From Candidatus Latescibacterota bacterium (lineage in GTDB: Bacteria; Latescibacterota; UBA2968; UBA8231), in the NCBI GenBank assembly GCA_965248265.1, contig CBDFJF010000002.1, forward strand, positions 1,920,001 to 1,984,000: a DNA stretch of 64,000 nt, given 5' to 3'. The notes below the pieces were generated by a model. That model ran no database searches and had not been told where the DNA came from. It saw nothing but the letters and a program-made list of their open reading frames with translations. Position numbers and translations under genes: made by a program. Every line of letters starts with the position of its first letter. Position 1 is the first letter of the stretch. Positions 1 through 64,000 of the stretch are shown in pieces.

Positions 1-18
1 GTCGCGAAAGCCGAGCTG

Positions 19-915
19 GTGGCTGAACTGACCGATCAATACAGCCTCGAGCCGGTGCCAGAAGGCATCGCCGCCTGCGTCGAGGCACTGCGCGCCGGCG
101 CGGGGAACCTCGGCCACGACCCGTCCGCGATCGTCCTCTTCAGGTACGACGGCGGAGAGGTCACAGCTGTCGACCTGATCGTCGCGGCCAGAGGTCGCAA
201 GGGTACCGTCCTGGAGTCATTCCGAGACCCTGAGCAGGTGGTCTCCTTTGCCGAGGAGAACATCATCCCGGACAAGATGATTCAGGAGGCGGCCGTGCGC
301 CTGGGCATCGATCGTGAAGAGGCTATGGTTCAATGGCTCGAACAGCACGGGAAGCAGACATTGGCTGAAGCTCTCAGGTCCTCCGTGTTGAGGGAGAAAG
401 TGAATATAACCGAAGACGACCTGCGCCAGTACTACGAGGCCAACTCTCATCGACTACTGCATCCCGAACAAACAGAAGTACAGGAGATCCTGGTGGGTAC
501 GGAAGCAGAAGCCCTGCGCTTGAAAGGGATGATCGAAGATGGCGCCACGTTCGGTGACCTGGCGAAGGGACATTCTATCCGGTCGCTGGAGGTGCGTGAT
601 GACGAAGGCGTATTCCACGTGCACCGCCACGAATCGCCCCGGTTCGGCGGTTTCGTGGAAGCTACTGTAGAGGCCGAAATCGGCGCGCTCATCGGACCGG
701 TCAAGGTGCAAGAGGGCTACTCCCTCTTCAAGGTGCTGTCCCGGGAACGCAAGCGCGAGACCTTCGACGAGGCTGAGATGAGGGTCAGGTCCGAATTGAC
801 ACGCAAGAGACGCCGCGACGCGTTCAACGAGTCCATGGAAGAGCTGCGCAGCCGCTACGAGTCAGAGGTGGCGATTCACGAGGACAGGCTCGAAGCTGCG
901 TTTACCGTGCAGTAG
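19..915 (+). CDS. Parvulin/PpiC-type peptidyl-prolyl isomerase (SurA/PrsA-like), probably 5'-truncated by the window edge
   Basis: Rotamase motifs 'VQEILV...EAEALRLK...GATFGDLAKGHS' and 'GPVKVQEGYSLFKV'; the frame is open to the window start. Confidence 0.8.
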   Translation: MAELTDQYSLEPVPEGIAACVEALRAGAGNLGHDPSAIVLFRYDGGEVTAVDLIVAARGRKGTVLESFRDPEQVVSFAEENIIPDKMIQEAAVRLGIDREEAMVQWLEQHGKQTLAEALRSSVLREKVNITEDDLRQYYEANSHRLLHPEQTEVQEILVGTEAEALRLKGMIEDGATFGDLAKGHSIRSLEVRDDEGVFHVHRHESPRFGGFVEATVEAEIGALIGPVKVQEGYSLFKVLSRERKRETFDEAEMRVRSELTRKRRRDAFNESMEELRSRYESEVAIHEDRLEAAFTVQ

Positions 916-931
916 GGGCGATTCCCCTTCC
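895..931 (+). repeat. Direct repeat copy 1 (GCKGCRTTTACCGTGCAGTRGGGGCGATTCC)
   Basis: 33/37 identical to 11648-11684; contains the PPIase stop on + and a GIAPTAR* end on -. Confidence 0.9.
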
Positions 932-1148
932 TGGAAACGGGCTCGCAAGCGTCCATCGACCGGCTCGCAGGCCCTGATCCACCCCCAATGCACACGCCCA
1001 TCGTGACCTGCACCCATCCCGCCGCTCACCACCCCTCTCGACACGATTCCGCCGCCGACCTAGAGTAATCATAATTGCGGTTATCGGTCTATACATAAGC
1101 ACAGCGTCAATCCACACATCCAAGTCCTCACCTTCGCTGGAGTCTACA

Positions 1149-2651
1149 ATGTCTAGGTTGTTCTTGCGCAGATTTATGACCGCCATTTGTGTGGTTAACT
1201 GCGTCTGTCTTGTATCCATTGCCGCCGAGCCGGTGGACATCGGCTCGCACCGCGAGCTATTCGTCGATGACCATTTTGTCGAGAGGATCGAGGGCGATGC
1301 GCGGCTTGAATTGCAGCGGCCGGTGCCGCGGGATGTGGCGCTGGTCGCCGACGCGCCGTGGGAGGGAAACACCAGTATGTACTACACGCTGTTTCGTGAC
1401 AAAGATGCTTCCGGCGAGGACATCTGCCGCATGTACTACCGCGGCGCGAACTACGACCTGGAGAAGCGCACCGGGACGCACAACCAGGTGGTCTGCTATG
1501 CCGAGAGCAAGGACGCCATCCACTGGACGAAGCCGAATCTGGGGCTAGTCGAATTCGAGGGCTCGAAAGAGAACAACATTGTGTGGGACGGTGCCGGCGC
1601 CCACTGCTTTGCTCCCTTCAAGGACACCAATCCGAACTGCCCACCCGGGTCCCGCTACAAGGCACTCTCGCAGGTCCACAAGAGCGGCAGGCCCCATCAT
1701 GGGGTGCAAGGCGAAATGACCGTCTTCGCCTACAAGTCGCCCGACGGCCTCCGGTGGACGATCAGCGACGGCCCGCTGATCACCAAGGGGGACTTCGATT
1801 CGCAGAACCTGGCCTTCTGGGATCCGCATGCCGGACTATACCGCGAATACCACCGCGTCCGCTTTTTTCAAGATCCAAGCGGAGAGCTTGTCTTGGGCGG
1901 CATACGCGCTCGTCCGGGATTCCGGTCCATCATGACCTCCACGTCGAGCGACTTTTTGAATTGGGTGACCTGGACCGAGCCGGAGCTGCTGGAATTCGAC
2001 GATGACATCGGCCCGGAGCACCTGTACACGAACGCGGTGATGTCGTACCCCCGTGCGCCGCAGATCCTGATCGGCTTCCCCACCCGACTGCTTCCCGAGC
2101 AGAACAACCGCGTGGAGCCGATCCTGATGACCAGCCGCGACGGACGCAGGTTCAAGCGGTGGCCCGACCCGGTGATTCCCGAGGACGCGCCGGAGGAACG
2201 GGCCGGCAACCGCAGCAACTACATGGCCTGGGGGCTCCTGCCCACCCCGGGCAACGACCGCGAGTACTCGGTTTACGCCTCCGAAAACTACCTCTCCACG
2301 ACCCCCACCCGGCTACGGCGTTTCACGTACCGCCTCGACGGATTCGTGGCGCTGCGCGGCGGCGCGGATGGCGGCCAGCTCACCACGAGGCCGCTGTTGG
2401 TGGGCGGCGGGAAGCTGGAGATCAACTATGTGACCCGGCCCGGCGGCCACGTGCGGGTGGGGATCGAGGACGCCGACGGCCAGCCGCTGGCCAACTTTTC
2501 AGCCGCAGACTGCGACCCGCTCGAGGGCGACCAGATCGCAAAGCTCGTCACCTGGAAGAGTGATGGGCAGGGTCCGTTTCCCGGAAGGCCAGTGCGGGTG
2601 CGGTTTGAGGTCAAAGACGCGGAGGTGTATTCGTTTCGGTTCAAGAATTGA
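1149..2651 (+). CDS. Secreted beta-propeller glycoside hydrolase-like protein (GH32/43/130-like fold)
   Basis: Signal peptide; 'RELFVDD', 'CYAESKDAIHWTKPNLG', 'FDSQNLAFWD', 'RLDGFVAL', C-terminal 'YSFRF'. Confidence 0.7.
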   Translation: MSRLFLRRFMTAICVVNCVCLVSIAAEPVDIGSHRELFVDDHFVERIEGDARLELQRPVPRDVALVADAPWEGNTSMYYTLFRDKDASGEDICRMYYRGANYDLEKRTGTHNQVVCYAESKDAIHWTKPNLGLVEFEGSKENNIVWDGAGAHCFAPFKDTNPNCPPGSRYKALSQVHKSGRPHHGVQGEMTVFAYKSPDGLRWTISDGPLITKGDFDSQNLAFWDPHAGLYREYHRVRFFQDPSGELVLGGIRARPGFRSIMTSTSSDFLNWVTWTEPELLEFDDDIGPEHLYTNAVMSYPRAPQILIGFPTRLLPEQNNRVEPILMTSRDGRRFKRWPDPVIPEDAPEERAGNRSNYMAWGLLPTPGNDREYSVYASENYLSTTPTRLRRFTYRLDGFVALRGGADGGQLTTRPLLVGGGKLEINYVTRPGGHVRVGIEDADGQPLANFSAADCDPLEGDQIAKLVTWKSDGQGPFPGRPVRVRFEVKDAEVYSFRFKN

Positions 2652-2773
2652 GCGAGGTTTCTTGAAAGGGTACAGCGCCGCCTGCGTGGCCGCCCTTGCC
2701 CGGGCGCGCCGAGCGGCGATTCTTGAAAGGCACGGCAGATTCCCGACGCACCGTCCGAAAGGAGATAGCTCAC

Positions 2774-4813
2774 ATGAAGAAGGCAATGCTTGTCATTGTG
2801 GCGGTGCTTGTAGTAGCGCTCGCTATGCTGTTTTCCTGCGGCCAGAAAGAGAGCCACACACCCACCGGCGAGCAGGACGCGGCGGGGACCGAGGTGTCCA
2901 CTGCGGTGTCCACCAACGAGCTCGGAAAGGTCGTGAACAAGAGCTACGAGTTCGTGGATCCCAGGACCGGGGATGCGGGAACGGTCGAGATCGAGCGCTT
3001 TCAGGCTTCTCCCGTGTGGAAGGAAATGGTCGAGGCCGGCAAGCTCCCACCCATAGACGAGCGATTGCCTGAAGAGCCCCTGGTCATCAAGCCGATCGAG
3101 AGCATCGGCAAGTACGGCGGCTGGATGGTAAATCTGAGAACCGCCCAGCGCCGTTCCTGGTCAAGAGGCTTGCAGTATGAGTGGCTGGTCAATTGGACCT
3201 ATCCCTACTTCGAGCGCCTGAACCCCAACGTGGCCAAGGGTTGGGAAGTCTCGCCGGACGCGCGAAAGGTGACTTTCTTCCTGCGCAAAGGCATGAAGTG
3301 GAGCGACGGAACGCCCTTCACCGCCGACGCGATCACCTGGTGGTTCGACCACATCGTCCTCAACGACGAGCTCTACCCAACCAAACCGGGGCGTTTCCTG
3401 ACCAGAGGGAACCTGCCCACCGTCCGCAAGCTCAATGAAACCACGGTCGAGTTCGCGTTCACGGATCCCTACCCGATGTTCGTGGAGAACATGGCCCGGT
3501 GCCGGCCCATGTCGTACGCACCCGGACATTATCTAGAAGAGTTCCATCCCGACTTTGCCGGGAAGGAAGACATAGAGAAGATGATGGTGGAAGGCGGCTT
3601 CGACATCTGGGCCGACTTCTTCCGCAGCAAGTGGGACTTCTACAGCAATCCCGATATGCCCACCATCAGCGGCTGGAAGGCGATCAACTACCAGGAGGAA
3701 GTGATCTTCAAGGTCGAGCGCAATCCCTACTACTGGAAGGTCGACACCGAGGGTAAGCAGCTGCCCTACGCAGACGGCATGGAATACGCTTTGGTGCAAA
3801 ACGCCGAGACATGGCTCTTGCAACTGATGGCGGGTGAGCTCACCTGGGCTTTCGGCAGCTCAATTGGCGGATTGGCCAACCTGCCGCTCGTGATGCAGAA
3901 CCAGGAAAGGGGCAACTACCGGATCGTGACCCCATATTGGCCCCCCAACAACGTCTGCACCACGTACTTCAATTTCGCCAATGCTGATCCCGCAAAGAGG
4001 AAGATCATCAACGACCGGAAGTTCCGTCTCGCCCTGCTCAAGGCCATCAACTGGGAGGAGGTGAACGAGATCATTTACGACGGCGGCGCCCTGCCGACGT
4101 GGCCGCGATCGGTGGCGCCGTACGATCCGGATAGTCCTCTGTTCCAGACCCACATCGGCCGGGACATCAGCGAGGCCAATCGGCTACTGGATGAGATGGG
4201 TCTGACGGCCAAGGACAGCGACGGCTTCCGGCTAGGCCCGGACGGGAACGAGCTCATCTTCGTGACGGTTACCATGACCAACTCGCCCCCAGAGGCCGCC
4301 GAGGTCGCTGAGCTCTATCGCGGGTACTGGGGGGAAGTGGGCATCAGGACCGTGGTCAAGTCGCAGAGCCCCCAGTTCGTCACGGAGATGATGCAGGCGG
4401 GTGAGTACGATCTTCACCTGCGCTGGGGGGCCCCGGGCGGGCGTCCCATGAACGTCTTCACTCGCGGGCAGTTGCTTCCCATCAATGCTTGGTGGTTGGT
4501 TTGCCCCCCGTGGGGCGAGTGGACGTCCAGCGGGGGCAAGAAAGGTGAGGAGCCGCCGGAGTACGTCAAGCGGCTCCACGCGATCTACGAAGAAGGCATG
4601 GTCGAGCCGTCGGAGGCGAAGCGCAAGGATCTCGTCATGGAAGCATTTGAGATTTACGTTGACCATCTCCTGATGCTTCCGGGATTCGAAGCGAAGCGAG
4701 CCACGTACACCGCGGTGACGAAATCGCTGCGGAACTTCAGTGTGGGCGACGAGCCGTATGGGACAACGGAGTTCGCCATTGTTCCCTCGCAGACCTTCTA
4801 TTTCGACGACTAG
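2774..4813 (+). CDS. ABC transporter substrate-binding lipoprotein, family 5 (likely oligosaccharide-binding)
   Basis: Lipobox-like LFSC; 'GKLPPIDERLPEEP', 'LRKGMKWSDGTPFTAD', 'RNPYYWKVDTEGKQLPY'; RBS GGAG before ATG 2774. Confidence 0.9.
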   Translation: MKKAMLVIVAVLVVALAMLFSCGQKESHTPTGEQDAAGTEVSTAVSTNELGKVVNKSYEFVDPRTGDAGTVEIERFQASPVWKEMVEAGKLPPIDERLPEEPLVIKPIESIGKYGGWMVNLRTAQRRSWSRGLQYEWLVNWTYPYFERLNPNVAKGWEVSPDARKVTFFLRKGMKWSDGTPFTADAITWWFDHIVLNDELYPTKPGRFLTRGNLPTVRKLNETTVEFAFTDPYPMFVENMARCRPMSYAPGHYLEEFHPDFAGKEDIEKMMVEGGFDIWADFFRSKWDFYSNPDMPTISGWKAINYQEEVIFKVERNPYYWKVDTEGKQLPYADGMEYALVQNAETWLLQLMAGELTWAFGSSIGGLANLPLVMQNQERGNYRIVTPYWPPNNVCTTYFNFANADPAKRKIINDRKFRLALLKAINWEEVNEIIYDGGALPTWPRSVAPYDPDSPLFQTHIGRDISEANRLLDEMGLTAKDSDGFRLGPDGNELIFVTVTMTNSPPEAAEVAELYRGYWGEVGIRTVVKSQSPQFVTEMMQAGEYDLHLRWGAPGGRPMNVFTRGQLLPINAWWLVCPPWGEWTSSGGKKGEEPPEYVKRLHAIYEEGMVEPSEAKRKDLVMEAFEIYVDHLLMLPGFEAKRATYTAVTKSLRNFSVGDEPYGTTEFAIVPSQTFYFDD

Positions 4814-4831
4814 ACGGGGACAGCCTTTGTC

Positions 4832-5818
4832 ATGTTACGCTTCATAGGCCGTCGTTTGCTCCTGATGGTGCCCACGCTGATCGCCATCTCCATGCTCTCG
4901 TTCCTCATCATCCAGCTTCCACCCGGTGACTATCTTTCCTTTTACGTGGCCAATCTATCTCAGCAAGGGGAGGAAATAGACGAAGCTGAATTGGAGGCCA
5001 TCAAAGCCCGTTATGGCCTCGATCAACCCATGCCGCTGCAGTACCTGACATGGCTGTGGGGATTCATCCGCGGAGACATGGGCAGGTCGATGCAGTGGGG
5101 AGCGCCAGTGGAGAGCCTCATCGCCGACCGACTCCCCATGAGCATGGCCATCTCGCTTGCCTCGTTGATATTCGTCTACCTCGTGGCCATACCCATCGGG
5201 ACGTATTCCGCGACTCATCAGTACTCAATTGGCGACTACGTCTTCACGACGGTCGGTTTCATCGGATTGGCCATTCCGAACTTCTTCCTGGCGCTGGTTC
5301 TGCTCTACTACTACTACGTGGCCACTGGAGACGTCCTGGTGGGATTCTTCTCCAGAGCCTACCAGGATGCGCCGTGGAGCTTCGCCAGGCTGTGGGACAT
5401 GATGAAGCACCTGTGGCTGCCCACTGTGGTGGTAGGCACCGCCGGTACCTGCGGCCTCATTCGTGTGATGCGGGCCAATCTGCTCGACGAACTGCAGAAG
5501 CCGTACGTCATGGTCGCTCGGTCCAAAGGGCTTTCGAGACGACGCGTGCTGTACAAGTATCCCTTCCGCATGGCGATCAATCCCATGATCAGTACCATCG
5601 GGTGGATGCTCCCCACCCTGTTCGGGGGCGAGCTCCTCGTGTCGATGGTGCTCAACATTCCCACGATTTCTCCGTTGTTCGTGGGCGCGCTTCTGAGCCA
5701 GGATATGTTCCTCGCCGGATCAATCGTGATGATCGTCAGCTCGTTGACGGTGATCGGGACGCTCATATCCGATATCGCCCTGGGGTGGGTGGACCCCCGT
5801 ATCCGGGAGGCCGTGTAG
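4832..5818 (+). CDS. ABC permease, DppB/OppB-like
   Basis: 'RRLLLMVPTL', EAA-loop region 'ARSKGLS', end 'DPRIR'. Confidence 0.92.
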   Translation: MLRFIGRRLLLMVPTLIAISMLSFLIIQLPPGDYLSFYVANLSQQGEEIDEAELEAIKARYGLDQPMPLQYLTWLWGFIRGDMGRSMQWGAPVESLIADRLPMSMAISLASLIFVYLVAIPIGTYSATHQYSIGDYVFTTVGFIGLAIPNFFLALVLLYYYYVATGDVLVGFFSRAYQDAPWSFARLWDMMKHLWLPTVVVGTAGTCGLIRVMRANLLDELQKPYVMVARSKGLSRRRVLYKYPFRMAINPMISTIGWMLPTLFGGELLVSMVLNIPTISPLFVGALLSQDMFLAGSIVMIVSSLTVIGTLISDIALGWVDPRIREAV

Positions 5819-5819
5819 G

Positions 5820-6932
5820 GTGAAGGGGAAGAAGAATACAACTGGGGATCGCCTGCTGGTCGCTTCGCAATGGCAGCTCATTCGCTGGAAGTTCTTCCGG
5901 CACAAGCTCGCCGTGGGAGCGCTTGTTGTTCTTGGTTTCCTCTATTTCGGGGCCATCTTCGCAGAGTTCGTGGCGCCCATGGATCCGACACAGATCAATG
6001 CCAGGCGCAAGCTCTGCCCGCAGACGAAGATCCACTTCAGTGACGAGAATGGCCTACACCTGCGGCCGTTTGTCTATGGTCTCACCCACACCAAGGATCC
6101 CGAGACGTTGCTGAGGACCTACTCCGAGGACAAGAGTGTCACCTATCGGATACGTTTTTTCGTTTCCTCCTCGGAGTACAAGCTGTGGGGCCTGTTCCGG
6201 AGCAACATCCATCTCTTCGGGGTTGAAGAAGGCGGTGAACTCTTCTTGTTGGGAACGGACCTGTATGGTCGGGACCTGTTTTCCCGCATCATCTACGGTT
6301 CCAGAATATCGCTATCCATAGGGCTCGTCGGCATCGCCGTCAGCTTCGTCCTCGGGGTGTTGATCGGCGGCGTCTCCGGCTACGTCGGCGGAACCGTGGA
6401 CGTGGTGATTCAACGCGTCATCGAGTTCATCAAGTCCATTCCGACCCTGCCGTTGTGGATGGGGCTGAGTGTAGCTCTCCCGCCACACTGGTCCATGATC
6501 AAGGTCTATTTCGGTATCGTGATCATTCTTTCTCTGATCGGGTGGCCGGATCTTGCCCGGGTGGTGCGCGGCAAGTTCATGGCCCTGCGGGAAGAGGATT
6601 TCGTCATGGCTGCTCGATTGCACGGAGCAGGGCAGCTCAAGATCATCCTGAAACACATGCTGCCTTCATTCTACAGCCACATCATCGCCTCGTTGACTCT
6701 CTCGGTGCCAGGGATGATTCTGGGTGAGAGCGCGTTGAGTTTCATAGGCCTGGGGCTGCAGGCGCCGGCCATAAGTTGGGGGGTGCTTCTGCAACAGGGG
6801 CAGGCTATCCGGGTATTGGCAAACGCGCCTTGGCTCATGCTCCCGGGGTTGTGGATCATCGTAACGATCATGGCGTTCAATTTCGTCGGCGACGGGTTGC
6901 GGGATGCGGCCGACCCGTATGCCACGGTGTGA
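5820..6932 (+). CDS. ABC permease, DppC/OppC-like
   Basis: 'LGTDLYGRDLFSRIIYGSRISL', 'FNFVGDGLRDAADP'. Confidence 0.92.
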   Translation: MKGKKNTTGDRLLVASQWQLIRWKFFRHKLAVGALVVLGFLYFGAIFAEFVAPMDPTQINARRKLCPQTKIHFSDENGLHLRPFVYGLTHTKDPETLLRTYSEDKSVTYRIRFFVSSSEYKLWGLFRSNIHLFGVEEGGELFLLGTDLYGRDLFSRIIYGSRISLSIGLVGIAVSFVLGVLIGGVSGYVGGTVDVVIQRVIEFIKSIPTLPLWMGLSVALPPHWSMIKVYFGIVIILSLIGWPDLARVVRGKFMALREEDFVMAARLHGAGQLKIILKHMLPSFYSHIIASLTLSVPGMILGESALSFIGLGLQAPAISWGVLLQQGQAIRVLANAPWLMLPGLWIIVTIMAFNFVGDGLRDAADPYATV

Positions 6933-6943
6933 GGAATTTCGAT

Positions 6944-7948
6944 ATGCGCTGCCAAGGGGATGATCATTTACTCAGAGTTGTCAACCTGGGGACCCATTTC
7001 TTCTCCCGGGAAGGGACTGTCCGGGCTGTAGATGGCGTGGACTTCGCACTCAGACGAGGACAGACCCTGGGCATCGTCGGTGAGAGTGGGTGTGGCAAGA
7101 GCGTTACGGCGCAGTCCATTCTGCGGATCGTGCCAAAGAACGGCGAGATCGTCACTGGACAGATACTTCTGAAGACGGCAGACGAGGTCGTGGATCTGGC
7201 GCAGCTCGATCCCGAAGGGGATGAGATTCGCGCCATCCAGGGCAAGGAAGTCGCCATGATCTTCCAGGAGCCCATGACATCGTTTTGCCCGGTGTACACC
7301 ATCGGCAATCAGATTACCGAAGTGATCCAGCTTCATCAGGAGGCCACAAAGGGCGAGGCTCACGAGCGGGCCCTGGACATACTACGTCAGGTCAGTATGC
7401 CCAATCCTGAACAGGCCATCGATGCCTATCCCTTCAATCTCAGTGGCGGCATGCGCCAGAGAGCCATGATCGCCATGGCGTTATCGTGCCGTCCCAGCCT
7501 GCTCATCGCCGACGAACCCACCACAGCCGTGGATGTCACGATTCAGGCCCAAGTGCTCGATCTGATTTCCAAACTCCAGCGGGAGCTGGGCATGGCTGTC
7601 ATCCTCATAACCCACGATCTGGGAGTCGTCGGTGACCTGGCAGATGAGGTGTTGGTCATGTATCTGGGAAGAAACGTGGAGTGCGCCGAGGCCCGCCAGC
7701 TCTTCCGCGATCCCAAGCACCCCTACACCCAGGGGCTCCTGGCATCCATACCCAAGCTCGGTGAAGGCGGGCGCAAGATAGAGCCTATTTCCGGTTCGGT
7801 GCCGAGCGTCTACGAGATGCCGAAAGGATGCAGATTTCATCCCCGTTGCCCCGAGTTCATCAGTGGTGTGTGCGACGAGCGGGAGCCGCCCTCTGTGGAG
7901 ACGGAGCCGCGTCACTTTGTGAGTTGCTGGCTCTACGCGGACAGGTAG
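6944..7948 (+). CDS. ABC ATPase, DppD/OppD-like
   Basis: Walker [26 protein letters not shown]-terminal 'GCRFHPRC'. Confidence 0.93.
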
Positions 7949-7954
7949 GATGGT

Positions 7955-8983
7955 ATGAACAACAGAGTCCTTCTTCGAGTAGAGGATCTAAAGAAGCACT
8001 TCGTTCGAACGCACGGCCTGCGGAGAAAGGTAACGGGGATAGTGAAGGCCGTCGACGGCGTCAGCCTCCACATACGCTCAGGGGAGACCCTCGCTCTGGT
8101 GGGGGAAAGCGGTAGCGGCAAGACCACCCTGGGCCGATCGGTGCTGCGGGCGATAGAGCCGACATCCGATTCCATTACCTATCACCTGAAAGACGACGAG
8201 CCCATCGATTTCATGGCTCTGGACATGACAGAATTGAAGGAGATACGCCGGCACCTGTCCATGGTATTTCAGGATCCTTACTCCTCCCTCAACCCTCGGA
8301 TGAGTGTGCTGGACATCGTGGGGGAACCCCTCATCAATTACGGTGTGATGAGGCGCAAGGAGCAGATCCAGGAACGAGTAGCCGAGCTCCTGCGCATGGT
8401 CCGATTGGACCCGGAGTACATGGGCAGATATCCCCACGCCTTCAGCGGCGGACAACGCCAGAGAATCGCGATTGCTCGTGCCCTGTCGTTGGATCCGCAA
8501 TTCATCGTGCTCGACGAGCCGGTTTCGGCCCTCGATGTGTCGGTGCAGGCCCAAGTGCTGAATCTGCTCAAGGAGCTCCAGGACGAGCTCAACCTGACGT
8601 ATCTGTTCATCGCGCACGATCTCGCCGCGATCGAGTACGTGAGCAGCCGCGTGGCGGTAATGTATGTTGGCCGGATCGTGGAGATGTCGGCGACCGAGGA
8701 AGTCTTCAGAAGTCCCCGTCACCCATATACGGAAGCGCTCTTGTCCGCCGTTCCGAAAGGGGATCCGGACAACAGAAGCGAGCGGATTGTCCTGGAAGGT
8801 GATGTGGCCGACCCCGCCAATCCGCCGTCGGGCTGCTACTTCCATCCTCGGTGCCGCTATGCCGAGGCCATTTGCCGAGAGCGCACGCCGCCGCTGATTG
8901 ATGTGGGCGCCCCGCACGAGGCCGAGCATTTGGCAGCGTGTCATTTCGCCGAAGAGCTCAAGCTGGCCGGCGTTGGTGGGTGA
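7955..8983 (+). CDS. ABC ATPase, DppF/OppF-like
   Basis: [25 protein letters not shown], 'GCYFHPRC'. Confidence 0.93.
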
Positions 8984-8984
8984 G

Positions 8985-9016
8985 GCGGCGTTTACCGTGC
9001 AGTGGGGGCGATTCCG
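8985..9016 (+). repeat. Direct repeat copy 2
   Basis: 31/32 identical to 11648-11679; begins 2 bp after the ABC ATPase stop. Confidence 0.9.
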
Positions 9017-9367
9017 GCGCCGATCTGAACCGTTTATGGGCCCATTTTTCTCGCGACTACTGTGAACTCTAAAGTGACCTTTCTCACCTGACCAACGCCA
9101 TCTTGCGCGTTTCGATGAATTCCTTTCCCGCCTGTAGCCGATATACATACACGCCAGCGAATCGGCTGAAATCCATGCCTCGCACGCCTCCTCACGCACC
9201 CACGACAGCTATCGTACCCAATCCACACGGGAAAACAGCGCCTCGACAGGCCAGCGTCGGTTCACCATAGTCACGATAATACCTTTTATCTTTCCTATAT
9301 TCTGTTGGTCTTTCTCATCCTTCATCCTTTTCTTTTGATGGTAGATTTATAAATAGATCAGGCGAAG

Positions 9368-11545
9368 ATGGACTCAATTCCATTACTCGGTTACACGGAC
9401 AGGCTGTCCGGGCGTCCTGGTCATACCATAGAGTTTAAGGTAAGCAGCTATGCGGATGAGCCCTACCATGCCAGCCTGGTTCGTATTATTTCCGCAGATC
9501 CCAATCCAGCCGGACCGGGTTTAATCGAAGAACACATAGACATTGCATTCGGCGGCATGTTCCCTTCTCGTCCACAGGCCTTTTATCCGGGATCCTACGC
9601 CTCTATCGAGGTCGGGACCATGTTCGAATCCCTCCGTAGTTTCACCATTGTAGCGACCATATGGTCCACCACGCCGGATAAAAGCGTCCAGGGCGTTATC
9701 AGCTGTGGGGATGTATTGAACCTGGGTATAGATGAACGGGGATGCGTGACCGTCACTTGCCAGGGAGCGGTTCAAAGCACCGGTGAAGCGGTTAAAACCC
9801 GCCGCTGGTACCATATTTGGACGACATATGATGTAGCATCTAATAGGTTATCCGTAGGACAGCAGGCGCTCGCCCATCCGTTTGAGAAAACGCAATCCAC
9901 CAGGAAGCTCGATGAGCCGATCCATCTGCAGCAAGTCAGACAGGTTCTAATTGCCGCATTCCATGGTGAACCGGTTCAAAATCATTTCAACGGTAAAATC
10001 GAATCCCCGATGATCTTTGATCGAACCCTGTCTGAAGCCGAGATCACAGATGTAAACGCTCAGAAATCCGATGACTTGCAAGCCCACTGGGATTTTTCTG
10101 CCGGCATCAGTTCCACAAGAATTGAAGACGTTGGACCGCATCACAAACACGGTCGGTTGATCAATATGCCGGCCAGAGCCATGACCGGCTCCACATGGAC
10201 CGGCGAGGAGATGTGCTGGCAACACGCGCCGGAGCAATACGCAGCCATCCATTTTCACGAGGATGATATCTATGACTTCGACTGGGAAACGGATTTCACG
10301 TTTACCATTCCGGACGGTTTAAAACCGGGTGTTTATGCCGCTCGACTTCGTTGTGGATCGTATGAAGACTCTTTACCGTTTTTTGTGTGCCCGCCTAAAG
10401 GAAAACCTACGGCAGATCTCTGCGTCCTGGTCTCAACGTTTACCTATACCATATACGGCAACCATGCGCGTCCCAATTTTGAACCGAGCTGGCTCGACCG
10501 TATTCGAGACTGGAACGCGTATCCCTGGAACCCGGCAGTATACCCGCGTTACGGGTGTTCCACCTATAACCACCATTCCGACGGCAGCGGCATCTGCCAC
10601 GCCTCCCATAAGCGACCGCTGTTCAATCTCAGACCAGGGTATATTACCTTTGGTAACGCAGAAGGCGCATGCTCCGGTTTACGCCATTTTCAGGCGGACA
10701 GCCATTTGATCACCTGGCTTGAAAAAAAGGGTATTGCATACGACATTGTGACCGATCAAGAATTGCATGAGGACGGCATCGATGCCATCAAGGACTACAA
10801 GGCCGTCACCACTGGGTCTCATCCGGAATACCACACCCCGCAAACCCTGGATGCGTTGCAACAATATCGGGAACAGGGCGGGAATTTCCTGTATCTTGGT
10901 GGTAATGGATTCTACTGGCGTATTGCCGTGCATCCGGAACACAACGGTACCCTTGAAATCCGTCGAGGCGAAGGCGGCATCCGGGCCTGGGCCGCAGAAC
11001 CGGGCGAATATTTTCAGGCGTTTGACGGTGCCTATGGTGGTCTGTGGCGAAGAAACAACCGACCCCCTCAAAAACTGGCCGCCGTTGGTTTTTCGGCACA
11101 GGGTAATTTCTATGGTTCCTACTATAGACCCAATCCGGATGCCATGAAAACCCCCGAAACGGCATGGATCTTTGAAGGCATACAGGATGAGAAGCTGGGC
11201 GACTTCGGGTTCAGCGGTAACGGCGCGGCCGGCTTCGAACTCGACCGGGTCGACTATCGCCTCGGTTCTCCCGAAGATGTGCATATTTTGGCCAGCTCCG
11301 AAAACCACCACGAGTCGTTTATCCTGGTGCCCGAAGAACTGCTCACTCATCTCACCACCTGGCCCGGTGAAGAGATCGATGATTTAATCAGAGCGGATAT
11401 GGTGTATCAAAAGTCAGACCATGGCGGACAGTTGTTTGCCACGGGATCTATTACATTTTGTGGGAGTTTGCCTTATAGGGATGGGGATAATAATATCTCG
11501 CGGTTGCTTGGGAATGTGATGGAACGATTTTTGGGGAATAGCTGA
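9368..11545 (+). CDS. N,N-dimethylformamidase large (beta) subunit family protein
   Basis: N-terminal 'GYTDRLSGRPG', LamG-like segment, 'TFTYTIYGN', 'GSHPEYHT', 'YLGGNGFYW', 'AAGFELD'; visibly more AT-rich than its flanks. Confidence 0.85.
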   Translation: MDSIPLLGYTDRLSGRPGHTIEFKVSSYADEPYHASLVRIISADPNPAGPGLIEEHIDIAFGGMFPSRPQAFYPGSYASIEVGTMFESLRSFTIVATIWSTTPDKSVQGVISCGDVLNLGIDERGCVTVTCQGAVQSTGEAVKTRRWYHIWTTYDVASNRLSVGQQALAHPFEKTQSTRKLDEPIHLQQVRQVLIAAFHGEPVQNHFNGKIESPMIFDRTLSEAEITDVNAQKSDDLQAHWDFSAGISSTRIEDVGPHHKHGRLINMPARAMTGSTWTGEEMCWQHAPEQYAAIHFHEDDIYDFDWETDFTFTIPDGLKPGVYAARLRCGSYEDSLPFFVCPPKGKPTADLCVLVSTFTYTIYGNHARPNFEPSWLDRIRDWNAYPWNPAVYPRYGCSTYNHHSDGSGICHASHKRPLFNLRPGYITFGNAEGACSGLRHFQADSHLITWLEKKGIAYDIVTDQELHEDGIDAIKDYKAVTTGSHPEYHTPQTLDALQQYREQGGNFLYLGGNGFYWRIAVHPEHNGTLEIRRGEGGIRAWAAEPGEYFQAFDGAYGGLWRRNNRPPQKLAAVGFSAQGNFYGSYYRPNPDAMKTPETAWIFEGIQDEKLGDFGFSGNGAAGFELDRVDYRLGSPEDVHILASSENHHESFILVPEELLTHLTTWPGEEIDDLIRADMVYQKSDHGGQLFATGSITFCGSLPYRDGDNNISRLLGNVMERFLGNS

Positions 11546-11647
11546 GGTTATGGATGTACCGATTCTGACATGCTTTGCCTTCTTAGACCATGGTATGTTG
11601 TTACTTTCTTTAGCTACTGCTTATCGTGCCTAACCGTCACTCCAGGC

Positions 11648-11684
11648 GCGGCATTTACCGTGCAGTGGGGGCGATTCCGCTTCC
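11648..11684 (+). repeat. Direct repeat copy 3 (3' end of the CRTAC1-like gene)
   Basis: Encodes GSGIAPTAR* on the - strand. Confidence 0.9.
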
Positions 11685-13409
11685 CTCGCGAATCACCAGG
11701 ACCCTGTTGGCGGATAGATCTTCAAAGCTCTCGACCAGCCCGCTCGGCCAGGATACTTCCAGCCGGTCTACCTCGGTACACTCGCCCAGGCCAAAGTGAA
11801 GCCTGGAATCGTTCTGCGATAAATAGCTCGAACCGCTCCGCACCTCGTTGACCTGGGTCACGTTGCCGCACGTGAGTTTCACCCGAGCCCCGATGCCGTC
11901 CCTGTTGCTCTCGGTGCCTTCCGTCCGGACCAGCAGATAGTTGTTTCGATTCCCACCATCGTTGCGCAGCAGCGTCGGGAGATCGTTGAGCTCCAGGACG
12001 AATATGTCGAGGTCGCCGTCCTCATCGTAATCTCCGAAGGCGGCGCCCCTGCTTACCTTCTCGATCCGCAGTCCCCCACCCGAGGTCTGGGATACCTCCT
12101 CGAACTTGCCATCCCCCACATTCTCGAACAGCTGGTTGGTCTGGGCGTAGCGAACACCGAGGTTTGCCCTGTCGATCTGCGGATAGACATGGCCGTTGGC
12201 GACGAAAAGATCCTTGTCGCCGTCGTTGTCGTAGTCGAAGAATTCGGTGCCCCAGGCGAGGAATTGAAAGCTCTCCAACCCCACCCCCGCATCGAACGTG
12301 AGATCGGAGAAAAACTGTCCTCCGTCATTGTGATACAGGGTGTTCGTCTCTTCCCAGAAGTTGGTGACGAGTATATCCGAATATTCGTCGTTGTCGTAGT
12401 CCCCGAAAGCGATGCCCATGCACCCCTGTGACTCGCCGCCCTCGCCGTAGGCCGCGCCCTTCATCCAGGCCACCTCGGTGAAGGTCCCGTCGCCCGAGTT
12501 CTCGTAGAGATAGTTGGGTCCGGTATCGTTGGCCACGTACACGTCCGCATCGCCATCGTTGTCGTAGTCTCCCGCCACGACGCCGAGTCCGTAGAGCAAG
12601 TCGCCATCCACCATACCGGCGGCGGCCGTCGCATCGGAGAAGACGCCGTCACCGTCGTTGCGGTAGAACACGTCCGCCGCTCCCTTCATCCCGTGTGGTC
12701 CGAAGTGGACGGTCAACCCCCGCCACTCGTGCCGCCTGTCGGGAGTCGTTTCCATGAAATGTTCGAAATCGAGGTAGTTAGCCACATACAGATCGAGATC
12801 ACCGTCGCGATCGGAGTCGAAGAAGGCACATCCAGTGCTGAACGGTGCCAATCCGATTACACCAGCGCGCTGGGCAACGTCTGCAAAACTCCCATCTCCC
12901 CGATTCTCGTACAGCGCGTTGCTGCCGTAGTTGGTCACGTAGATGTCGGCATCCCCGTCGTTGTCGTAATCGGCGACGGCGATTCCCATTCCCCAACTGC
13001 TGTCCGCGAGACTCGACTCCTCTGTGGCGTTCGAGAACATCGCGCCCTCGTTTCGGTACAGGGCATTGAGAGGAGGATCGCGGTCAGTAACTCCTCCCAC
13101 TCTCGATCCGTTCAGCACATACAGATCTAAATCCCCGTCCCGGTCGTAGTCGAAGAAGGCCGATCCCCCCATGAAGGCATCGACGACGTACTGCTGTTCG
13201 CCATCACCGGAGACATTCATCGTGGTAACGCCGATCTCTGCTGCGACATCGACAAACTGCACCCCGCCGTCAGGCGATCCGCCGCTCGGCGCCGGTCTGT
13301 CGTCGGCGGCCAACAAGTGGCCGGCGGCCAACAAGTGGCCGCTGAGAAGAGTCGGGATGAGAAGCTGCCTTGAGAATCCTGACCCGCGACCCCGCCGGGG
13401 CCAGCTCAT
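11655..13409 (-). CDS. CRTAC1/ASPIC-UnbV family FG-GAP repeat protein
   Basis: Repeated DYDNDGDxDLYVxN motifs; C-terminal 'GSSYLSQNDSRLHFGLG...VSWPSG'. Confidence 0.92.
   Translation of the reverse strand: MSWPRRGRGSGFSRQLLIPTLLSGHLLAAGHLLAADDRPAPSGGSPDGGVQFVDVAAEIGVTTMNVSGDGEQQYVVDAFMGGSAFFDYDRDGDLDLYVLNGSRVGGVTDRDPPLNALYRNEGAMFSNATEESSLADSSWGMGIAVADYDNDGDADIYVTNYGSNALYENRGDGSFADVAQRAGVIGLAPFSTGCAFFDSDRDGDLDLYVANYLDFEHFMETTPDRRHEWRGLTVHFGPHGMKGAADVFYRNDGDGVFSDATAAAGMVDGDLLYGLGVVAGDYDNDGDADVYVANDTGPNYLYENSGDGTFTEVAWMKGAAYGEGGESQGCMGIAFGDYDNDEYSDILVTNFWEETNTLYHNDGGQFFSDLTFDAGVGLESFQFLAWGTEFFDYDNDGDKDLFVANGHVYPQIDRANLGVRYAQTNQLFENVGDGKFEEVSQTSGGGLRIEKVSRGAAFGDYDEDGDLDIFVLELNDLPTLLRNDGGNRNNYLLVRTEGTESNRDGIGARVKLTCGNVTQVNEVRSGSSYLSQNDSRLHFGLGECTEVDRLEVSWPSGLVESFEDLSANRVLVIREGSGIAPTAR
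13304..13339. repeat. Perfect 18-bp tandem duplication (GHLLAA x2) in the signal peptide
   Basis: cggcggccaacaagtggc twice. Confidence 0.9.
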
Positions 13410-14941
13410 GGATCCCTCTCGTCTGCCAGCTCCAGCCTGCGAGCAATCTCGAACTGCTCGTCCGCCTCCTGATACCTGCCCGTCTTCAGGTAGGCTTCGC
13501 CAAGACGGCGATGGTATTCGGCATTGGCAGGGTCGAGAGCGATGGCGAGCTTGTACTGATTGATGGCGCTGATGTCCCGGCCTTGTCTCGCATACCGCAC
13601 CGCGAGCTGGAAGTGAAATCGCGGATTGTCGGGGACCAGGGCGACGCTGCGTTCGAACTCGGCGATGTTGCCCTCGCGCTGCTCTCGAAATATCTGTATC
13701 TCCCGCTCGCCCTCCGCGCGGTTGCCTTGCTTGAAAAAGGCATTGGCGAGATCGAAATGCGCTTGCCCGTTGAAGTAATCGAGTGCGATCGCCTTCTCAT
13801 ACTCCGCGATCGCCATTTCGGTCCTTCCGGTCCGCGTGTACACGGCGCCCAGCGCGTAGTGGAAGAGCGTGTTGTCCGGTTCACGCTCAATGGCCTGCTT
13901 GTACTGATCGATGGCCTCGATGTACTTCCTGTTTTTGGAATAGATCACGCCGAGGCGATAGCGCGTGTACGCGCGACCGGGATCCACCTTCAGGGTCTTC
14001 CTGTACTGGGCTGCTGCTTCGTCGTAGTTGCGCTGCCGCTCGTAGGCCATACCGAGGTTGTGCTGGAACCAACCGTTGTCAGGGGCCAGCTCAACCGCTG
14101 TGCGGTGTTCCTTCACGGCGACAGCGAGTTTGTCCTGGTCTGTCATTGCTGCCCCCAGCAGCGCGTGTGACTGCTCGGTGTAGACGAGCCCGAGCTTGTC
14201 GTGCACATCGGCACGACCGGGGTCGAGCCGCAGTGTCGCCGCATACGCGTCTGCCGCTTCGCTCAGCCTGCCGATGGCCATGTACGCATTGCCTAGCATA
14301 TTGTGGACGGACGGTTCATTCTCGAGCAGCTGTGCCGCCTGACGCAGCTCTTCTATGGCTTCTGCGTATTTCTGTTGCTGGAGATAGATGGCTCCTAGTC
14401 GGTAGCGAGAGGGACCGTAATCAGGCTTGAGCCGGAGTACGGTCTTGAAGAACTCCGTCGCTTCCGTCGGCTTGCCCTCCTGCGAGTAGATCATGCCGAG
14501 TCCGTGATGAGCGGGGAAGTAGGTCGGCTCGGATGCGATCACTCGTTCATAGGCATCCTTCGCTCTTTCCCGATCCTGGTGGATCGAGTAGATCTTGCCC
14601 AGCTTGTAGAGGGACGGCGCGTAGTCGGGGTCGATCTCCAGCACTCTCTCGAATGCTGCCTCTGCCTCCCCGAATCTCTTGTGCAGAGCATGGATGAAGC
14701 CGAGGCCGTCGAGAGCGCCCACGTGGGTGGAGTCCAACTCGACGACCATCCGGTACTTCTCCTCGGCGCATCCGTAGTCGCCGCTCTGGGCACAGCGCTG
14801 TCCGAGCCGGTAGAGCCGTTCACTCTGTCGAGACGCGGGGCCGTCGGACTCCTGGCTGAGGAGCTTCTGGGTACATGCCAGGAAACAGACAACGAATGCG
14901 GCACCGCCGACGACGATTCCGCGAAGCTCAGTGCTGATCAT
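13406..14941 (-). CDS. Tetratricopeptide repeat protein with N-terminal hydrophobic segment
   Basis: Many 34-aa TPR-like repeats (LG..Y...G...EA...F...L...P); stop overlaps the CRTAC1 start. Confidence 0.9.
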   Translation of the reverse strand: MISTELRGIVVGGAAFVVCFLACTQKLLSQESDGPASRQSERLYRLGQRCAQSGDYGCAEEKYRMVVELDSTHVGALDGLGFIHALHKRFGEAEAAFERVLEIDPDYAPSLYKLGKIYSIHQDRERAKDAYERVIASEPTYFPAHHGLGMIYSQEGKPTEATEFFKTVLRLKPDYGPSRYRLGAIYLQQQKYAEAIEELRQAAQLLENEPSVHNMLGNAYMAIGRLSEAADAYAATLRLDPGRADVHDKLGLVYTEQSHALLGAAMTDQDKLAVAVKEHRTAVELAPDNGWFQHNLGMAYERQRNYDEAAAQYRKTLKVDPGRAYTRYRLGVIYSKNRKYIEAIDQYKQAIEREPDNTLFHYALGAVYTRTGRTEMAIAEYEKAIALDYFNGQAHFDLANAFFKQGNRAEGEREIQIFREQREGNIAEFERSVALVPDNPRFHFQLAVRYARQGRDISAINQYKLAIALDPANAEYHRRLGEAYLKTGRYQEADEQFEIARRLELADERDP

Positions 14942-14946
14942 GTTGC

Positions 14947-14970
14947 GCTGTTATTCTGGCTGTTATTCTG
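14947..14970. repeat. Perfect 12-bp tandem duplication just upstream of the TPR start codon
   Basis: gctgttattctg twice. Confidence 0.85.
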
Positions 14971-15328
14971 ATGGCAGGCTGCTCCCTTGACGCGCGCTCC
15001 GGGGGTGGAGCTGGGGAGCTCTGTTTTGCCCCAATAGGCCACCGCAACGACGCGCGCATCGAGAGCGAGGGCAATTACGACAAGCAGGAGTTTGGAGAAA
15101 ATGATACCATTGAGGCACGGCTGGTTGCGCGAGGGTCGTGACGCTGCTGAACACGTATATGCGTTACATAATGTATGAAGGTATCCAATTGTCGGGGGAG
15201 GAACAAGATTCAGGCGGGATGCGGTTCGACTACCGCTTCTGTGTTGAAATGCCTATTCTCCGCAATGCGCACCGGTGACAGGCACCTTTCAGGTTGATTT
15301 TGTTGGCGTCAAAAGAGTGAGACAAGCG

Positions 15329-17971
15329 ATGAAATGGACATTGGCAGTGGTAGCGTTGTTGATAGCGGGGCGGGCCTGGGCAGAGGGTACGGCGCTTTCA
15401 CCAACGGCACACCGTACGGTTCCGACACAACGTCCGAGCGAGAACATCGCCCTCGGAGCGAGCTACACGATGGAGCCGAGGCCGAATTACGGGCTTTGCA
15501 GCGACCCCGGTGATTCCGAGCAGTTGACGGATGGGGTCTACACGGTGGGCTATTTCTGGGCGCAGCAGTCGACCGTGGGCTACCAGGAAAAGACGCCCTC
15601 GATCGTGACCCTGGACCTGGGTGCGGTGAAACCGATACGAGGGGTGTCCTACCACACGGCAGCGGGATTCGCGGACGTGTGGTTTCCGTCGATGATCCGC
15701 ATCCTCGTTGCCGGTGAAGACAAGGAGTTTCATGAAGTCGGTGACCTGGTGCATTTGAGTGCACGACAACACGGCCCGCTCGCGCCGATGAAGGCGAGCG
15801 ATGCCATGTGGGCCCTTGACGGGATGAGTTTCAATCAGGCCGAGGTCCATCATCATTACAACATGAACCGGGATCGCTACCCGGAGAAGATGACCGCCGA
15901 ACTGCGTCAGCAGATCCTGAGCGATCTCAACGAAGAGCGCTCCGCCAAGTATGGGACGTATCGGTACTGGACAGACCGGTTGCGGACGCACGGGCGCTAT
16001 GTCAGCCTGGTTGTGTGGAACGAGCCTTACACCTTCGTGGACGAGATCGAGGTCTACGCGGGAGAGCTGGAGTGGGTGGATGAGCCGCTGCCGGGACCGT
16101 CCGTCGGGGGCGTGAAGGCGTATGCGGGCCGGCTCGCCATCGAGAAAGGGATTCGGACGCGTTTGGTGCGGGACATCGAGGCTTTGAGAGAAGTGGCGGA
16201 AGAGGCGAGTATCTCGAAGCAGACGCGGAGTGATGTGCTTGGCGAGCTGGCGTCCGTGGAAGGGAACTTGAGGCAGGCCAGTGCGGCGTTCGGGGATGAT
16301 TTCCAGGCTGTGCTGCCGCTCAATTCATGGCATGAACGGGTGTTGCGCACGCAGGCCTGGATCTGGCGCGCCAAGGGTCTAGAGCCGCTCACGTTCTGGC
16401 GCTCGGATCTGTGGGATCCGCTTGCCCTCATCGGCACGCCGGACACGGCGGCGAAACCGGCCGTCGAGGTACATCTGATGCGCAAGGAATATCGCGCGGC
16501 CGCGTTCAATGTCAGCAACAGCAGTGACGAGCCAATGCAGGTGACGTTCCGCTTGAGCGGACTTCCCGGAGGCGACAATCCGGAATATGTGACCGTCCAC
16601 GAGGTACTCTGGACGGACACCCGTTCCGGCGTACCACTAGCGGCAGCCCTCCCCGAAGTTGCTGTCAAGAACGATCTGTATGCAGTCTCCGTGCCCCCGG
16701 GGATGACACGGCAAGTGTGGCTGACGTTCCATCCGGTGGACGTGGAGCCGGGCATGTACGAGGGTGAAGTCGTCGTGGAATCCGGGGGGGGCCAGTGTTT
16801 TCCGTTGCGCATGCACCTGTATCCCCTGGATTTCCCTGAGAAGCCGTCGCTGCACTTTGGCGGCTGGGACTACACGGACCGAATCGGTCATTTCGATTTC
16901 ATAACAGAGCAGAACGTGTTGCCGTTCATCGAGCACCTGCGCGAGCATTTTGTCGACTCGCCATGGGCGCTCAAACTGGCGCTGCCGCGCGGCACGCATG
17001 ACGAGACAGGGGCGATGACGGCGCCACCCTCCACCGACTACTTCGATGCCTGGATCGAATTGTGGCCGGATGCCGCCCAGTACATGGTGTTTGCGAAAGT
17101 GGGCAGGAACTTCCAAACATGGCCCATGGGCACAGCGGAATTCAATACAGCAGTCAAGGCGTGGGTGACCTTCTGGGCGGAGTACGTAAAGTCGAAGGGA
17201 TTGCAGCCGGAGCAGTTCGCACTGCTGCTGGTGGATGAGCCTGACGAGCCGCACCAGGACGAGCGTATTCTGGCGTGGGCGAAGCCGATCCGCGAAGCGG
17301 ACACGGGAGTCCGCATCTGGGAGGATGTCACCCACCTGGACATGGAAGAAGCCGATCAGGAGATGATCGACGCGTGCCACGTGTTGAGTCCGAACTATTC
17401 AGCCTTCCTCAGACAGGGCGAGGATTATCGCAATTACTTCTTGAACAAGCGTGATCAGGGAATCGCCCTGGAGTTCTACGCGGCGTGGACGGGTCGTGTT
17501 TTTGATCCCTACGCGGGCCGGCTCATGGCATGGACGAGCTGGCGCTACGGGGCGGAGGCCATCTACATGTGGTCATTCGGCGACACGGCCGGCGCCTCAT
17601 CTTGGAACGAGTACCTGGCTCTCAAGAGCGCATACGCGCCATTGTTCATCGACAAGGACTCGATCACGGCAGGGAAACACCTCGAGGCGGCACGGGAAGG
17701 GATTGAGGACTATGAATACTTCGCGATGTTGGACCGCGCGATCCAGCAAGCGTCTGGTGAGGGAATGACGGGGCCGGAGGTGGAGGAGGCACGTCGGCTC
17801 TTGGAGAGCCTGCCGGCCAGTGTCTGTGATGCGGCCGGCCACCGCGATGGGCTCGACGACGACCATCCGTTCGGCGGTATGCATTGGCTGAACGAGAACG
17901 TGGACCGCACGCTGGCGGACGAGGCGCGGATTCAGGTGTTGGCGGCGTTGACGAAGCTGGCTGAGCGCTGA
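15329..17971 (+). CDS. Secreted DUF4091/GH123-like protein with N-terminal discoidin/CBM-like domain (paralog 1)
   Basis: Signal MKWTLAVVALL; 'ENIALG...QLTDG...TLDLG...FVDEIEVY'; 'LLVDEP'; 'LEAAREGIEDYEY'. Confidence 0.7.
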   Translation: MKWTLAVVALLIAGRAWAEGTALSPTAHRTVPTQRPSENIALGASYTMEPRPNYGLCSDPGDSEQLTDGVYTVGYFWAQQSTVGYQEKTPSIVTLDLGAVKPIRGVSYHTAAGFADVWFPSMIRILVAGEDKEFHEVGDLVHLSARQHGPLAPMKASDAMWALDGMSFNQAEVHHHYNMNRDRYPEKMTAELRQQILSDLNEERSAKYGTYRYWTDRLRTHGRYVSLVVWNEPYTFVDEIEVYAGELEWVDEPLPGPSVGGVKAYAGRLAIEKGIRTRLVRDIEALREVAEEASISKQTRSDVLGELASVEGNLRQASAAFGDDFQAVLPLNSWHERVLRTQAWIWRAKGLEPLTFWRSDLWDPLALIGTPDTAAKPAVEVHLMRKEYRAAAFNVSNSSDEPMQVTFRLSGLPGGDNPEYVTVHEVLWTDTRSGVPLAAALPEVAVKNDLYAVSVPPGMTRQVWLTFHPVDVEPGMYEGEVVVESGGGQCFPLRMHLYPLDFPEKPSLHFGGWDYTDRIGHFDFITEQNVLPFIEHLREHFVDSPWALKLALPRGTHDETGAMTAPPSTDYFDAWIELWPDAAQYMVFAKVGRNFQTWPMGTAEFNTAVKAWVTFWAEYVKSKGLQPEQFALLLVDEPDEPHQDERILAWAKPIREADTGVRIWEDVTHLDMEEADQEMIDACHVLSPNYSAFLRQGEDYRNYFLNKRDQGIALEFYAAWTGRVFDPYAGRLMAWTSWRYGAEAIYMWSFGDTAGASSWNEYLALKSAYAPLFIDKDSITAGKHLEAAREGIEDYEYFAMLDRAIQQASGEGMTGPEVEEARRLLESLPASVCDAAGHRDGLDDDHPFGGMHWLNENVDRTLADEARIQVLAALTKLAER

Positions 17972-18131
17972 GCTCAGGCGTTTCGTTTTGGTGCGCAGCG
18001 GTCGAGGGCGCACCAAAGCAGGTTATTTGTGATTACCCGCTAGGCAGCAGGAAGTTGCGTGGATCATGCCAAGCCGCACGGATCTGCCAAGCTTTCGTTC
18101 TAGCACATTGGGACTCCTGGAGGGCCAGGCG

Positions 18132-20132
18132 ATGAAATGGACATTGTCAGCGGTAGCGTTGTTGATGGCGGGACTGGCTTGGTCGCAGGACCCGGCGGAC
18201 CGGCCGAGCGAGAGCATCGCGGACCTGAGCGCCTATGGGCACAGGCTCGTCATTCAAAAAGGGATTCGGACACGCCTCGTGCGGGACATCGAGGCCCTGA
18301 GAAAGGCAGCGGAAGAAGAGGGTGTCCCGGTGCAGACGCGCAGGGATGTGCTGGGCGAGCTGACGGCCGTGGAAGGGAATTTGGGGCAGGCCAGTGCGGC
18401 GTTCGGGGATGACTTCGAGGCTGTGCTGCCGCTGAATTCGTGGCACGAACGGGTGTTGCGTACGCAGGCCTGGCTCTGGCGCGCCAGGGGTTTGGAGCCG
18501 CTCACGTTCTGGCGCTCGAATCTGTGGGATCCGCTTCCCCTCATCGGCACACCGGACACGGCGGCGGATCTGGCCGTCGAGGTTCACCTGATGCGCAAGG
18601 AATACCGCGCAGGGGCGTTCAATGTCAGCAACAGCAGTGACGAGCCGATGCAGGTGATGTTCCGCTTGAGCGGGCTCCCCGGGGGCGACAATCCGGAATA
18701 TGTGACTGTTCACGAGGTAGCGTGGACGGATACGAGGCCAGGTGTCCCGGTGGCGGCGGCCCTGCCAGAGGTGGCTGCCGAGAGCGATCTGTATGCGGTG
18801 ACCGTGCCCTCGGGCATGACGCGGCAGGTGTGGCTGACCTTCCATCCGGTGGAGGTAGAGCCGGGCAACTACGAGGGCGAAGTCGTCGTGGAGTCCGTCT
18901 CAGGGGGCAAGCGGTTTCCGTTGCGCATGCACCTGTATCCCCTGGATTTCCCTCTGAAGCAGTCGTTGCACTTGGGCGGATGGGACTATACGGACGAGTT
19001 CAATAAATACCAATCCGTGACGGAGCAGAACCGTTCGCTGATCATCGAGCACCTGCGCGAGCATCTCGTCGACTCGCCATGGGGCTCGCCTCGGCTGGTG
19101 AATCCGTACTACCCGGACGTGCGCGGCACGTATGATGCACAGGGGGCGATGACGTCGCCGCCCGAGACGGCCAAGTTCGATAAGTGGCTCGAGTTGTGGC
19201 CGGGTGCAGCCCGCTACTTCGTGTTCGCAAAAGTGGGCGATCGTTTCGTGTTTGCGAGCGACGAGAAGCACTCATGGGGTCTGGACACGCCGGAATTCGC
19301 GACAGCGGTGAAGGCATGGGCCCGGTTCTGGGTGGGGCATGCGGTGAAGAAGGGGCTGAAGCCGGAACAGCTGGTGCTGCTGCTGGTGGATGAGCCCGAT
19401 GAAGATCCGGATCGGGACCACATCATTCTGGCGTGGGCGGAGGCTATCCGGGAAGCGGCTCCAGGGGTCCTCATCTGGGAGGATCTGAACCACCGGGACA
19501 TGAGCCAGGCGAATCAGGCGATGATAGATGCATGCCACGTGTTGTCCCCGCACATCAAGATCTTCCTGAATAGCTCTGGACCCATACGGCCGCCTGCCGA
19601 GGGCCAGGAGTATCGCGACTATTACCAGAAGAAGCTCGATCAGGGGATTGCGCTGGAGTTCTATAACGCCGATGGCCCGACGCGGCTATTGGATCCGTAC
19701 GCGTACTACCGGCTTACGGCGTGGTGGTGTTGGCGTTATGGGGCGACGGGGATGACCTTCTGGTCGCTGACCGACACGGGCGGCGCGTCATCGTGGAACG
19801 AGTATCTGGCCACGCGGCCTACCTACGCGCCGATGTTTCTCACCGAGGACTCGGTGACGGCTGGCAAACACCTGGAGGCTCAGCGGGAAGGGGTGGAGGA
19901 CTATGAGTATTTCGTGATGTTGGATCGGGCGATCCGGGAGGCGTCTGCGCATGGGGCGACGGGTCCGGCGGTGGAGGAGGCGCGTCAGTTGCTGGAGAGC
20001 CTGCCGGCGAGTGTCAGTGATGCGGCATTCTCCCGGCGCACGAAGTGGCTGGACCAGACAGTTGACCGCACGTTGGCGGACGACGCGCGGATTCAGGTAT
20101 TGGCGGCGTTGACGGCGCTGGCTGAGCACTAG
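18132..20132 (+). CDS. Secreted DUF4091/GH123-like protein lacking the N-terminal domain (paralog 2)
   Basis: Same scaffold as paralogs 1 and 3, but jumps from RPSESIA directly to the core. Confidence 0.7.
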   Translation: MKWTLSAVALLMAGLAWSQDPADRPSESIADLSAYGHRLVIQKGIRTRLVRDIEALRKAAEEEGVPVQTRRDVLGELTAVEGNLGQASAAFGDDFEAVLPLNSWHERVLRTQAWLWRARGLEPLTFWRSNLWDPLPLIGTPDTAADLAVEVHLMRKEYRAGAFNVSNSSDEPMQVMFRLSGLPGGDNPEYVTVHEVAWTDTRPGVPVAAALPEVAAESDLYAVTVPSGMTRQVWLTFHPVEVEPGNYEGEVVVESVSGGKRFPLRMHLYPLDFPLKQSLHLGGWDYTDEFNKYQSVTEQNRSLIIEHLREHLVDSPWGSPRLVNPYYPDVRGTYDAQGAMTSPPETAKFDKWLELWPGAARYFVFAKVGDRFVFASDEKHSWGLDTPEFATAVKAWARFWVGHAVKKGLKPEQLVLLLVDEPDEDPDRDHIILAWAEAIREAAPGVLIWEDLNHRDMSQANQAMIDACHVLSPHIKIFLNSSGPIRPPAEGQEYRDYYQKKLDQGIALEFYNADGPTRLLDPYAYYRLTAWWCWRYGATGMTFWSLTDTGGASSWNEYLATRPTYAPMFLTEDSVTAGKHLEAQREGVEDYEYFVMLDRAIREASAHGATGPAVEEARQLLESLPASVSDAAFSRRTKWLDQTVDRTLADDARIQVLAALTALAEH

Positions 20133-20186
20133 TGTCGTATCACCAAAGTAGATCGACGTGCGCCCGAGAGGCCGTATGAGCTGACG

Positions 20187-21011
20187 ATGACATCTTCTCA
20201 CTTCGATCCCCTGTCCCGCATCATCTACGCAGACGATTTCGACTGCGGGCTGCAGGGATGGACCACCCTGGTCGGCAATTACGAGAAATCGCTCGACTCC
20301 ATGCTGCCGCAGTACCGCGATATGCCCGGTCCGATGCTTAGCAACAGCACGATGTGGGACGGCGGGTCGGCTGGCTCGTGGGACGGGACCTACGCCATGA
20401 AGCTGGCGACGCGCCCCGCTGCGGGCAACCTCGCTGTCGCCGTGAAGCGGGTGACGTGGCGTCATGCCGGTCCGATCCAGCTGGAAGCTCGCTTTACCTT
20501 CAAGCCGGAAGCGACCGAGCTAGAGCTCTCGGAGCTGGATGTTCGGGCCGTCGGGATCTGCTTCGACCTGCAGGACGCCGAACACCGCGTCATGCCCCAC
20601 CTGCGATACCTGAACGCGCTGAACGGGGAGGCCGTGGGTCGCTGGCAGTTCAAGAGGCGGCGGGAGCAGCTCGCCGACATCGGCGCATCGGGCAAGACGC
20701 GGTCGCATTTCCACCTCGCAGCATCGGGATGGGAGGACGTTACTGACGGCCAGCAGCTTTTGTGCTACAACGAGATCGCGACGAAGCAGAACTGGCACTA
20801 CGTCCGCATCGGCCTCGACCTCGAGTCGATGGCGTTCACGGCGTTTCAGTGCAACGACTGCCACTACGACGTCACAGGGATGGCGCCGATGGCGATGCCG
20901 GCGATGGCCAACCTGTGGTGCATGCTGAACGCCACCTTCTTCGTGGAGACGGACCGCGACAAGCGCGCGTTTCTCTACGTGGACTCGGTGACGCTGTCGG
21001 GGGACTTCTGA
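20187..21011 (+). CDS. Conserved hypothetical protein (DUF6772-like)
   Basis: 'DDFDCGLQGW', 'GTYAMKLATRP', 'LCYNEIATKQNWHY', 'NLWCMLN'. Confidence 0.6.
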   Translation: MTSSHFDPLSRIIYADDFDCGLQGWTTLVGNYEKSLDSMLPQYRDMPGPMLSNSTMWDGGSAGSWDGTYAMKLATRPAAGNLAVAVKRVTWRHAGPIQLEARFTFKPEATELELSELDVRAVGICFDLQDAEHRVMPHLRYLNALNGEAVGRWQFKRRREQLADIGASGKTRSHFHLAASGWEDVTDGQQLLCYNEIATKQNWHYVRIGLDLESMAFTAFQCNDCHYDVTGMAPMAMPAMANLWCMLNATFFVETDRDKRAFLYVDSVTLSGDF

Positions 21012-21025
21012 AAGCGGGATTGCAC

Positions 21026-21361
21026 ATGAAGCAGAGCCACACAGCGGTGTTGGAGCGCGATGTCGTCTGGGCCGGGACCTTCGAGACCGAGCCCTATGAG
21101 GCGGCGTGGGCCTTGGAGGCGATCTTTTTCATCCGCGTGCTGGAGTCGAGTGGGCCGGTCGAAGCGGCAGAGGCGCGCGTCCAGATTTCGCCAGACGGCA
21201 TGCGGTGGTGCGCCGAGGGGACCCGTTTCAGACTGACCGGCGACGAGGCGGAAGTGACCTTCGGGCGCGTATCGAACTTCGGAACGTATCTGCGGCTCGT
21301 CGGTGAGGTGCCGGAGGGGGGCGAGCTGAGGGTGATCGTGTATCTGGCGATGAAGTCCTGA
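21026..21361 (+). CDS. Conserved hypothetical protein (DUF6385-like)
   Basis: 'TAVLER...FETEPYEAAWALEAIFF...QISPDGMRW'. Confidence 0.6.
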   Translation: MKQSHTAVLERDVVWAGTFETEPYEAAWALEAIFFIRVLESSGPVEAAEARVQISPDGMRWCAEGTRFRLTGDEAEVTFGRVSNFGTYLRLVGEVPEGGELRVIVYLAMKS

Positions 21362-21425
21362 TCAGGGTGGTGGCCTGACCTACCACATCGTCACACAGAC
21401 CCTGGGTCGATCGCCAGGAAGGAGT

Positions 21426-22700
21426 GTGGACATGCGGCTGGAGAAATACTCGATGGGAATCGGCGACCGCTTCGCCCACCAGGGGAGGGCGCAGCTTCAG
21501 GCCCTGGCCCGAGCGAAATCGGCAGGGTTCGAGGTGGTGCCAGTGTGGAACAAGTCGCACCGCGAGCACCTGGCGACGCATTCGGAGCCGGGCAGTGTCA
21601 GGACCGAGGCGGATCAGGCGACCGAGGCCCTGTCGTGGGACGGATCGTACTACGTCGATGCCGATCATATCGGGCTGCAGACCGTGGACCTGTTCATGGA
21701 CTCCAGCGACTTCTTCACCATCGACGTAGCCGAGGCCATCGGCCAGCCCTCTGCCGGCGATGACCTGACGGCCTTCGTCGATCGACACGAGCGCTACATC
21801 GGCACGCTGGAGATCCCCGGGATCGCCGAGCCGTTCAGCACCTCCCGCGAACAGGTAGAGGGGATCGCCTACCAGTACCTGCGTGCCGTTCGCGAGGCGG
21901 GCACCATTTACCGGCACATCGAAGCGGTGAAGGGCCGGGACGGATTCGTCCCCGAGGTCTCGATGGACGAGACCGACAGCCCGCAGACACCAGTGGAGCT
22001 ATTCTTCATCCTGGCCGCCAGCGCCGATGAAGGAATCCCGCTGCAGACGATCGCCCCGAAGTTCACCGGGCGGTTCAACAAGGGCGTCGACTACGTCGGC
22101 GACGTCGATCAGTTCACTCGCGAGTTCGAGCAGGACCTGGCTGTCATCGCCTTCGCGGTGGCGGAATTCGGCTTACCGGACAACCTCAAGCTGAGCGTGC
22201 ATTCCGGCAGCGACAAGTTCACCATCTACGAGCCGATGCGCCGGGGCATCCGCAAGTTCGACGCCGGGTTGCATCTCAAAACGGCGGGCACCACCTGGCT
22301 CGAAGAGCTGATCGGTCTGTCGCTCGCGGGCGGAGACGGCCTCGCCCTGGCCAAGAGGATCTACCGCCTGGCTCTCGACCGCTTCGATGAGCTGTGCGGA
22401 CCGTACTGGGCGGTCATCGACATAGACCAGGGCAGCTTGCCCACAACTGAGGTACTGGATTCATGGAGCGGCGAAGCCTTCGCCGCCGCGCTGCGCCACG
22501 ATCCGGAGTGTGCCGACTACAACCCGCACCTGCGCCAGCTCCTGCACGTAGCCTACAAGGTTGCGGCCGAGATGGGCGATCGCTACCTGGAAGCGCTGAA
22601 CCGGTTCGAGACGGTGATCGCCGAGAACGTGACCGCCAACATCTACGAGCGACATCTGCGGCGCGTCTTCACGGGCGACTCCGGAGTCGATGCGCGGTAG
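21426..22700 (+). CDS. uxaE: Tagaturonate/fructuronate epimerase family
   Basis: 'GIGDRF', 'VDADH', 'EVSMDET', 'FNKGVDY', 'KLSVHSGSDKF', 'HLKTAGTTWLEE'. Confidence 0.9.
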   Translation: MDMRLEKYSMGIGDRFAHQGRAQLQALARAKSAGFEVVPVWNKSHREHLATHSEPGSVRTEADQATEALSWDGSYYVDADHIGLQTVDLFMDSSDFFTIDVAEAIGQPSAGDDLTAFVDRHERYIGTLEIPGIAEPFSTSREQVEGIAYQYLRAVREAGTIYRHIEAVKGRDGFVPEVSMDETDSPQTPVELFFILAASADEGIPLQTIAPKFTGRFNKGVDYVGDVDQFTREFEQDLAVIAFAVAEFGLPDNLKLSVHSGSDKFTIYEPMRRGIRKFDAGLHLKTAGTTWLEELIGLSLAGGDGLALAKRIYRLALDRFDELCGPYWAVIDIDQGSLPTTEVLDSWSGEAFAAALRHDPECADYNPHLRQLLHVAYKVAAEMGDRYLEALNRFETVIAENVTANIYERHLRRVFTGDSGVDAR

Positions 22701-22843
22701 ACTACCGGGCTTAGCGCTCGCTTCCACTGTTGCTACCAAAGCGACAAGTTATGGGCGACTCGGCGAAGGCCGCAGGCGACGAGGCCTCGCGCACGCTCTC
22801 ACGGCATCGCGCCTGGTGTGGGCCCGACCTGGCACAGCGCGGT

Positions 22844-23890
22844 TCAGGACAGATCGACCCTGACGTTGCCCAGCTCGTGAGACTTCAACATGGCCAATAT
22901 GATCTGCAGAGTCTTGCGGGCCTCCCGCGCCGGCGACACCAGCGCGCCGCCGTGCTCCAACACATGTACCAACTCCGCGACCGCGCCCAGTTGCCGCTCG
23001 TACATGTAGTGGTCGGGCACGAGAGTCGCGCTGGACCAGGCGACGTGTGACGTCCCGCGAATTACCGTCGCTCCACGTTCGGAGACCTCGACGCGTCCGT
23101 CGTCGCAGTGCAGCTCGGTCTGCGATCCGAGCATGGCGACTTTGAGACTGTTGTAGAACGCCCGCACGCCGTTGGAGAAATGGATGTAGGCGCAAGCGGC
23201 CGGATCCAGGGACGGGTCGCGCCTACCGTCGCTGCTGTACTCGGTGAAGTGGTCGAATCCCTCCTCCAGTTCAGCGAAGATCCACTGCGGGTCTGATTCG
23301 GCGAAGAAACAGATCGTGTCGACCGCGTGGGTGCCGTTGCGAAACAGCATGGAACGAGGGCCGTACATGTTGGCTGTGATACCACGCAACGAGCCGAGTT
23401 CACCTTCGCGTATCAGGTCGCGAACAGCGTGATGGGAGGAAGTCCAGCGACGCGTGTGCTCGATCGACAGGAGGACGTCCTCAGCCTCGGCTGCGGCGAT
23501 CATGCGATCGGCGTCGGCCAGGGTGGTGGCGATCGGTTTTTCGCACAGAATGGCTCTAGCTCCGCTGCTGGCCGCGTCAACCGTTATGTCGGCGTGCAGA
23601 TGATCAGATGTGGCGACGCTGACCAGATCGGGGCTCTCCCTCTCCAGCATCTCACGGTAGTCGGTGTAGTACCGCATCTGCGGCCACACGTCGTGCCAGG
23701 TTTCCTTGAACCCATCGAGGGCTTCGCCGTTGATGTCGCACACGGCTACCAGCTCTGTCTGAGGGTGGCGGTAGTACGCGGATGCGTGGGACCCTGGCCG
23801 CGCCCCGTACAGCGGCCGATGCGGGGACTCTTGAGGCCGTCCGGCGCCGATACCCCTCAAGCCGACGATGACGGCGCGGTGGGTTTTCAT
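22844..23890 (-). CDS. Gfo/Idh/MocA oxidoreductase
   Basis: 'VIVGLRGIG', 'ILCEKPIA', 'NGTHAVD'. Confidence 0.88.
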   Translation of the reverse strand: MKTHRAVIVGLRGIGAGRPQESPHRPLYGARPGSHASAYYRHPQTELVAVCDINGEALDGFKETWHDVWPQMRYYTDYREMLERESPDLVSVATSDHLHADITVDAASSGARAILCEKPIATTLADADRMIAAAEAEDVLLSIEHTRRWTSSHHAVRDLIREGELGSLRGITANMYGPRSMLFRNGTHAVDTICFFAESDPQWIFAELEEGFDHFTEYSSDGRRDPSLDPAACAYIHFSNGVRAFYNSLKVAMLGSQTELHCDDGRVEVSERGATVIRGTSHVAWSSATLVPDHYMYERQLGAVAELVHVLEHGGALVSPAREARKTLQIILAMLKSHELGNVRVDLS

Positions 23891-24188
23891 GTCGATGATT
23901 CTCCCATGACTCGATCTCCTCGTTTGCACTCTCGCGGAGTCAACGTAAACAGGGGAGCAGCCTGTTGACAGCCGCGCTCAGGGGGCCGAAAATGCGGCCC
24001 CTGCTGCCGGATTGATCGAGCAGGCAGCGCGAGCTATTCTTCAATCGGTACTTCCGAATCTCGGATGACCTGAGAGTGATTTCAATCAGCTCTGAAAGCT
24101 ATACAATTTGAGGTCACCTTCCAGCCTGATTTTTGGCGGTCGGAACTCTCTTAGGAAGAATCATTCGTTATGAAGCGAGGGGCAAGCG

Positions 24189-26834
24189 ATGAAATGGACA
24201 TTGGCAGTGGTAGCGTTGTTGATAGCAGCACAGACGTGGGCGCAGGACACGGAGCTTTCGCCAACTGCACACCGGACGGTTCCGACGGAGCGTCCGAGCG
24301 AGAACATCGCCCTCGGGGCGAGCTACACGATAGAGCCGAGGCCGAATTACCGGCTTAGCAGCGACCCCGGCGATTTCGAGCAACTTACGGATGGCGTCTA
24401 CACGGACGGTTATTTCTGGGCGCAGCTGTCGACCGTGGGCTACCAGGAAAAGACGCCCTCGATCGTGACCCTGGACCTGGGTGCAGTGAAGCCGATACGG
24501 GGGGTGTCCTACCACACGGCAGCGGGATTCGCGGACGTGTGGTTCCCGTCGATGATCCGCATCCTCGTTGCCGGTGAAGACAAGGAGTTTCATGAGATTG
24601 GCGACCTGGTCCAATTGAGTGAGCAGCAACACGGGCCGCTCGCGCCGATGAGGGCGACCGATGCCATGTGGGCCCTCGACGAGATGGTTTTCAGTCAGGA
24701 CCAAGTACACTTTCACTACGACAATAACCGGGATCGCTTCCCGGAGAAAATGACTCCCGAGGTTCGTGAGCAGGTCATCAAGGATGCCTACAAAACTCGA
24801 GCCGAGCAGTATGGGACGTACCGCTACTGGACAGACCGGCTGCGGACGCACGGGCGCTACGTCAGCCTGGTCGTGTGGAACGAGCCGTACACCTTCGTGG
24901 ACGAGATCGAGGTCTACGCTGGAGAGCCAGAGTGGGTGGATGAGCCGCTGCCGGGACCGGCCTTCCCGGACGTTGAGACGTATGCGGTCAGGCTCGCTAT
25001 CGAGAGAGGAATCCGGACCCGCCTGACGCAGGACATCGAGGCCTTGCGGCAGACGGCCGAAGAAGAGGGCATCCCGGCGCAGACACACAGCGCAGTGCTG
25101 GGCGAACTGGCCACCGTGGAGGCGAGTATGGGACAGGCCACGAAGGCGTTCGGGGATGACTTCGAGGCTGTGCTGCCGCTGAATTCATGGCACGAACGGG
25201 TCCTGCAAACTCAGGCCCGACTGTGGCGCGCCAGGGGATTGGAGCCGCTCACGTTCTGGCGCTCAAATCTGTGGGATCCACTTCCCCTGATCGGCACACC
25301 GGACACGGCGACGGAGCTGGCGGTCGAGGTGCACCTGATGCGGAACGAACACCGCGCGGCGGCCTTCAATGTGAGCAACAGCAGCGACGAGCCGACGCAG
25401 GTGAGATTCCGGTTGAGCGGGCTTCCCGGGGGCGACAACCCGGGGTACGTGACCGTTCACGAGGTGATCTGGACGGACACCCGCTCCGGCATGCCGGTGG
25501 CGGCGGCCCTGCCCGAAGTCGGTGCCGAGAGCGGTCTGTATGCGGTGACCGTGCCCGCCGGCATGACCCGACAGGTGTGGCTGACCTTCCATCCGGTCGA
25601 CGTAGAACCCGGCAACTACGAAGGTGAGGTGGTCGTAGAATTGACGCCCGGGGGCAAGCGGTTTCCGTTGCGCATGCACCTGTATCCGCTCGACTTCCCC
25701 GAGCAGCAGTCGCTTCACATGGGCGGCTGGGACTATACGGACCGGATCGGTCATTTCCGCTACATAACCAAGCAGAACCGGTCGGCGATCGTCGAGCACC
25801 TGCGCGAACACCTCGTCGACTCGCCGTGGGCCCTCAAACTGGCGCTGCCGCGTGGCACCCACGATGAGACCGGGGCGATGACGGCGCCACCCTCCACCGA
25901 GTACTTCGATGCGTGGATCGAATTGTGGCCTAGTGCTGGCCAATACATGGTGTTCGCGAAAGTCGGCGACAATTTCGAGTCATTGCCCATGGGCACACCG
26001 GAATTCAATATCGCGGTGAAGGCGTGGGTGACCTTCTGGGCCGAGTACATGGTGTCGAAAGGGTTGCAGCCCGAACAGCTGGCCCTGTTGCTGGTGGATG
26101 AGCCCGACGAGCCGTACCAGGACGAGCGCATTCTTGCCTGGGCAAAGCCGATCCGCGAAGCGGACACGGGAGTCCGCATCTGGGAGGATGTGAACCACGA
26201 TGACATGAACGAGGCGAACCAGGAGATGATCGACGCGTGCCACGTGTTGTGCCCGAACTATCAAGCCTTCGTGAGCAAGGGTGAGGACTATCGCAAATAC
26301 TACCTGACGAAGCGGGATCAGGGGATCGCGCTGGAATTCTACTCGTCATGGCCGAGTCGAATTTTCGATCCGTACGCGGGCCGGCTGAATGCTTGGTCAT
26401 GCTGGCACTACGGGGCCGACGCCTTCTACATGTGGTCGCTGACGGACACGGGCCACGCGTCATCGTGGAACGAATACCTGACTATCAAGAATGCGTACGC
26501 CCCCATCTTCATCGACGAGGAGTCGGTGACGGCCGGCAAACACCTCGAGGCAGCGCGGGAAGGGGTGGAGGACTACGAGTATTTCGCAATGCTGGACCGG
26601 GCGATCCGGGAAGCGTCTGCTCAGGGGATGATGGGTCCGGAGGTGGAGGAGGCGCGTCGGTTGCTGGAGAGCCTGCCGACCAGTGTCCTGGAGGCCGGGG
26701 GCCACGTGGATGGGCTCTACGACGACCAGCCGTTGAGCGGCTTCCACTGGCTGAACGAGAAGGTGGACCGCACTCTGGCGGACGAGGCGCGGATTCAGGT
26801 GTTGGCGGCGTTGACCAAACTGGCTGAGCTCTGA
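24189..26834 (+). CDS. Secreted DUF4091/GH123-like protein (paralog 3)
   Basis: Collinear with and highly similar to 15329-17971. Confidence 0.7.
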   Translation: MKWTLAVVALLIAAQTWAQDTELSPTAHRTVPTERPSENIALGASYTIEPRPNYRLSSDPGDFEQLTDGVYTDGYFWAQLSTVGYQEKTPSIVTLDLGAVKPIRGVSYHTAAGFADVWFPSMIRILVAGEDKEFHEIGDLVQLSEQQHGPLAPMRATDAMWALDEMVFSQDQVHFHYDNNRDRFPEKMTPEVREQVIKDAYKTRAEQYGTYRYWTDRLRTHGRYVSLVVWNEPYTFVDEIEVYAGEPEWVDEPLPGPAFPDVETYAVRLAIERGIRTRLTQDIEALRQTAEEEGIPAQTHSAVLGELATVEASMGQATKAFGDDFEAVLPLNSWHERVLQTQARLWRARGLEPLTFWRSNLWDPLPLIGTPDTATELAVEVHLMRNEHRAAAFNVSNSSDEPTQVRFRLSGLPGGDNPGYVTVHEVIWTDTRSGMPVAAALPEVGAESGLYAVTVPAGMTRQVWLTFHPVDVEPGNYEGEVVVELTPGGKRFPLRMHLYPLDFPEQQSLHMGGWDYTDRIGHFRYITKQNRSAIVEHLREHLVDSPWALKLALPRGTHDETGAMTAPPSTEYFDAWIELWPSAGQYMVFAKVGDNFESLPMGTPEFNIAVKAWVTFWAEYMVSKGLQPEQLALLLVDEPDEPYQDERILAWAKPIREADTGVRIWEDVNHDDMNEANQEMIDACHVLCPNYQAFVSKGEDYRKYYLTKRDQGIALEFYSSWPSRIFDPYAGRLNAWSCWHYGADAFYMWSLTDTGHASSWNEYLTIKNAYAPIFIDEESVTAGKHLEAAREGVEDYEYFAMLDRAIREASAQGMMGPEVEEARRLLESLPTSVLEAGGHVDGLYDDQPLSGFHWLNEKVDRTLADEARIQVLAALTKLAEL

Positions 26835-26949
26835 GGTCAGGGCAGGGCCTCGAGTACCCGGAGGACCGCAAGAATCCCTTTGCCAGCCGACTCAAAAACA
26901 GGTTACAATCCGCCTGGTTGGATAGATCCGTGTCCGGGGAGAGTCATCC

Positions 26950-27660
26950 ATGAAAACCGCTGTCGTTGCAGGAGTCGGACCGGGGCTTGGTGCCGCTCTG
27001 GTTCGCAAGTTCGTCGCTGAAGGTTGCCGGGTGGGCATGCTCGCCCGCTCGCCCGATTACCTGGAACAGCTACAGGCTGAACTGGGAGAGGAGAACGCAC
27101 TGGCCGTTGCCGCTGACATCACGACGGATACCGCCGTAGTGTCCGCCTTCGCTCGAGTCAGGGATCGCTTCGGACCGGTCGACATTCTAGTCAATCACGC
27201 CAGCCTGTCGAACTGGAAAGGCCTCATGGACATAACCCCCGCGGAGTTCGAGCGCGCCTGGCGCGTGACCGTTCTCGGAGCGCTGCACTGCAGCCGGGTG
27301 GCTGCAACCGACATGCTGACCGACAGCCGCGGAGGAACCATTCTCTTCACGGGAGCGACCTCCTCGATTCGCGGACGTCAGGGCGCCATTGACTTCAGCA
27401 GCGCCAAGTTCGGTCTGCGCGGCCTGGCTGATTCCATGGCACGCGAGCTCTGGCCGCAGGGTGTCCACGTTGCTCATGTGCTCATTGATGGCATCATCGA
27501 CACTGAACGCGTGCGAGAGCAGATGAACCTGGATCCGGATGAACCCGTTCTCAAACCCGACGACATCGCCGGTGTGTACTGGAGTCTGGTCGAGCAGGAA
27601 CGCTCCGCCTGGAGCTTCGAGCTGGAGGTACGACCGCACACCGAAGAGTTCTACGGCTAG
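26950..27660 (+). CDS. Short-chain dehydrogenase/reductase
   Basis: GVGPGLG; 'FTGATSSIRG'; FSSAK in place of YxxxK; 'GVHVAHVLIDG'. Confidence 0.88.
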   Translation: MKTAVVAGVGPGLGAALVRKFVAEGCRVGMLARSPDYLEQLQAELGEENALAVAADITTDTAVVSAFARVRDRFGPVDILVNHASLSNWKGLMDITPAEFERAWRVTVLGALHCSRVAATDMLTDSRGGTILFTGATSSIRGRQGAIDFSSAKFGLRGLADSMARELWPQGVHVAHVLIDGIIDTERVREQMNLDPDEPVLKPDDIAGVYWSLVEQERSAWSFELEVRPHTEEFYG

Positions 27661-27687
27661 GTAGGTGTCTGATCTGATAAGTCGTAG

Positions 27688-28842
27688 TTAGTTGAGCAGC
27701 TCGAGAGCAAGACGAGAATTGTTGAAGGCCTGCGTCAACATCGCCGTGCTGGTCCGTGACAGGATCTGAGCCTTGCTGAGGTTCGCGGTTTCCAGGGCGA
27801 TATCCGAGTCCCGCAGGGCCGACTCGGAGTTTTGGATGCTTTCAATTTCGTTCTCGCTGAAGTCAATGCTGTGGCCCAATCGGTTCCGCATGGCGCCGAT
27901 CTCACCGCGCGCGTCCGATAGCTGTTCGATGGCGGAATCGATCTTTGCCAGTGACTCACGCGCGCTCAGTTGGCTGCTGATGGAAATCGAATCCAGATCC
28001 AGGGCGGCACCGGGAGCCCTCAGATCGGGCAGCACGATGGTCAGCTGTTTCTGCGCATCGTTGGTCGGGGCGATCTGGAAATGCCTGTTGTTCCCCTGTT
28101 CCACGACCACCGTCTTGCCATCGAGATCGCCGGAGACATAATCGCCTTCTGCCGGAAAGCCGGTACCGCTGAGCGTAACCTGTATGCCGAGGTGGTTGAA
28201 GTTGGCAACCACGTTTGTGCCGGCGGCGACACGGCCGTTGTCCAGCGGAGTGGACAGGTCAATCGTCTGTGTAACAACCCCGTTTCCGAGTGTGATGGTG
28301 TTGTCCAGACCTGAATCGACGAAGGTGTAGGTACCCGCATCGGCGCCTGAAAGCTGCACCTTGGTGACACCGGTATCGAGCTTGTCGGTGATGGCGGTGG
28401 ATGCCTGACCGCTGACCTCAGGTTGACCCGTCAAAATGGCATCGTTGTTGTAGCGCGTGGCCTCTATCATGCGATTGATGCCCACGCGGAGTTGATTGAG
28501 CTCGGAATTGAGAATGTCGCGCTGGCTGTCCTGGAGATGAGCGTTCGATGCGGCGACGGCCATCTCGCGCATGCGCAACAGAATCTGAGAGGCTTCACTG
28601 AGTGGCGCCTCGGCCACCTGTAGCAGGTCGTTGGCGGTCTCAGCGTTGCGAACATTCTGATTCAGCTGCACCAGCTCAGAGCGCATCGACTCCGAAATCG
28701 AGATACCAGCCGCGTCGTGGGAGGCTCTTTCGATGCGATGCCCCGACCCGAGCTTGGCAACGACACTGGCCGACAGATTCTGGTTGCGGGTGATCGAGCG
28801 CCCGACATTCACGGCCATGATATTATTGTTCGTTCTCAGCAC
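27688..28842 (-). CDS. Flagellin-family protein
   Basis: N-terminal 'KLGSGHRIERASHDAAGISISESMR...RMREMAV'; C-terminal 'IDSAIEQLSDARGEIGAMRNRL...LRDSDIALE'. Confidence 0.88.
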   Translation of the reverse strand: MLRTNNNIMAVNVGRSITRNQNLSASVVAKLGSGHRIERASHDAAGISISESMRSELVQLNQNVRNAETANDLLQVAEAPLSEASQILLRMREMAVAASNAHLQDSQRDILNSELNQLRVGINRMIEATRYNNDAILTGQPEVSGQASTAITDKLDTGVTKVQLSGADAGTYTFVDSGLDNTITLGNGVVTQTIDLSTPLDNGRVAAGTNVVANFNHLGIQVTLSGTGFPAEGDYVSGDLDGKTVVVEQGNNRHFQIAPTNDAQKQLTIVLPDLRAPGAALDLDSISISSQLSARESLAKIDSAIEQLSDARGEIGAMRNRLGHSIDFSENEIESIQNSESALRDSDIALETANLSKAQILSRTSTAMLTQAFNNSRLALELLN

Positions 28843-29034
28843 GCCGGTCGTCCTTCAATTGGATCGTGGACTGGTTCTCGTGATATCAAGTAATGGGACT
28901 TCAGGGTGATTTGTTTTCTTTAACTCATTTAAAATAAACGACTTAGACGGATAACCCCGACACCTCTGTGTATCGGGTGGTCGCACGGATGCTTTAGGAA
29001 AAAGAAGCTCCGGCTGGTCGTTACCAGCGCCGTG

Positions 29035-29091
29035 ACCGCCCTTGGCATAGCCATCCTCACGATACTGTTTGAGCTGTGTTTCTGTTAGCAT
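29035..29091 (-). pseudogene. 5' stub of a phytanoyl-CoA dioxygenase (PhyH)-like gene
   Basis: MLTETQLKQYREDGY is a typical PhyH start; unrelated sequence follows. Confidence 0.5.
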
Positions 29092-29294
29092 TGCCGCCCC
29101 GTTTCATCCAGCATGGCTCGATCCTCGCCGGCACGGAATGACGGCCGTTGTGGTATCCTCCATGCATTTCCGTAGAGCTTGCAGACCCTCGATACCTCCA
29201 CTAAATTGCGCCATTGTCTTGGAAGACAAAAGCTGGCTAAACTGCCGAGAACGGCAGGCCATTCGCAATAATGTAAACAAGGGGAGTGGAGAAA

Positions 29295-29621
29295 ATGAGC
29301 GTCTATGTCATCGCTGATATTCTGGTCAAGGACGACGCCTGGATTCCCGCCTATGCCGAAAAGGTACACGACATTGTGCATCGCCATGGAGGCAGATATC
29401 TCGCCCGCAGCGGCAATGTGAAGACGCTAGAGGGCGAACCACTGGAAACAACGCTGATCGCCATCCTCGAGTTTCCCAGTGCCGAAGCGGTCGAGGCCTT
29501 CGCCACCGACCCGGACTATGCCCCCTTCGGCAAGGCCCGCCAGGCCGGCTCGGATAGCCGCTTCCAGCTGATCGACGACACCGACATCGCCGGCACCATC
29601 CCGTATCTGGAAAAGGCGTGA
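29295..29621 (+). CDS. DUF1330 family protein
   Basis: 'HGGRYLARSG...LEG...ILEFPSAEA...DPDYAP...RQAG'. Confidence 0.85.
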   Translation: MSVYVIADILVKDDAWIPAYAEKVHDIVHRHGGRYLARSGNVKTLEGEPLETTLIAILEFPSAEAVEAFATDPDYAPFGKARQAGSDSRFQLIDDTDIAGTIPYLEKA

Positions 29622-29623
29622 GG

Positions 29624-29803
29624 TCAGAAGATGGGCTCTGCTGCGCCAAGGCCTTGGACAGCGTTCGCCAGAAATGACGAGCGAAACTGGACGCCCCAGC
29701 GGCCGCAAATCCTTGTGAAAATCCAGAACGTATCGAACCCGTTGTATTCGGTGCCGTCAGCGCGTTGCCGAGACTGCCGAATAGCAAGGTGAACCCGTTC
29801 GTC
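29624..29803 (-). pseudogene. Duplicated 3' fragment of the 31135-31560 gene
   Basis: About 172 bp diverged direct repeat of 31143-31314, still encoding VHLAIRQSRQRADG...GAAEP. Confidence 0.9.
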
Positions 29804-29984
29804 TAAGGGTGGCAAGGTCAACCTCTGGATCCTGTGATGCCGCGAGAGATTGTCTGTGGATTCTGTGGATCGATCACCAGGACCCATACAGATGCCATTA
29901 CTTCCTGCGTCGGTCCTCCAACGGATGTTCATTCGTTCTCACCGGCCCCGACGGAAGATGCCATCAACAGGCACATACACGCCC

Positions 29985-30503
29985 CTAATTCGCCGGTGAA
30001 AATGTAGCATTTATCTGCCCCCAAAGGGTAGGCTTGACGATGGTGATCGAGGGTTCACCCAGCGCACTTAAGTCCTCAGTAGCCTCCCTCATTGGCTTGG
30101 TCCTATGACATGCATTTGTCTGTAGGAACTGTTCGTCGTCGTCTGAAAAGGGGAGTGTGCCGATGAATCCGTATACCAAGTAACTCTCGCCCAGCTGAAA
30201 ACCGTAAAGATTGATAACATCTTGATATTCCTGTGCGATGACGATCGTTTCTCGCCCGCTAAGGCCTTTCCATACCCGATCAACCTGGAAAGTTGCCCGA
30301 TACGTGCGTGTTGGAGGATCTTCCCCTCTTTCGAGTATGCTGTCAGGGTGTTCATCGACCTCGGTCACTGTTCCCGAGAAAACAAAATCGGCTTGCTCCG
30401 ATGCTTCTAGTGGAGCAGGAATGGAAAAACAGGAAGCGGTGATAGCATGAGGCGCGCCGAGAGAGCAGCAAGCGACCGAGACGACACAAAGAAGATTGCG
30501 CAC
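29985..30503 (-). CDS. Secreted TIMP/NTR-like protein with C-terminal PTLWGQI motif
   Basis: Signal peptide, 'ADFVFSGTV', 'FQVDRVWKG', 'FQLGESYLVY', 'TNAC', 'ITIVKPTLWGQINA'. Confidence 0.65.
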   Translation of the reverse strand: MRNLLCVVSVACCSLGAPHAITASCFSIPAPLEASEQADFVFSGTVTEVDEHPDSILERGEDPPTRTYRATFQVDRVWKGLSGRETIVIAQEYQDVINLYGFQLGESYLVYGFIGTLPFSDDDEQFLQTNACHRTKPMREATEDLSALGEPSITIVKPTLWGQINATFSPAN

Positions 30504-30516
30504 GATAATCCTCCCC

Positions 30517-31053
30517 TCAGCGTTCCTCGGTTGCCTCGTCACAGTACAGCGCTTTTATCTGCCCCCACAGAGTCGGCTGGACGATGGTGATTAGGCCGTC
30601 CAGTGCTGCAATGTCCCCGGCAGCCTCACTGAGCCGTTTGGTTTGCTTACATCCGTTTGTCAGACGGAACCCCCCCGCCACATCGGGAGAACGGTCCGTC
30701 TCTATTTTGTCACCAAGGATACTGCCACTGATGTATCCGTAGACCAGATAGGCTTCACCTACCTCGAAGCTGTATCCGCAGTCCGCACCACTATCTGCCC
30801 ACGATACAATGGTGGTTTCTTGTCCATCAATCCCCTTCCATGACCGATCGACCTCGAATGTTGTGAAGAATATCGGGGACTCAGCCTCTGTCGCTCCCTC
30901 CTCAACGATCTCGATCACTGTACCGGAAAAAACAAATGCGGACCCGCCCAGATTTTGCAGCGGGGGCAAAAATTCACAACTGCATGCAGAAATCGCTTGG
31001 GGTGTGAAAAGCGAGCTTGAAACGAGCGCGATGACGAACAGAAGATTACGCAT
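30517..31053 (-). CDS. Secreted TIMP/NTR-like protein with C-terminal PTLWGQIK motif
   Basis: Signal then ACSC; 'ADCGYSFEVGEAYLVY'; 'ITIVQPTLWGQIKA'. Confidence 0.7.
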   Translation of the reverse strand: MRNLLFVIALVSSSLFTPQAISACSCEFLPPLQNLGGSAFVFSGTVIEIVEEGATEAESPIFFTTFEVDRSWKGIDGQETTIVSWADSGADCGYSFEVGEAYLVYGYISGSILGDKIETDRSPDVAGGFRLTNGCKQTKRLSEAAGDIAALDGLITIVQPTLWGQIKALYCDEATEER

Positions 31054-31134
31054 GGTGGTATCCTCCTTTTGGCTGTAGGATACACCTTTGCAAGAGACGT
31101 GCCAAGAAAGGCGGCAGGAGAATCAGGTGGCGTG

Positions 31135-31560
31135 TCAGGTGTTGGGCTCTGCTGCGCCAAAGCCTTGGACAGCGTTAGCCAGAAATGACGAGCGAAACTG
31201 GACCCCCCAGCGGCCGTAAATCTTTGTGAAGATCCAGAGCGTATCGAATCCGTTGTATTCGGTGCCGTCAGCGCGTTGTCGAGATTGGCGAATAGCAAGG
31301 TGAACCTTTTCATCGCCGACTTGAACTGGATCAATCGACTTGGTTTCCGTCGTGTGCCAGCCTTCCGCTCGCAGGTCTTCCGTCATTGCATCCTGCGGCG
31401 CTCGAAAGTCTTCTTCCGTTGGCCACGTCTGAAACTGGCTACCGGATAGCCGCATATGCGGAAAATGCATCTCCGCCACCATCATGTCGACGTCGCGGGT
31501 ATTGAATCCCAAGCACCAGCGTTCGAACGAATCGATCGCCTCTTTCGCCGGGTCGGCCAT
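31135..31560 (-). CDS. NTF2/SnoaL-like hypothetical protein
   Basis: 'FNTRD...MHFPHMRL...EGWHTT...DEKVHL...GRWGVQFRSSF'; RBS GGAGGA. Confidence 0.65.
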   Translation of the reverse strand: MADPAKEAIDSFERWCLGFNTRDVDMMVAEMHFPHMRLSGSQFQTWPTEEDFRAPQDAMTEDLRAEGWHTTETKSIDPVQVGDEKVHLAIRQSRQRADGTEYNGFDTLWIFTKIYGRWGVQFRSSFLANAVQGFGAAEPNT

Positions 31561-31651
31561 GGTTCCTCCCTCGCAATGATTCAGTCGTGTCCGCCACCCT
31601 CGGCTACGTCTACGAGTACCGTTGACGCCTGTTGCCGGACCCTGTCGTCGT

Positions 31652-32236
31652 TCACTGATGCCAGTCTCGGGCGAGGGCGAAGAAGCGACCATCGTCGCGC
31701 CAGGTGCGGATGGTCACGCCGTCGACGACGTCCTGCGACGATGCCACTTCGGACAGTCCATCGGTCAGGGGGGTGACGTACAGTGTCACCGACTCACCCG
31801 AAGTGCGGTCGCTCAACTTGAGCTGTGCCGCCAATCCACCCTGGATCGAGCAGTAACGCCCACCAACGAGCGCGTAGTCGGTCGCCAGGGGTGCGTTTGG
31901 ATTCGGAATCACTGAGAAATCGAGCCTCCCCAGTCCCGATTGCACCTGCTCGTACTGCTGCGCCGCAACTTCGACTGCCAGCTGCTTGCGGTGATTCATC
32001 GCCACTTCCCGGTAGACGGCCTGCGTGACACTCTGGTGCATCGCCGTATACACACCGGTGAATCCGACCACGAGGACTGCTGCCACGCCTGTGAGCCAGT
32101 AGTAGACGGACGATCTTGGTGAGGATGTACGTGTGCCGGCACCGAGGATCTCGTCGATTCTGGCGGCCGGCAGGGATTTCTCCTGGTAATGGCGGCGTAG
32201 CGCCGCGTCCAGGTTCGGTTTTTCGCGATCGCTCAT
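31652..32236 (-). CDS. Putative anti-sigma factor (single TM helix)
   Basis: Start overlaps the ECF sigma stop; TM helix; 'LVGGRYCSIQG'. Confidence 0.6.
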   Translation of the reverse strand: MSDREKPNLDAALRRHYQEKSLPAARIDEILGAGTRTSSPRSSVYYWLTGVAAVLVVGFTGVYTAMHQSVTQAVYREVAMNHRKQLAVEVAAQQYEQVQSGLGRLDFSVIPNPNAPLATDYALVGGRYCSIQGGLAAQLKLSDRTSGESVTLYVTPLTDGLSEVASSQDVVDGVTIRTWRDDGRFFALARDWHQ

Positions 32237-32718
32237 GCTTTGCCCTCTTGCCTGTCTCCCCAGGACGGGTTCAGGTGGGCGGCCAGCTTCTTCTTGCCGC
32301 GGTGCAGCAAGCTCAGGACCGTGTTGCGGGGGATGTCCATCAAGGCGGAGATCTCTCGAGCCGAGAATCCCTCGACGGCGTTGAGGTAGATGGCTTCGCG
32401 CTCCTCCGGCCTGATCAGCGCCAGCGCCCGGTCCATCTCGTCGGAATCCACCTCAACAATTGTAGGTACCAGGGTAGATGCAAGGTTTCCATGCTCCTCC
32501 TCGTCGAATGGCTCGAAGACGACCAGCTTGCTCCGCCGGTACCAGTCGATGTAGAGATTCCGAATCGCCGTGAAGAGCAGGGAGGGCGTCGGGCTCGAAC
32601 CGTGACGGCGCAGCAGTCTCATCCATGCCTCCTGGACGAGGTCTTCGGCATCGGCCTCTCTGTGCGTCAGCGACAGCCCGTAGCGATAGCCCGACTGCAG
32701 TAGATCCCTGTCTTCCAT
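32233..32718 (-). CDS. ECF RNA polymerase sigma factor
   Basis: 'AEDLVQEAW', 'IRNLYID', region 4 'EISALMDIPRNTVLSLLHRG'. Confidence 0.9.
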   Translation of the reverse strand: MEDRDLLQSGYRYGLSLTHREADAEDLVQEAWMRLLRRHGSSPTPSLLFTAIRNLYIDWYRRSKLVVFEPFDEEEHGNLASTLVPTIVEVDSDEMDRALALIRPEEREAIYLNAVEGFSAREISALMDIPRNTVLSLLHRGKKKLAAHLNPSWGDRQEGKA

Positions 32719-32742
32719 TAGGCGAAACCCAGGCAGAACCCG

Positions 32743-33138
32743 TCAGGGACCCGCACTCTCCAGTTCGTATTTGCGTTTGACGCCGTCGACCTTGTGGACG
32801 ACCCCCTCGAGAACCCGCAGCTCATCTCCGATACCGCCGACCAGGAAGTCGAGGTCGTACTGGCGTCCGGCGGCGTCGGAAAAATCGGCGCAACTCACGT
32901 AGAACTCTGCCTTCTTGACGATGCCACTGTGCAGTTCGCCAAACTTCAATCGCAGGAGTTTGCCTTCAGTACCATCATAAATCACGTAGACGGAGTCCAC
33001 CATGCTGTCGGCGACATGGGTGGCCATCGCCTCGTGAATGTCAGCCCTGAGCTTGCCCTTGATGCTGGGATCATCCCCGGCGAAGGCGGCAGCAGCCAGG
33101 GTGAGCACTGCGACCATCGCCAAACAATAAACTCTCAT
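32743..33138 (-). CDS. Exported hypothetical protein
   Basis: Signal peptide; RBS GAGGAGG; co-oriented with the ECF pair. Confidence 0.6.
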   Translation of the reverse strand: MRVYCLAMVAVLTLAAAAFAGDDPSIKGKLRADIHEAMATHVADSMVDSVYVIYDGTEGKLLRLKFGELHSGIVKKAEFYVSCADFSDAAGRQYDLDFLVGGIGDELRVLEGVVHKVDGVKRKYELESAGP

Positions 33139-33437
33139 TCATGCCTCCTCTTGGTAGATGTCAGGACTGCAGGGTGCAGGCCTGGCTGTCATGGGTCTAC
33201 CTGGTAAACGATCGAAACGTCGGATTGATTGCAGGGGCTGCGCGGATCCCTTTCGGGCACCGCTTGTGACTAGAGCATTTTTAACGTGTTTTTGTTACGT
33301 ATGATTACAAGAATACGCCAAATACAGAATTCCCTGGTGGATTTACACGCCAGGGATCGGGGACGGATGCTGGTTCTGACAGGAGCCCGTCAGTGCGGCA
33401 AGTCCACGCTCGCCATTCACTGACAGGAGGCACCTCC

Positions 33438-34832
33438 TTGATACCACGTCCGATCGACCTGAGCCAGGACCAGCTGTTCATCGACGATCGCTGGGTCGGA
33501 GAAACCCAGCGTCTGTCGCGCCTGTGGCACCGGGCCGAGATCTTTCCCGAACCGGTCGTGCGACCCGACAGACCGTGGGAGGGTTCGACGCTGCTGATGA
33601 CGGGTACCGTCTTCAAGGTCGCCGACACCTGGAGGATGTACTACCTGACCCGCGGCACGGCGACGGCCCCGCCCGCGTTCTGCGTCGCCGAGAGCGACGA
33701 CGGTCTGCACTGGCACAAGCCCGAGCTCGGGCTCTATGAGGCCGACGGCAGCCGCGACAACAACATCGTCTTCGCCGAGCGCTTCAAGTGCCCATCGGTC
33801 TGCTACGAGCCCGATGATGACGAGGCGCCGTTCAAGCTGTTCTACCACGGTCCCTCCAGCAAGGTCGACCCCGGCCTCTATGTCGCCGTCAGCAGGGACG
33901 GTTATTCCTTTGAGCGGCTTCCGGGCCCCATCGCCACCAGTACCGGAGAGCGCGAGCACGTGATGCTCGAGCGCATTGAGGGCAGGTATGTCGTGCTCTC
34001 CAAACCCGTGGACCCCTACGAGGTGACGGGCGGACGCTGCGTCGTCGTCATCACGAGCCCGGACCTGCGTGAGTTTACCGAGCCGCAGCTGATCATGAAG
34101 CAGGACCTGCTCGACGATTTCAACGCCGAGATCTACGGCATGGTGGCCTTCCCCTACGCCGATCGCTACATCGGACTGCTCGAGCGCTATCACGGCATCC
34201 CCGACGTCATCGACATCTGCCTGGCCTGGTCGGACGACCTCGTGAGCTGGCAGCGGCCGCCGCAGCGCGAGGCCTTCATCGGCGCCGAGTACCCGTGGAA
34301 CAAGCGCTGGAACAGCCCGGCGTCGTCACCGCCCATCCGCAAGGGCAATCAGCTCTGGTTCTACTTCGGCGGCATGAGCGGTGCCCACGACCACTCCAAA
34401 TCCAATGCCGCGCCCTGCTACGGCGCCATCGGTCTCGCCACCATCACCGTCGACCGCTTCGCGTCGCTGTCGGCGGGGTTCCGCGGCGGCAAACTCGTCA
34501 CCAAACCGATGACATGGCCTGGCGGCGATCTGGCGATCAATGCATCGACGTCCGCCGCCCTCGAAGGCGACCCGCGCCTGAAGGACGGTTCCATGCGGGT
34601 GGAGGTCCTCGATGAGGCGCTGCAGCCGGTGCCGGACTTCAGCGGCGAGGACGCGGCGCACTTCTGCGATAACATGCCGATGCGCGGCTTCACCGATTCG
34701 GCCGTCCTGCGCTGGCGGGGAGAAGAGCGCAGTCTCGACACCCTGGCCGGCAAGACGATCCGCCTGCTCTTCCGCATGGAGCACGCCCATCTCTACAGCT
34801 TCCGCAGTACCCGTGTAGAAGAAGCCTCATGA
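33438..34832 (+). CDS. Beta-propeller glycoside hydrolase-like protein (homolog of 1149-2651)
   Basis: 'QLFIDD', 'CVAESDDGLHWHKPELG', 'DRFASL', 'LYSFR'; TTG start after AGGAGG. Confidence 0.7.
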   Translation: MIPRPIDLSQDQLFIDDRWVGETQRLSRLWHRAEIFPEPVVRPDRPWEGSTLLMTGTVFKVADTWRMYYLTRGTATAPPAFCVAESDDGLHWHKPELGLYEADGSRDNNIVFAERFKCPSVCYEPDDDEAPFKLFYHGPSSKVDPGLYVAVSRDGYSFERLPGPIATSTGEREHVMLERIEGRYVVLSKPVDPYEVTGGRCVVVITSPDLREFTEPQLIMKQDLLDDFNAEIYGMVAFPYADRYIGLLERYHGIPDVIDICLAWSDDLVSWQRPPQREAFIGAEYPWNKRWNSPASSPPIRKGNQLWFYFGGMSGAHDHSKSNAAPCYGAIGLATITVDRFASLSAGFRGGKLVTKPMTWPGGDLAINASTSAALEGDPRLKDGSMRVEVLDEALQPVPDFSGEDAAHFCDNMPMRGFTDSAVLRWRGEERSLDTLAGKTIRLLFRMEHAHLYSFRSTRVEEAS

Positions 34833-34848
34833 GTCAGGTGCACGACCG

Positions 34849-34914
34849 ATGAACAACCCAGTACAAGGACGCGTCGTTGAGAAAGGATCCGGCGAGGGCG
34901 TGCCGGAGATCCCC
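34849..34914 (+). pseudogene. Duplicated 5' stub of the 43292-45406 gene
   Basis: MNNPVQGRVVEKGSGEGVPEIP versus MSQPVQGRVIERESGEGVPEIP. Confidence 0.85.
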
Positions 34915-35002
34915 CCCTCAGTGCCTGGCGTCCGCAGGCCGCCAACCCGTGGATGATCGGGAGGATGCTGTCGCGGAGTTATCGGGGTGATCCGTGGACG
35001 CG

Positions 35003-36052
35003 CTACAGCACGACCGGCCTTCCGGTGCGGGCCGACTCGTAAATGGCCACGATGATTTCGAGCGGCTTTCTGCCCTCGTGCTGATCGACCGCGGTCGGTC
35101 TGTCCTCTCTGACCGCCTCCACGAGGTCGGTGATCTGGAGAACATGGCCCGCCGCGTTCATGGCACCGGGATCACTGGCAGCTCCGCCGGAAGGATCGCT
35201 AAGGACCACATCTGCGGGGATCTCCTGTCCCTCGATGTCCCAGGACACCAGCACGTCTTCCGCCATCACGATGGTCCCGTTCTCGCCTGAGATCTCCATT
35301 CGGCGCGGATAACCCGGGTACACCGAAGTCGTGCCCTGGATGACACCGAGCGCTCCGCTTTCCCATTCCACCACGGCGGATGCGGTGTCCTCGACCTCGA
35401 TGTTTTTGCGCACGAGCGTTTTGACGATGCCGTGGATGGATTTGGGGCGACCCATCACATGCTGCAGCACGTCAATGCCGTGAATACCCTGGTTCATCAG
35501 CGCGCCGCCGCCGTCCATTTCCCAGGTTCCCCTCCAGCCGCCCGAGTCGTAGTACTCCTGAGAGCGGAAGAACTTCATATAGACGTCACCGGAAACCAGC
35601 CGGCCCAGCACGCCCTCATCGACGGCTCTCCTCAACCGGCGCAACGCCGGCGAGTACCGCAGCTGGGAGACGACTTCCATTTTCACGCCGCTCGACTCCA
35701 CCGCCTCTATGGCCGCGTCCGCCTCTTCGAGATTCAACGCCATTGGCTTCTCGACGACGATATGCTTGCCGGCTCTGGCCGCTTCGACTGACAGGCGAGC
35801 GTGATGACCCGTGGGCGTGCAGATGCAGACCGCGTCGACCTCGCTGCTTGCCAGGAGCTCTTCGACCGAATCGAAAGCCTGGCCTCCGTGTTTTGCGGTC
35901 AGCTTATGCCGGGATTGCCCGGTCACGTCGGCGGCGCCGACCAGCCGCGCGCCCTCCACGTCGGCCAACGCCGTGGCATGAAAGTTGGCAATCATGCCAC
36001 ATCCGATAATTCCGAACCCCATTCCACTGTTGCTCATCGTATTCAACCTCAC
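35003..36052 (-). CDS. Gfo/Idh/MocA oxidoreductase
   Basis: GIIGCGMIA, VEKPMA, 'WRGTWEMDGGGALMNQGIH'; start may be 36037. Confidence 0.92.
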   Translation of the reverse strand: MRLNTMSNSGMGFGIIGCGMIANFHATALADVEGARLVGAADVTGQSRHKLTAKHGGQAFDSVEELLASSEVDAVCICTPTGHHARLSVEAARAGKHIVVEKPMALNLEEADAAIEAVESSGVKMEVVSQLRYSPALRRLRRAVDEGVLGRLVSGDVYMKFFRSQEYYDSGGWRGTWEMDGGGALMNQGIHGIDVLQHVMGRPKSIHGIVKTLVRKNIEVEDTASAVVEWESGALGVIQGTTSVYPGYPRRMEISGENGTIVMAEDVLVSWDIEGQEIPADVVLSDPSGGAASDPGAMNAAGHVLQITDLVEAVREDRPTAVDQHEGRKPLEIIVAIYESARTGRPVVL

Positions 36053-37383
36053 ACAATATTAGAAGCGCCCCAGGCACCCATATCCGGTGGATTGCCCTCG
36101 TCGCCGGCCAGCAGCTCGCCGTAGTTGGCCGCCACTTTCCTGAAAGCATTGGCATATTCCTCGATGATCTCCGGCCGGTAGTGCTTGAACCAGGGGATCT
36201 CGAAGACCCGCTCGCTGAAGCCCTCGGTCGCAGGCAGGCTGCCCGGCGGCTGCCTGAGATCGCGGTCGGAGTTGGCAATTCGTGTCGGCTTGCCGTGGCC
36301 GTAGATGTCGGCCGTGTTGAACAGCGGGTGCAGGTGCAGTGGTTTGTTGCATCCGGGGACACAGGTGGTCGCACCCTCCGCCCGCACCGCCTCCGCGAAC
36401 CTGGATACCGAGAGATTCCCCAGCTGTGCGGGATTGTACAGACCACGGGCGGCATACCAGCCCCCCATCGTGCTGCCGCTGCCCTTAGGCGGCCGGTGGG
36501 CAACCACCCCCGGCACCCCTTCGAGCAGGTCCCAGAAGTGATTCATGGCCCTGTCGATCTGTGCTATGCGCTCATCGTAATACTTGAGCTGGACCTGGCC
36601 CACGGCGGCGCTCATCTGATGCATCCGGAATTTGTGCCCACCCATGGGCAATCCGGCATACGGCTGCAGGCTCTCGGTCTGCACGGTGTCGTCGAATCTC
36701 AGATAGTGTCCCCAGGCCACGCAGCGCTCGTGCACCTCCAGATCATCGGTGACGACGATTCCGGCCTCGCCGATGGCCATGCTTTTGTAGGTCATCAGCG
36801 ACATGGCTCCGACATCGAAGGTGCCCAGCTTCCTGCCCTTGTAGAGACTGCCCTGGCCGTGGGACACATCCTCGATGACCCGCAGACCGTGCTTGTTGGC
36901 GATCGCCATGATCGCGTCCATGTCGGCGGGATATCCCAGATAGTGGACGACCATGATCGCCTTGGTGCGATCGGTTATCCGGTGCTCGATGTCTCCGGGA
37001 TCGATACAGAGTGTGTCCGCGTCGATGTCGGCAAAGACGACGGTTGCTCCCAGGCTGTAGCACTGGAGGATCGACGCCCAGAAGGTGGCGCTGGGACAGA
37101 TGATCTCATCACCGATGCCGATCTTGCAGCCGAACATGGCCGAGTGCACGGCGGATGTTCCGTTGTTGGTCCCGAGGGCGTATTTCGTTCCCATCCACGC
37201 GGCGAACTCCTGCTCGAACTGCCTGGTCTGGTCGATATCCGACATCTTTCTCTGCCGCAGAACGCCCAGCACGGCCTCCTCGTCTTCGGATGTGACGATC
37301 GGCCACGTGAACATGTCACCGGGATCCCGCTGCACTGCCTTGGGCCCGCCCAGGAGCGCCAGTTGTGCTGAGATACTCATCAT
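36049..37383 (-). CDS. DegT/DnrJ/EryC1/StrS PLP aminotransferase
   Basis: 'LALLGGPK', 'NNGTSA', 'VIEDVSH', PLP lysine region 'SLMTYKSMAIGEAG'. Confidence 0.9.
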   Translation of the reverse strand: MMSISAQLALLGGPKAVQRDPGDMFTWPIVTSEDEEAVLGVLRQRKMSDIDQTRQFEQEFAAWMGTKYALGTNNGTSAVHSAMFGCKIGIGDEIICPSATFWASILQCYSLGATVVFADIDADTLCIDPGDIEHRITDRTKAIMVVHYLGYPADMDAIMAIANKHGLRVIEDVSHGQGSLYKGRKLGTFDVGAMSLMTYKSMAIGEAGIVVTDDLEVHERCVAWGHYLRFDDTVQTESLQPYAGLPMGGHKFRMHQMSAAVGQVQLKYYDERIAQIDRAMNHFWDLLEGVPGVVAHRPPKGSGSTMGGWYAARGLYNPAQLGNLSVSRFAEAVRAEGATTCVPGCNKPLHLHPLFNTADIYGHGKPTRIANSDRDLRQPPGSLPATEGFSERVFEIPWFKHYRPEIIEEYANAFRKVAANYGELLAGDEGNPPDMGAWGASNIV

Positions 37384-37410
37384 CCCTTCCTCCGAGTTTA
37401 TCCGGTACTG

Positions 37411-38709
37411 TTACGACCGCGCCGGATCCTGATCAATCAACTCATACACGAGGTGGTGGACACCTTCGAGCACTTCTTGCTCGGAAGCAGCCGTGTAGGC
37501 GCCGTCAGCCTCGTATCCTCCCTCATCGAGCATATGCGCGCGGGGAAAATATCCGACATCGCCCGATGTGTACCCCAGAACAAATACCTTTCCGTGTCCC
37601 GCCAGATCTTTTTCGATATCGAGTGCGTACTCTCCCATTGGCTCGCCGGGCAGTCCGACAAACCACACGTCACCGATCCTCATCGCCTTTATGGGGAAGT
37701 TCACGAAGCCGTCTTCGATACGGTCCCTCTTGTCCAACGCTCGATCCTGTTTTGCTTCATCGGCGGTTACCGCCAACATCTCGTGACCGGCTGAAATACT
37801 GAACGCCTGCTCGCGCTTATCGACAAACTCGCGCACCCTCAGCCTGGTGGCGACTTTCACAGCCTCAGCTCCGAGCGACCAGCCGCACCACATCACATCG
37901 ATCTCGCCGCCGCTGCGGCCAAAGTCGTCGACGCTCGATTTCCAACCCCCGATCGAGGGTAGATTCGCCCGAACATCACCGCTGCATCCCTGGAGAAACA
38001 TCGCCGTTGTCCTGGCGCCGAAGCTCCGCTCCACGAATGCTTTGGCCACACCCGGAAAGTCTGCAGTGATCTGGGTGTTGGCGCCACGGAAGACGTTGGC
38101 ATGACAGACGGCATGCATGATAACGGCCATGGGCTCGGCGCTGTCTCCATCATCGATGCGCAGGACTTTGACACGGTGGTCGCATATCCCATCCGGGTTC
38201 AGTCCGCTGTGGCACTTGCCGTCGGCATCGATGCACCGACGGTTGACGTTGAAGTCGATGATTCCCTCTCCATACCCGAGGCTTACCGGCCGCAGGTTGC
38301 CCACCGCCATGCTGACCGCGCCGGCAACCTTCGCCGTAACCTCATGCTGATAGCATTCATCGGTATGAAACCAGGGACTGCCGTGGGTATGTGATGTGTT
38401 GATGATGATGTGGTCCGGGGCAATTCCAGATGTTTCCCCGATGGCGGCTCTGAATGCATCGCCATCCCGCTGCATTGCCTGTATCGAATCCAGGGTCACC
38501 AGTGCCGCGCGCTTCTTCCCGTCGTCGAACACGACAGCCACTGCGTGAAGCGGATCGCGGATGCCGGTTGCAGGGCCTTCCCGGTCGGCATATCCACCGA
38601 GAGGAACCGATATGGGGGGCGTGATATCCACTCTGGCGATACCGGCCGCGAGATTGGTCAGGACCACTGCGTCGGGAGCTGGCTCATTTGGTTGCCCATT
38701 GTCTGCCAT
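37411..38709 (-). CDS. Neutral/alkaline ceramidase-like N-terminal domain protein
   Basis: 'GIARVDITP', 'RDPLHA', 'SHTHGSP', 'HAVCHA', 'ITADFPG', 'FLQGCSGD', 'LPGEP', 'GGYE'. Confidence 0.75.
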   Translation of the reverse strand: MADNGQPNEPAPDAVVLTNLAAGIARVDITPPISVPLGGYADREGPATGIRDPLHAVAVVFDDGKKRAALVTLDSIQAMQRDGDAFRAAIGETSGIAPDHIIINTSHTHGSPWFHTDECYQHEVTAKVAGAVSMAVGNLRPVSLGYGEGIIDFNVNRRCIDADGKCHSGLNPDGICDHRVKVLRIDDGDSAEPMAVIMHAVCHANVFRGANTQITADFPGVAKAFVERSFGARTTAMFLQGCSGDVRANLPSIGGWKSSVDDFGRSGGEIDVMWCGWSLGAEAVKVATRLRVREFVDKREQAFSISAGHEMLAVTADEAKQDRALDKRDRIEDGFVNFPIKAMRIGDVWFVGLPGEPMGEYALDIEKDLAGHGKVFVLGYTSGDVGYFPRAHMLDEGGYEADGAYTAASEQEVLEGVHHLVYELIDQDPARS

Positions 38710-38924
38710 GTGTATTCACCTTGATCAAATGGGTTGCAGGCTGTCTCAGTGTCCTACCTCTATAGTAGTCCGACTCCGGCTCAGCTCAATGACGGGGAGG
38801 GGCTCGTCAACAACCGCGCTTACCTCGAGCTGGCGCCATATGTCGGTCCGGAATTCCAAATGGCCGAAGTCGGTGCGCTCTGGCAGACATCACATGGGGG
38901 TGTCGGTTCCCTATCACAGCGACC

Positions 38925-40043
38925 TCACACCGTGACGCGCGCCCAGCGCACACTCAGCTGCGTCGAATCCGATCCCGCGTAGTAGATGAGCAGGACCTGA
39001 CCGTCTTCGAGCTCGACGCCGGCGGGATGTCCGAACGACCACACGGCCATACTGTCCCAGTACTCGTCGTAATCGGCACCGTCCATCCCGGCTTCACGGC
39101 CAGGGGTATCGTAAAGGGAAATCTCGCCGTCGTGGTCCCAGCTCCTGCCGTCATCGCCGGAGATGATCAACCGCATGGAGCCGGGCGAGTGCCGGTGCAC
39201 GTAAAACGCCAGCAGGCGCCCGTCACGCAGCGGGATCGGCGCGGCGATCTGGCCGTCGATGCCGGTCGAGACCGGCTCGCTCCAGGTCAGCGAGTCCGGG
39301 TCTCCCCATGCCAGGTGCAGCGGCACGTCGGTCTCTGTCTTGCGGTCGTAGGTCCAGAAGAGAGCGACAGGTCGGCCCGTCCGCGGGCAGACCGCCTGGC
39401 GTTGATCCCAGTAGACGTACTTGCGTCCGGGGTGGCTGGCGACTTCGGCGATGCGGTCGTAGGAGCGGCCATCGCGGCTGAACAGCCCGGCGGCCACCTG
39501 CAGCTCAGGTTCTCCGGGCGCCTTCGAGGCGCAGTGCTCGAACGTGAGCAGCCAGCCCTTGCCCGGGAAGCGCAGCGGAGCGCCAGCCAGCACGGACGAG
39601 TGCAGTGCGCCGGTGTCCAGGAGCTCGTAGTCGCTCCAGGTGCGCCCACCGTCATTCGACTCCGCCTTCAGCAGTTTCGCCGGAGCCAGCTCCAGCGTGT
39701 CGGGGTTGCGGATGACGTCAGGTGGTGTTTCGGATCGATCCAGCCACGACAGGAAGCCGACGAGCGTACCGTCATCCAGCTCGGTCAGTTCGGCGGCGCG
39801 CACTTCGCCCTCGACGCCATCGACGCGCGATTCGAAGCGTTCGCAGATCGTCCGCCACGTCTTGCCGGCATCCGTCGATTCGGCAATCATGCAGTTTCCG
39901 TCGGGGGACATCTTGGTGCTGCCGCGACGGCACGGGACCAGAATCACTCCGGAATCGAGACGGCAGATGGATGTGAAGAAATGGGCGCGCGGTCCGGAGA
40001 CCGCGTCCGCGTCGACGACGAACCCTTCGTCGATGATTTTCAT
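38925..40043 (-). CDS. Sialidase/BNR (Asp-box) beta-propeller protein
   Basis: Asp boxes STDAGKTW, SNDGGRTW, SRDGRSY, SGDDGRSW; RBS GGAGG. Confidence 0.8.
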   Translation of the reverse strand: MKIIDEGFVVDADAVSGPRAHFFTSICRLDSGVILVPCRRGSTKMSPDGNCMIAESTDAGKTWRTICERFESRVDGVEGEVRAAELTELDDGTLVGFLSWLDRSETPPDVIRNPDTLELAPAKLLKAESNDGGRTWSDYELLDTGALHSSVLAGAPLRFPGKGWLLTFEHCASKAPGEPELQVAAGLFSRDGRSYDRIAEVASHPGRKYVYWDQRQAVCPRTGRPVALFWTYDRKTETDVPLHLAWGDPDSLTWSEPVSTGIDGQIAAPIPLRDGRLLAFYVHRHSPGSMRLIISGDDGRSWDHDGEISLYDTPGREAGMDGADYDEYWDSMAVWSFGHPAGVELEDGQVLLIYYAGSDSTQLSVRWARVTV

Positions 40044-40309
40044 GTTTCCTCCATGGAGAGCGCTCGTGGATTTCCTGGCGTGAGCCTGCATCGAGAAGTT
40101 TAGTCCGCACACGACAACGCCTCCACCTCTCGGCAGTATTCCGTCTACCTGGTCCGGCGACAACGTCTGTACAACCGTGCCCAGTGAAGAGCATCTCGAC
40201 ATCGCGGCAAATCCGGTCTGTTAGGGAGCCCGCCGCCGGCCTCAATCTCTTCCGCCAGCACCCACGAGCTGGCGAGCGTGATACACGCCGCCAACCGCGA
40301 GACACGACA

Positions 40310-40444
40310 GCCGATCGCCAGCCCGATTGTGAGCGTGACGCCTGGTGCCTGAAACTTCAATGGTGTCTCGATGAATGACAGGCCGAGAGTCAGGCCGAAC
40401 CAGACTAGAGTCGTTGCGACCAATGCCACTCCCAGCATCATCAC
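40310..40444 (-). pseudogene. 5' fragment of a DUF4149-like membrane protein
   Basis: 'GLSFIETPLKFQAPGVTLTIGLAIG', then family similarity is lost. Confidence 0.55.
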
Positions 40445-40456
40445 GCTCCGTCGTTT

Positions 40457-42442
40457 TCAGTATGGGTAGGCGAACACGGGCACATGGTTGCCGGTGCCGC
40501 CGAGGATGAAGTCGACGACCATCCAGAAGGCGGCGGCCGAGACCTGTCCCAGGATCATGCCCAGGAAGAAGGGCCGCAGTGCGAGGTAGTAGCGCACGCC
40601 GCCGTAGCGCAGGAGGACGGCCTTGAACGTCGAGGCCAGGAAGATACTGAACCAGGCGCGCTTGATGACGTTGCCGGCCGACACGGCGAAACCGATCGGG
40701 TGCAGGGGCCACCACAGGAAGTGGTGCCGCGCCCAGATCAGGGCCGCCATCACCGCCCCGCCCACCGCCGTCCACAGCGCCCGCGGCCACATGATGTCCG
40801 GCGACTCCGAGAACCCCATCGGATTCTGCAGCTTGTACTGGATGTGCGCGTGGGTGTTGCGGGGGTTCCCGATGAAGAACCAGCTCTCCAGGTTGACGGC
40901 GCCGTGCTCGTAGGCCGACCACAGGATGATACCCAGGGAGCCGGCCAGGGTCACGACGATGGCGACGACCATGACCCAGAACAAGGGCCGCTTGAGCGCT
41001 CCCACGCCTTCCGCCAGCTTCATCGCGTTGATGGCGGCCGCCATCAGCAGGACGCGGTTGCTACCGGTCCAGGAGAAGGTCAGGGCGAGGCTGAAGATAC
41101 CGGCGTCCGTCACGGCTGAGGTGCCGGCAAAGTTGGTGAGGATGGTCTGGGACGACACCATCGGCGACATGAATCCGAGTCCGGCCTCGGCGACGACGCG
41201 CGCCGTGAACAGGAAGATGGCGAAGGTCAGCAGCAGAAAAAGGACGGTGTAGAAGAGGGGCACTCCCGACATGTAGAGCCAGATGGTCGTGAAGGTGCCA
41301 CATCCCAGCAGGATCGCCACCGCAGTCCGGTAAGACAGAATCTCGCCGCTGTCGTCGACGCCGCGGCCGGTGATCACCTTGTGCCAGATCGCTTTGATGT
41401 GGCCGCGGCTGACCCAGGCGCCGAAGAGGACGAGGACGACCATGGCCCCCAGACCCTCGTGGGCGATCAGGAGGGTCCCCTCCATGAAGCGTTCGATCTC
41501 GCCCTTCAGGCGGTAACCGACCATGTACTGCCAGGTCATCTGCACCTGGGCAAGCAGGTGGAAGAACCAGAAGCTGGTGGCCACCTGCAGGCTGAGCAGG
41601 TAGGCCAGCCCGAGGACGGTGAAGCTGAGGTTGATCGCCACGGAGTGCATGTCCGGGAAGAGCTTGACGTAAGAGTACAGCAGCGGATCCGGCAGGACGG
41701 GATGGTAGTGGTGCAGTCCCTTCATGCTCAGCAGGATGAAGGCCAGGGCGAAGCCGGACCACATCAGTGGACTGCGGAAGAAGGGTCCCAGCACCTTGCG
41801 TGTCCCGCCCGTCTCCGCCATCTCCATCGGCAGCTGCACCAGAGGGAACGCCAGGCGCTCGTTTTCCACCCACTGGTGCCGCACCAGCACCATGGCGGCG
41901 ATCATCATCAGGTAGATGGCGAAGATGAAGGAGGCCCAGGCCAGCAGCGGCACCAACCAGGCACCCCAGGGCAGGGGCGCGCCGGCGGGCAGTCCCTGGA
42001 AGAAATCCCGAATGGCATTGGCGTCGGAGGGTACCATCCAGTCCCGCACCAGAGGGAACAGCAACTCCTCCCAGTTGTTCTCCGGCGTGGCGAAGTAGTA
42101 GACGGCCGGCAGCATCGGCACCAGGTTGGAAGCGAAGCCCCACGTCGGGATCGTCGACGCGATGATGAGCATGATGTAGATGACCGTCAGCTCGGCGCGG
42201 TTGAATGCCCACTTGGGACGGATCAATCTGATGCAGGGATTGAGAAGCAGGGTGACGAGGAAGAAGACGCAGATGGCCCCGGCGGTAATGTGATCGGAGG
42301 ACATGTCCGACGTCGACAGGACGATGCGCCCGTAGGTGAAGCCGACGCTGATGATGAGGGTCAGCAGGGTCCCGAAGATGACGGATCGCCAGGTGATGGC
42401 GGACCGCTTCGGGGATGCTGTGTCGGAAGGGAGGCTGGTCAT
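40457..42442 (-). CDS. DUF6785/DUF6784-type polytopic membrane protein (putative transporter)
   Basis: 'QWVENERLAFPLVQLP', 'RVVAEAG', 'WWPLHPIGF', 'RYGG...PFFLGMILG'. Confidence 0.8.
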   Translation of the reverse strand: MTSLPSDTASPKRSAITWRSVIFGTLLTLIISVGFTYGRIVLSTSDMSSDHITAGAICVFFLVTLLLNPCIRLIRPKWAFNRAELTVIYIMLIIASTIPTWGFASNLVPMLPAVYYFATPENNWEELLFPLVRDWMVPSDANAIRDFFQGLPAGAPLPWGAWLVPLLAWASFIFAIYLMMIAAMVLVRHQWVENERLAFPLVQLPMEMAETGGTRKVLGPFFRSPLMWSGFALAFILLSMKGLHHYHPVLPDPLLYSYVKLFPDMHSVAINLSFTVLGLAYLLSLQVATSFWFFHLLAQVQMTWQYMVGYRLKGEIERFMEGTLLIAHEGLGAMVVLVLFGAWVSRGHIKAIWHKVITGRGVDDSGEILSYRTAVAILLGCGTFTTIWLYMSGVPLFYTVLFLLLTFAIFLFTARVVAEAGLGFMSPMVSSQTILTNFAGTSAVTDAGIFSLALTFSWTGSNRVLLMAAAINAMKLAEGVGALKRPLFWVMVVAIVVTLAGSLGIILWSAYEHGAVNLESWFFIGNPRNTHAHIQYKLQNPMGFSESPDIMWPRALWTAVGGAVMAALIWARHHFLWWPLHPIGFAVSAGNVIKRAWFSIFLASTFKAVLLRYGGVRYYLALRPFFLGMILGQVSAAAFWMVVDFILGGTGNHVPVFAYPY

Positions 42443-42779
42443 GCAACCCAACCTCTGCGCAATGCGAGCCTCGAGTACAAGATCAGAAACGCCTCCATAG
42501 CCAGCGGCACCAGCGCGATGTGAGCCGCCAGTGGTTGAACAATGCAATGCGCTGACGATTTCCGCAATCGTTGGTGCCAGATCGCGGTCTGAGTGGGGGC
42601 GATGCTGAGGCTCGAGGCCGGTCCTGTGCCACGCACATATCCGTGCCTATCCCGCCGCTCAGGCGAACCCGATCTCATCTCGACATCTCGCCCCGACCGA
42701 TCTACACTACCTAATAGCAGACTTTGTGCCCTGTGCTACCCTCAGTGCTACGAATGTCCCCCCAGCCCCGGAGCACGCC

Positions 42780-43295
42780 ATGCCTACTCACACCGGCGCA
42801 GTCGCAACAACCGGAGCCCTGCTGGTGATGGCAGCCACTTTCGCCACCTGCGGCTCGAGCGATAGCCCCACCGAGCCAGTCGCCAACTCCTGCTCCACCA
42901 CCATCCCACCTCAACCCGGGTTTCAGCCCCCAGAGCCCTGGCCGGTCACTCACCCGAACGAGGGGAGAGTCTGGTACGGTACCGGGGATCTCTGGACGTC
43001 GCTGGCCACCGACGGCAACCATGACTGGGGCAAGAGCGTGTGGTGGAGCGTCCACTTCGGCGGGGGGGCCATCGAGCCAGACCCCGAAATCGGTGTGGTA
43101 TGGCGCCGCCTCGACGATGGCTCGGCGTTGGTCATAGAAGAACAAGCCCCCGGAACCAACGCCTTCACCGAGGACCACGGCTGGGCCATGTTGAACGGGA
43201 TTGATCCCGACGAATCGGGATGCTGGGAGGTGACGGCCACTTACAGGGGCGCCACTCTCAGCTACGTCTATGAGTACACGGCTGACGACTCATGA
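42780..43295 (+). CDS. Hypothetical lipoprotein
   Basis: Hydrophobic leader with ATC; C-terminal 'GCWEVTATYRG'; stop overlaps the next ATG. Confidence 0.55.
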   Translation: MPTHTGAVATTGALLVMAATFATCGSSDSPTEPVANSCSTTIPPQPGFQPPEPWPVTHPNEGRVWYGTGDLWTSLATDGNHDWGKSVWWSVHFGGGAIEPDPEIGVVWRRLDDGSALVIEEQAPGTNAFTEDHGWAMLNGIDPDESGCWEVTATYRGATLSYVYEYTADDS

Positions 43296-45406
43296 GCCAA
43301 CCAGTACAAGGACGCGTCATTGAAAGAGAATCCGGCGAGGGCGTGCCGGAGATTCCGGTCACCAACGGAGAGTCGATCGTGCTGACCGGGCCGGACGGCT
43401 CGTTCAGCATCGACCTGGGGCCGCAACATCGATTTGTCTATCTGAGTACACCCGAGACCCATGACGTCGATGGGCTGTTCTACAAGGAGGCCTCCAGCCT
43501 GCGCGCTGATCCTCACGGGGCCGATTTTCATCTGGTAGCCGCACCGGAGAAGGCGAGTCCTGAATTCACGTTCGTGCAGATCTCCGACATCCACGTCATC
43601 GAGACCCAGAGCTTCCGCTCCATCGACCGCAATTCCCTGCGTTTCTATTCCAGCCGCGAGACCCTGGCCATGGCGCTGCATCAGATCGAGCGTGAGGCGG
43701 AGCCCGCCTTCATCGTGCCGACGGGGGACCTCACGCACCGGGGCAGCGAGGTGGAGTTGAGCAGCTGCCGGGACGCCATGCGCACGGTTGATACCCCGGT
43801 CTTAGCTCTCTATGCCGGACACGACGGCTCGACGGAGCACTTCGAGAACGGCAAAGGGAAAACGAGCACGCGGGTTTTCGAGGGGCTGTTCGGTCCGACC
43901 TGTTACAGCTTCGACCGGGGCGGCAAGCATTTCGTCCTCTACGCCGACGAGGACCTCATGTTCTCGGAGGAGGACCGGGAGCGCAAAAAGGCCTGGCTCA
44001 ACAGTGATCTGTCGATGCAGCCCCCAGATCGAGACATCTACGTCTTCGTCCACTGTCCTCCCACGACCGAGTTTCTGGAGAGCCTGGCGCAATACAACGT
44101 CAAAATGGTCATGTACGGCCATTATCACGCCAGCAAGCTGCAGCGGTTCGGCGACATCGATGTCGTGGGTACGCCGCCGGTCACCTTCGCCGGCATGGAT
44201 ACATCGCCAAGGGGCTATCGGTGGGTGCAATGCAACTCCAATGGTCACCGGATCGACTTCTGCCCCTTGAGTCTGTACGACGTGGCTGGCATGTCACGGG
44301 CGGCCGCGCCGGTCCTGCGCGGGAATGAATTCGGGAGGTGGCAGGTGAGGTGGAAGCAGGACCTGCCAGTGACCAGCCACCGCGCCGCGCCTGTCGCCGC
44401 CGACGGTGTCCTGCTGCTGAGTCAGCAGGACGAGACCCACAGCGGCCATGATGGCGTGCTGGCCCTCAACGCCGATTCGGGTGAGCTGTTGTACCATGTA
44501 GCCACGGAGACGTCGGTGAAGAACAGTGCAGCCCTGGTGCCGGATACCGGCAGCGCGGCGGCGCTGACGATCGCGGGTCGGCTGCACCTGTTCGACACCA
44601 AGACCGGGGAGACGCGGTGGACGCAGGAGTTGCCCGGGCATCCAATGCGGTATTTGTACACAACACCAGTCGCCGTTGATAGAATCATCTACGCCGGAGG
44701 CAAGGCAGGGTGCGGTGCCTTCGCCACCGAGGACGGGTCCCTGCTGTGGTACACGCCCCTCGAAGGCAGCTTCGATTTCCAGCCCTGCTTTGCCAGCCCG
44801 CAGGTGTTCGGGGACCTGCTCGTGGTCTCGCTTCAGGGTAAAGGCATGGCGGCCCTGCGGCGCAGCGACGGAGCTGTCGAATGGCAGAATGACTTCCGCG
44901 CCAAGTACCAGAGCGCGTCGGCCGTCGTTGCCGGCGACCTGCTGGCCACGGGGGGAAACTACACCGACCTGGGAGTGCTGTGGGGTGCCACCGGCGAAGT
45001 GGTCTGGCAGTTTCCCTACGAACACAAGTACGTCTGCGCCCTGGCTGCGGACGAGGGCTCGATGTACGCCGGAACGCCGACGGGGGAGCTGCAGTGCTAC
45101 GACCTGCAGACCGGAGAGCTGCGCTGGACCTTCCGCACCGGTGACGACCTCATGGACTTCTCGCCCTACCAGATGGGGGTACGGACCATCCTGGCAACGC
45201 CGGTACTGTTCAACGGCCACCTGCTGCTGGGCAGCTGCGACGGCTGGCTCTACATCCTCGACCCGGAGACGGGCGCCTGCCTGGATCAGACCTTCTTCGG
45301 CGCGCCGATCACGAGCGCTCCCTGTGCGGCCGGCGATCGGATCGGCGATCAGATCTACATCGCCACCTACGACCGCAAGGTGTACTGCCTGGAGCGCACG
45401 GAGTGA
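43292..45406 (+). CDS. Calcineurin-like metallophosphoesterase fused to a PQQ-type beta-propeller
   Basis: ISDIH, TGDLT, GHD, VH, YGHYH; propeller repeats 'TGELRWTF'. Confidence 0.85.
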   Translation: MSQPVQGRVIERESGEGVPEIPVTNGESIVLTGPDGSFSIDLGPQHRFVYLSTPETHDVDGLFYKEASSLRADPHGADFHLVAAPEKASPEFTFVQISDIHVIETQSFRSIDRNSLRFYSSRETLAMALHQIEREAEPAFIVPTGDLTHRGSEVELSSCRDAMRTVDTPVLALYAGHDGSTEHFENGKGKTSTRVFEGLFGPTCYSFDRGGKHFVLYADEDLMFSEEDRERKKAWLNSDLSMQPPDRDIYVFVHCPPTTEFLESLAQYNVKMVMYGHYHASKLQRFGDIDVVGTPPVTFAGMDTSPRGYRWVQCNSNGHRIDFCPLSLYDVAGMSRAAAPVLRGNEFGRWQVRWKQDLPVTSHRAAPVAADGVLLLSQQDETHSGHDGVLALNADSGELLYHVATETSVKNSAALVPDTGSAAALTIAGRLHLFDTKTGETRWTQELPGHPMRYLYTTPVAVDRIIYAGGKAGCGAFATEDGSLLWYTPLEGSFDFQPCFASPQVFGDLLVVSLQGKGMAALRRSDGAVEWQNDFRAKYQSASAVVAGDLLATGGNYTDLGVLWGATGEVVWQFPYEHKYVCALAADEGSMYAGTPTGELQCYDLQTGELRWTFRTGDDLMDFSPYQMGVRTILATPVLFNGHLLLGSCDGWLYILDPETGACLDQTFFGAPITSAPCAAGDRIGDQIYIATYDRKVYCLERTE

Positions 45407-45435
45407 CCGGGTACGGATAGACAGGAGCACGTTGG

Positions 45436-46287
45436 ATGAAACCGGAAGCCGCAGATCACGTATTGACCGAGCAGGAGCGCGAGCAGTTCGAGCGGGACGG
45501 TTACCTGATCATCGAAGACGCCCTGGAGCCGGATCACGTGCTGCGGTTGAAGGAGGCCGTAGACCGAGTCGCGACCGCGGAGCGGGCTGAACACGAGATT
45601 CCACCGGACAAGCGGGTGAGGGTCAACGACTTCACCTCCCGCGACGAGGCCTTCATGGACCTTGTGGACTGGTACCGGACCTTTCCCAAGGTGTGGGGGG
45701 TCCTGGGTTGGAATATTCAGTTATACGCGGCGACGCTGAAGGTCACACCCGCCAGGAACGAGGTGCAGGAGGGCGGGAAGATGAAGATGGGCTGGCACCA
45801 GGATACCTCGCGCCTGAACATCGAGCTGGAGACCTCACCGCGTCCGCGCATCTCGATGAAGATCGCCTACTTCCTCAGCGACTGCCGTGAGCCGGGACGC
45901 GGGAATCTGTACGTCATTCCGGGAAGTCACGAGATCAATAGCATCGACTTCGGGAACGGCGATCGGAAGAGTGAAGTAGATGGGGGCATTCCGGTGCTGG
46001 TACCCGAAGGCGGCGCCGTGTTGTTCGATCGCCGCCTGTGGCACTCGGCCAGCCGAAACTACGGGAACATGCCGCGCACCGTCCTGTTCTACGGGTACAG
46101 CTATCGCTGGTTTCGGCCCAGGGACGGCCAGTCAGCGGGCCGGTTCTGGGATGGTTTTGATCCGATCCGGCGGCAGTTGTTTGGGGCTTCGACTACCGCG
46201 AAGGGGTATACGTCGCCGACCGCGGAGGATGCGCCGTTGAGGGAGTGGATATGCGAGCATTGCGGGGAAGAAGCGGTTAGGGTGTGA
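45436..46287 (+). CDS. Phytanoyl-CoA dioxygenase (PhyH) family
   Basis: 'FERDGYL', 'WHQD', 'VIPGSH', 'FDRRLWH'. Confidence 0.9.
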   Translation: MKPEAADHVLTEQEREQFERDGYLIIEDALEPDHVLRLKEAVDRVATAERAEHEIPPDKRVRVNDFTSRDEAFMDLVDWYRTFPKVWGVLGWNIQLYAATLKVTPARNEVQEGGKMKMGWHQDTSRLNIELETSPRPRISMKIAYFLSDCREPGRGNLYVIPGSHEINSIDFGNGDRKSEVDGGIPVLVPEGGAVLFDRRLWHSASRNYGNMPRTVLFYGYSYRWFRPRDGQSAGRFWDGFDPIRRQLFGASTTAKGYTSPTAEDAPLREWICEHCGEEAVRV

Positions 46288-46581
46288 GGCGAAGCTCATT
46301 TACGAGCCGTGAACAGAATCGCCGTTTGCTTTTACCCAACCGAAAGGGAAAGGTGAGACACGGTGTAATTGTGAATCCTTGTCAATCCGTCGTGATCAAA
46401 CCCACGTTATGGTCGCAAAGGGCACACACCCTACAACTGATTCGGGTAACAGCACTTGAGGCGCACCTTGCACGCTGTCGGCACCACTTCGGGCGTGTTG
46501 CTATAACACATCTGCTGTTGCGACCGTACTCGGCTATGACACCTTGGACCAAGCCAGTGCTGAGGGGTGACATACGACTAT

Positions 46582-47199
46582 TCACAATGTGCACCGCCTA
46601 GCGACGATCCATCGAGTCGCCGTCTTCTGATCCCAGACATCTGAGGCGATCACTTCAAAGCCCGAAGCGCTTATGCTGTGCTCCAGCCTGGCTGTCGTGA
46701 GGCCGTGGATTGATGGAGCCAGGCCAACTGTCTGAAGCAGGCCGATCAGCAGTCGGAAGAGCCATCCCCGTTCTCCCAGGCACGGTGTCTGGCTGACCAA
46801 CAGCCCCTGGGGGAGCAGCAGATCCCTCAACCTCTCCAGTGTCGCTTCCACATCCTCCACCAGGTGCAGGACGTTCAGGGCAAGAGCAGCGGAGTAAGTC
46901 TTTCCATTGATCTCACGCACGTCGATGGTGTCAAACTGCATGTTCGCCACTCCGGCTGCCATCGCCTTGTCCCGGGCAAGAGCGATCATTCTGCTCGACG
47001 TGTCGATGGAATGGACCGACTGGACGGTTGTGGCCAGATCCACACTGTACTCACCGCTCCCACACCCGACATCGAGCAGGATGTCTTCATTGCTGAGAAC
47101 TTCTGCCACAGCTCTGATGGTCCGATCGTAGAGGGTGTCGTGATTTCGAATGTCGGCGTCGTACTTGTCCGCCCGGCGATCCCAGAATCTGGCGGTCAT
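46582..47199 (-). CDS. Class I SAM-dependent methyltransferase
   Basis: 'FWDRRADKY', 'LDVGCGSG', 'LNVLHL', 'QTPCL'. Confidence 0.88.
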   Translation of the reverse strand: MTARFWDRRADKYDADIRNHDTLYDRTIRAVAEVLSNEDILLDVGCGSGEYSVDLATTVQSVHSIDTSSRMIALARDKAMAAGVANMQFDTIDVREINGKTYSAALALNVLHLVEDVEATLERLRDLLLPQGLLVSQTPCLGERGWLFRLLIGLLQTVGLAPSIHGLTTARLEHSISASGFEVIASDVWDQKTATRWIVARRCTL

Positions 47200-47444
47200 G
47201 TCGCGGAACGCCCCCCTTTCGTACGAGCACCGCTCGGGTACCCGAAGACATCGTCCAGGGGAACATCGAATACCTGTGCGATCTGGAAGGCCATCTCGAG
47301 AGAAGGTGAGTATCTCCCTTGTTCGATGGCGATGATGGTCTGCCGGGTTACCCCGACGCGCCTGGCCAGCTCGGCCTGAGTCATGTCGCCACTGGCCTGG
47401 CGCAGTGAGCGGATGTCGTTCGTCACCTTCGTCGGCTTCACCAC
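47196..47444 (-). CDS. XRE/Cro HTH transcriptional regulator
   Basis: 'MTQAELARRVGVTRQTIIAIEQGRYSPSL'. Confidence 0.92.
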   Translation of the reverse strand: MVKPTKVTNDIRSLRQASGDMTQAELARRVGVTRQTIIAIEQGRYSPSLEMAFQIAQVFDVPLDDVFGYPSGARTKGGRSAT

Positions 47445-47866
47445 GGCGGATGCCCCCGGCGATACGCGTGGATCTTCGCACCAGATCCGACGACGGACGA
47501 CAGGACGAACGCCAGATAGATGGCATTGCCAATCCAGAAGTGATCCGTCTCCATGACAGCCATGACGAGGGCAGCCATGCCTGCCACTATGACGACGAAC
47601 TGCCCGATATACTCACCGAAGTGGCCGATCTCGTGATCGCGTTGATCCACCTCGCCCACATCGTCCCGTACGATCGCGAACACGACTATGTGCGTGACGA
47701 TGGCGAGAATGATCCACGCGGCACACGCCCACAGCATCGCCTCCGCGTATGGGACATCAGTCAGCGGCTCTCCGTCAGCACGACTGAGGATCCGGGTCAG
47801 ATAGCCTGCGTAAACGAGCATTGGGATCAGCAGCATGATCCACGTGCTCTTCTCCTTGTAGGACAT
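47438..47866 (-). CDS. Four-TM membrane protein, typical partner of XRE regulators
   Basis: 'MSYKEKSTW', 'DQRDHEI', end 'YRRG'. Confidence 0.75.
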   Translation of the reverse strand: MSYKEKSTWIMLLIPMLVYAGYLTRILSRADGEPLTDVPYAEAMLWACAAWIILAIVTHIVVFAIVRDDVGEVDQRDHEIGHFGEYIGQFVVIVAGMAALVMAVMETDHFWIGNAIYLAFVLSSVVGSGAKIHAYRRGHPPW

Positions 47867-47878
47867 TTCCTTTCTCCC

Positions 47879-47944
47879 ATGTTAAGAATGTTTGACATTC
47901 AAGAAGATAGCTGCCGTGTATCGAATGTCAAGTATTTTTTACAT
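47879..47944 (-). promoter_or_regulatory. Sigma70 promoter with two palindromic XRE-type operators
   Basis: TTGACA-16-TATCTT on -; ATGTnAA-N6-TTnACAT at 47879-47898 and 47925-47944. Confidence 0.75.
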
Positions 47945-48183
47945 GGAGTGGCTGATTCGGGGGATGAAACGGCCTACGGCGACATTTTCAGCTGTCACGT
48001 AAATCCAACGATTGCCCACAGGAAGTCTGCGTCAGCGCCGCTGGCTGGACTGGCGGGGAAGTGGAGGAGACCGAGGATGGCCAGGGTGATGGTGGATTTC
48101 GTGTTCATGGGCCAGTGCGAACTCCAGATTAAGCGCCGGGTGTTGCCGGTTTCAGGCACGGCATGCGATCCGGCGTGGTTCGA

Positions 48184-48847
48184 TCAAGCGGCCAGACCCT
48201 TCCTGGACAATCTCCCAAGGTAGGTCTCCTCCGACAAGTAGAAATCGAAAAAGACCTGGTTGAAGTCGTCCGGGACGGATGCCTCTGGCAAGCCCGTGCC
48301 CATGATTTCAGTTCGCCACTTTTGAACCCGTGGAAACTCCTGGAGGAAATCGTAGCCGGCACCCTGTCGGATCAGCTCAGTGCGGTAGAGAATCGGCAGC
48401 CACCCGACATCCACGAAGCCAATCTCTGCACCATGGAAGAACGGACTCGAGCCCAGCTCGGTTTCCATGTGCCGGAAAAGGGGTGTGAGGTCGGCGGATC
48501 TCTCGGCCAACGTCTCCGCATCGGGGCTTCGCTGGGTCGAGCACTGGGTCAGGTAGTTGTCCGATGCCAGGTACGCGTGCGCTCGGGTCAGCGCCTTCTG
48601 CGTGGGATTCCCGGACAACAGCCGGCCAACGGAAAGCTCCTCGAGATACTCCATGATGGCGTCTGACTGAAACAGGCCCGCGCCCTCGTCTGTGATCAGC
48701 GCCGGGACTTCGCCTCCATCCGGGGACAGCTTCAACAGCCAATCTGGCCGAGGGTCCGACTCGACGTGCTCTACGACGTAGCGCATCTCTGTTGCCTCCA
48801 GCATGGCGCTGGACGTAGGGACAGATCTTCAGGCTGATGAGTTTCAT
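48184..48847 (-). pseudogene. Glutathione S-transferase, frameshifted near codon 14
   Basis: MKLISLKICPYVQR in one frame; 'MLEA...LSPDGGEVP...LFQSDAIMEYLEE' in another. Confidence 0.8.
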
Positions 48848-48937
48848 GCGATCTCCTTCGTCTTGATGTGAGTGACGCTTTCACACATGCAGACGGGGAA
48901 ATCGCAAAAAAGGACGCAACGATCGGGCAGGAAGAAA

Positions 48938-49560
48938 TCAGAGATCGGACCTTACGAAGGTGGTGACATATGTGCCTGTGTCTTCATTGCTCTGAGATTC
49001 TCCATCCACATGATGCCCTGCAACACGAAATCCACATGATACGAATGAGTCTATGTGGTTAGAGGTCAGCACCCATGGAGGACCGTTCTCAAAAGACCTT
49101 TCCTCTCCACTTACTTCGGCAATGACAAGGATCTGACCGCCAGGGGCTACAAAATTGGATAGATTGCGAATCAATTCCTTCTCGTACTTCGGGGGAAGGG
49201 CCTGAATCGTGAATATCTCAAGAACAAAATCAAATCTTCGTTGCCATTGAGGTTGAGCCTCCAGGAGATCGGCTTGTACGAAGTCCACCTTTGATAGAGG
49301 GAAGCGTTCTTTACAGAGTTTTACTGCTGTCTCAGACACATCGAAGGCTGTTACCTGGAATCCAAGAGATTCGAGTTCGATAGCATCGTCGCCCATCCCA
49401 CAGCCTACAACCAGTGCTGATTTGCCGTCACCTTCCAGTGAATGGTGGGTCAACCAATTAGCAAAAGAAGGATGTGTTGCCATGTTTGCCCAGGGAACAC
49501 CCTCACCATTGGCACTTGAACCAGCATATAGTGGCTCAAACCAATCTGAAGGTTAGTTTT
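48938..49560 (-). pseudogene. TPMT-like SAM methyltransferase, 5' truncated with in-frame TAA
   Basis: 'EN*PSDWFEPLY...VPWA', 'LVVGCGMGDDA', 'GPPW'; AT-richer than flanks. Confidence 0.7.
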
Positions 49561-49593
49561 CCTGAATCCCGAATCGGTCTTGATTCTTGTTTG

Positions 49594-50385
49594 TCAAATT
49601 GTCCTTCGCGTTCGGCCGTAGACGTAGTGGGGGTCCATCGTTATCCCGCAATCCCATTCGACGGTGCCGTTCGCTACTCGCACCGCTGCGAAATCGTCAT
49701 ACGTGGTGATTTCATCGAAAGTGCCCGTTCTCATCCAGGAATTCATGTCGAGGAGGCCTGTTTCACCGGTGTCGAAAGTGACGACGAGCGAATTGTCCTG
49801 CTTTGGAATGACCTCGGTGACCATTGGACTTGCCTCCGATGTCGATAGACCGGATCCCTGATAGGCCTGTCCGACTTTCCAGCCAGCCAGCCTGAGAATT
49901 CGGTAAACGAAGGCTGTTTTTCCTTCGCTGTATGGACCTCTCCCTGATGGGAACTTGCGGATCAACTCCTTCTTGAGCTCCGCATACTCCTTGTGAGCAT
50001 CATGGTTGGCTCTCAGGTAGTCGCGGAACAGAATCTGGCGCACCCAGAATCCGCCGTGGTCCGTGTAGGCGATGGATAAGTGGAACTGGCGAGGGTTGCT
50101 CTTGGTGTAAAAATGACGCTCGGGCAAGCCGGAATGGGTGGCGGGGACGAATTCATACCCAATTTGCTCCAGGGATTCCGTGAATGCGTCGGCATCTTTC
50201 CAGCTCTGAATCATAACCGCGATATCGATAATCGGATTCGAAGGCATTCCTGCAATAGCCGTGCTCCCGATATGCTGGATTTCCAATGCGGCAGCGCCGA
50301 AGATCCCCTGCAAGTGGCGTTCTTCGGCGTTGTAGTCATCAGTCCAATTCGGCTGATAGGGGGTCAGCTGGGCTTGATTCTCCAT
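49594..50385 (-). CDS. GrpB-family nucleotidyltransferase-like domain fused to a DUF2442-like domain
   Basis: 'QHIGSTAI...PIIDI...FRDYLR...Y..LK...YSEGKT', then 'LVVTFDTGE...F..V....GTVEW...DP..VY'. Confidence 0.75.
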   Translation of the reverse strand: MENQAQLTPYQPNWTDDYNAEERHLQGIFGAAALEIQHIGSTAIAGMPSNPIIDIAVMIQSWKDADAFTESLEQIGYEFVPATHSGLPERHFYTKSNPRQFHLSIAYTDHGGFWVRQILFRDYLRANHDAHKEYAELKKELIRKFPSGRGPYSEGKTAFVYRILRLAGWKVGQAYQGSGLSTSEASPMVTEVIPKQDNSLVVTFDTGETGLLDMNSWMRTGTFDEITTYDDFAAVRVANGTVEWDCGITMDPHYVYGRTRRTI

Positions 50386-50442
50386 TTGAGCCTCACTTTG
50401 GCGTCTCAGTTTGTCGCCTCTCGAATTGTCTCCTCGATGACC

Positions 50443-50923
50443 TCAACGGGAGCCTCTCCACGGTGGCCACATATCGCTGGTCGTCCACTTTTTGAAGCCG
50501 GCGCGTACCAATGCTCCGCCCAGTATGGAACTCGAAAACCAGCAAAGCAGTGCGAAGAAGAGTGCCACCTGTACTGAATACCCTGCGATGCAAACTCCCG
50601 TGAGCCAGACGGCCCACAGGAGGATGATCTCAAACTGGTAGGCCCTGGAGCCTACCCCAATCAGGCGATAGACAACAAGGATGGCCAGGACTGTCAGCAT
50701 GTACATAGGCTTGACAGCGGTACCAATGCTTCCTGTCAATGGGGCAAGGGCGGAGCTCAGGACAGCAAGTGTTACCGCGAGAAGCGTACGCTGCCAGGAC
50801 AGCCACCACGGGAGAGCTGATCTGGGGCAGATCCCACCGCTTGAGTACAAGCGCCGACATCAGTGTGGCAAGCATCGCCATCACCACAAGTGCGGCAGCA
50901 TAGAGGTGAGTTGAAGTCATCAC
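50443..50923 (-). pseudogene. Membrane protein apparently split by a frameshift
   Basis: Hydrophobic N-half in ORF 50630-50923 continues as a hydrophobic C-half in ORF 50443-50850. Confidence 0.45.
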
Positions 50924-50934
50924 AAATGCGACCG

Positions 50935-50975
50935 ACCGGCGACCATCGGGAGCGAACTGCAGCGCCTCGTTATGT
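50935..50975 (-). mobile_element. Truncated attC (R''-L'' half)
   Basis: ACATAAC-GAGGC-GCTGCAGTTCGCTCCC...; the TAA is the stop of 50970-51293; no matching right arm. Confidence 0.6.
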
Positions 50976-51293
50976 AAACATCAATTTTGATTTGACATCA
51001 CCACCGGCTAACTCACCATTCACATAGATGTGACAACCTGTGAGTATTCCAGGCCATTTGCTACCCAGCCTAACCAATATGTCGTACGACTTACCATCTT
51101 TTTCAACGAAGGCCTTATGTTCGCTTCCCATATTTTCCTTAAATCCATCTTCTACATCTTTTCTAACAGAGCTAAGAACCTGGCCATCTACCCATAATGT
51201 CTCCTCAGACGGCATACTAAGAGTATGTTTCCATCTATTTTCGAATTCGATGTGAATCTCTCCATTATCGTACTTCCATAGTTTTCCAGGCAT
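50970..51293 (-). CDS. Hypothetical protein, AT-rich gene cassette
   Basis: RBS AAGGAGG; starts about 25 bp after an attC; stop lies inside the next R''. Confidence 0.75.
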   Translation of the reverse strand: MPGKLWKYDNGEIHIEFENRWKHTLSMPSEETLWVDGQVLSSVRKDVEDGFKENMGSEHKAFVEKDGKSYDILVRLGSKWPGILTGCHIYVNGELAGGDVKSKLMFT

Positions 51294-51317
51294 TCAACCT
51301 CCTTAGCTGGTAGTTAA

Positions 51318-51440
51318 ATAAAACGCAGTGTTCAGCAGCGGACAGAGCCGCCGCTCGACACCTGAATCACGATTCGCTCAGCTGACGCACCGCCCCCCTT
51401 GATTCACTCTCAAACAGCCCGCTGAACACATGTTAGCGAC
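51318..51440 (-). mobile_element. Integron attC site
   Basis: - strand GTCGCTAAC-ATGTGTTCAGCGG ... CCGCTGCTGAACACTGC-GTTTTAT; arms similar to those at 52914-53038. Confidence 0.72.
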
Positions 51441-51610
51441 ATGTAGATTCGCGTACGTTGCGACCGATGCGTATCCTTACGCAGATGGCGCTCCAGGGCG
51501 CCTCCTGTCCGCGGAAAGGGCCGGGCCCACCTGATTGTAGTGCCACGTCAAGTTATAGGACCTTCTTGGTCTGTGCGAGCGGACCCAGGCAACCTCGAGG
51601 AGGTCTCGCC

Positions 51611-52921
51611 ATGTCCGTCATTGAGTTCCCCTTCCGTTTCAGTTTCGAACAAGCCCGCAAACAGGCGAAGGATCTGCAGCGGGACCTGAGGGCCGGTGTC
51701 CCAACTGCGATGGACAGGCTCCGCGCCGTCCATCCAGATGGCGAGCGCACGGCGCCCACAAGACTCTCCGATGCACAACTGGTCATTGCCCGTGAGCACG
51801 GATTCGAGTCGTGGGTGCGGATGAAGAGGTACGCGCAGCCCGAGACAATGTACCAGAACGAGATGATCACCGAAGGCATGAACGAGGTCATCAATGGTCC
51901 TTGGGAAGATCAGTTGGTGATGCTGAACGACTTGGCTTCCGAGGCACTACGTCACTGTGGGATAGAGCCGTCTCGGATGAGCAGAGCCGGCCACATGGGG
52001 AACTTCGGCTTCTCTGACTACGCACTGGCGGTAGTCACTGACGGTTCATCGCCTTCGTATCTGGTCACAGTCCACTACACATATGACGACGTGTTTTCCT
52101 TCGATGAGATGCACAGGCAAGTTGCTTCACTCTGTGCTTGGCTCCACGCGCTGGATCGCGACACCGAACTCGACATCCAAGCCCCTGTACCTGATAGGAC
52201 TGGTGCGCTGTGTCAGCGCATCGACCACAGACCAGACGGCCCAGCAGCAGTATGCACAGTGCAACACTGGGTCAAGGGCCGCGATATCGTGGGCCCGGAG
52301 TGGGATGGCAGAGTCATCAAGCCCGGCGGCTGCTACGGAATAGAGTCCGACGCCGTGCGCAAGATGGGAGTCGTCCTCGCCACGATTCACACACATGGCA
52401 GGACGTGGCCTCGCCCTGATGGATTCAACCGGTTACAGACAGACTGGGTCGAAGACTTGTCCGAGCCCGAAATGAAGTACTGGGATACTGGCAAGCGAGA
52501 TCCAGAAGAAGCACGCATAGTCCGCACAGCCATGGAAGAGGTAGCTCGTTATCGAAAGGACCAAGGCGAACCATGGGGCCTGACGCATGGTGACTACCGC
52601 GTGCCCAATATCGTCGTCGATGGAAGTGAGTACAAGCCTATCGATTTTGACTTCTCGACCTTGAGCCACCAATTCGACGATGTCGGCTTCTTCCTGATTG
52701 ACATGCCTGAGCCGAGGTTGCGAGACGCGTTTCTCAACGGATATGAGTCCGTTTCGCCACAAGCAGCGAGCTTCCAGCGTCTCGTTGAGGGAACGATAAT
52801 CGCAGGGCGGGTCCGTCGTTGTGCCTGGGACTGGGGAGAGCATTTCCCAGAACGTCTCGTGCCGGAAAGTATCAGCTACCTAGCAGGCGAATCGTTCCTC
52901 CTGAGGCCATACTGTCGCTAA
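51611..52921 (+). CDS. APH/homoserine-kinase-type phosphotransferase with an N-terminal 'RKQAK...AREHGF.SW' domain; antisense cassette gene
   Basis: 'THGDYRVPN', 'IDFD'; RBS GAGGAGG; stop TAA lies inside GTCGCTAAC. Confidence 0.75.
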   Translation: MSVIEFPFRFSFEQARKQAKDLQRDLRAGVPTAMDRLRAVHPDGERTAPTRLSDAQLVIAREHGFESWVRMKRYAQPETMYQNEMITEGMNEVINGPWEDQLVMLNDLASEALRHCGIEPSRMSRAGHMGNFGFSDYALAVVTDGSSPSYLVTVHYTYDDVFSFDEMHRQVASLCAWLHALDRDTELDIQAPVPDRTGALCQRIDHRPDGPAAVCTVQHWVKGRDIVGPEWDGRVIKPGGCYGIESDAVRKMGVVLATIHTHGRTWPRPDGFNRLQTDWVEDLSEPEMKYWDTGKRDPEEARIVRTAMEEVARYRKDQGEPWGLTHGDYRVPNIVVDGSEYKPIDFDFSTLSHQFDDVGFFLIDMPEPRLRDAFLNGYESVSPQAASFQRLVEGTIIAGRVRRCAWDWGEHFPERLVPESISYLAGESFLLRPYCR

Positions 52922-53038
52922 CGAAGAGTTCAGCGGGTTGGAGAAACCGTTGAGCCGCGGCAACACTAGACAACGCGGTGCATCGGCAATCGCAATGCGA
53001 ATTCGTAATCGAGACGTCCGCTGAAACTCATGTTATCG
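52914..53038 (-). mobile_element. Integron attC site
   Basis: - strand CGATAAC-ATGAG-TTTCAGCGGAC ... CCCGCTGAAC-TCTTC-GTTAGCG, with an extra unpaired base in L''. Confidence 0.8.
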
Positions 53039-53057
53039 CTTGGTCGCTCTCCGTTCG

Positions 53058-54017
53058 CTACCGTTCGCAATTGTCACCGAGTATCTCCCTGCCGTATCGA
53101 AAGCCCTTCCGCTCTTCGTCCGGATAGCAAAGGCAGCGCAACACGATGGTCTTGAAGTGAGTCAACGATCGCTTCTTCAGGTCTGAGTCAGATCTCGGAT
53201 AGTGCTTGAGCGTGGAGTCAACGAATTGCTCGCCGTAGGACCAGAAGCCATAGAAGTCCTTAGCCGGATCCATGATGCTGACATCTCCCCAGTCGATGAT
53301 GCCCGTCAAGCGTCCGACGGCGGCGTCATGGTAAACGTGCTTGTGCCACATGTCGTCGTGAATGAACATCGCGTCGTAGGGCCGCTGCCGGACTTCGATC
53401 TCCGGAAGCCAGCGCTCGCAAACGGACCGCAGATCCGGAGGGATCACATCTGCTCGTCGCTCAAACCACTCAACCAAAGCTTTAGGCTCATTTGGGTGAA
53501 GTGGGGTCTCCTCCTCAACTCCCAAGGCTGTTGCCCGGCTGACGGGAAAAGAGTGGACCGCACCGAGGAATTCCCCTAGCTCTCGTGCCAGATCTGCTCG
53601 CCTCGCCTGCGAGATTCTGCGGAAACGCCATGGAGATAGCCGAGTGCCTCTCACCGCTTTGTATCCTGCGAAGTCGAGTGAGTCTGGGATGTAGGTGTAG
53701 GTCGGGATCGCTGTGGCGAAAAAACCCTGGATTGCATCCAACACCGCTCTCTCCCGAAGATGCTTCGCGATGTCCTCTATCTCGTTTCCTCTGACAAAGC
53801 GAAACACCAAACCGTTGTCAAGGAGGAACATGACGTGGTCTGAGCCATCCTGGACTCTCCTGTATTTCTTCCACGAGAGCTCTGGAAATGCATCCCTGAT
53901 ACGGCCAAGGAAGGTCTCCGAAGCGATTGCATCTCCGATCTCTGGTCTCCACGTCGATTTTTCAAGAGTCTCCGCCAGCGATGACCTGATTTGCTCGCCA
54001 TATACTTCAACACTCAC
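53058..54017 (-). CDS. Aminoglycoside phosphotransferase (APH) family protein
   Basis: 'GSDH', 'LVFRF', 'FIHDDMWHKH', 'GIIDWGD...DPAKD'; stop about 20 bp before attC. Confidence 0.82.
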   Translation of the reverse strand: MSVEVYGEQIRSSLAETLEKSTWRPEIGDAIASETFLGRIRDAFPELSWKKYRRVQDGSDHVMFLLDNGLVFRFVRGNEIEDIAKHLRERAVLDAIQGFFATAIPTYTYIPDSLDFAGYKAVRGTRLSPWRFRRISQARRADLARELGEFLGAVHSFPVSRATALGVEEETPLHPNEPKALVEWFERRADVIPPDLRSVCERWLPEIEVRQRPYDAMFIHDDMWHKHVYHDAAVGRLTGIIDWGDVSIMDPAKDFYGFWSYGEQFVDSTLKHYPRSDSDLKKRSLTHFKTIVLRCLCYPDEERKGFRYGREILGDNCER

Positions 54018-54382
54018 TGAGAATACTCCGTGCAGTTGCTCGCTACTATGACTGTGGGTGTGCGGTACTTCGATGGCCTACGGCCCGGTCACGATAACGC
54101 AGGGATGACCTGCGAGGAATCACCGCTCGCCTCCGGTCCCCTGCCATAGCCAAACGTAAGCCCCAGTCCGTGAACCCCGTCAATAGGTCAGGTCCATCCC
54201 ATGTTATGCAGGACCGATGAGTTCTCAGGCTGGCAACGCCCGTTGCCAACCGAGGAACAGAGCCTCTGAGCGCCCAGTTCTCCCTCCCTTCGCGACGACC
54301 GCTCAAGTGGAGGGCCCATGTCCCCAGGCCTAGATCTGGGCACTGGCTCGCAGGCTGCGGGGCTCTAACTTATGGCCTGTGC

Positions 54383-55651
54383 GTGGCGCTGGTGTGGGCC
54401 GTTCGGTCCGACACCACCACGATTCAAGTCCGTCGCACCGCCTCGACCCCTGTGACGATCCTCGGACTCACTACGAAGGAGCTGCTCATGTCCATCGCAG
54501 GCATCGCTGTGATCGTATCCCTGCTCGGGATCATCTCGGCTCGCCAGTCGAGCTCCACCGAACCGGAGCCCCCATCCCAGGCGCGCGTGCGCCTGGCCAC
54601 GCCCGAACAGCTGGCGGCCCTGCAGCTGGCTATGTCGAACAGAGAGCAAACAATGTCGCAGAGCGGACGCCGTGTCCTGCTGGACCACGAGCCAGGGGGT
54701 GGCGGCATCTCCGGCTGCCTGGCTCCCGCCCTGCGGACCGTCGGCATCGACTGGTCGACGGAGCGATATCAGGGCTTCCTGGGATTCTCCTACGACTTCA
54801 GCATGACAGAGGAAGGCGGCTTTTTCTGGCAAGGCACCGCGCTGCAGTGGAGCATCTTCTGGCCCATGCTGGACCATCTGCCGGTCAAGAGAATCGAGGC
54901 AACGCTGAAAGGCCCGAACGACACGCCTGAAAAGCACCAGGCCGCCAAGCGGCGCGGTTGGGACGCTGTGCGCGAGGAGCTCGACGCCGGCCGTCTGGCT
55001 ATCGTGTGGTCGCCGATGACAGCCGAACAGCGTTGGGCCGAAGAGCCACAAGGGCCTCTGCCCTGGATGTGGAGCCTCATCGTCGGCTACGACGACGACG
55101 CCGGTACCATCACGGTGCGTCACGACCACGCCGGCGAGTCCACGATCCGCTTTGATGAGCTGGGTCACGCCGACCCGTCCGGCTACTTCTGCGTAATGAT
55201 CCTGGATGCACCCGCCGAGCCCATGGACGAGTTGGCCGCGAACCGCCAGTCGCTACAGCTCGCCCTGGCGGCGTCTCGGGGGAAGTACCCGGGTTCACAG
55301 GAACCTGCCACCCATGGCCTGGCAGCGTACGAGGTGTGGCGCGCCGCGCTGCAGGCAGGCACCGGAGCGGAACAGCACGTCCCCTACCACGCCACCTACC
55401 TGACCCACAGGCGCGAAGAGGCGACGCGTTATCTGGCTCAGGTTGAGCACGTCTTCCCCGAGGCGGCACGGTCTCACGTACGCGCAGCGGCACAGCACTA
55501 CCGCGCAGAGGTCGACGCCATGAAGAAACTGCGGGAGATGTTCGAGGGTGGCGCTGCCGACCAGAAAGAGGGAGCAGCTCTGGTCAACAAAGCGCTTGAG
55601 CACGAACGTGCAGCGCTTGCCGAGATCCAGCGGGCTCTTGATGCCTCGTAG
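54383..55651 (+). CDS. Hypothetical protein, possibly BtrH-N/C39 peptidase-like fold (start uncertain)
   Basis: Long ORF with TM helix; 'ELDAGRLAIVW', 'WSLIVGYDD', 'HGLAAYEVW'. Confidence 0.55.
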   Translation: MALVWAVRSDTTTIQVRRTASTPVTILGLTTKELLMSIAGIAVIVSLLGIISARQSSSTEPEPPSQARVRLATPEQLAALQLAMSNREQTMSQSGRRVLLDHEPGGGGISGCLAPALRTVGIDWSTERYQGFLGFSYDFSMTEEGGFFWQGTALQWSIFWPMLDHLPVKRIEATLKGPNDTPEKHQAAKRRGWDAVREELDAGRLAIVWSPMTAEQRWAEEPQGPLPWMWSLIVGYDDDAGTITVRHDHAGESTIRFDELGHADPSGYFCVMILDAPAEPMDELAANRQSLQLALAASRGKYPGSQEPATHGLAAYEVWRAALQAGTGAEQHVPYHATYLTHRREEATRYLAQVEHVFPEAARSHVRAAAQHYRAEVDAMKKLREMFEGGAADQKEGAALVNKALEHERAALAEIQRALDAS

Positions 55652-55675
55652 AGCTACTGCCTCCGTCAACCAATG

Positions 55676-55695
55676 CCATAACAATTCATTATGCG
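55676..55695 (-). mobile_element. Candidate attI-like simple site
   Basis: - strand CGCATAAT-GAATT-GTTATGG: GTTRRRY-like R box with degenerate L box, oriented toward the attC array. Confidence 0.35.
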
Positions 55696-56379
55696 CCACG
55701 ACGCATTTGCCGGCCAATCACCTCGTTTAGAGCCTTTGCACCCAAACGGGCAATCTTTTCAACTATTGGCCCCGCAGCCTTAACTCCTTCCAGCACAATG
55801 ACCATCGCGCACCACCCCAAAGTATAGCGGTTCGCATATCCGAGTATTCTCGGGCATTCCGTGACGGGCGCATACACGGCGATCCCAATAATCGGGACGC
55901 GTTTGGCCTGTATTACCTGGATATGTGGCGGGACAGATAACAAAGTATCCTCGCCACGCCCCCCTCCGTACTTCTACGGAGTACTGCAGAAACAGAAAAC
56001 GCCCGGACCATGTTCTGCGGTCTCGGGCGATTGTTCATGCGTCGACTCCTGTTCAACAGTGAAGCGAAAGGCGTTACAGCGTACTCATCTTGCGGATCTC
56101 AACTCGCTGCTGCGGCCTGGAGCCTGTAGGGGAAGATTGTAGCCCATCTGCTTGGGTGAATCAACCCGCAAAGCCAGCACAGGCGGCTCAAGCAATCGCG
56201 GCGCCTTCCAGCGGTGTGGCCGCCGAGCTGGCAATCTGCTCGTGGTATCCTCCTCGCCCAGCTTGCCCTGGGCTTTGCCGCGGGCGCAAGCCTTGTTATT
56301 GCGGTCTGGGCCATGGTTTCGTAGCCTGCTTTCGGCAGATTAGAGTCGTCACGAACGGCCAGCGAGTGATATGGCGAGA

Positions 56380-57128
56380 ATGAAGAGACGTGGTGCCCTC
56401 AGCCTTCTACTACTGTGTGGGATGGCTGCAGCCGAGCCTGGCGACAGTCCACCCACTATCCTGTTCTTCGGGGACAGCTTGACGGCGGGCTACGGCGTCG
56501 AGAAGACGCAGGCCTATCCGGCCCTGATTCAGGGTCGCATCGATTCGCTCGGTTGGGACTTCCGCGTGGTCAACGCCGGATTGGACGGCGAGACTACCGC
56601 TGCGGGTCTGCGGCGCTTAGACTGGATCCTGCGGCGACCGGTGGATGTGTTCGTACTCGAGCTGGGGGGCAACGACGGGTTGCGGGGGTTGCCGTTGGCG
56701 CAGACGGAGACGAACCTGCAGCAGATCCTCGATCGCGTCCTGAAGAAGAGTGCCGACACCGAGCTGGTGATAGCCGGGATGCAGCTGCCCCCCAATCTGG
56801 GCCCCGACTACACGTCACAGTTCCGCGCCATCTTCCCACGCCTTGCGACACGCAACAAAGCCGCTCTGATCCCATTCCTGCTGGAGGGTGTAGGGGGGTG
56901 GACGGGCTCATGCTGCCCGACGGCATCCACCCCAACCCGGCGGGACACCGACGCGTTGCTGACGTCGTGTGGGCGGCGCTGGAACCGGTGCTGCAGCGTC
57001 TTCGTGCCACCAGCGCTGACTCACTCGGCGCGGCGCAGGACCTCGAGGGGCGGCGCGGCCTGGATGCCGCGGCTGCTGGTGAGTCCGACCAGCACGGTGA
57101 TGAGGGGGATGGCGACACCGGCCAGTAG
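56380..57128 (+). pseudogene. tesA: TesA-like SGNH/GDSL arylesterase with a 1-nt frameshift in a G run
   Basis: GDSL, NAG, LGGND in one frame; catalytic 'PDGIHPN' in another; break at GTAGGGGGGTGGAC (about 56893-56898). Confidence 0.8.
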
Positions 57129-59567
57129 CAACGCCGGCCACGACGGGGCGAAGGTGATCTCGAACACGAACCGCGCAAGGGCCCAGCCGCCACCGAGCGC
57201 CAGCAGCAACCCGGCAAGTCCGGCGAGACTTCCCAGCAGCAGGTATTCCACCAGCAGAATGCGTCCCACCTGACGTCGGCTGGCGCCCAGAGTCCGCAGC
57301 AGGGCGCTCTCGCGCAGGCGCTGGAAACGACTGCCGGCGATCACGGCGACGAGGACGCACAGGCCGGTGCCCACACTGAACACGGATACCAGGCGCACGA
57401 CGACGGACACCTTGTCGAGCACCTGGTCCACTGTCCGCAGCACGAGATCGAGGTCGATGACGGAGACGTTCGGGAACTGACGCACCGTCCGTCGCTGCAA
57501 CGCGGCCCGTGTCTGGCCGTCGTCGGCACGGGTGACCAGAACATGAAACTGCGGGGCCTGCTCGAGCGCCCCTGCCGGGAAGACGACGAGGAAATTGGGC
57601 ATGATGCGTTGCCAGTCGACGGTGCGCAGGCTGCCGACGACGACGTCGATGGGCACACCCTCGACATCGAAAACCAGAGAATCCCCGATGCCGACGTCGA
57701 GGGCAGCAGCCACACCGACTTCCAATGATACTAACACCGTGTCCGCGACCACGCCGCGCCACTGGCCTTCGGCGATCTGCTCGGTTTCCGTCGTATGGTC
57801 GCGATAAGTGGAGCGGTACTGGCGTCGCAGGGCCCAGCTTCCTCGACGCTTCTTTCCGATAATGTCATCGACAGCAACGCCCTTCACCCGGGCCACGCGC
57901 ATCGGTACGACCGGTACCTGCTGGATGACCGGCATATTCATACTAGCCACCAGTTCGGCGACCGCTTCACTCTGATCAACCTGGATGTCGAACAGGACCA
58001 TATTGGGCTGGTCGCCCCCGCTGACGCTGTTGATGTGAGCGATGATGGAGCTCTGCGCCGTGTAGAGGGTGATGACGAGGAACGTTCCCAGGCCGAGGCT
58101 GACGAGCAGCAGGAGCGTCTGGTTGTGTGGCCGGTAGAGATTGGCCAGCCCCTGACGCCACAGATAGCTCCATCCGGTCGGGAAGAAACGCCGCGCGCCG
58201 GCACGCAGCAGCCGGGCGGCGCCGGTGAGCAGGCACATGGCCAGCAGCGTGCCGCCGGTGAAGTAGAAGGCATGGTCGGACCGGCCGGTGAGGACGTGGG
58301 CCAGCAGGTAGGTCCCTCCGCCGGCGAGCAGGGCCAGCAGCACGCGCAGGAGGAGATCACCGCGGTGCGTGCCGCTCTCGTAATCAGCGCGCAGCGCCAG
58401 CAGCGGTGAGACGCGGCGCACGGCCAGCAACGGCAGGGAGGCGAACAGCAGAGAGATGGCCGCGCCCACTCCCACGCCTTCGACGACCGACAGGGGTGAC
58501 AGCACGGCCTGCACGTCCCCGAGTTGTTGTGGCAGGAAGTCGGCGAGCAACCCGGGCAGCCACCAGACGAAGCTGAGCCCCGCGAGGGCGCCGGCAAGCG
58601 AACCGCTGACCCCCATGGCAGCGGCCTGGACCAGGTAGATGAGCAGGGTCTGGCGCGCGATGGCGCCGAGGCTGCGCAGGATGGCGACGGTCTCCAGCTT
58701 CTGCTGTACGTGAGCATGCACGGCGCTGGCCACGCCCACGGCACCCAGGAGTAGGGCAACGAAGCTGCCGAGGCCGAGGAAGCGGTAGAGGTTGCCCAGC
58801 GTCCGGCCGAGGCGGCGCTTGCGGTCGGCGATGGTGTCGGCGTCAGCACCCAGGCTATCGAGACGGGCGTCCAGCGATGAGGCCAGCTCATCGACGTCAC
58901 GGCCGTCCTCGAACTGGAAATACACCTTGTATTCGACAATGCTGCCGGCCTGGATCAGGCGCGTCTGTTCGATGGTGCGATAGGGAATGAAGACGACGGG
59001 CCTCACGTCAGTGCGCAGCGCGGTCTCTCCAGGCAGGTGCAGCAGACGTCCACCGATGCGGACATCTAATTGCCCGACGCGCAGGGTGTCGCCGACCTGG
59101 GCGCCGAACTGTAGCATCAGGCCATCATCGACGAGCGCCTCGCCGTCTTGCGACCAGGTGCGTGCCGCGGCCGCCGGGTCCGTGCCAAGCTCGCCGTAGA
59201 AGGGGAAGCCGCCTTCGAGTGCACGCACCTGAGCGAGCCTGGTACCACCGCTGGCCGGGAAGGCGATCATGGAAAGGAGCTCCACCATGCGCGCCTGCCG
59301 GCCAGCGAGCGAATCGATGAGTGCCAGCGTTTCCGCCTTGAAGGGCTCGCGGCTCTCGATCTCCATGTCGGCCCCCAGCAGGGTCGCGGCATGCTCGTCG
59401 ACAGCGTGTTCCATCGTCCGCGACAGTCCGCGCAGGCCGGTGAGGGCGGCGATGCCGACGGCGATGGCACTGGTGTAGAGCAACAGCCGCCACCGCCGCC
59501 CGCGGCTGTCGCGCCAGGCCATGCGCAGGGGCCATGGTATCAGGGCCGGCATCAGGGCACGCGGCAT
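57021..59567 (-). CDS. ybbP: YbbP-like FtsX/MacB-family ABC permease
   Basis: 'MAWRDSR', 'LLGAD', 'FPFYG', 'LFDIQ', 'SLRTVDW...PNF', 'LRTLGA'. Confidence 0.85.
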   Translation of the reverse strand: MPRALMPALIPWPLRMAWRDSRGRRWRLLLYTSAIAVGIAALTGLRGLSRTMEHAVDEHAATLLGADMEIESREPFKAETLALIDSLAGRQARMVELLSMIAFPASGGTRLAQVRALEGGFPFYGELGTDPAAAARTWSQDGEALVDDGLMLQFGAQVGDTLRVGQLDVRIGGRLLHLPGETALRTDVRPVVFIPYRTIEQTRLIQAGSIVEYKVYFQFEDGRDVDELASSLDARLDSLGADADTIADRKRRLGRTLGNLYRFLGLGSFVALLLGAVGVASAVHAHVQQKLETVAILRSLGAIARQTLLIYLVQAAAMGVSGSLAGALAGLSFVWWLPGLLADFLPQQLGDVQAVLSPLSVVEGVGVGAAISLLFASLPLLAVRRVSPLLALRADYESGTHRGDLLLRVLLALLAGGGTYLLAHVLTGRSDHAFYFTGGTLLAMCLLTGAARLLRAGARRFFPTGWSYLWRQGLANLYRPHNQTLLLLVSLGLGTFLVITLYTAQSSIIAHINSVSGGDQPNMVLFDIQVDQSEAVAELVASMNMPVIQQVPVVPMRVARVKGVAVDDIIGKKRRGSWALRRQYRSTYRDHTTETEQIAEGQWRGVVADTVLVSLEVGVAAALDVGIGDSLVFDVEGVPIDVVVGSLRTVDWQRIMPNFLVVFPAGALEQAPQFHVLVTRADDGQTRAALQRRTVRQFPNVSVIDLDLVLRTVDQVLDKVSVVVRLVSVFSVGTGLCVLVAVIAGSRFQRLRESALLRTLGASRRQVGRILLVEYLLLGSLAGLAGLLLALGGGWALARFVFEITFAPSWPALLLAGVAIPLITVLVGLTSSRGIQAAPPLEVLRRAE

Positions 59568-59584
59568 CAGGACTGGGTGTCCTC
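59497..59584. repeat. Direct repeat copy A of the ATPase-stop/permease-start junction
   Basis: Matches 60294-60396 apart from one 15-bp unit and a few substitutions. Confidence 0.9.
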
Positions 59585-59645
59585 AGCGGCGGGTTCTACT
59601 GCCAGCAGGTATCGGGCCCGTCGTATGGTGTCGCCCAACGCGGCA

Positions 59646-60022
59646 CTAGTGCAGCGAGAGAGGTACATGCTGGCTCAACTGCGAGAAATGCTTGTCGCGC
59701 GACAGGACTCCAGGCCATTGTGCATTGCGTGTTGAGCGATGATCAGGTCGGGCATCCCAACCTTGTTGATCCCGTTGCGCAGACAGGTGATCTGTAGTTG
59801 GACGATATCGTCCCAATCGATGTTGACAGGACGTCTATCTATCTCCTTCAGAAGACTGATCAGCCGTCGCTGACGACGCATGTGAAGAGCGGGGAGGAGT
59901 TCGGCGAGAATCAGGTCATTGACAACGACCAGGTTCTCATCAATCAGGTGATTCAACTCGCTCCCACGCCCCTTGCCGCGGAAGTACTCGATCCAGACTG
60001 AGCTATCGACAAGCACGCTCAT
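59646..60022 (-). pseudogene. vapC: VapC PIN toxin with a 1-nt deletion near 59710
   Basis: 'LVDSSVWI', 'LAELL', 'PDLIIA'; the conserved 'SRDKHF' tail is in a shifted frame ending at TAG 59646-59648. Confidence 0.8.
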
Positions 60023-60213
60023 CCACGTTTCCTCAACGTGTCCAGATCCATATCCAGATCCACCTTCCCCCTATACTGCTTCAGCTTCTGTATCCGTCCC
60101 TTCCGCACGAAATCCTCAAGGGCTGCGATGATTACGGCTGTCTTGGTGCGCTGGTGAGACAACTTCATGGCCTCGGTGATCAGAGGCTCGGGCAGGTCCA
60201 GTGTCGTTCTCAT
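60019..60213 (-). CDS. vapB: VapB antitoxin
   Basis: 'MRTTLDLPEPLITEAM...TKTAVI..AL...G.VDLD.DLD.LR'; overlaps the vapC start. Confidence 0.88.
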   Translation of the reverse strand: MRTTLDLPEPLITEAMKLSHQRTKTAVIIAALEDFVRKGRIQKLKQYRGKVDLDMDLDTLRKRG

Positions 60214-60226
60214 GCTATTCTCCCAT

Positions 60227-60263
60227 GCATATATTATAGCGAGTGTATGCATATAATATATGC
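60227..60263 (-). promoter_or_regulatory. vapBC operator/promoter
   Basis: Perfect 12-bp inverted repeat GCATATATTATA/TATAATATATGC containing TATAAT. Confidence 0.75.
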
Positions 60264-60293
60264 CTTTCTGGCCGTATTAGTCCATAGCGTCTT

Positions 60294-60396
60294 CGCCCAC
60301 GGCTGTCGCGCCAGGCCATGCGCAGGGACCATGGTATCAGGGCCGGCATCAGGACCCCCGGCATCAGGACCGATGGCATCAGGACTGTGTGTCCTC
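60294..60396. repeat. Direct repeat copy B (true ATPase stop plus permease 5' stub)
   Basis: Stub MPSVLMPGVLMPALIPWSLRMAWRDSRGR; three GGCATCAGG units at 15-bp period. Confidence 0.9.
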
Positions 60397-61059
60397 GACG
60401 ATGCTGCCGCCCTTGAGGCGGATGAGACGGCCGGCGCGGCGGGCGAGCTCGACATTGTGGGTGACCAGTACCAGCGTCGTGCCGGCTTCTTGGTTGAGCG
60501 CGAAGAGCAGATCCTCGACGACGGCGCCGGTCTGGGTGTCCAGATTCCCCGTCGGTTCGTCCGCGAACAGGATGCGCGGGCGATTGATAAAAGCGCGGGC
60601 CAAACCGACGCGCTGCTGCTCGCCGCCCGAGAGCTGCACGGGGTAGTGAGACAGGCGATCGCCCAGGCCGACGCGGTGCAGGAGCTCGCGGGCGCTCTCG
60701 TCAACGCCCCGCTCACCCCGCAGCTCCAGCGGCACGGCGACGTTCTCGAGGGCACTCAGGGTTGGCACGAGCTGGAATGTCTGGAAGACGAATCCGACTC
60801 GTTCGTGGCGCAGGCGGGCGCGCTCGTCCTCGCCGAGATCGTTGAGGGTGACGCCATCCAGGACGACTGATCCGGAGGTGGCATGATCCAGGCCGGCACA
60901 CAGGCCCAGCAGCGTGGTCTTGCCGCTCCCGGATGGCCCGACGACGGCACAGGTGGAGCCGTCCTCGACCGCGAAGCTGACGTCGCGCAACACGGTGAGG
61001 TCGCCATCGCCACTGCGGTAGGTCTTCGTAAGATCACTCACTTCGAGCATGCCGCTCAC
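60379..61059 (-). CDS. ybbA: YbbA-like ABC ATPase
   Basis: GPSGSGKT, LSGGEQQR, FADEPTGNLD. Confidence 0.9.
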   Translation of the reverse strand: MSGMLEVSDLTKTYRSGDGDLTVLRDVSFAVEDGSTCAVVGPSGSGKTTLLGLCAGLDHATSGSVVLDGVTLNDLGEDERARLRHERVGFVFQTFQLVPTLSALENVAVPLELRGERGVDESARELLHRVGLGDRLSHYPVQLSGGEQQRVGLARAFINRPRILFADEPTGNLDTQTGAVVEDLLFALNQEAGTTLVLVTHNVELARRAGRLIRLKGGSIVEDTQS

Positions 61060-61961
61060 CGCCTGCCCCGCCGGCGCAGGATGTTCAACAGTCGCACAGG
61101 ATGGTCAGTCACAATGCCGTCCACTCCCAGATCGATCAGTCGTTCCATATCCTCCTCTTCGTTGACCGTCCACACCTGGACCGGGAGATTGCGCTGCCTG
61201 GCCACGGTGATGAAGCGTTCGTCTACCAATGTCAGCGGTCCGACACGCTCCGGTACCTGAAAGAGCTCGAAGTCCGAGGCGTAGAGGCCGTCGAGTCGCA
61301 GCAGATGACACAGCTCGTAGACGATCATATCGCCAGCCGCCGGCGAGGTGAGAACATCCGGACAGGCGGCGCGGAAGGCTCTCTGAATATCAGTGTGGAA
61401 GCTGGCGACCGTGACATTGTCGTGCATGCCGGCGTTGCGCACGGCCCCGCACAAGGCTATTGCCACGCCGGGATCGTTCGGCTTGATCTCAATGAGCATT
61501 CGTTGATCGGGGAAGGCCTCGAACACTTCGGCGAGAGTGGCCAGGCGATACCCCCGCCCCCGGAAGGGGTAGCTTCCGTCCTCGACCCGCCATCGGTAAC
61601 CGGCATCGAGCGCCTGCAGTTGGGCCAGCGTCAGCGAGTCCACGCGTCCAGAGCCGTCCGTCGTGCGATCGATGGTGCGACTGTGATGCATCACCAGCTC
61701 GCCGTCGGCGCTCAGACGAACATCCATCTCGAGCACATCAACGCCCACATCCACCGCTCGGCGGAACGTCTTCAAGGTATGCTCGGGGCCCAGCGCGCGC
61801 CCACCGCGGTGGGCGATGACGAGGAAGTCAGGGCCGGCGAAGTAGGGATGGGGAGGCAGAGGTTCGGACGGCCGTATGGCGGCGAGGAGTCCGGCCAGAA
61901 TATAGAGAGCCGGCAACAGGGCCAGGCAGTACCGGAGTATCTTGCGGCGTCCAGGTGTCAA
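61056..61961 (-). CDS. Glycerophosphodiester phosphodiesterase
   Basis: 'IAHRGG', 'PEHT', 'LEMDV', 'IEIK', 'WTVN', 'GIVTDHP'. Confidence 0.9.
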   Translation of the reverse strand: MTPGRRKILRYCLALLPALYILAGLLAAIRPSEPLPPHPYFAGPDFLVIAHRGGRALGPEHTLKTFRRAVDVGVDVLEMDVRLSADGELVMHHSRTIDRTTDGSGRVDSLTLAQLQALDAGYRWRVEDGSYPFRGRGYRLATLAEVFEAFPDQRMLIEIKPNDPGVAIALCGAVRNAGMHDNVTVASFHTDIQRAFRAACPDVLTSPAAGDMIVYELCHLLRLDGLYASDFELFQVPERVGPLTLVDERFITVARQRNLPVQVWTVNEEEDMERLIDLGVDGIVTDHPVRLLNILRRRGRR

Positions 61962-62024
61962 TCAATCGCCTTCTGTCGGAATTGAGTTGGGTAGAGACCG
62001 ATGTTGGATTGATCTCCACCGCAC

Positions 62025-62053
62025 TTGACAGTATGTCATAATTGACATATACT
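62025..62053 (+). promoter_or_regulatory. Sigma70 promoter with overlapping palindromic operator (TA locus)
   Basis: TTGACA-17-TATACT; palindrome TATGTCA-TAAT-TGACATA; ATG 6 bp after the -10. Confidence 0.8.
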
Positions 62054-62059
62054 GCGGTT

Positions 62060-62392
62060 ATGTCACCAGATGACAAGCCACTCGTCTGGCTTCACGGTGA
62101 GGTGACGACGCCACCCCTTACGCGTGAGGCCCGCATGGAAGCGGGGTTCCTCTTGCGCAGACTGCAGCAAGGTGACCGTGTGGGCATGCCGCATTCGCGG
62201 CCAATGCCATCGATCGGGCGACGTTGTCATGAACTGCGGATCCTCGATGAGAACCAGACCTGGCGCATTGTGTATCGGATCGACAGCGATGCCATCGTCA
62301 TCCTCGACGTGTTCTCCAACAAAACGGCGCAGACCCCCCGCAGAGTGATTGACGCCTGCAAGCGGCGCCTCAATGCGTTCGAAGCCATATGA
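62060..62392 (+). CDS. RelE/ParE-superfamily (Gp49/HigB-like) toxin
   Basis: 'KPLVWLHGEV.TPP...EAGFLLRRLQQG...SRPMPSIG.RCHELRI...WRIVYRID'. Confidence 0.85.
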   Translation: MSPDDKPLVWLHGEVTTPPLTREARMEAGFLLRRLQQGDRVGMPHSRPMPSIGRRCHELRILDENQTWRIVYRIDSDAIVILDVFSNKTAQTPRRVIDACKRRLNAFEAI

Positions 62393-62408
62393 ATGAACGG
62401 TGTCTGCC

Positions 62409-62717
62409 ATGAAAACTACAAAGCGCAAGAAGCTGACGGCTGCCGGTTGGAAAGTAGGCTCAACTGCTGACTTCCTTGACCTCACTCCGGAGGAGTCCGC
62501 ATACATCGAGATGCGTCTCAAGCTGGCTGACGGCCTCAAGCGTCGGCGCCAGCAGAGCCGGCTAACTCAGGTAGAAGCAGCCAAGCTTCTGCAATCCAGT
62601 CAGTCTCGTGTTGCCAAAATGGAGGCAGGTGATCCCTCCGTCTCCCTGGACCTGCTGGTGAAATCCCATCTCGCCTTGGGCAGCTCGCCCAGCGATGTCG
62701 CCAAGATCATAGGATAG
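62409..62717 (+). CDS. XRE HTH antitoxin (HigA-like)
   Basis: 'GWKVG...FLDLT.EE', 'LTQVEAAKLLQSSQSRVAKMEAGDPSVSLDLL'. Confidence 0.85.
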   Translation: MKTTKRKKLTAAGWKVGSTADFLDLTPEESAYIEMRLKLADGLKRRRQQSRLTQVEAAKLLQSSQSRVAKMEAGDPSVSLDLLVKSHLALGSSPSDVAKIIG

Positions 62718-62958
62718 GATCAAAGAAGGCGAACGCTGCGTGACGACAGGTCGTCCTGCAGTAGGAATGCCGTCTTGGCCGTGATCTCCCCGCAATAAAC
62801 TTCCCTCACTTCTTATTTGTCAATCCAACACAGTGCAGCAGCGGCCTGCGTACCTTGGACTTTGTGAGGGCACACTGTCACGTCACGGCCGAGATGAACC
62901 TGCTGTAGGTGGCCCTCCGCTTCGAGATCGCATCTTGCCACGAATACATGCTGTCACA

Positions 62959-62995
62959 TATATGTCTTGACATATAATGCGATCGCATGTAAAAT
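62959..62995 (+). promoter_or_regulatory. Sigma70 promoter with palindromic operators upstream of the MarR gene
   Basis: TTGACA(62967)-17-TAAAAT; palindromes TATATGTC-TT-GACATATA and ATGCGATCGCAT. Confidence 0.72.
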
Positions 62996-63010
62996 AGTGA
63001 GGCGGCTCGA

Positions 63011-63484
63011 GTGAACCTCGCAGGAGCGCGGAGTCCAGGCATGGTCCCACGGCAGAGTGCGTACACCCTTAAGGACAGCTTGGGATATCGACTCACCGAG
63101 CTGTCTGGCGAAATGAAGGCGGAGATGCGTCGGCGCGTTTCCGAGATCGGGATCACCACTCAGCAGTGCGCGGCTCTCATCGTGCTGATCCGCGGGCGAG
63201 ATCTCAACATCACCCATCTTGCGGACGGCATTGGTGTGGATTTCGGAGGCACGAGCCGACTGGTGGATCGTCTCGAGGCGAAGGGCCTCGTCTCCGCGCG
63301 CTCGGACGGAACTGACCGGCGGGCCCGTCGGATCGAGCTCAGCCAGAAGGGACGCGACGTTGCGGAAAAAGCTGTGGCGGCTTCCAGGGAAACGAACGAG
63401 CTCTTCTTGAAAAGGGTTACCCAGAAAGAGGCGAAGCAGTTCCGGGAGATCCTCGAAAAGCTTCTGGGAGCACCGGGCGATTAG
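63011..63484 (+). CDS. MarR family regulator (start may be 63041)
   Basis: 'SRLVDRLEAKGLV...DRRARRIELSQKG'. Confidence 0.9.
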   Translation: MNLAGARSPGMVPRQSAYTLKDSLGYRLTELSGEMKAEMRRRVSEIGITTQQCAALIVLIRGRDLNITHLADGIGVDFGGTSRLVDRLEAKGLVSARSDGTDRRARRIELSQKGRDVAEKAVAASRETNELFLKRVTQKEAKQFREILEKLLGAPGD

Positions 63485-63494
63485 GGGGCCAGTC

Positions 63495-64000
63495 ATGAAC
63501 ACGATGAATTACACTGCATCGAGATGGATCCTGATAACACTTTTCGTCGTGACCCCGTCTGTCGTTTACGCCCAGACCAACTCGGCGCTGGATCTGAACA
63601 ACCTTGCCAATTACGCCAATCAACCGGTGCCGTCCTATATCACCAGGGACAATACCCCGGCCAACAATCCGCTCACGGATGCCGGCGCCACCCTGGGCCG
63701 GGTGTTGTTTTATGACAAAAAGCTGTCGACAGACAATACGATCTCTTGCGCCAGCTGCCACCTGCAAGAGCACGCCTTCGGTGATACGGCTCAGGCAAGC
63801 GTCGGCGTGAACGGGACCACCGGTCGCCACTCGATGCGCCTCATCAATACGCGTTTTGCGGTGAAGGACCGTTTCTTTTGGGATGAGCGCGCCGCTTCAC
63901 TGGAGGAGCAAGCCACCATGCCGATTCAGGATCACGTCGAAATGGGCTTTAGTGGCGACAATGGCGATCCTGCATTTGACTCGCTTCTGAGCAAAATGGC
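63495..64000 (+). CDS. Di-heme cytochrome c peroxidase/MauG family, 3'-truncated by the window
   Basis: Not in the ORF track because it has no stop in the window; signal peptide, 'NPLTDAGATLGRVLFYDKKLS...ISCASCH', 'FFWDERA.SLEEQ..PI'. Confidence 0.88.
   Translation, partial: MNTMNYTASRWILITLFVVTPSVVYAQTNSALDLNNLANYANQPVPSYITRDNTPANNPLTDAGATLGRVLFYDKKLSTDNTISCASCHLQEHAFGDTAQASVGVNGTTGRHSMRLINTRFAVKDRFFWDERAASLEEQATMPIQDHVEMGFSGDNGDPAFDSLLSKM

Follow-up and report, generated by a model that had tools for sequence, protein, structure and literature searches.

Diverged copies of gene ends beside accessory operons of an uncultured Latescibacterota-like bacterium may mark single-crossover insertions

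ISCR1 units are located between two partial copies of the 3′-CS, and the model of Toleman et al. explains this arrangement by a circular intermediate followed by homologous recombination (PMC7707992, PMC3575428, PMC6218425). An experimental demonstration of ISCR transposition is described as still lacking in PMC6218425. A comparable structure has been obtained in Escherichia coli, where 56 of 60 selected clones possessed a duplication of 109-950 bp of the lacZ end, formed when a recircularised molecule integrated through one crossover; homology-facilitated illegitimate recombination (HFIR) accounted for only 4 of these 60 clones. As reported there, the duplication is recA-dependent and involves no dedicated recombinase (PMC3240628). 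The lower limit for a RecA-dependent crossover is quoted as ~30 bp in PMC2884548.

The window analysed here is a stretch of 64,000 nucleotides from the 7.3-Mb genome (G000) of an uncultured Latescibacterota-like bacterium. At four loci of the window, cargo genes are flanked by diverged direct copies of a gene terminus (Table 1). An earlier note had listed four repeat sets, all of which were confirmed by alignment at their positions. The similarity ends sharply on both sides at every locus, and the repeat sequences are unrelated between loci, as that note had stated. In a short-word BLAST against the whole genome each repeat matched its own site and its local partner(s), the sole extra match being one of 23 nt for locus 2 on the other contig; hence these are not dispersed repeats. 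The statement that one copy is a dead stub while the other belongs to an intact gene is true of loci 2, 3 and 4 but not of locus 1, where copies 1 and 3 each end an intact gene, the two genes being convergent, and the middle copy alone is dead. The finding is real but ordinary. We are inclined to regard the stubs as scars of homology-anchored single-crossover (Campbell-type) insertion of circles, some of them probably made by ISCR elements. There is nothing new in the mechanism.

Table 1. Positions of the repeat copies, relics and cargo in the window (strand in brackets).
Locus	Feature	Position	Description
1	Repeat copy 1	895..931	37 nt; the intact PPIase-domain gene (+) has its stop codon here, at 913-915
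1	ISCR/IS91 ori-end relic 1	931..1131 (+)	profile match 1033-1097, E 3.4e-9
1	Cargo 1	1149..8983 (+)	500-aa protein without known family and Opp-like ABC transporter
1	Repeat copy 2	8985..9021	dead copy separating cargo 1 from cargo 2
1	ISCR/IS91 ori-end relic 2	9228..9301 (+)	profile E 7.6e-5
1	Cargo 2	9368..11545 (+)	DMFA2_C / Laminin_G_3 protein; low G+C, 0.51-0.54
1	Repeat copy 3	11648..11684	11655-13409 (-), an intact FG-GAP/ASPIC gene, has its stop codon here
2	Stub	29623..29803 (-)	copy of the gene X 3′ end; in frame, no indel
2	Cargo	29985..31053 (-)	two paralogous small proteins, 178 and 185 aa; G+C of the stretch 0.53
2	Full copy	31134..31314 (-)	last 59 codons and ~10 nt downstream of gene X (31135-31560/31692)
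3	Stub	34842..34913 (+)	7 nt upstream and first 22 codons of the metallophosphoesterase/PQQ-propeller gene
3	Cargo operon	35003..42547 (-)	GFO_IDH_MocA oxidoreductase, DegT aminotransferase, ceramidase-like, BNR, DUF6785/DUF6784 membrane protein
3	Truncated ISCR ori-end relic in cargo	42678..42713 (+)	profile E 1e-4
3	Full copy	43285..43356 (+)	5′ end of intact gene 43292-45406
Enclosing 4	Stub of larger pair	56066..56261	83.5% over 200 nt to G000:C2:1985699-1985898
4	Full copy	59497..59584 (-)	final 18 nt of the ATPase gene (copied) and 5′ end of permease gene 57021-59567 (intact)
4	Cargo	59585..60293 (-)	vapB (60019-60213/60252) and PIN-domain vapC (59675-60022) cassette
4	Stub	60294..60396 (-)	start of MacB-like permease; 54-codon dead ORF

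The three copies at locus 1 show 84-89% identity to the reference copy. The two ori-end relics are found 102 nt behind copy 1 and 207 nt behind copy 2, both oriented into the cargo; a third candidate fragment at 11617-11638 was without significance (E 1.3). The transporter of cargo 1 comprises an SBP_bac_5 protein, two permeases and two ATPases. This site differs among the relatives. The genes flanking it are directly adjacent in G048, which therefore presents an empty site, and G016 has a different insert of 5.2 kb. G042 possesses the ISCR relic together with the Opp block and is missing cargo 2; its relic retains a 99-aa stump of the transposase, and the homology of relic 1 to this fuller relic begins exactly at 931. 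The left junction is different in the two genomes: position 931 of G000 joins mid-relic, with a difference of 4.1 kb, and the PPIase gene of G042 has a new tail with the old tail stranded. Positions 931-2658 are 98.3% identical between G000 and G042, compared with 89.7-92.7% for the flanks, which points to a recent exchange between lineages. Both duplications have identical boundaries, which counts against single-crossover insertion in that the second unit would need to have entered via the already duplicated 37-mer.

The repeat of locus 2 extends over 181 nt with 91% identity. Gene X, which has a weak NTF2-like match, has an ECF sigma gene (32233-32718) upstream of it; ORF 31652-32236, without a Pfam family, may by its position encode the anti-sigma partner. 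The cargo paralogues are 40% identical, with signal-peptide-like N-termini and no Pfam family, and the stub adjoins a convergent DUF1330 gene (29286-29621, +). In 75 metagenome loci, relatives of gene X were never beside the sigma gene, ORF 31652-32236, DUF1330 or the cargo, so that they supplied no empty site and no donor. One of these loci, L032, has an apparent partial copy interrupted by the contig end. The region 27000-34900 gave no match at E ≤ 1e-30 in G042, G016, G048 or G015, and extending the stub at the protein level beyond DE[KR]VHLAIRQ in the upstream direction gave nothing significant. The GTTC/CTTG tetranucleotides that open the repeat were set aside as possibly due to chance, because the similarity boundary may sit 9 nt further upstream.

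At locus 3 the repeat measures 72 nt (86% identity), and the stub begins 10 nt past the stop codon of gene 33393-34832. The relic in the cargo was recovered in the genome-wide profile search too (E ≤ 0.1) and is followed by an ORF of 189 aa (42726-43295). It is 572 nt from the repeat, not adjacent to it. Given a local relic density of ~1 per 18 kb, the chance of a relic in a cargo of 8.4 kb is about one in three, and its presence could be a coincidence. The DNA of 40 family genomes was too diverged for synteny at this locus, and the ortholog context was not recovered; a match in G004 spans the 189-aa ORF only. For loci 2 and 3, no same-species empty site or donor genome was found among the relatives and metagenome loci searched.

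The copies at locus 4 share 77 nt (59497-59573 and 60294-60370) with 94% identity, and extra 15-nt units extend them to 59584 and 60396. The stub overlaps the stop codon of an ABC ATPase gene (60379-61059). The same overlap is present at the empty sites of relatives, where the ATPase and permease genes are adjacent with nothing missing. The cargo is 0.7 kb in size and consists of vapBC only. A palindromic promoter region belongs to the cassette, and vapC loses its reading frame close to the 3′ end. One of 75 other family genomes has the cassette, in a different context. The whole of locus 4 is located inside a larger pair, absent from the earlier list, that spans 9.4 kb; the partner of its stub lies beyond the window and comprises the 3′ end of a gene for 570 aa together with DNA downstream of it.

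To weigh the pattern against chance, a genome-wide self-alignment, which the earlier note had proposed as a check, was run within this genome by BLAST for repeats of 30-300 bp with 80-99.5% identity and partners no more than 15 kb apart. It returned 106 direct versus 8 inverted repeats. Twenty-three isolated pairs have one copy overlapping an end of a gene that encodes 100 aa or more, and the order terminus, cargo, second copy is seen in 20 of them (opposite order in 3). Thirteen of these 20 are clean pairs (8 at 3′ ends, 5 at 5′ ends), defined as having a stub outside any large gene and an identity below 97%. Across pairs the repeats are 37-210 nt long and the copies differ by 4-20%. A tyrosine recombinase gene lies directly behind the repeat of one clean pair, C1:1106481/1116625 (172 nt, 92%), which makes the set a mixed one.

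No recombinase or transposase domain was detected in the main ORFs of the window cargo by Pfam, a scan that also covered serine recombinases and DDE transposases, and 110 further stop-to-stop frames of the cargo gave VapB as the sole match. None of the 18 tyrosine-recombinase matches of the genome falls in the window, and an IS91-family (Y2 HUH) transposase was found there neither by tblastn (E ≤ 1e-3) nor by Pfam. Short duplications of fixed length with terminal inverted repeats, as expected of a transposon, are not seen; the repeats are variable and diverged. The argument of the earlier note against IS target-site duplications and against one site-specific integrase is thus upheld. Its claim that no recombinase was involved stands for loci 2 and 4, where no ISCR relic or transposase trace was found, and fails at locus 1, with its two ori-end relics and the stump in G042; the relic of locus 3 could be there by chance. 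A putative oriIS-type end lies beside the cargo at locus 1, that of locus 3 being truncated and non-adjacent and none being matched at loci 2 and 4. As in ISCR/IS91 units, the anchor is partially duplicated on both sides and there is no short target duplication. The genome contains 149 merged ISCR/IS91 relic loci and at least five full-length IS91-family transposase genes. A relic is present in the cargo of 6 of the 13 clean pairs where 1.3 or 2.3 were expected, and in 2000 random placements each this number was reached 0 and 23 times, respectively; in 3 of the 13, counted by hand, a relic lies within 300 nt of a repeat copy. The ori-end profile was made from this genome's own copies. The window relics were found with subfamily profiles, the whole-length profile giving no window match at a genome-wide E ≤ 1.

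The substitutions between stub and full copy were then compared. If a gene end were duplicated in place and the stub decayed neutrally, dN/dS would be expected to be at least 0.5. The 8 clean 3′-end pairs gave 0.23 (bootstrap range 0.13-0.43; 0.6% of the resamples reached 0.5 or more), and their differences are distributed as 29/23/62 over the codon positions. This synonymous bias fits two functional alleles rather than duplication in place followed by decay, in keeping with the suggestion of the earlier note that the copies are alleles of two lineages. The 5 clean 5′-end pairs gave 0.72 (0.41-1.44) with no codon-position bias (10/12/14), and the window by itself, with its three coding pairs, gave 0.41 on 30 differences; the allele argument therefore rests mainly on loci beyond the window.

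According to the Campbell-type explanation, the incoming molecule would carry accessory genes together with a short piece (37-200 bp) homologous to a resident gene end. One homologous crossover inside this piece would integrate the molecule and duplicate the piece, one copy remaining on the intact gene and the other being stranded across the cargo. Insertions that break a gene would be lost, leaving as survivors those whose piece contains a gene terminus. The two copies would start as alleles of two lineages, which would account for their differing by substitutions. Some circles were probably made by the many IS91/ISCR rolling-circle elements of the genome, in line with what is proposed for ISCR1 complex integrons; recircularised fragments or one-sided recombination may serve in the remaining cases. 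The evidence observed directly consists of the anatomy, the genome-wide recurrence with its direction bias, the relics of locus 1, the empty sites of loci 1 and 4, and the allele-like 3′ stubs, whereas a circular intermediate, its crossover with the chromosome and the donors are our inference. The direct repeat coincides with the homologous segment and similarity stops abruptly at either side, as a Campbell insertion predicts. Counting against it, the 37-nt anchor of locus 1 is near the lower bound for a RecA-dependent crossover. Neither a go-back joint nor an exact repeat-to-repeat skip was present among the joints listed (15 of 26, from contigs, in which rare forms would escape), a result that weighs neither for nor against this explanation.

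Classical HFIR, a candidate of the earlier note, would lead to an identical final structure: linear transformed DNA of a relative pairs by homology on one side and is joined illegitimately on the other, and if this join falls within the anchored region, it is the recipient allele that is left as the stub. The illegitimate joint of HFIR would be expected to show a short microhomology of 3-10 bp. The allele-like differences of the 3′ stubs fit HFIR as well, and the left junction of locus 1 in G000, compared with G042, resembles a homologous plus an illegitimate join with its 4.1-kb difference. The genome has genes for ComEC, DprA and Ku; the earlier note had asked about competence genes, but ComEC and DprA were matched in 10 of 14 control genomes as well, and their presence carries little information. 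The product of HFIR as described in PMC3240628, however, couples the insertion with a deletion of similar size, and the gene-end duplications of the same experiment (109-950 bp) arose from single crossovers of circles. Here loci 2-4 show duplication, and the empty sites of locus 4 miss nothing. Moreover, a donor for locus 4 would need vapBC within the tail of its own ATPase gene, and no donor with the cargo natively beside the anchor was found in the genomes and metagenome loci searched. We therefore consider HFIR a doubtful alternative.

The earlier note had also proposed an undescribed insertion mechanism; nothing indicates one, the loci are heterogeneous and known processes suffice. A related idea is that a long-staggered break or an unknown insertion machine takes up foreign DNA in place, fill-in copying 37-200 bp and the stub then decaying. 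The lack of codon-position bias in the 5′-end stubs, the identical boundaries of both duplications at locus 1, the presence of Ku and the missing mobile-element trace at loci 2 and 4 would all agree with this. The 3′-end stubs, with a dN/dS below the minimum allowed, and the stub of locus 2, which keeps an open frame without indel at 9% divergence, do not; repeat length is variable (37 to 210 nt) and neither a shared motif nor an associated gene was seen, so such duplication appears quite unlikely. Decay of integrase islands, whose site-specific integrase with a gene-end copy in attP has since been lost, is very unlikely to explain the window, where no frame of the cargo encodes an integrase domain and no tyrosine recombinase is matched, even though C1:1106481/1116625 has the classic 3′-end layout. 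Moreover, 5′-end duplications are atypical of integrases, and the cargo of locus 4 is a mere vapBC. An assembly chimera of strains has a next to negligible probability. The genome is metagenome-assembled with an estimated contamination of 4.4%, and false haplotype duplication would yield allele-like copies; however, a single sample that may itself have supplied the assembly yielded, in 4 runs, Logan contigs that extend with zero differences from the stub of locus 2 through its cargo to the full copy (28601-31675; 27600-31675) and across both junctions of locus 3 (34129-40561; 42663-43594), and G042 independently has the relic and Opp layout of locus 1.

Read as scars of single-crossover insertion, the stubs are a readable record of operon entry without a dedicated integrase, as they mark the insertion point and keep a piece of the other allele. 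They also link part of the gene traffic in an uncultured environmental phylum to ISCR-type elements; to our knowledge, ISCR-linked duplications have been discussed until now for resistance plasmids. For annotation, the stubs are neither att sites nor assembly errors, and a genome-wide count of such events may be possible. More speculatively, solo ISCR ori ends, transposases acting in trans and short-anchor homologous recombination might form a chromosome-wide cassette-capture system in this Latescibacterota lineage, a proposal that we regard as unlikely. If true, it would loosely resemble an integron without integrase, relic-less loci would be older units whose relic is gone, and the system would explain a large share of the accessory operons gained in a plastic zone of 2 Mb, which holds ~110 ori-end relics and most stub pairs.

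Compared with described systems, integrase islands in gene 3′ ends (attL/attR) likewise place the island between a complete gene end and a partial copy that has been displaced, but no integrase is present in or beside the window cargo. In the C-terminal displacement of rhs, CDI and T6SS genes, an incoming module strands the old 3′ end downstream as an orphan (PMC5361080); there, the new toxin tip differs and the orphan has its immunity gene, whereas here both ends are the same sequence, the state of G042 at locus 1 being closer. HFIR in Acinetobacter, S. pneumoniae and P. stutzeri similarly imports foreign DNA of relatives by one homologous anchor without recombinase, although the products described in PMC3240628 carry deletions, in contrast to the duplications found here. 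The Campbell-type integration in E. coli shares the direct gene-end duplication around foreign DNA, but was a laboratory construct with identical homology (PMC3240628), while the anchors here are 37-210 nt with copies 4-20% different. Complex class 1 integrons with ISCR1 differ in that their anchors are the 3′-CS instead of ordinary chromosomal gene ends; here the transposase gene is gone with 65-200 nt of the ori end left, the cargo consists of metabolic and transport genes, and loci 2 and 4 are without ISCR trace. They nevertheless share the succession of partial anchor copy, ISCR ori end, unrelated cargo and second partial anchor copy, with no short target duplication, and this order is present twice at locus 1, where G042 keeps its transposase stump.

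The genome under study (G000; 7.32 Mb in two contigs, C1 and C2, ~60% G+C) has Candidatus Latescibacterota MAGs as its best named relatives; the window corresponds to C2:1920001-1984000. The four repeat sets described in the earlier note were all found in the window, and in a whole-genome comparison each set was confined to its own local partners. The suspicion that they are strain-chimera assembly artefacts was not borne out for loci 2 and 3. Logan contigs, assembled from one sample in four runs, span the whole of locus 2 and the two junction regions of locus 3 with no differences; locus 1 is partly corroborated by the layout of a related genome, G042. One 80-nt tandem pair recurs close to three of the four contig ends, where a shared repeat of several kb probably broke the assembly.

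Repeat sets, relics and other mapped features (window coordinates unless a contig is named)
Feature	Position	Strand	Description
Locus 1 repeat	895, 8985, 11648		37 nt, three copies
Locus 2 repeat	29623, 31134		181 nt, 91% identity
Locus 3 repeat	34842, 43285		72 nt, 86% identity
Locus 4 repeat	59497, 60294		77 nt, 94% identity, plus extra 15-nt units
ISCR/IS91 ori-end relic 1, locus 1	1033-1097	+	profile match, E 3.4e-9
ISCR/IS91 ori-end relic 2, locus 1	9228-9301	+	profile match, E 7.6e-5
Truncated relic, locus 3	42678-42713		E 1e-4; 572 nt from repeat
PIN-domain vapC, locus 4	59675-60022	-	frame breaks near 3′ end
Further stub/terminus pair	56066-56261; G000:C2:1985699-1985898		200 nt, 83.5%; encloses 9.4 kb
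Island with 172-nt flanking repeats	G000:C1:1106481-1116796		10 kb
80-nt tandem pair	C1:3172086-3172270; C2:2990-3174; C2:4138656-4138840		near contig ends

At locus 2, an ECF sigma gene and a 194-aa ORF without a Pfam family, which judged by position only may encode the anti-sigma partner, are followed by the target gene X (weak NTF2-like match), a low-G+C stretch with two paralogous small proteins bearing signal-peptide-like N-termini, the stub, and a convergent DUF1330 gene. The stub, which corresponds to the final 59 codons of gene X, has kept an open frame and has no indels. In locus 3 a 479-aa gene is followed by a stub of the first 22 codons of a metallophosphoesterase/PQQ gene, then by a minus-strand operon of five genes (8.4 kb), a 189-aa ORF and the intact metallophosphoesterase/PQQ gene. 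The stretch 27000-34900 carries the genes for flagellin and the ECF sigma factor, the ORF next to the latter, gene X and the 479-aa gene, and it has no match at E<=1e-30 in the relatives G042, G016, G048 or G015; the genes targeted at loci 2 and 3 therefore themselves belong to accessory DNA. Between loci 1 and 2, on the plus strand, 15275-17971, 18066-20132 and 24189-26834 encode three large paralogues (898, 688 and 881 aa) without a Pfam family, which share blocks of 61-89% nucleotide identity; G042 and G016 carry several further copies.

Read on the minus strand, locus 4 comprises an ABC ATPase gene, a stub from the 5′ end of the permease gene that overlaps the ATPase stop exactly as in the relatives' empty sites, vapB and vapC, a copy of the ATPase gene's last 18 nt, and the intact MacB-like permease gene; in the relatives the ATPase gene stands directly beside the permease gene without an insert. 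The C-terminal residues expected for vapC carry on in a different frame (59646-59816); the related genome G049 has an intact homologue of 132 aa (L029:371-769). All of locus 4 is enclosed by the further stub/terminus pair. Between its copies lie a GDSL lipase gene, the MacB-type ABC genes with the nested vapBC, GDPD, a Gp49/HTH toxin-antitoxin pair, MarR, a CCP_MauG peroxidase and a luciferase-like gene. The ABC cluster is 70-75% identical to that of G042, as against ~90% at locus 1.

The 37-mer of locus 1 spans the point at which two convergent genes, of PPIase-domain and FG-GAP/ASPIC type, overlap at their stop codons. Mapping of transposases by tblastn, together with ori-end profiles built from the genome's own copies, placed two ISCR/IS91 relics 102 and 207 nt behind repeat copies 1 and 2, each at the head of a cargo block; a candidate third fragment at 11617-11638 was not significant in the profile search. 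The view that no recombinase is involved fails at locus 1. No recombinase domain was found in any frame of the four window cargos, and none of the genome's 18 tyrosine-recombinase matches falls in the window. Ori-end profiles and the transposase search found no ISCR relics at loci 2 and 4. The truncated relic at locus 3 could be there by chance, because the local density is ~1 relic per 18 kb.

The history of locus 1, as read from sequence comparison, is fixed by three relatives. In G048 the two flanking genes abut, giving an empty site. At this site G042 carries an ISCR relic that retains a 99-aa stump of the transposase, and behind it the 500-aa gene and Opp operon also seen in G000; the left junction in G042 is unlike that of G000, with a repeat of just 13 nt, and the old PPIase gene tail is stranded beside the FG-GAP gene. 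G016 holds a different 5.2-kb insert, whose right junction is common to G016 and G042. The segment 931-2658, comprising the ISCR relic and the 500-aa gene, is 98.3% identical to L119:8279-10007 of G042, whereas identity is 89.7-90.4% in the flanking genes and 92.7% in the Opp genes, which indicates a recent exchange between the two lineages, limited to that segment.

Self-BLAST of the whole genome for short repeats within 15 kb gave 106 direct and 8 inverted pairs. Of the direct pairs, 103 have copies >150 nt apart; 83 of these were isolated (not part of longer paralogy), and 23 of the 83 have one copy overlapping a gene terminus (genes of at least 100 aa). The order is terminus, cargo, second copy in 20 pairs and the reverse in three. 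After removing from the 20 four pairs with the second copy in another large gene and three pairs at least 97% identical (two IS91-related, one enclosing an IS110 gene), 13 clean terminus/stub pairs were left. An ISCR relic lies within the cargo of six, where random placement would give 1.3 (same contig) or 2.3 (relic-rich zone); six was reached in 0/2000 and 23/2000 random trials, respectively. By hand count, a relic lies <300 nt from a repeat copy in 3/13. In one pair a tyrosine recombinase stands beside the repeat. Seven pairs, loci 2 and 4 among them, have none of these features. Of 149 relic loci (ISCR ori ends or transposases), ~110 fall within C2 at ~0.9-2.9 Mb, as do 9 of the 13 clean pairs; the rest lie in the other 5.3 Mb.

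An in-place duplicate whose stub then drifted predicts a dN/dS of at least 0.5 between copies. For the eight clean 3′-end pairs dN/dS is 0.23 (bootstrap 0.13-0.43; 0.6% of resamples >=0.5; codon positions 29/23/62), under the predicted value, which argues that the 3′ stubs diverged as parts of functional, working genes. The five 5′-end pairs (0.72; 0.41-1.44; 86%; 10/12/14) are uninformative on allele versus in-place copy, and the window's three coding pairs alone are weak (0.41, from 30 differences). All 13 together give 0.30 (0.18-0.53; 4.1%; 39/35/76).

The scars are real and recur across the genome, but they form a heterogeneous set that known processes account for. No sign was seen of the undescribed insertion mechanism that the earlier note raised as one candidate. 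One case, a 10-kb island on C1 with an APH kinase, a TonB receptor and a hybrid histidine kinase, flanked by repeats of a response-regulator/kinase gene 3′ end, resembles a classical integrase island, with a tyrosine recombinase gene directly behind the first repeat. In the E. coli work consulted (PMC3240628), a non-replicating molecule carrying a gene end usually leaves 109-950 bp of that end duplicated: it recircularises and then integrates by a single crossover that depends on recA (56/60 clones); homology-facilitated illegitimate recombination, with insertion coupled to deletion, is reported there for 4/60. ISCR1 units are described as lying between two partial 3′-CS copies, with the variable region downstream of oriIS, and in the model of Toleman et al. 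homologous recombination rescues a circular intermediate (PMC7707992, PMC3575428, PMC6218425), although one of these sources presents ISCR transposition as lacking experimental demonstration (PMC6218425). Because of these single-crossover duplications and the ISCR1 circle model, we read the stubs as probable scars of Campbell-type integration, a single homologous crossover with a circle. At locus 1, and for a minority of the remaining pairs, ISCR elements probably supplied the circles. Stranded 3′ ends have been described at T6SS loci (PMC5361080).
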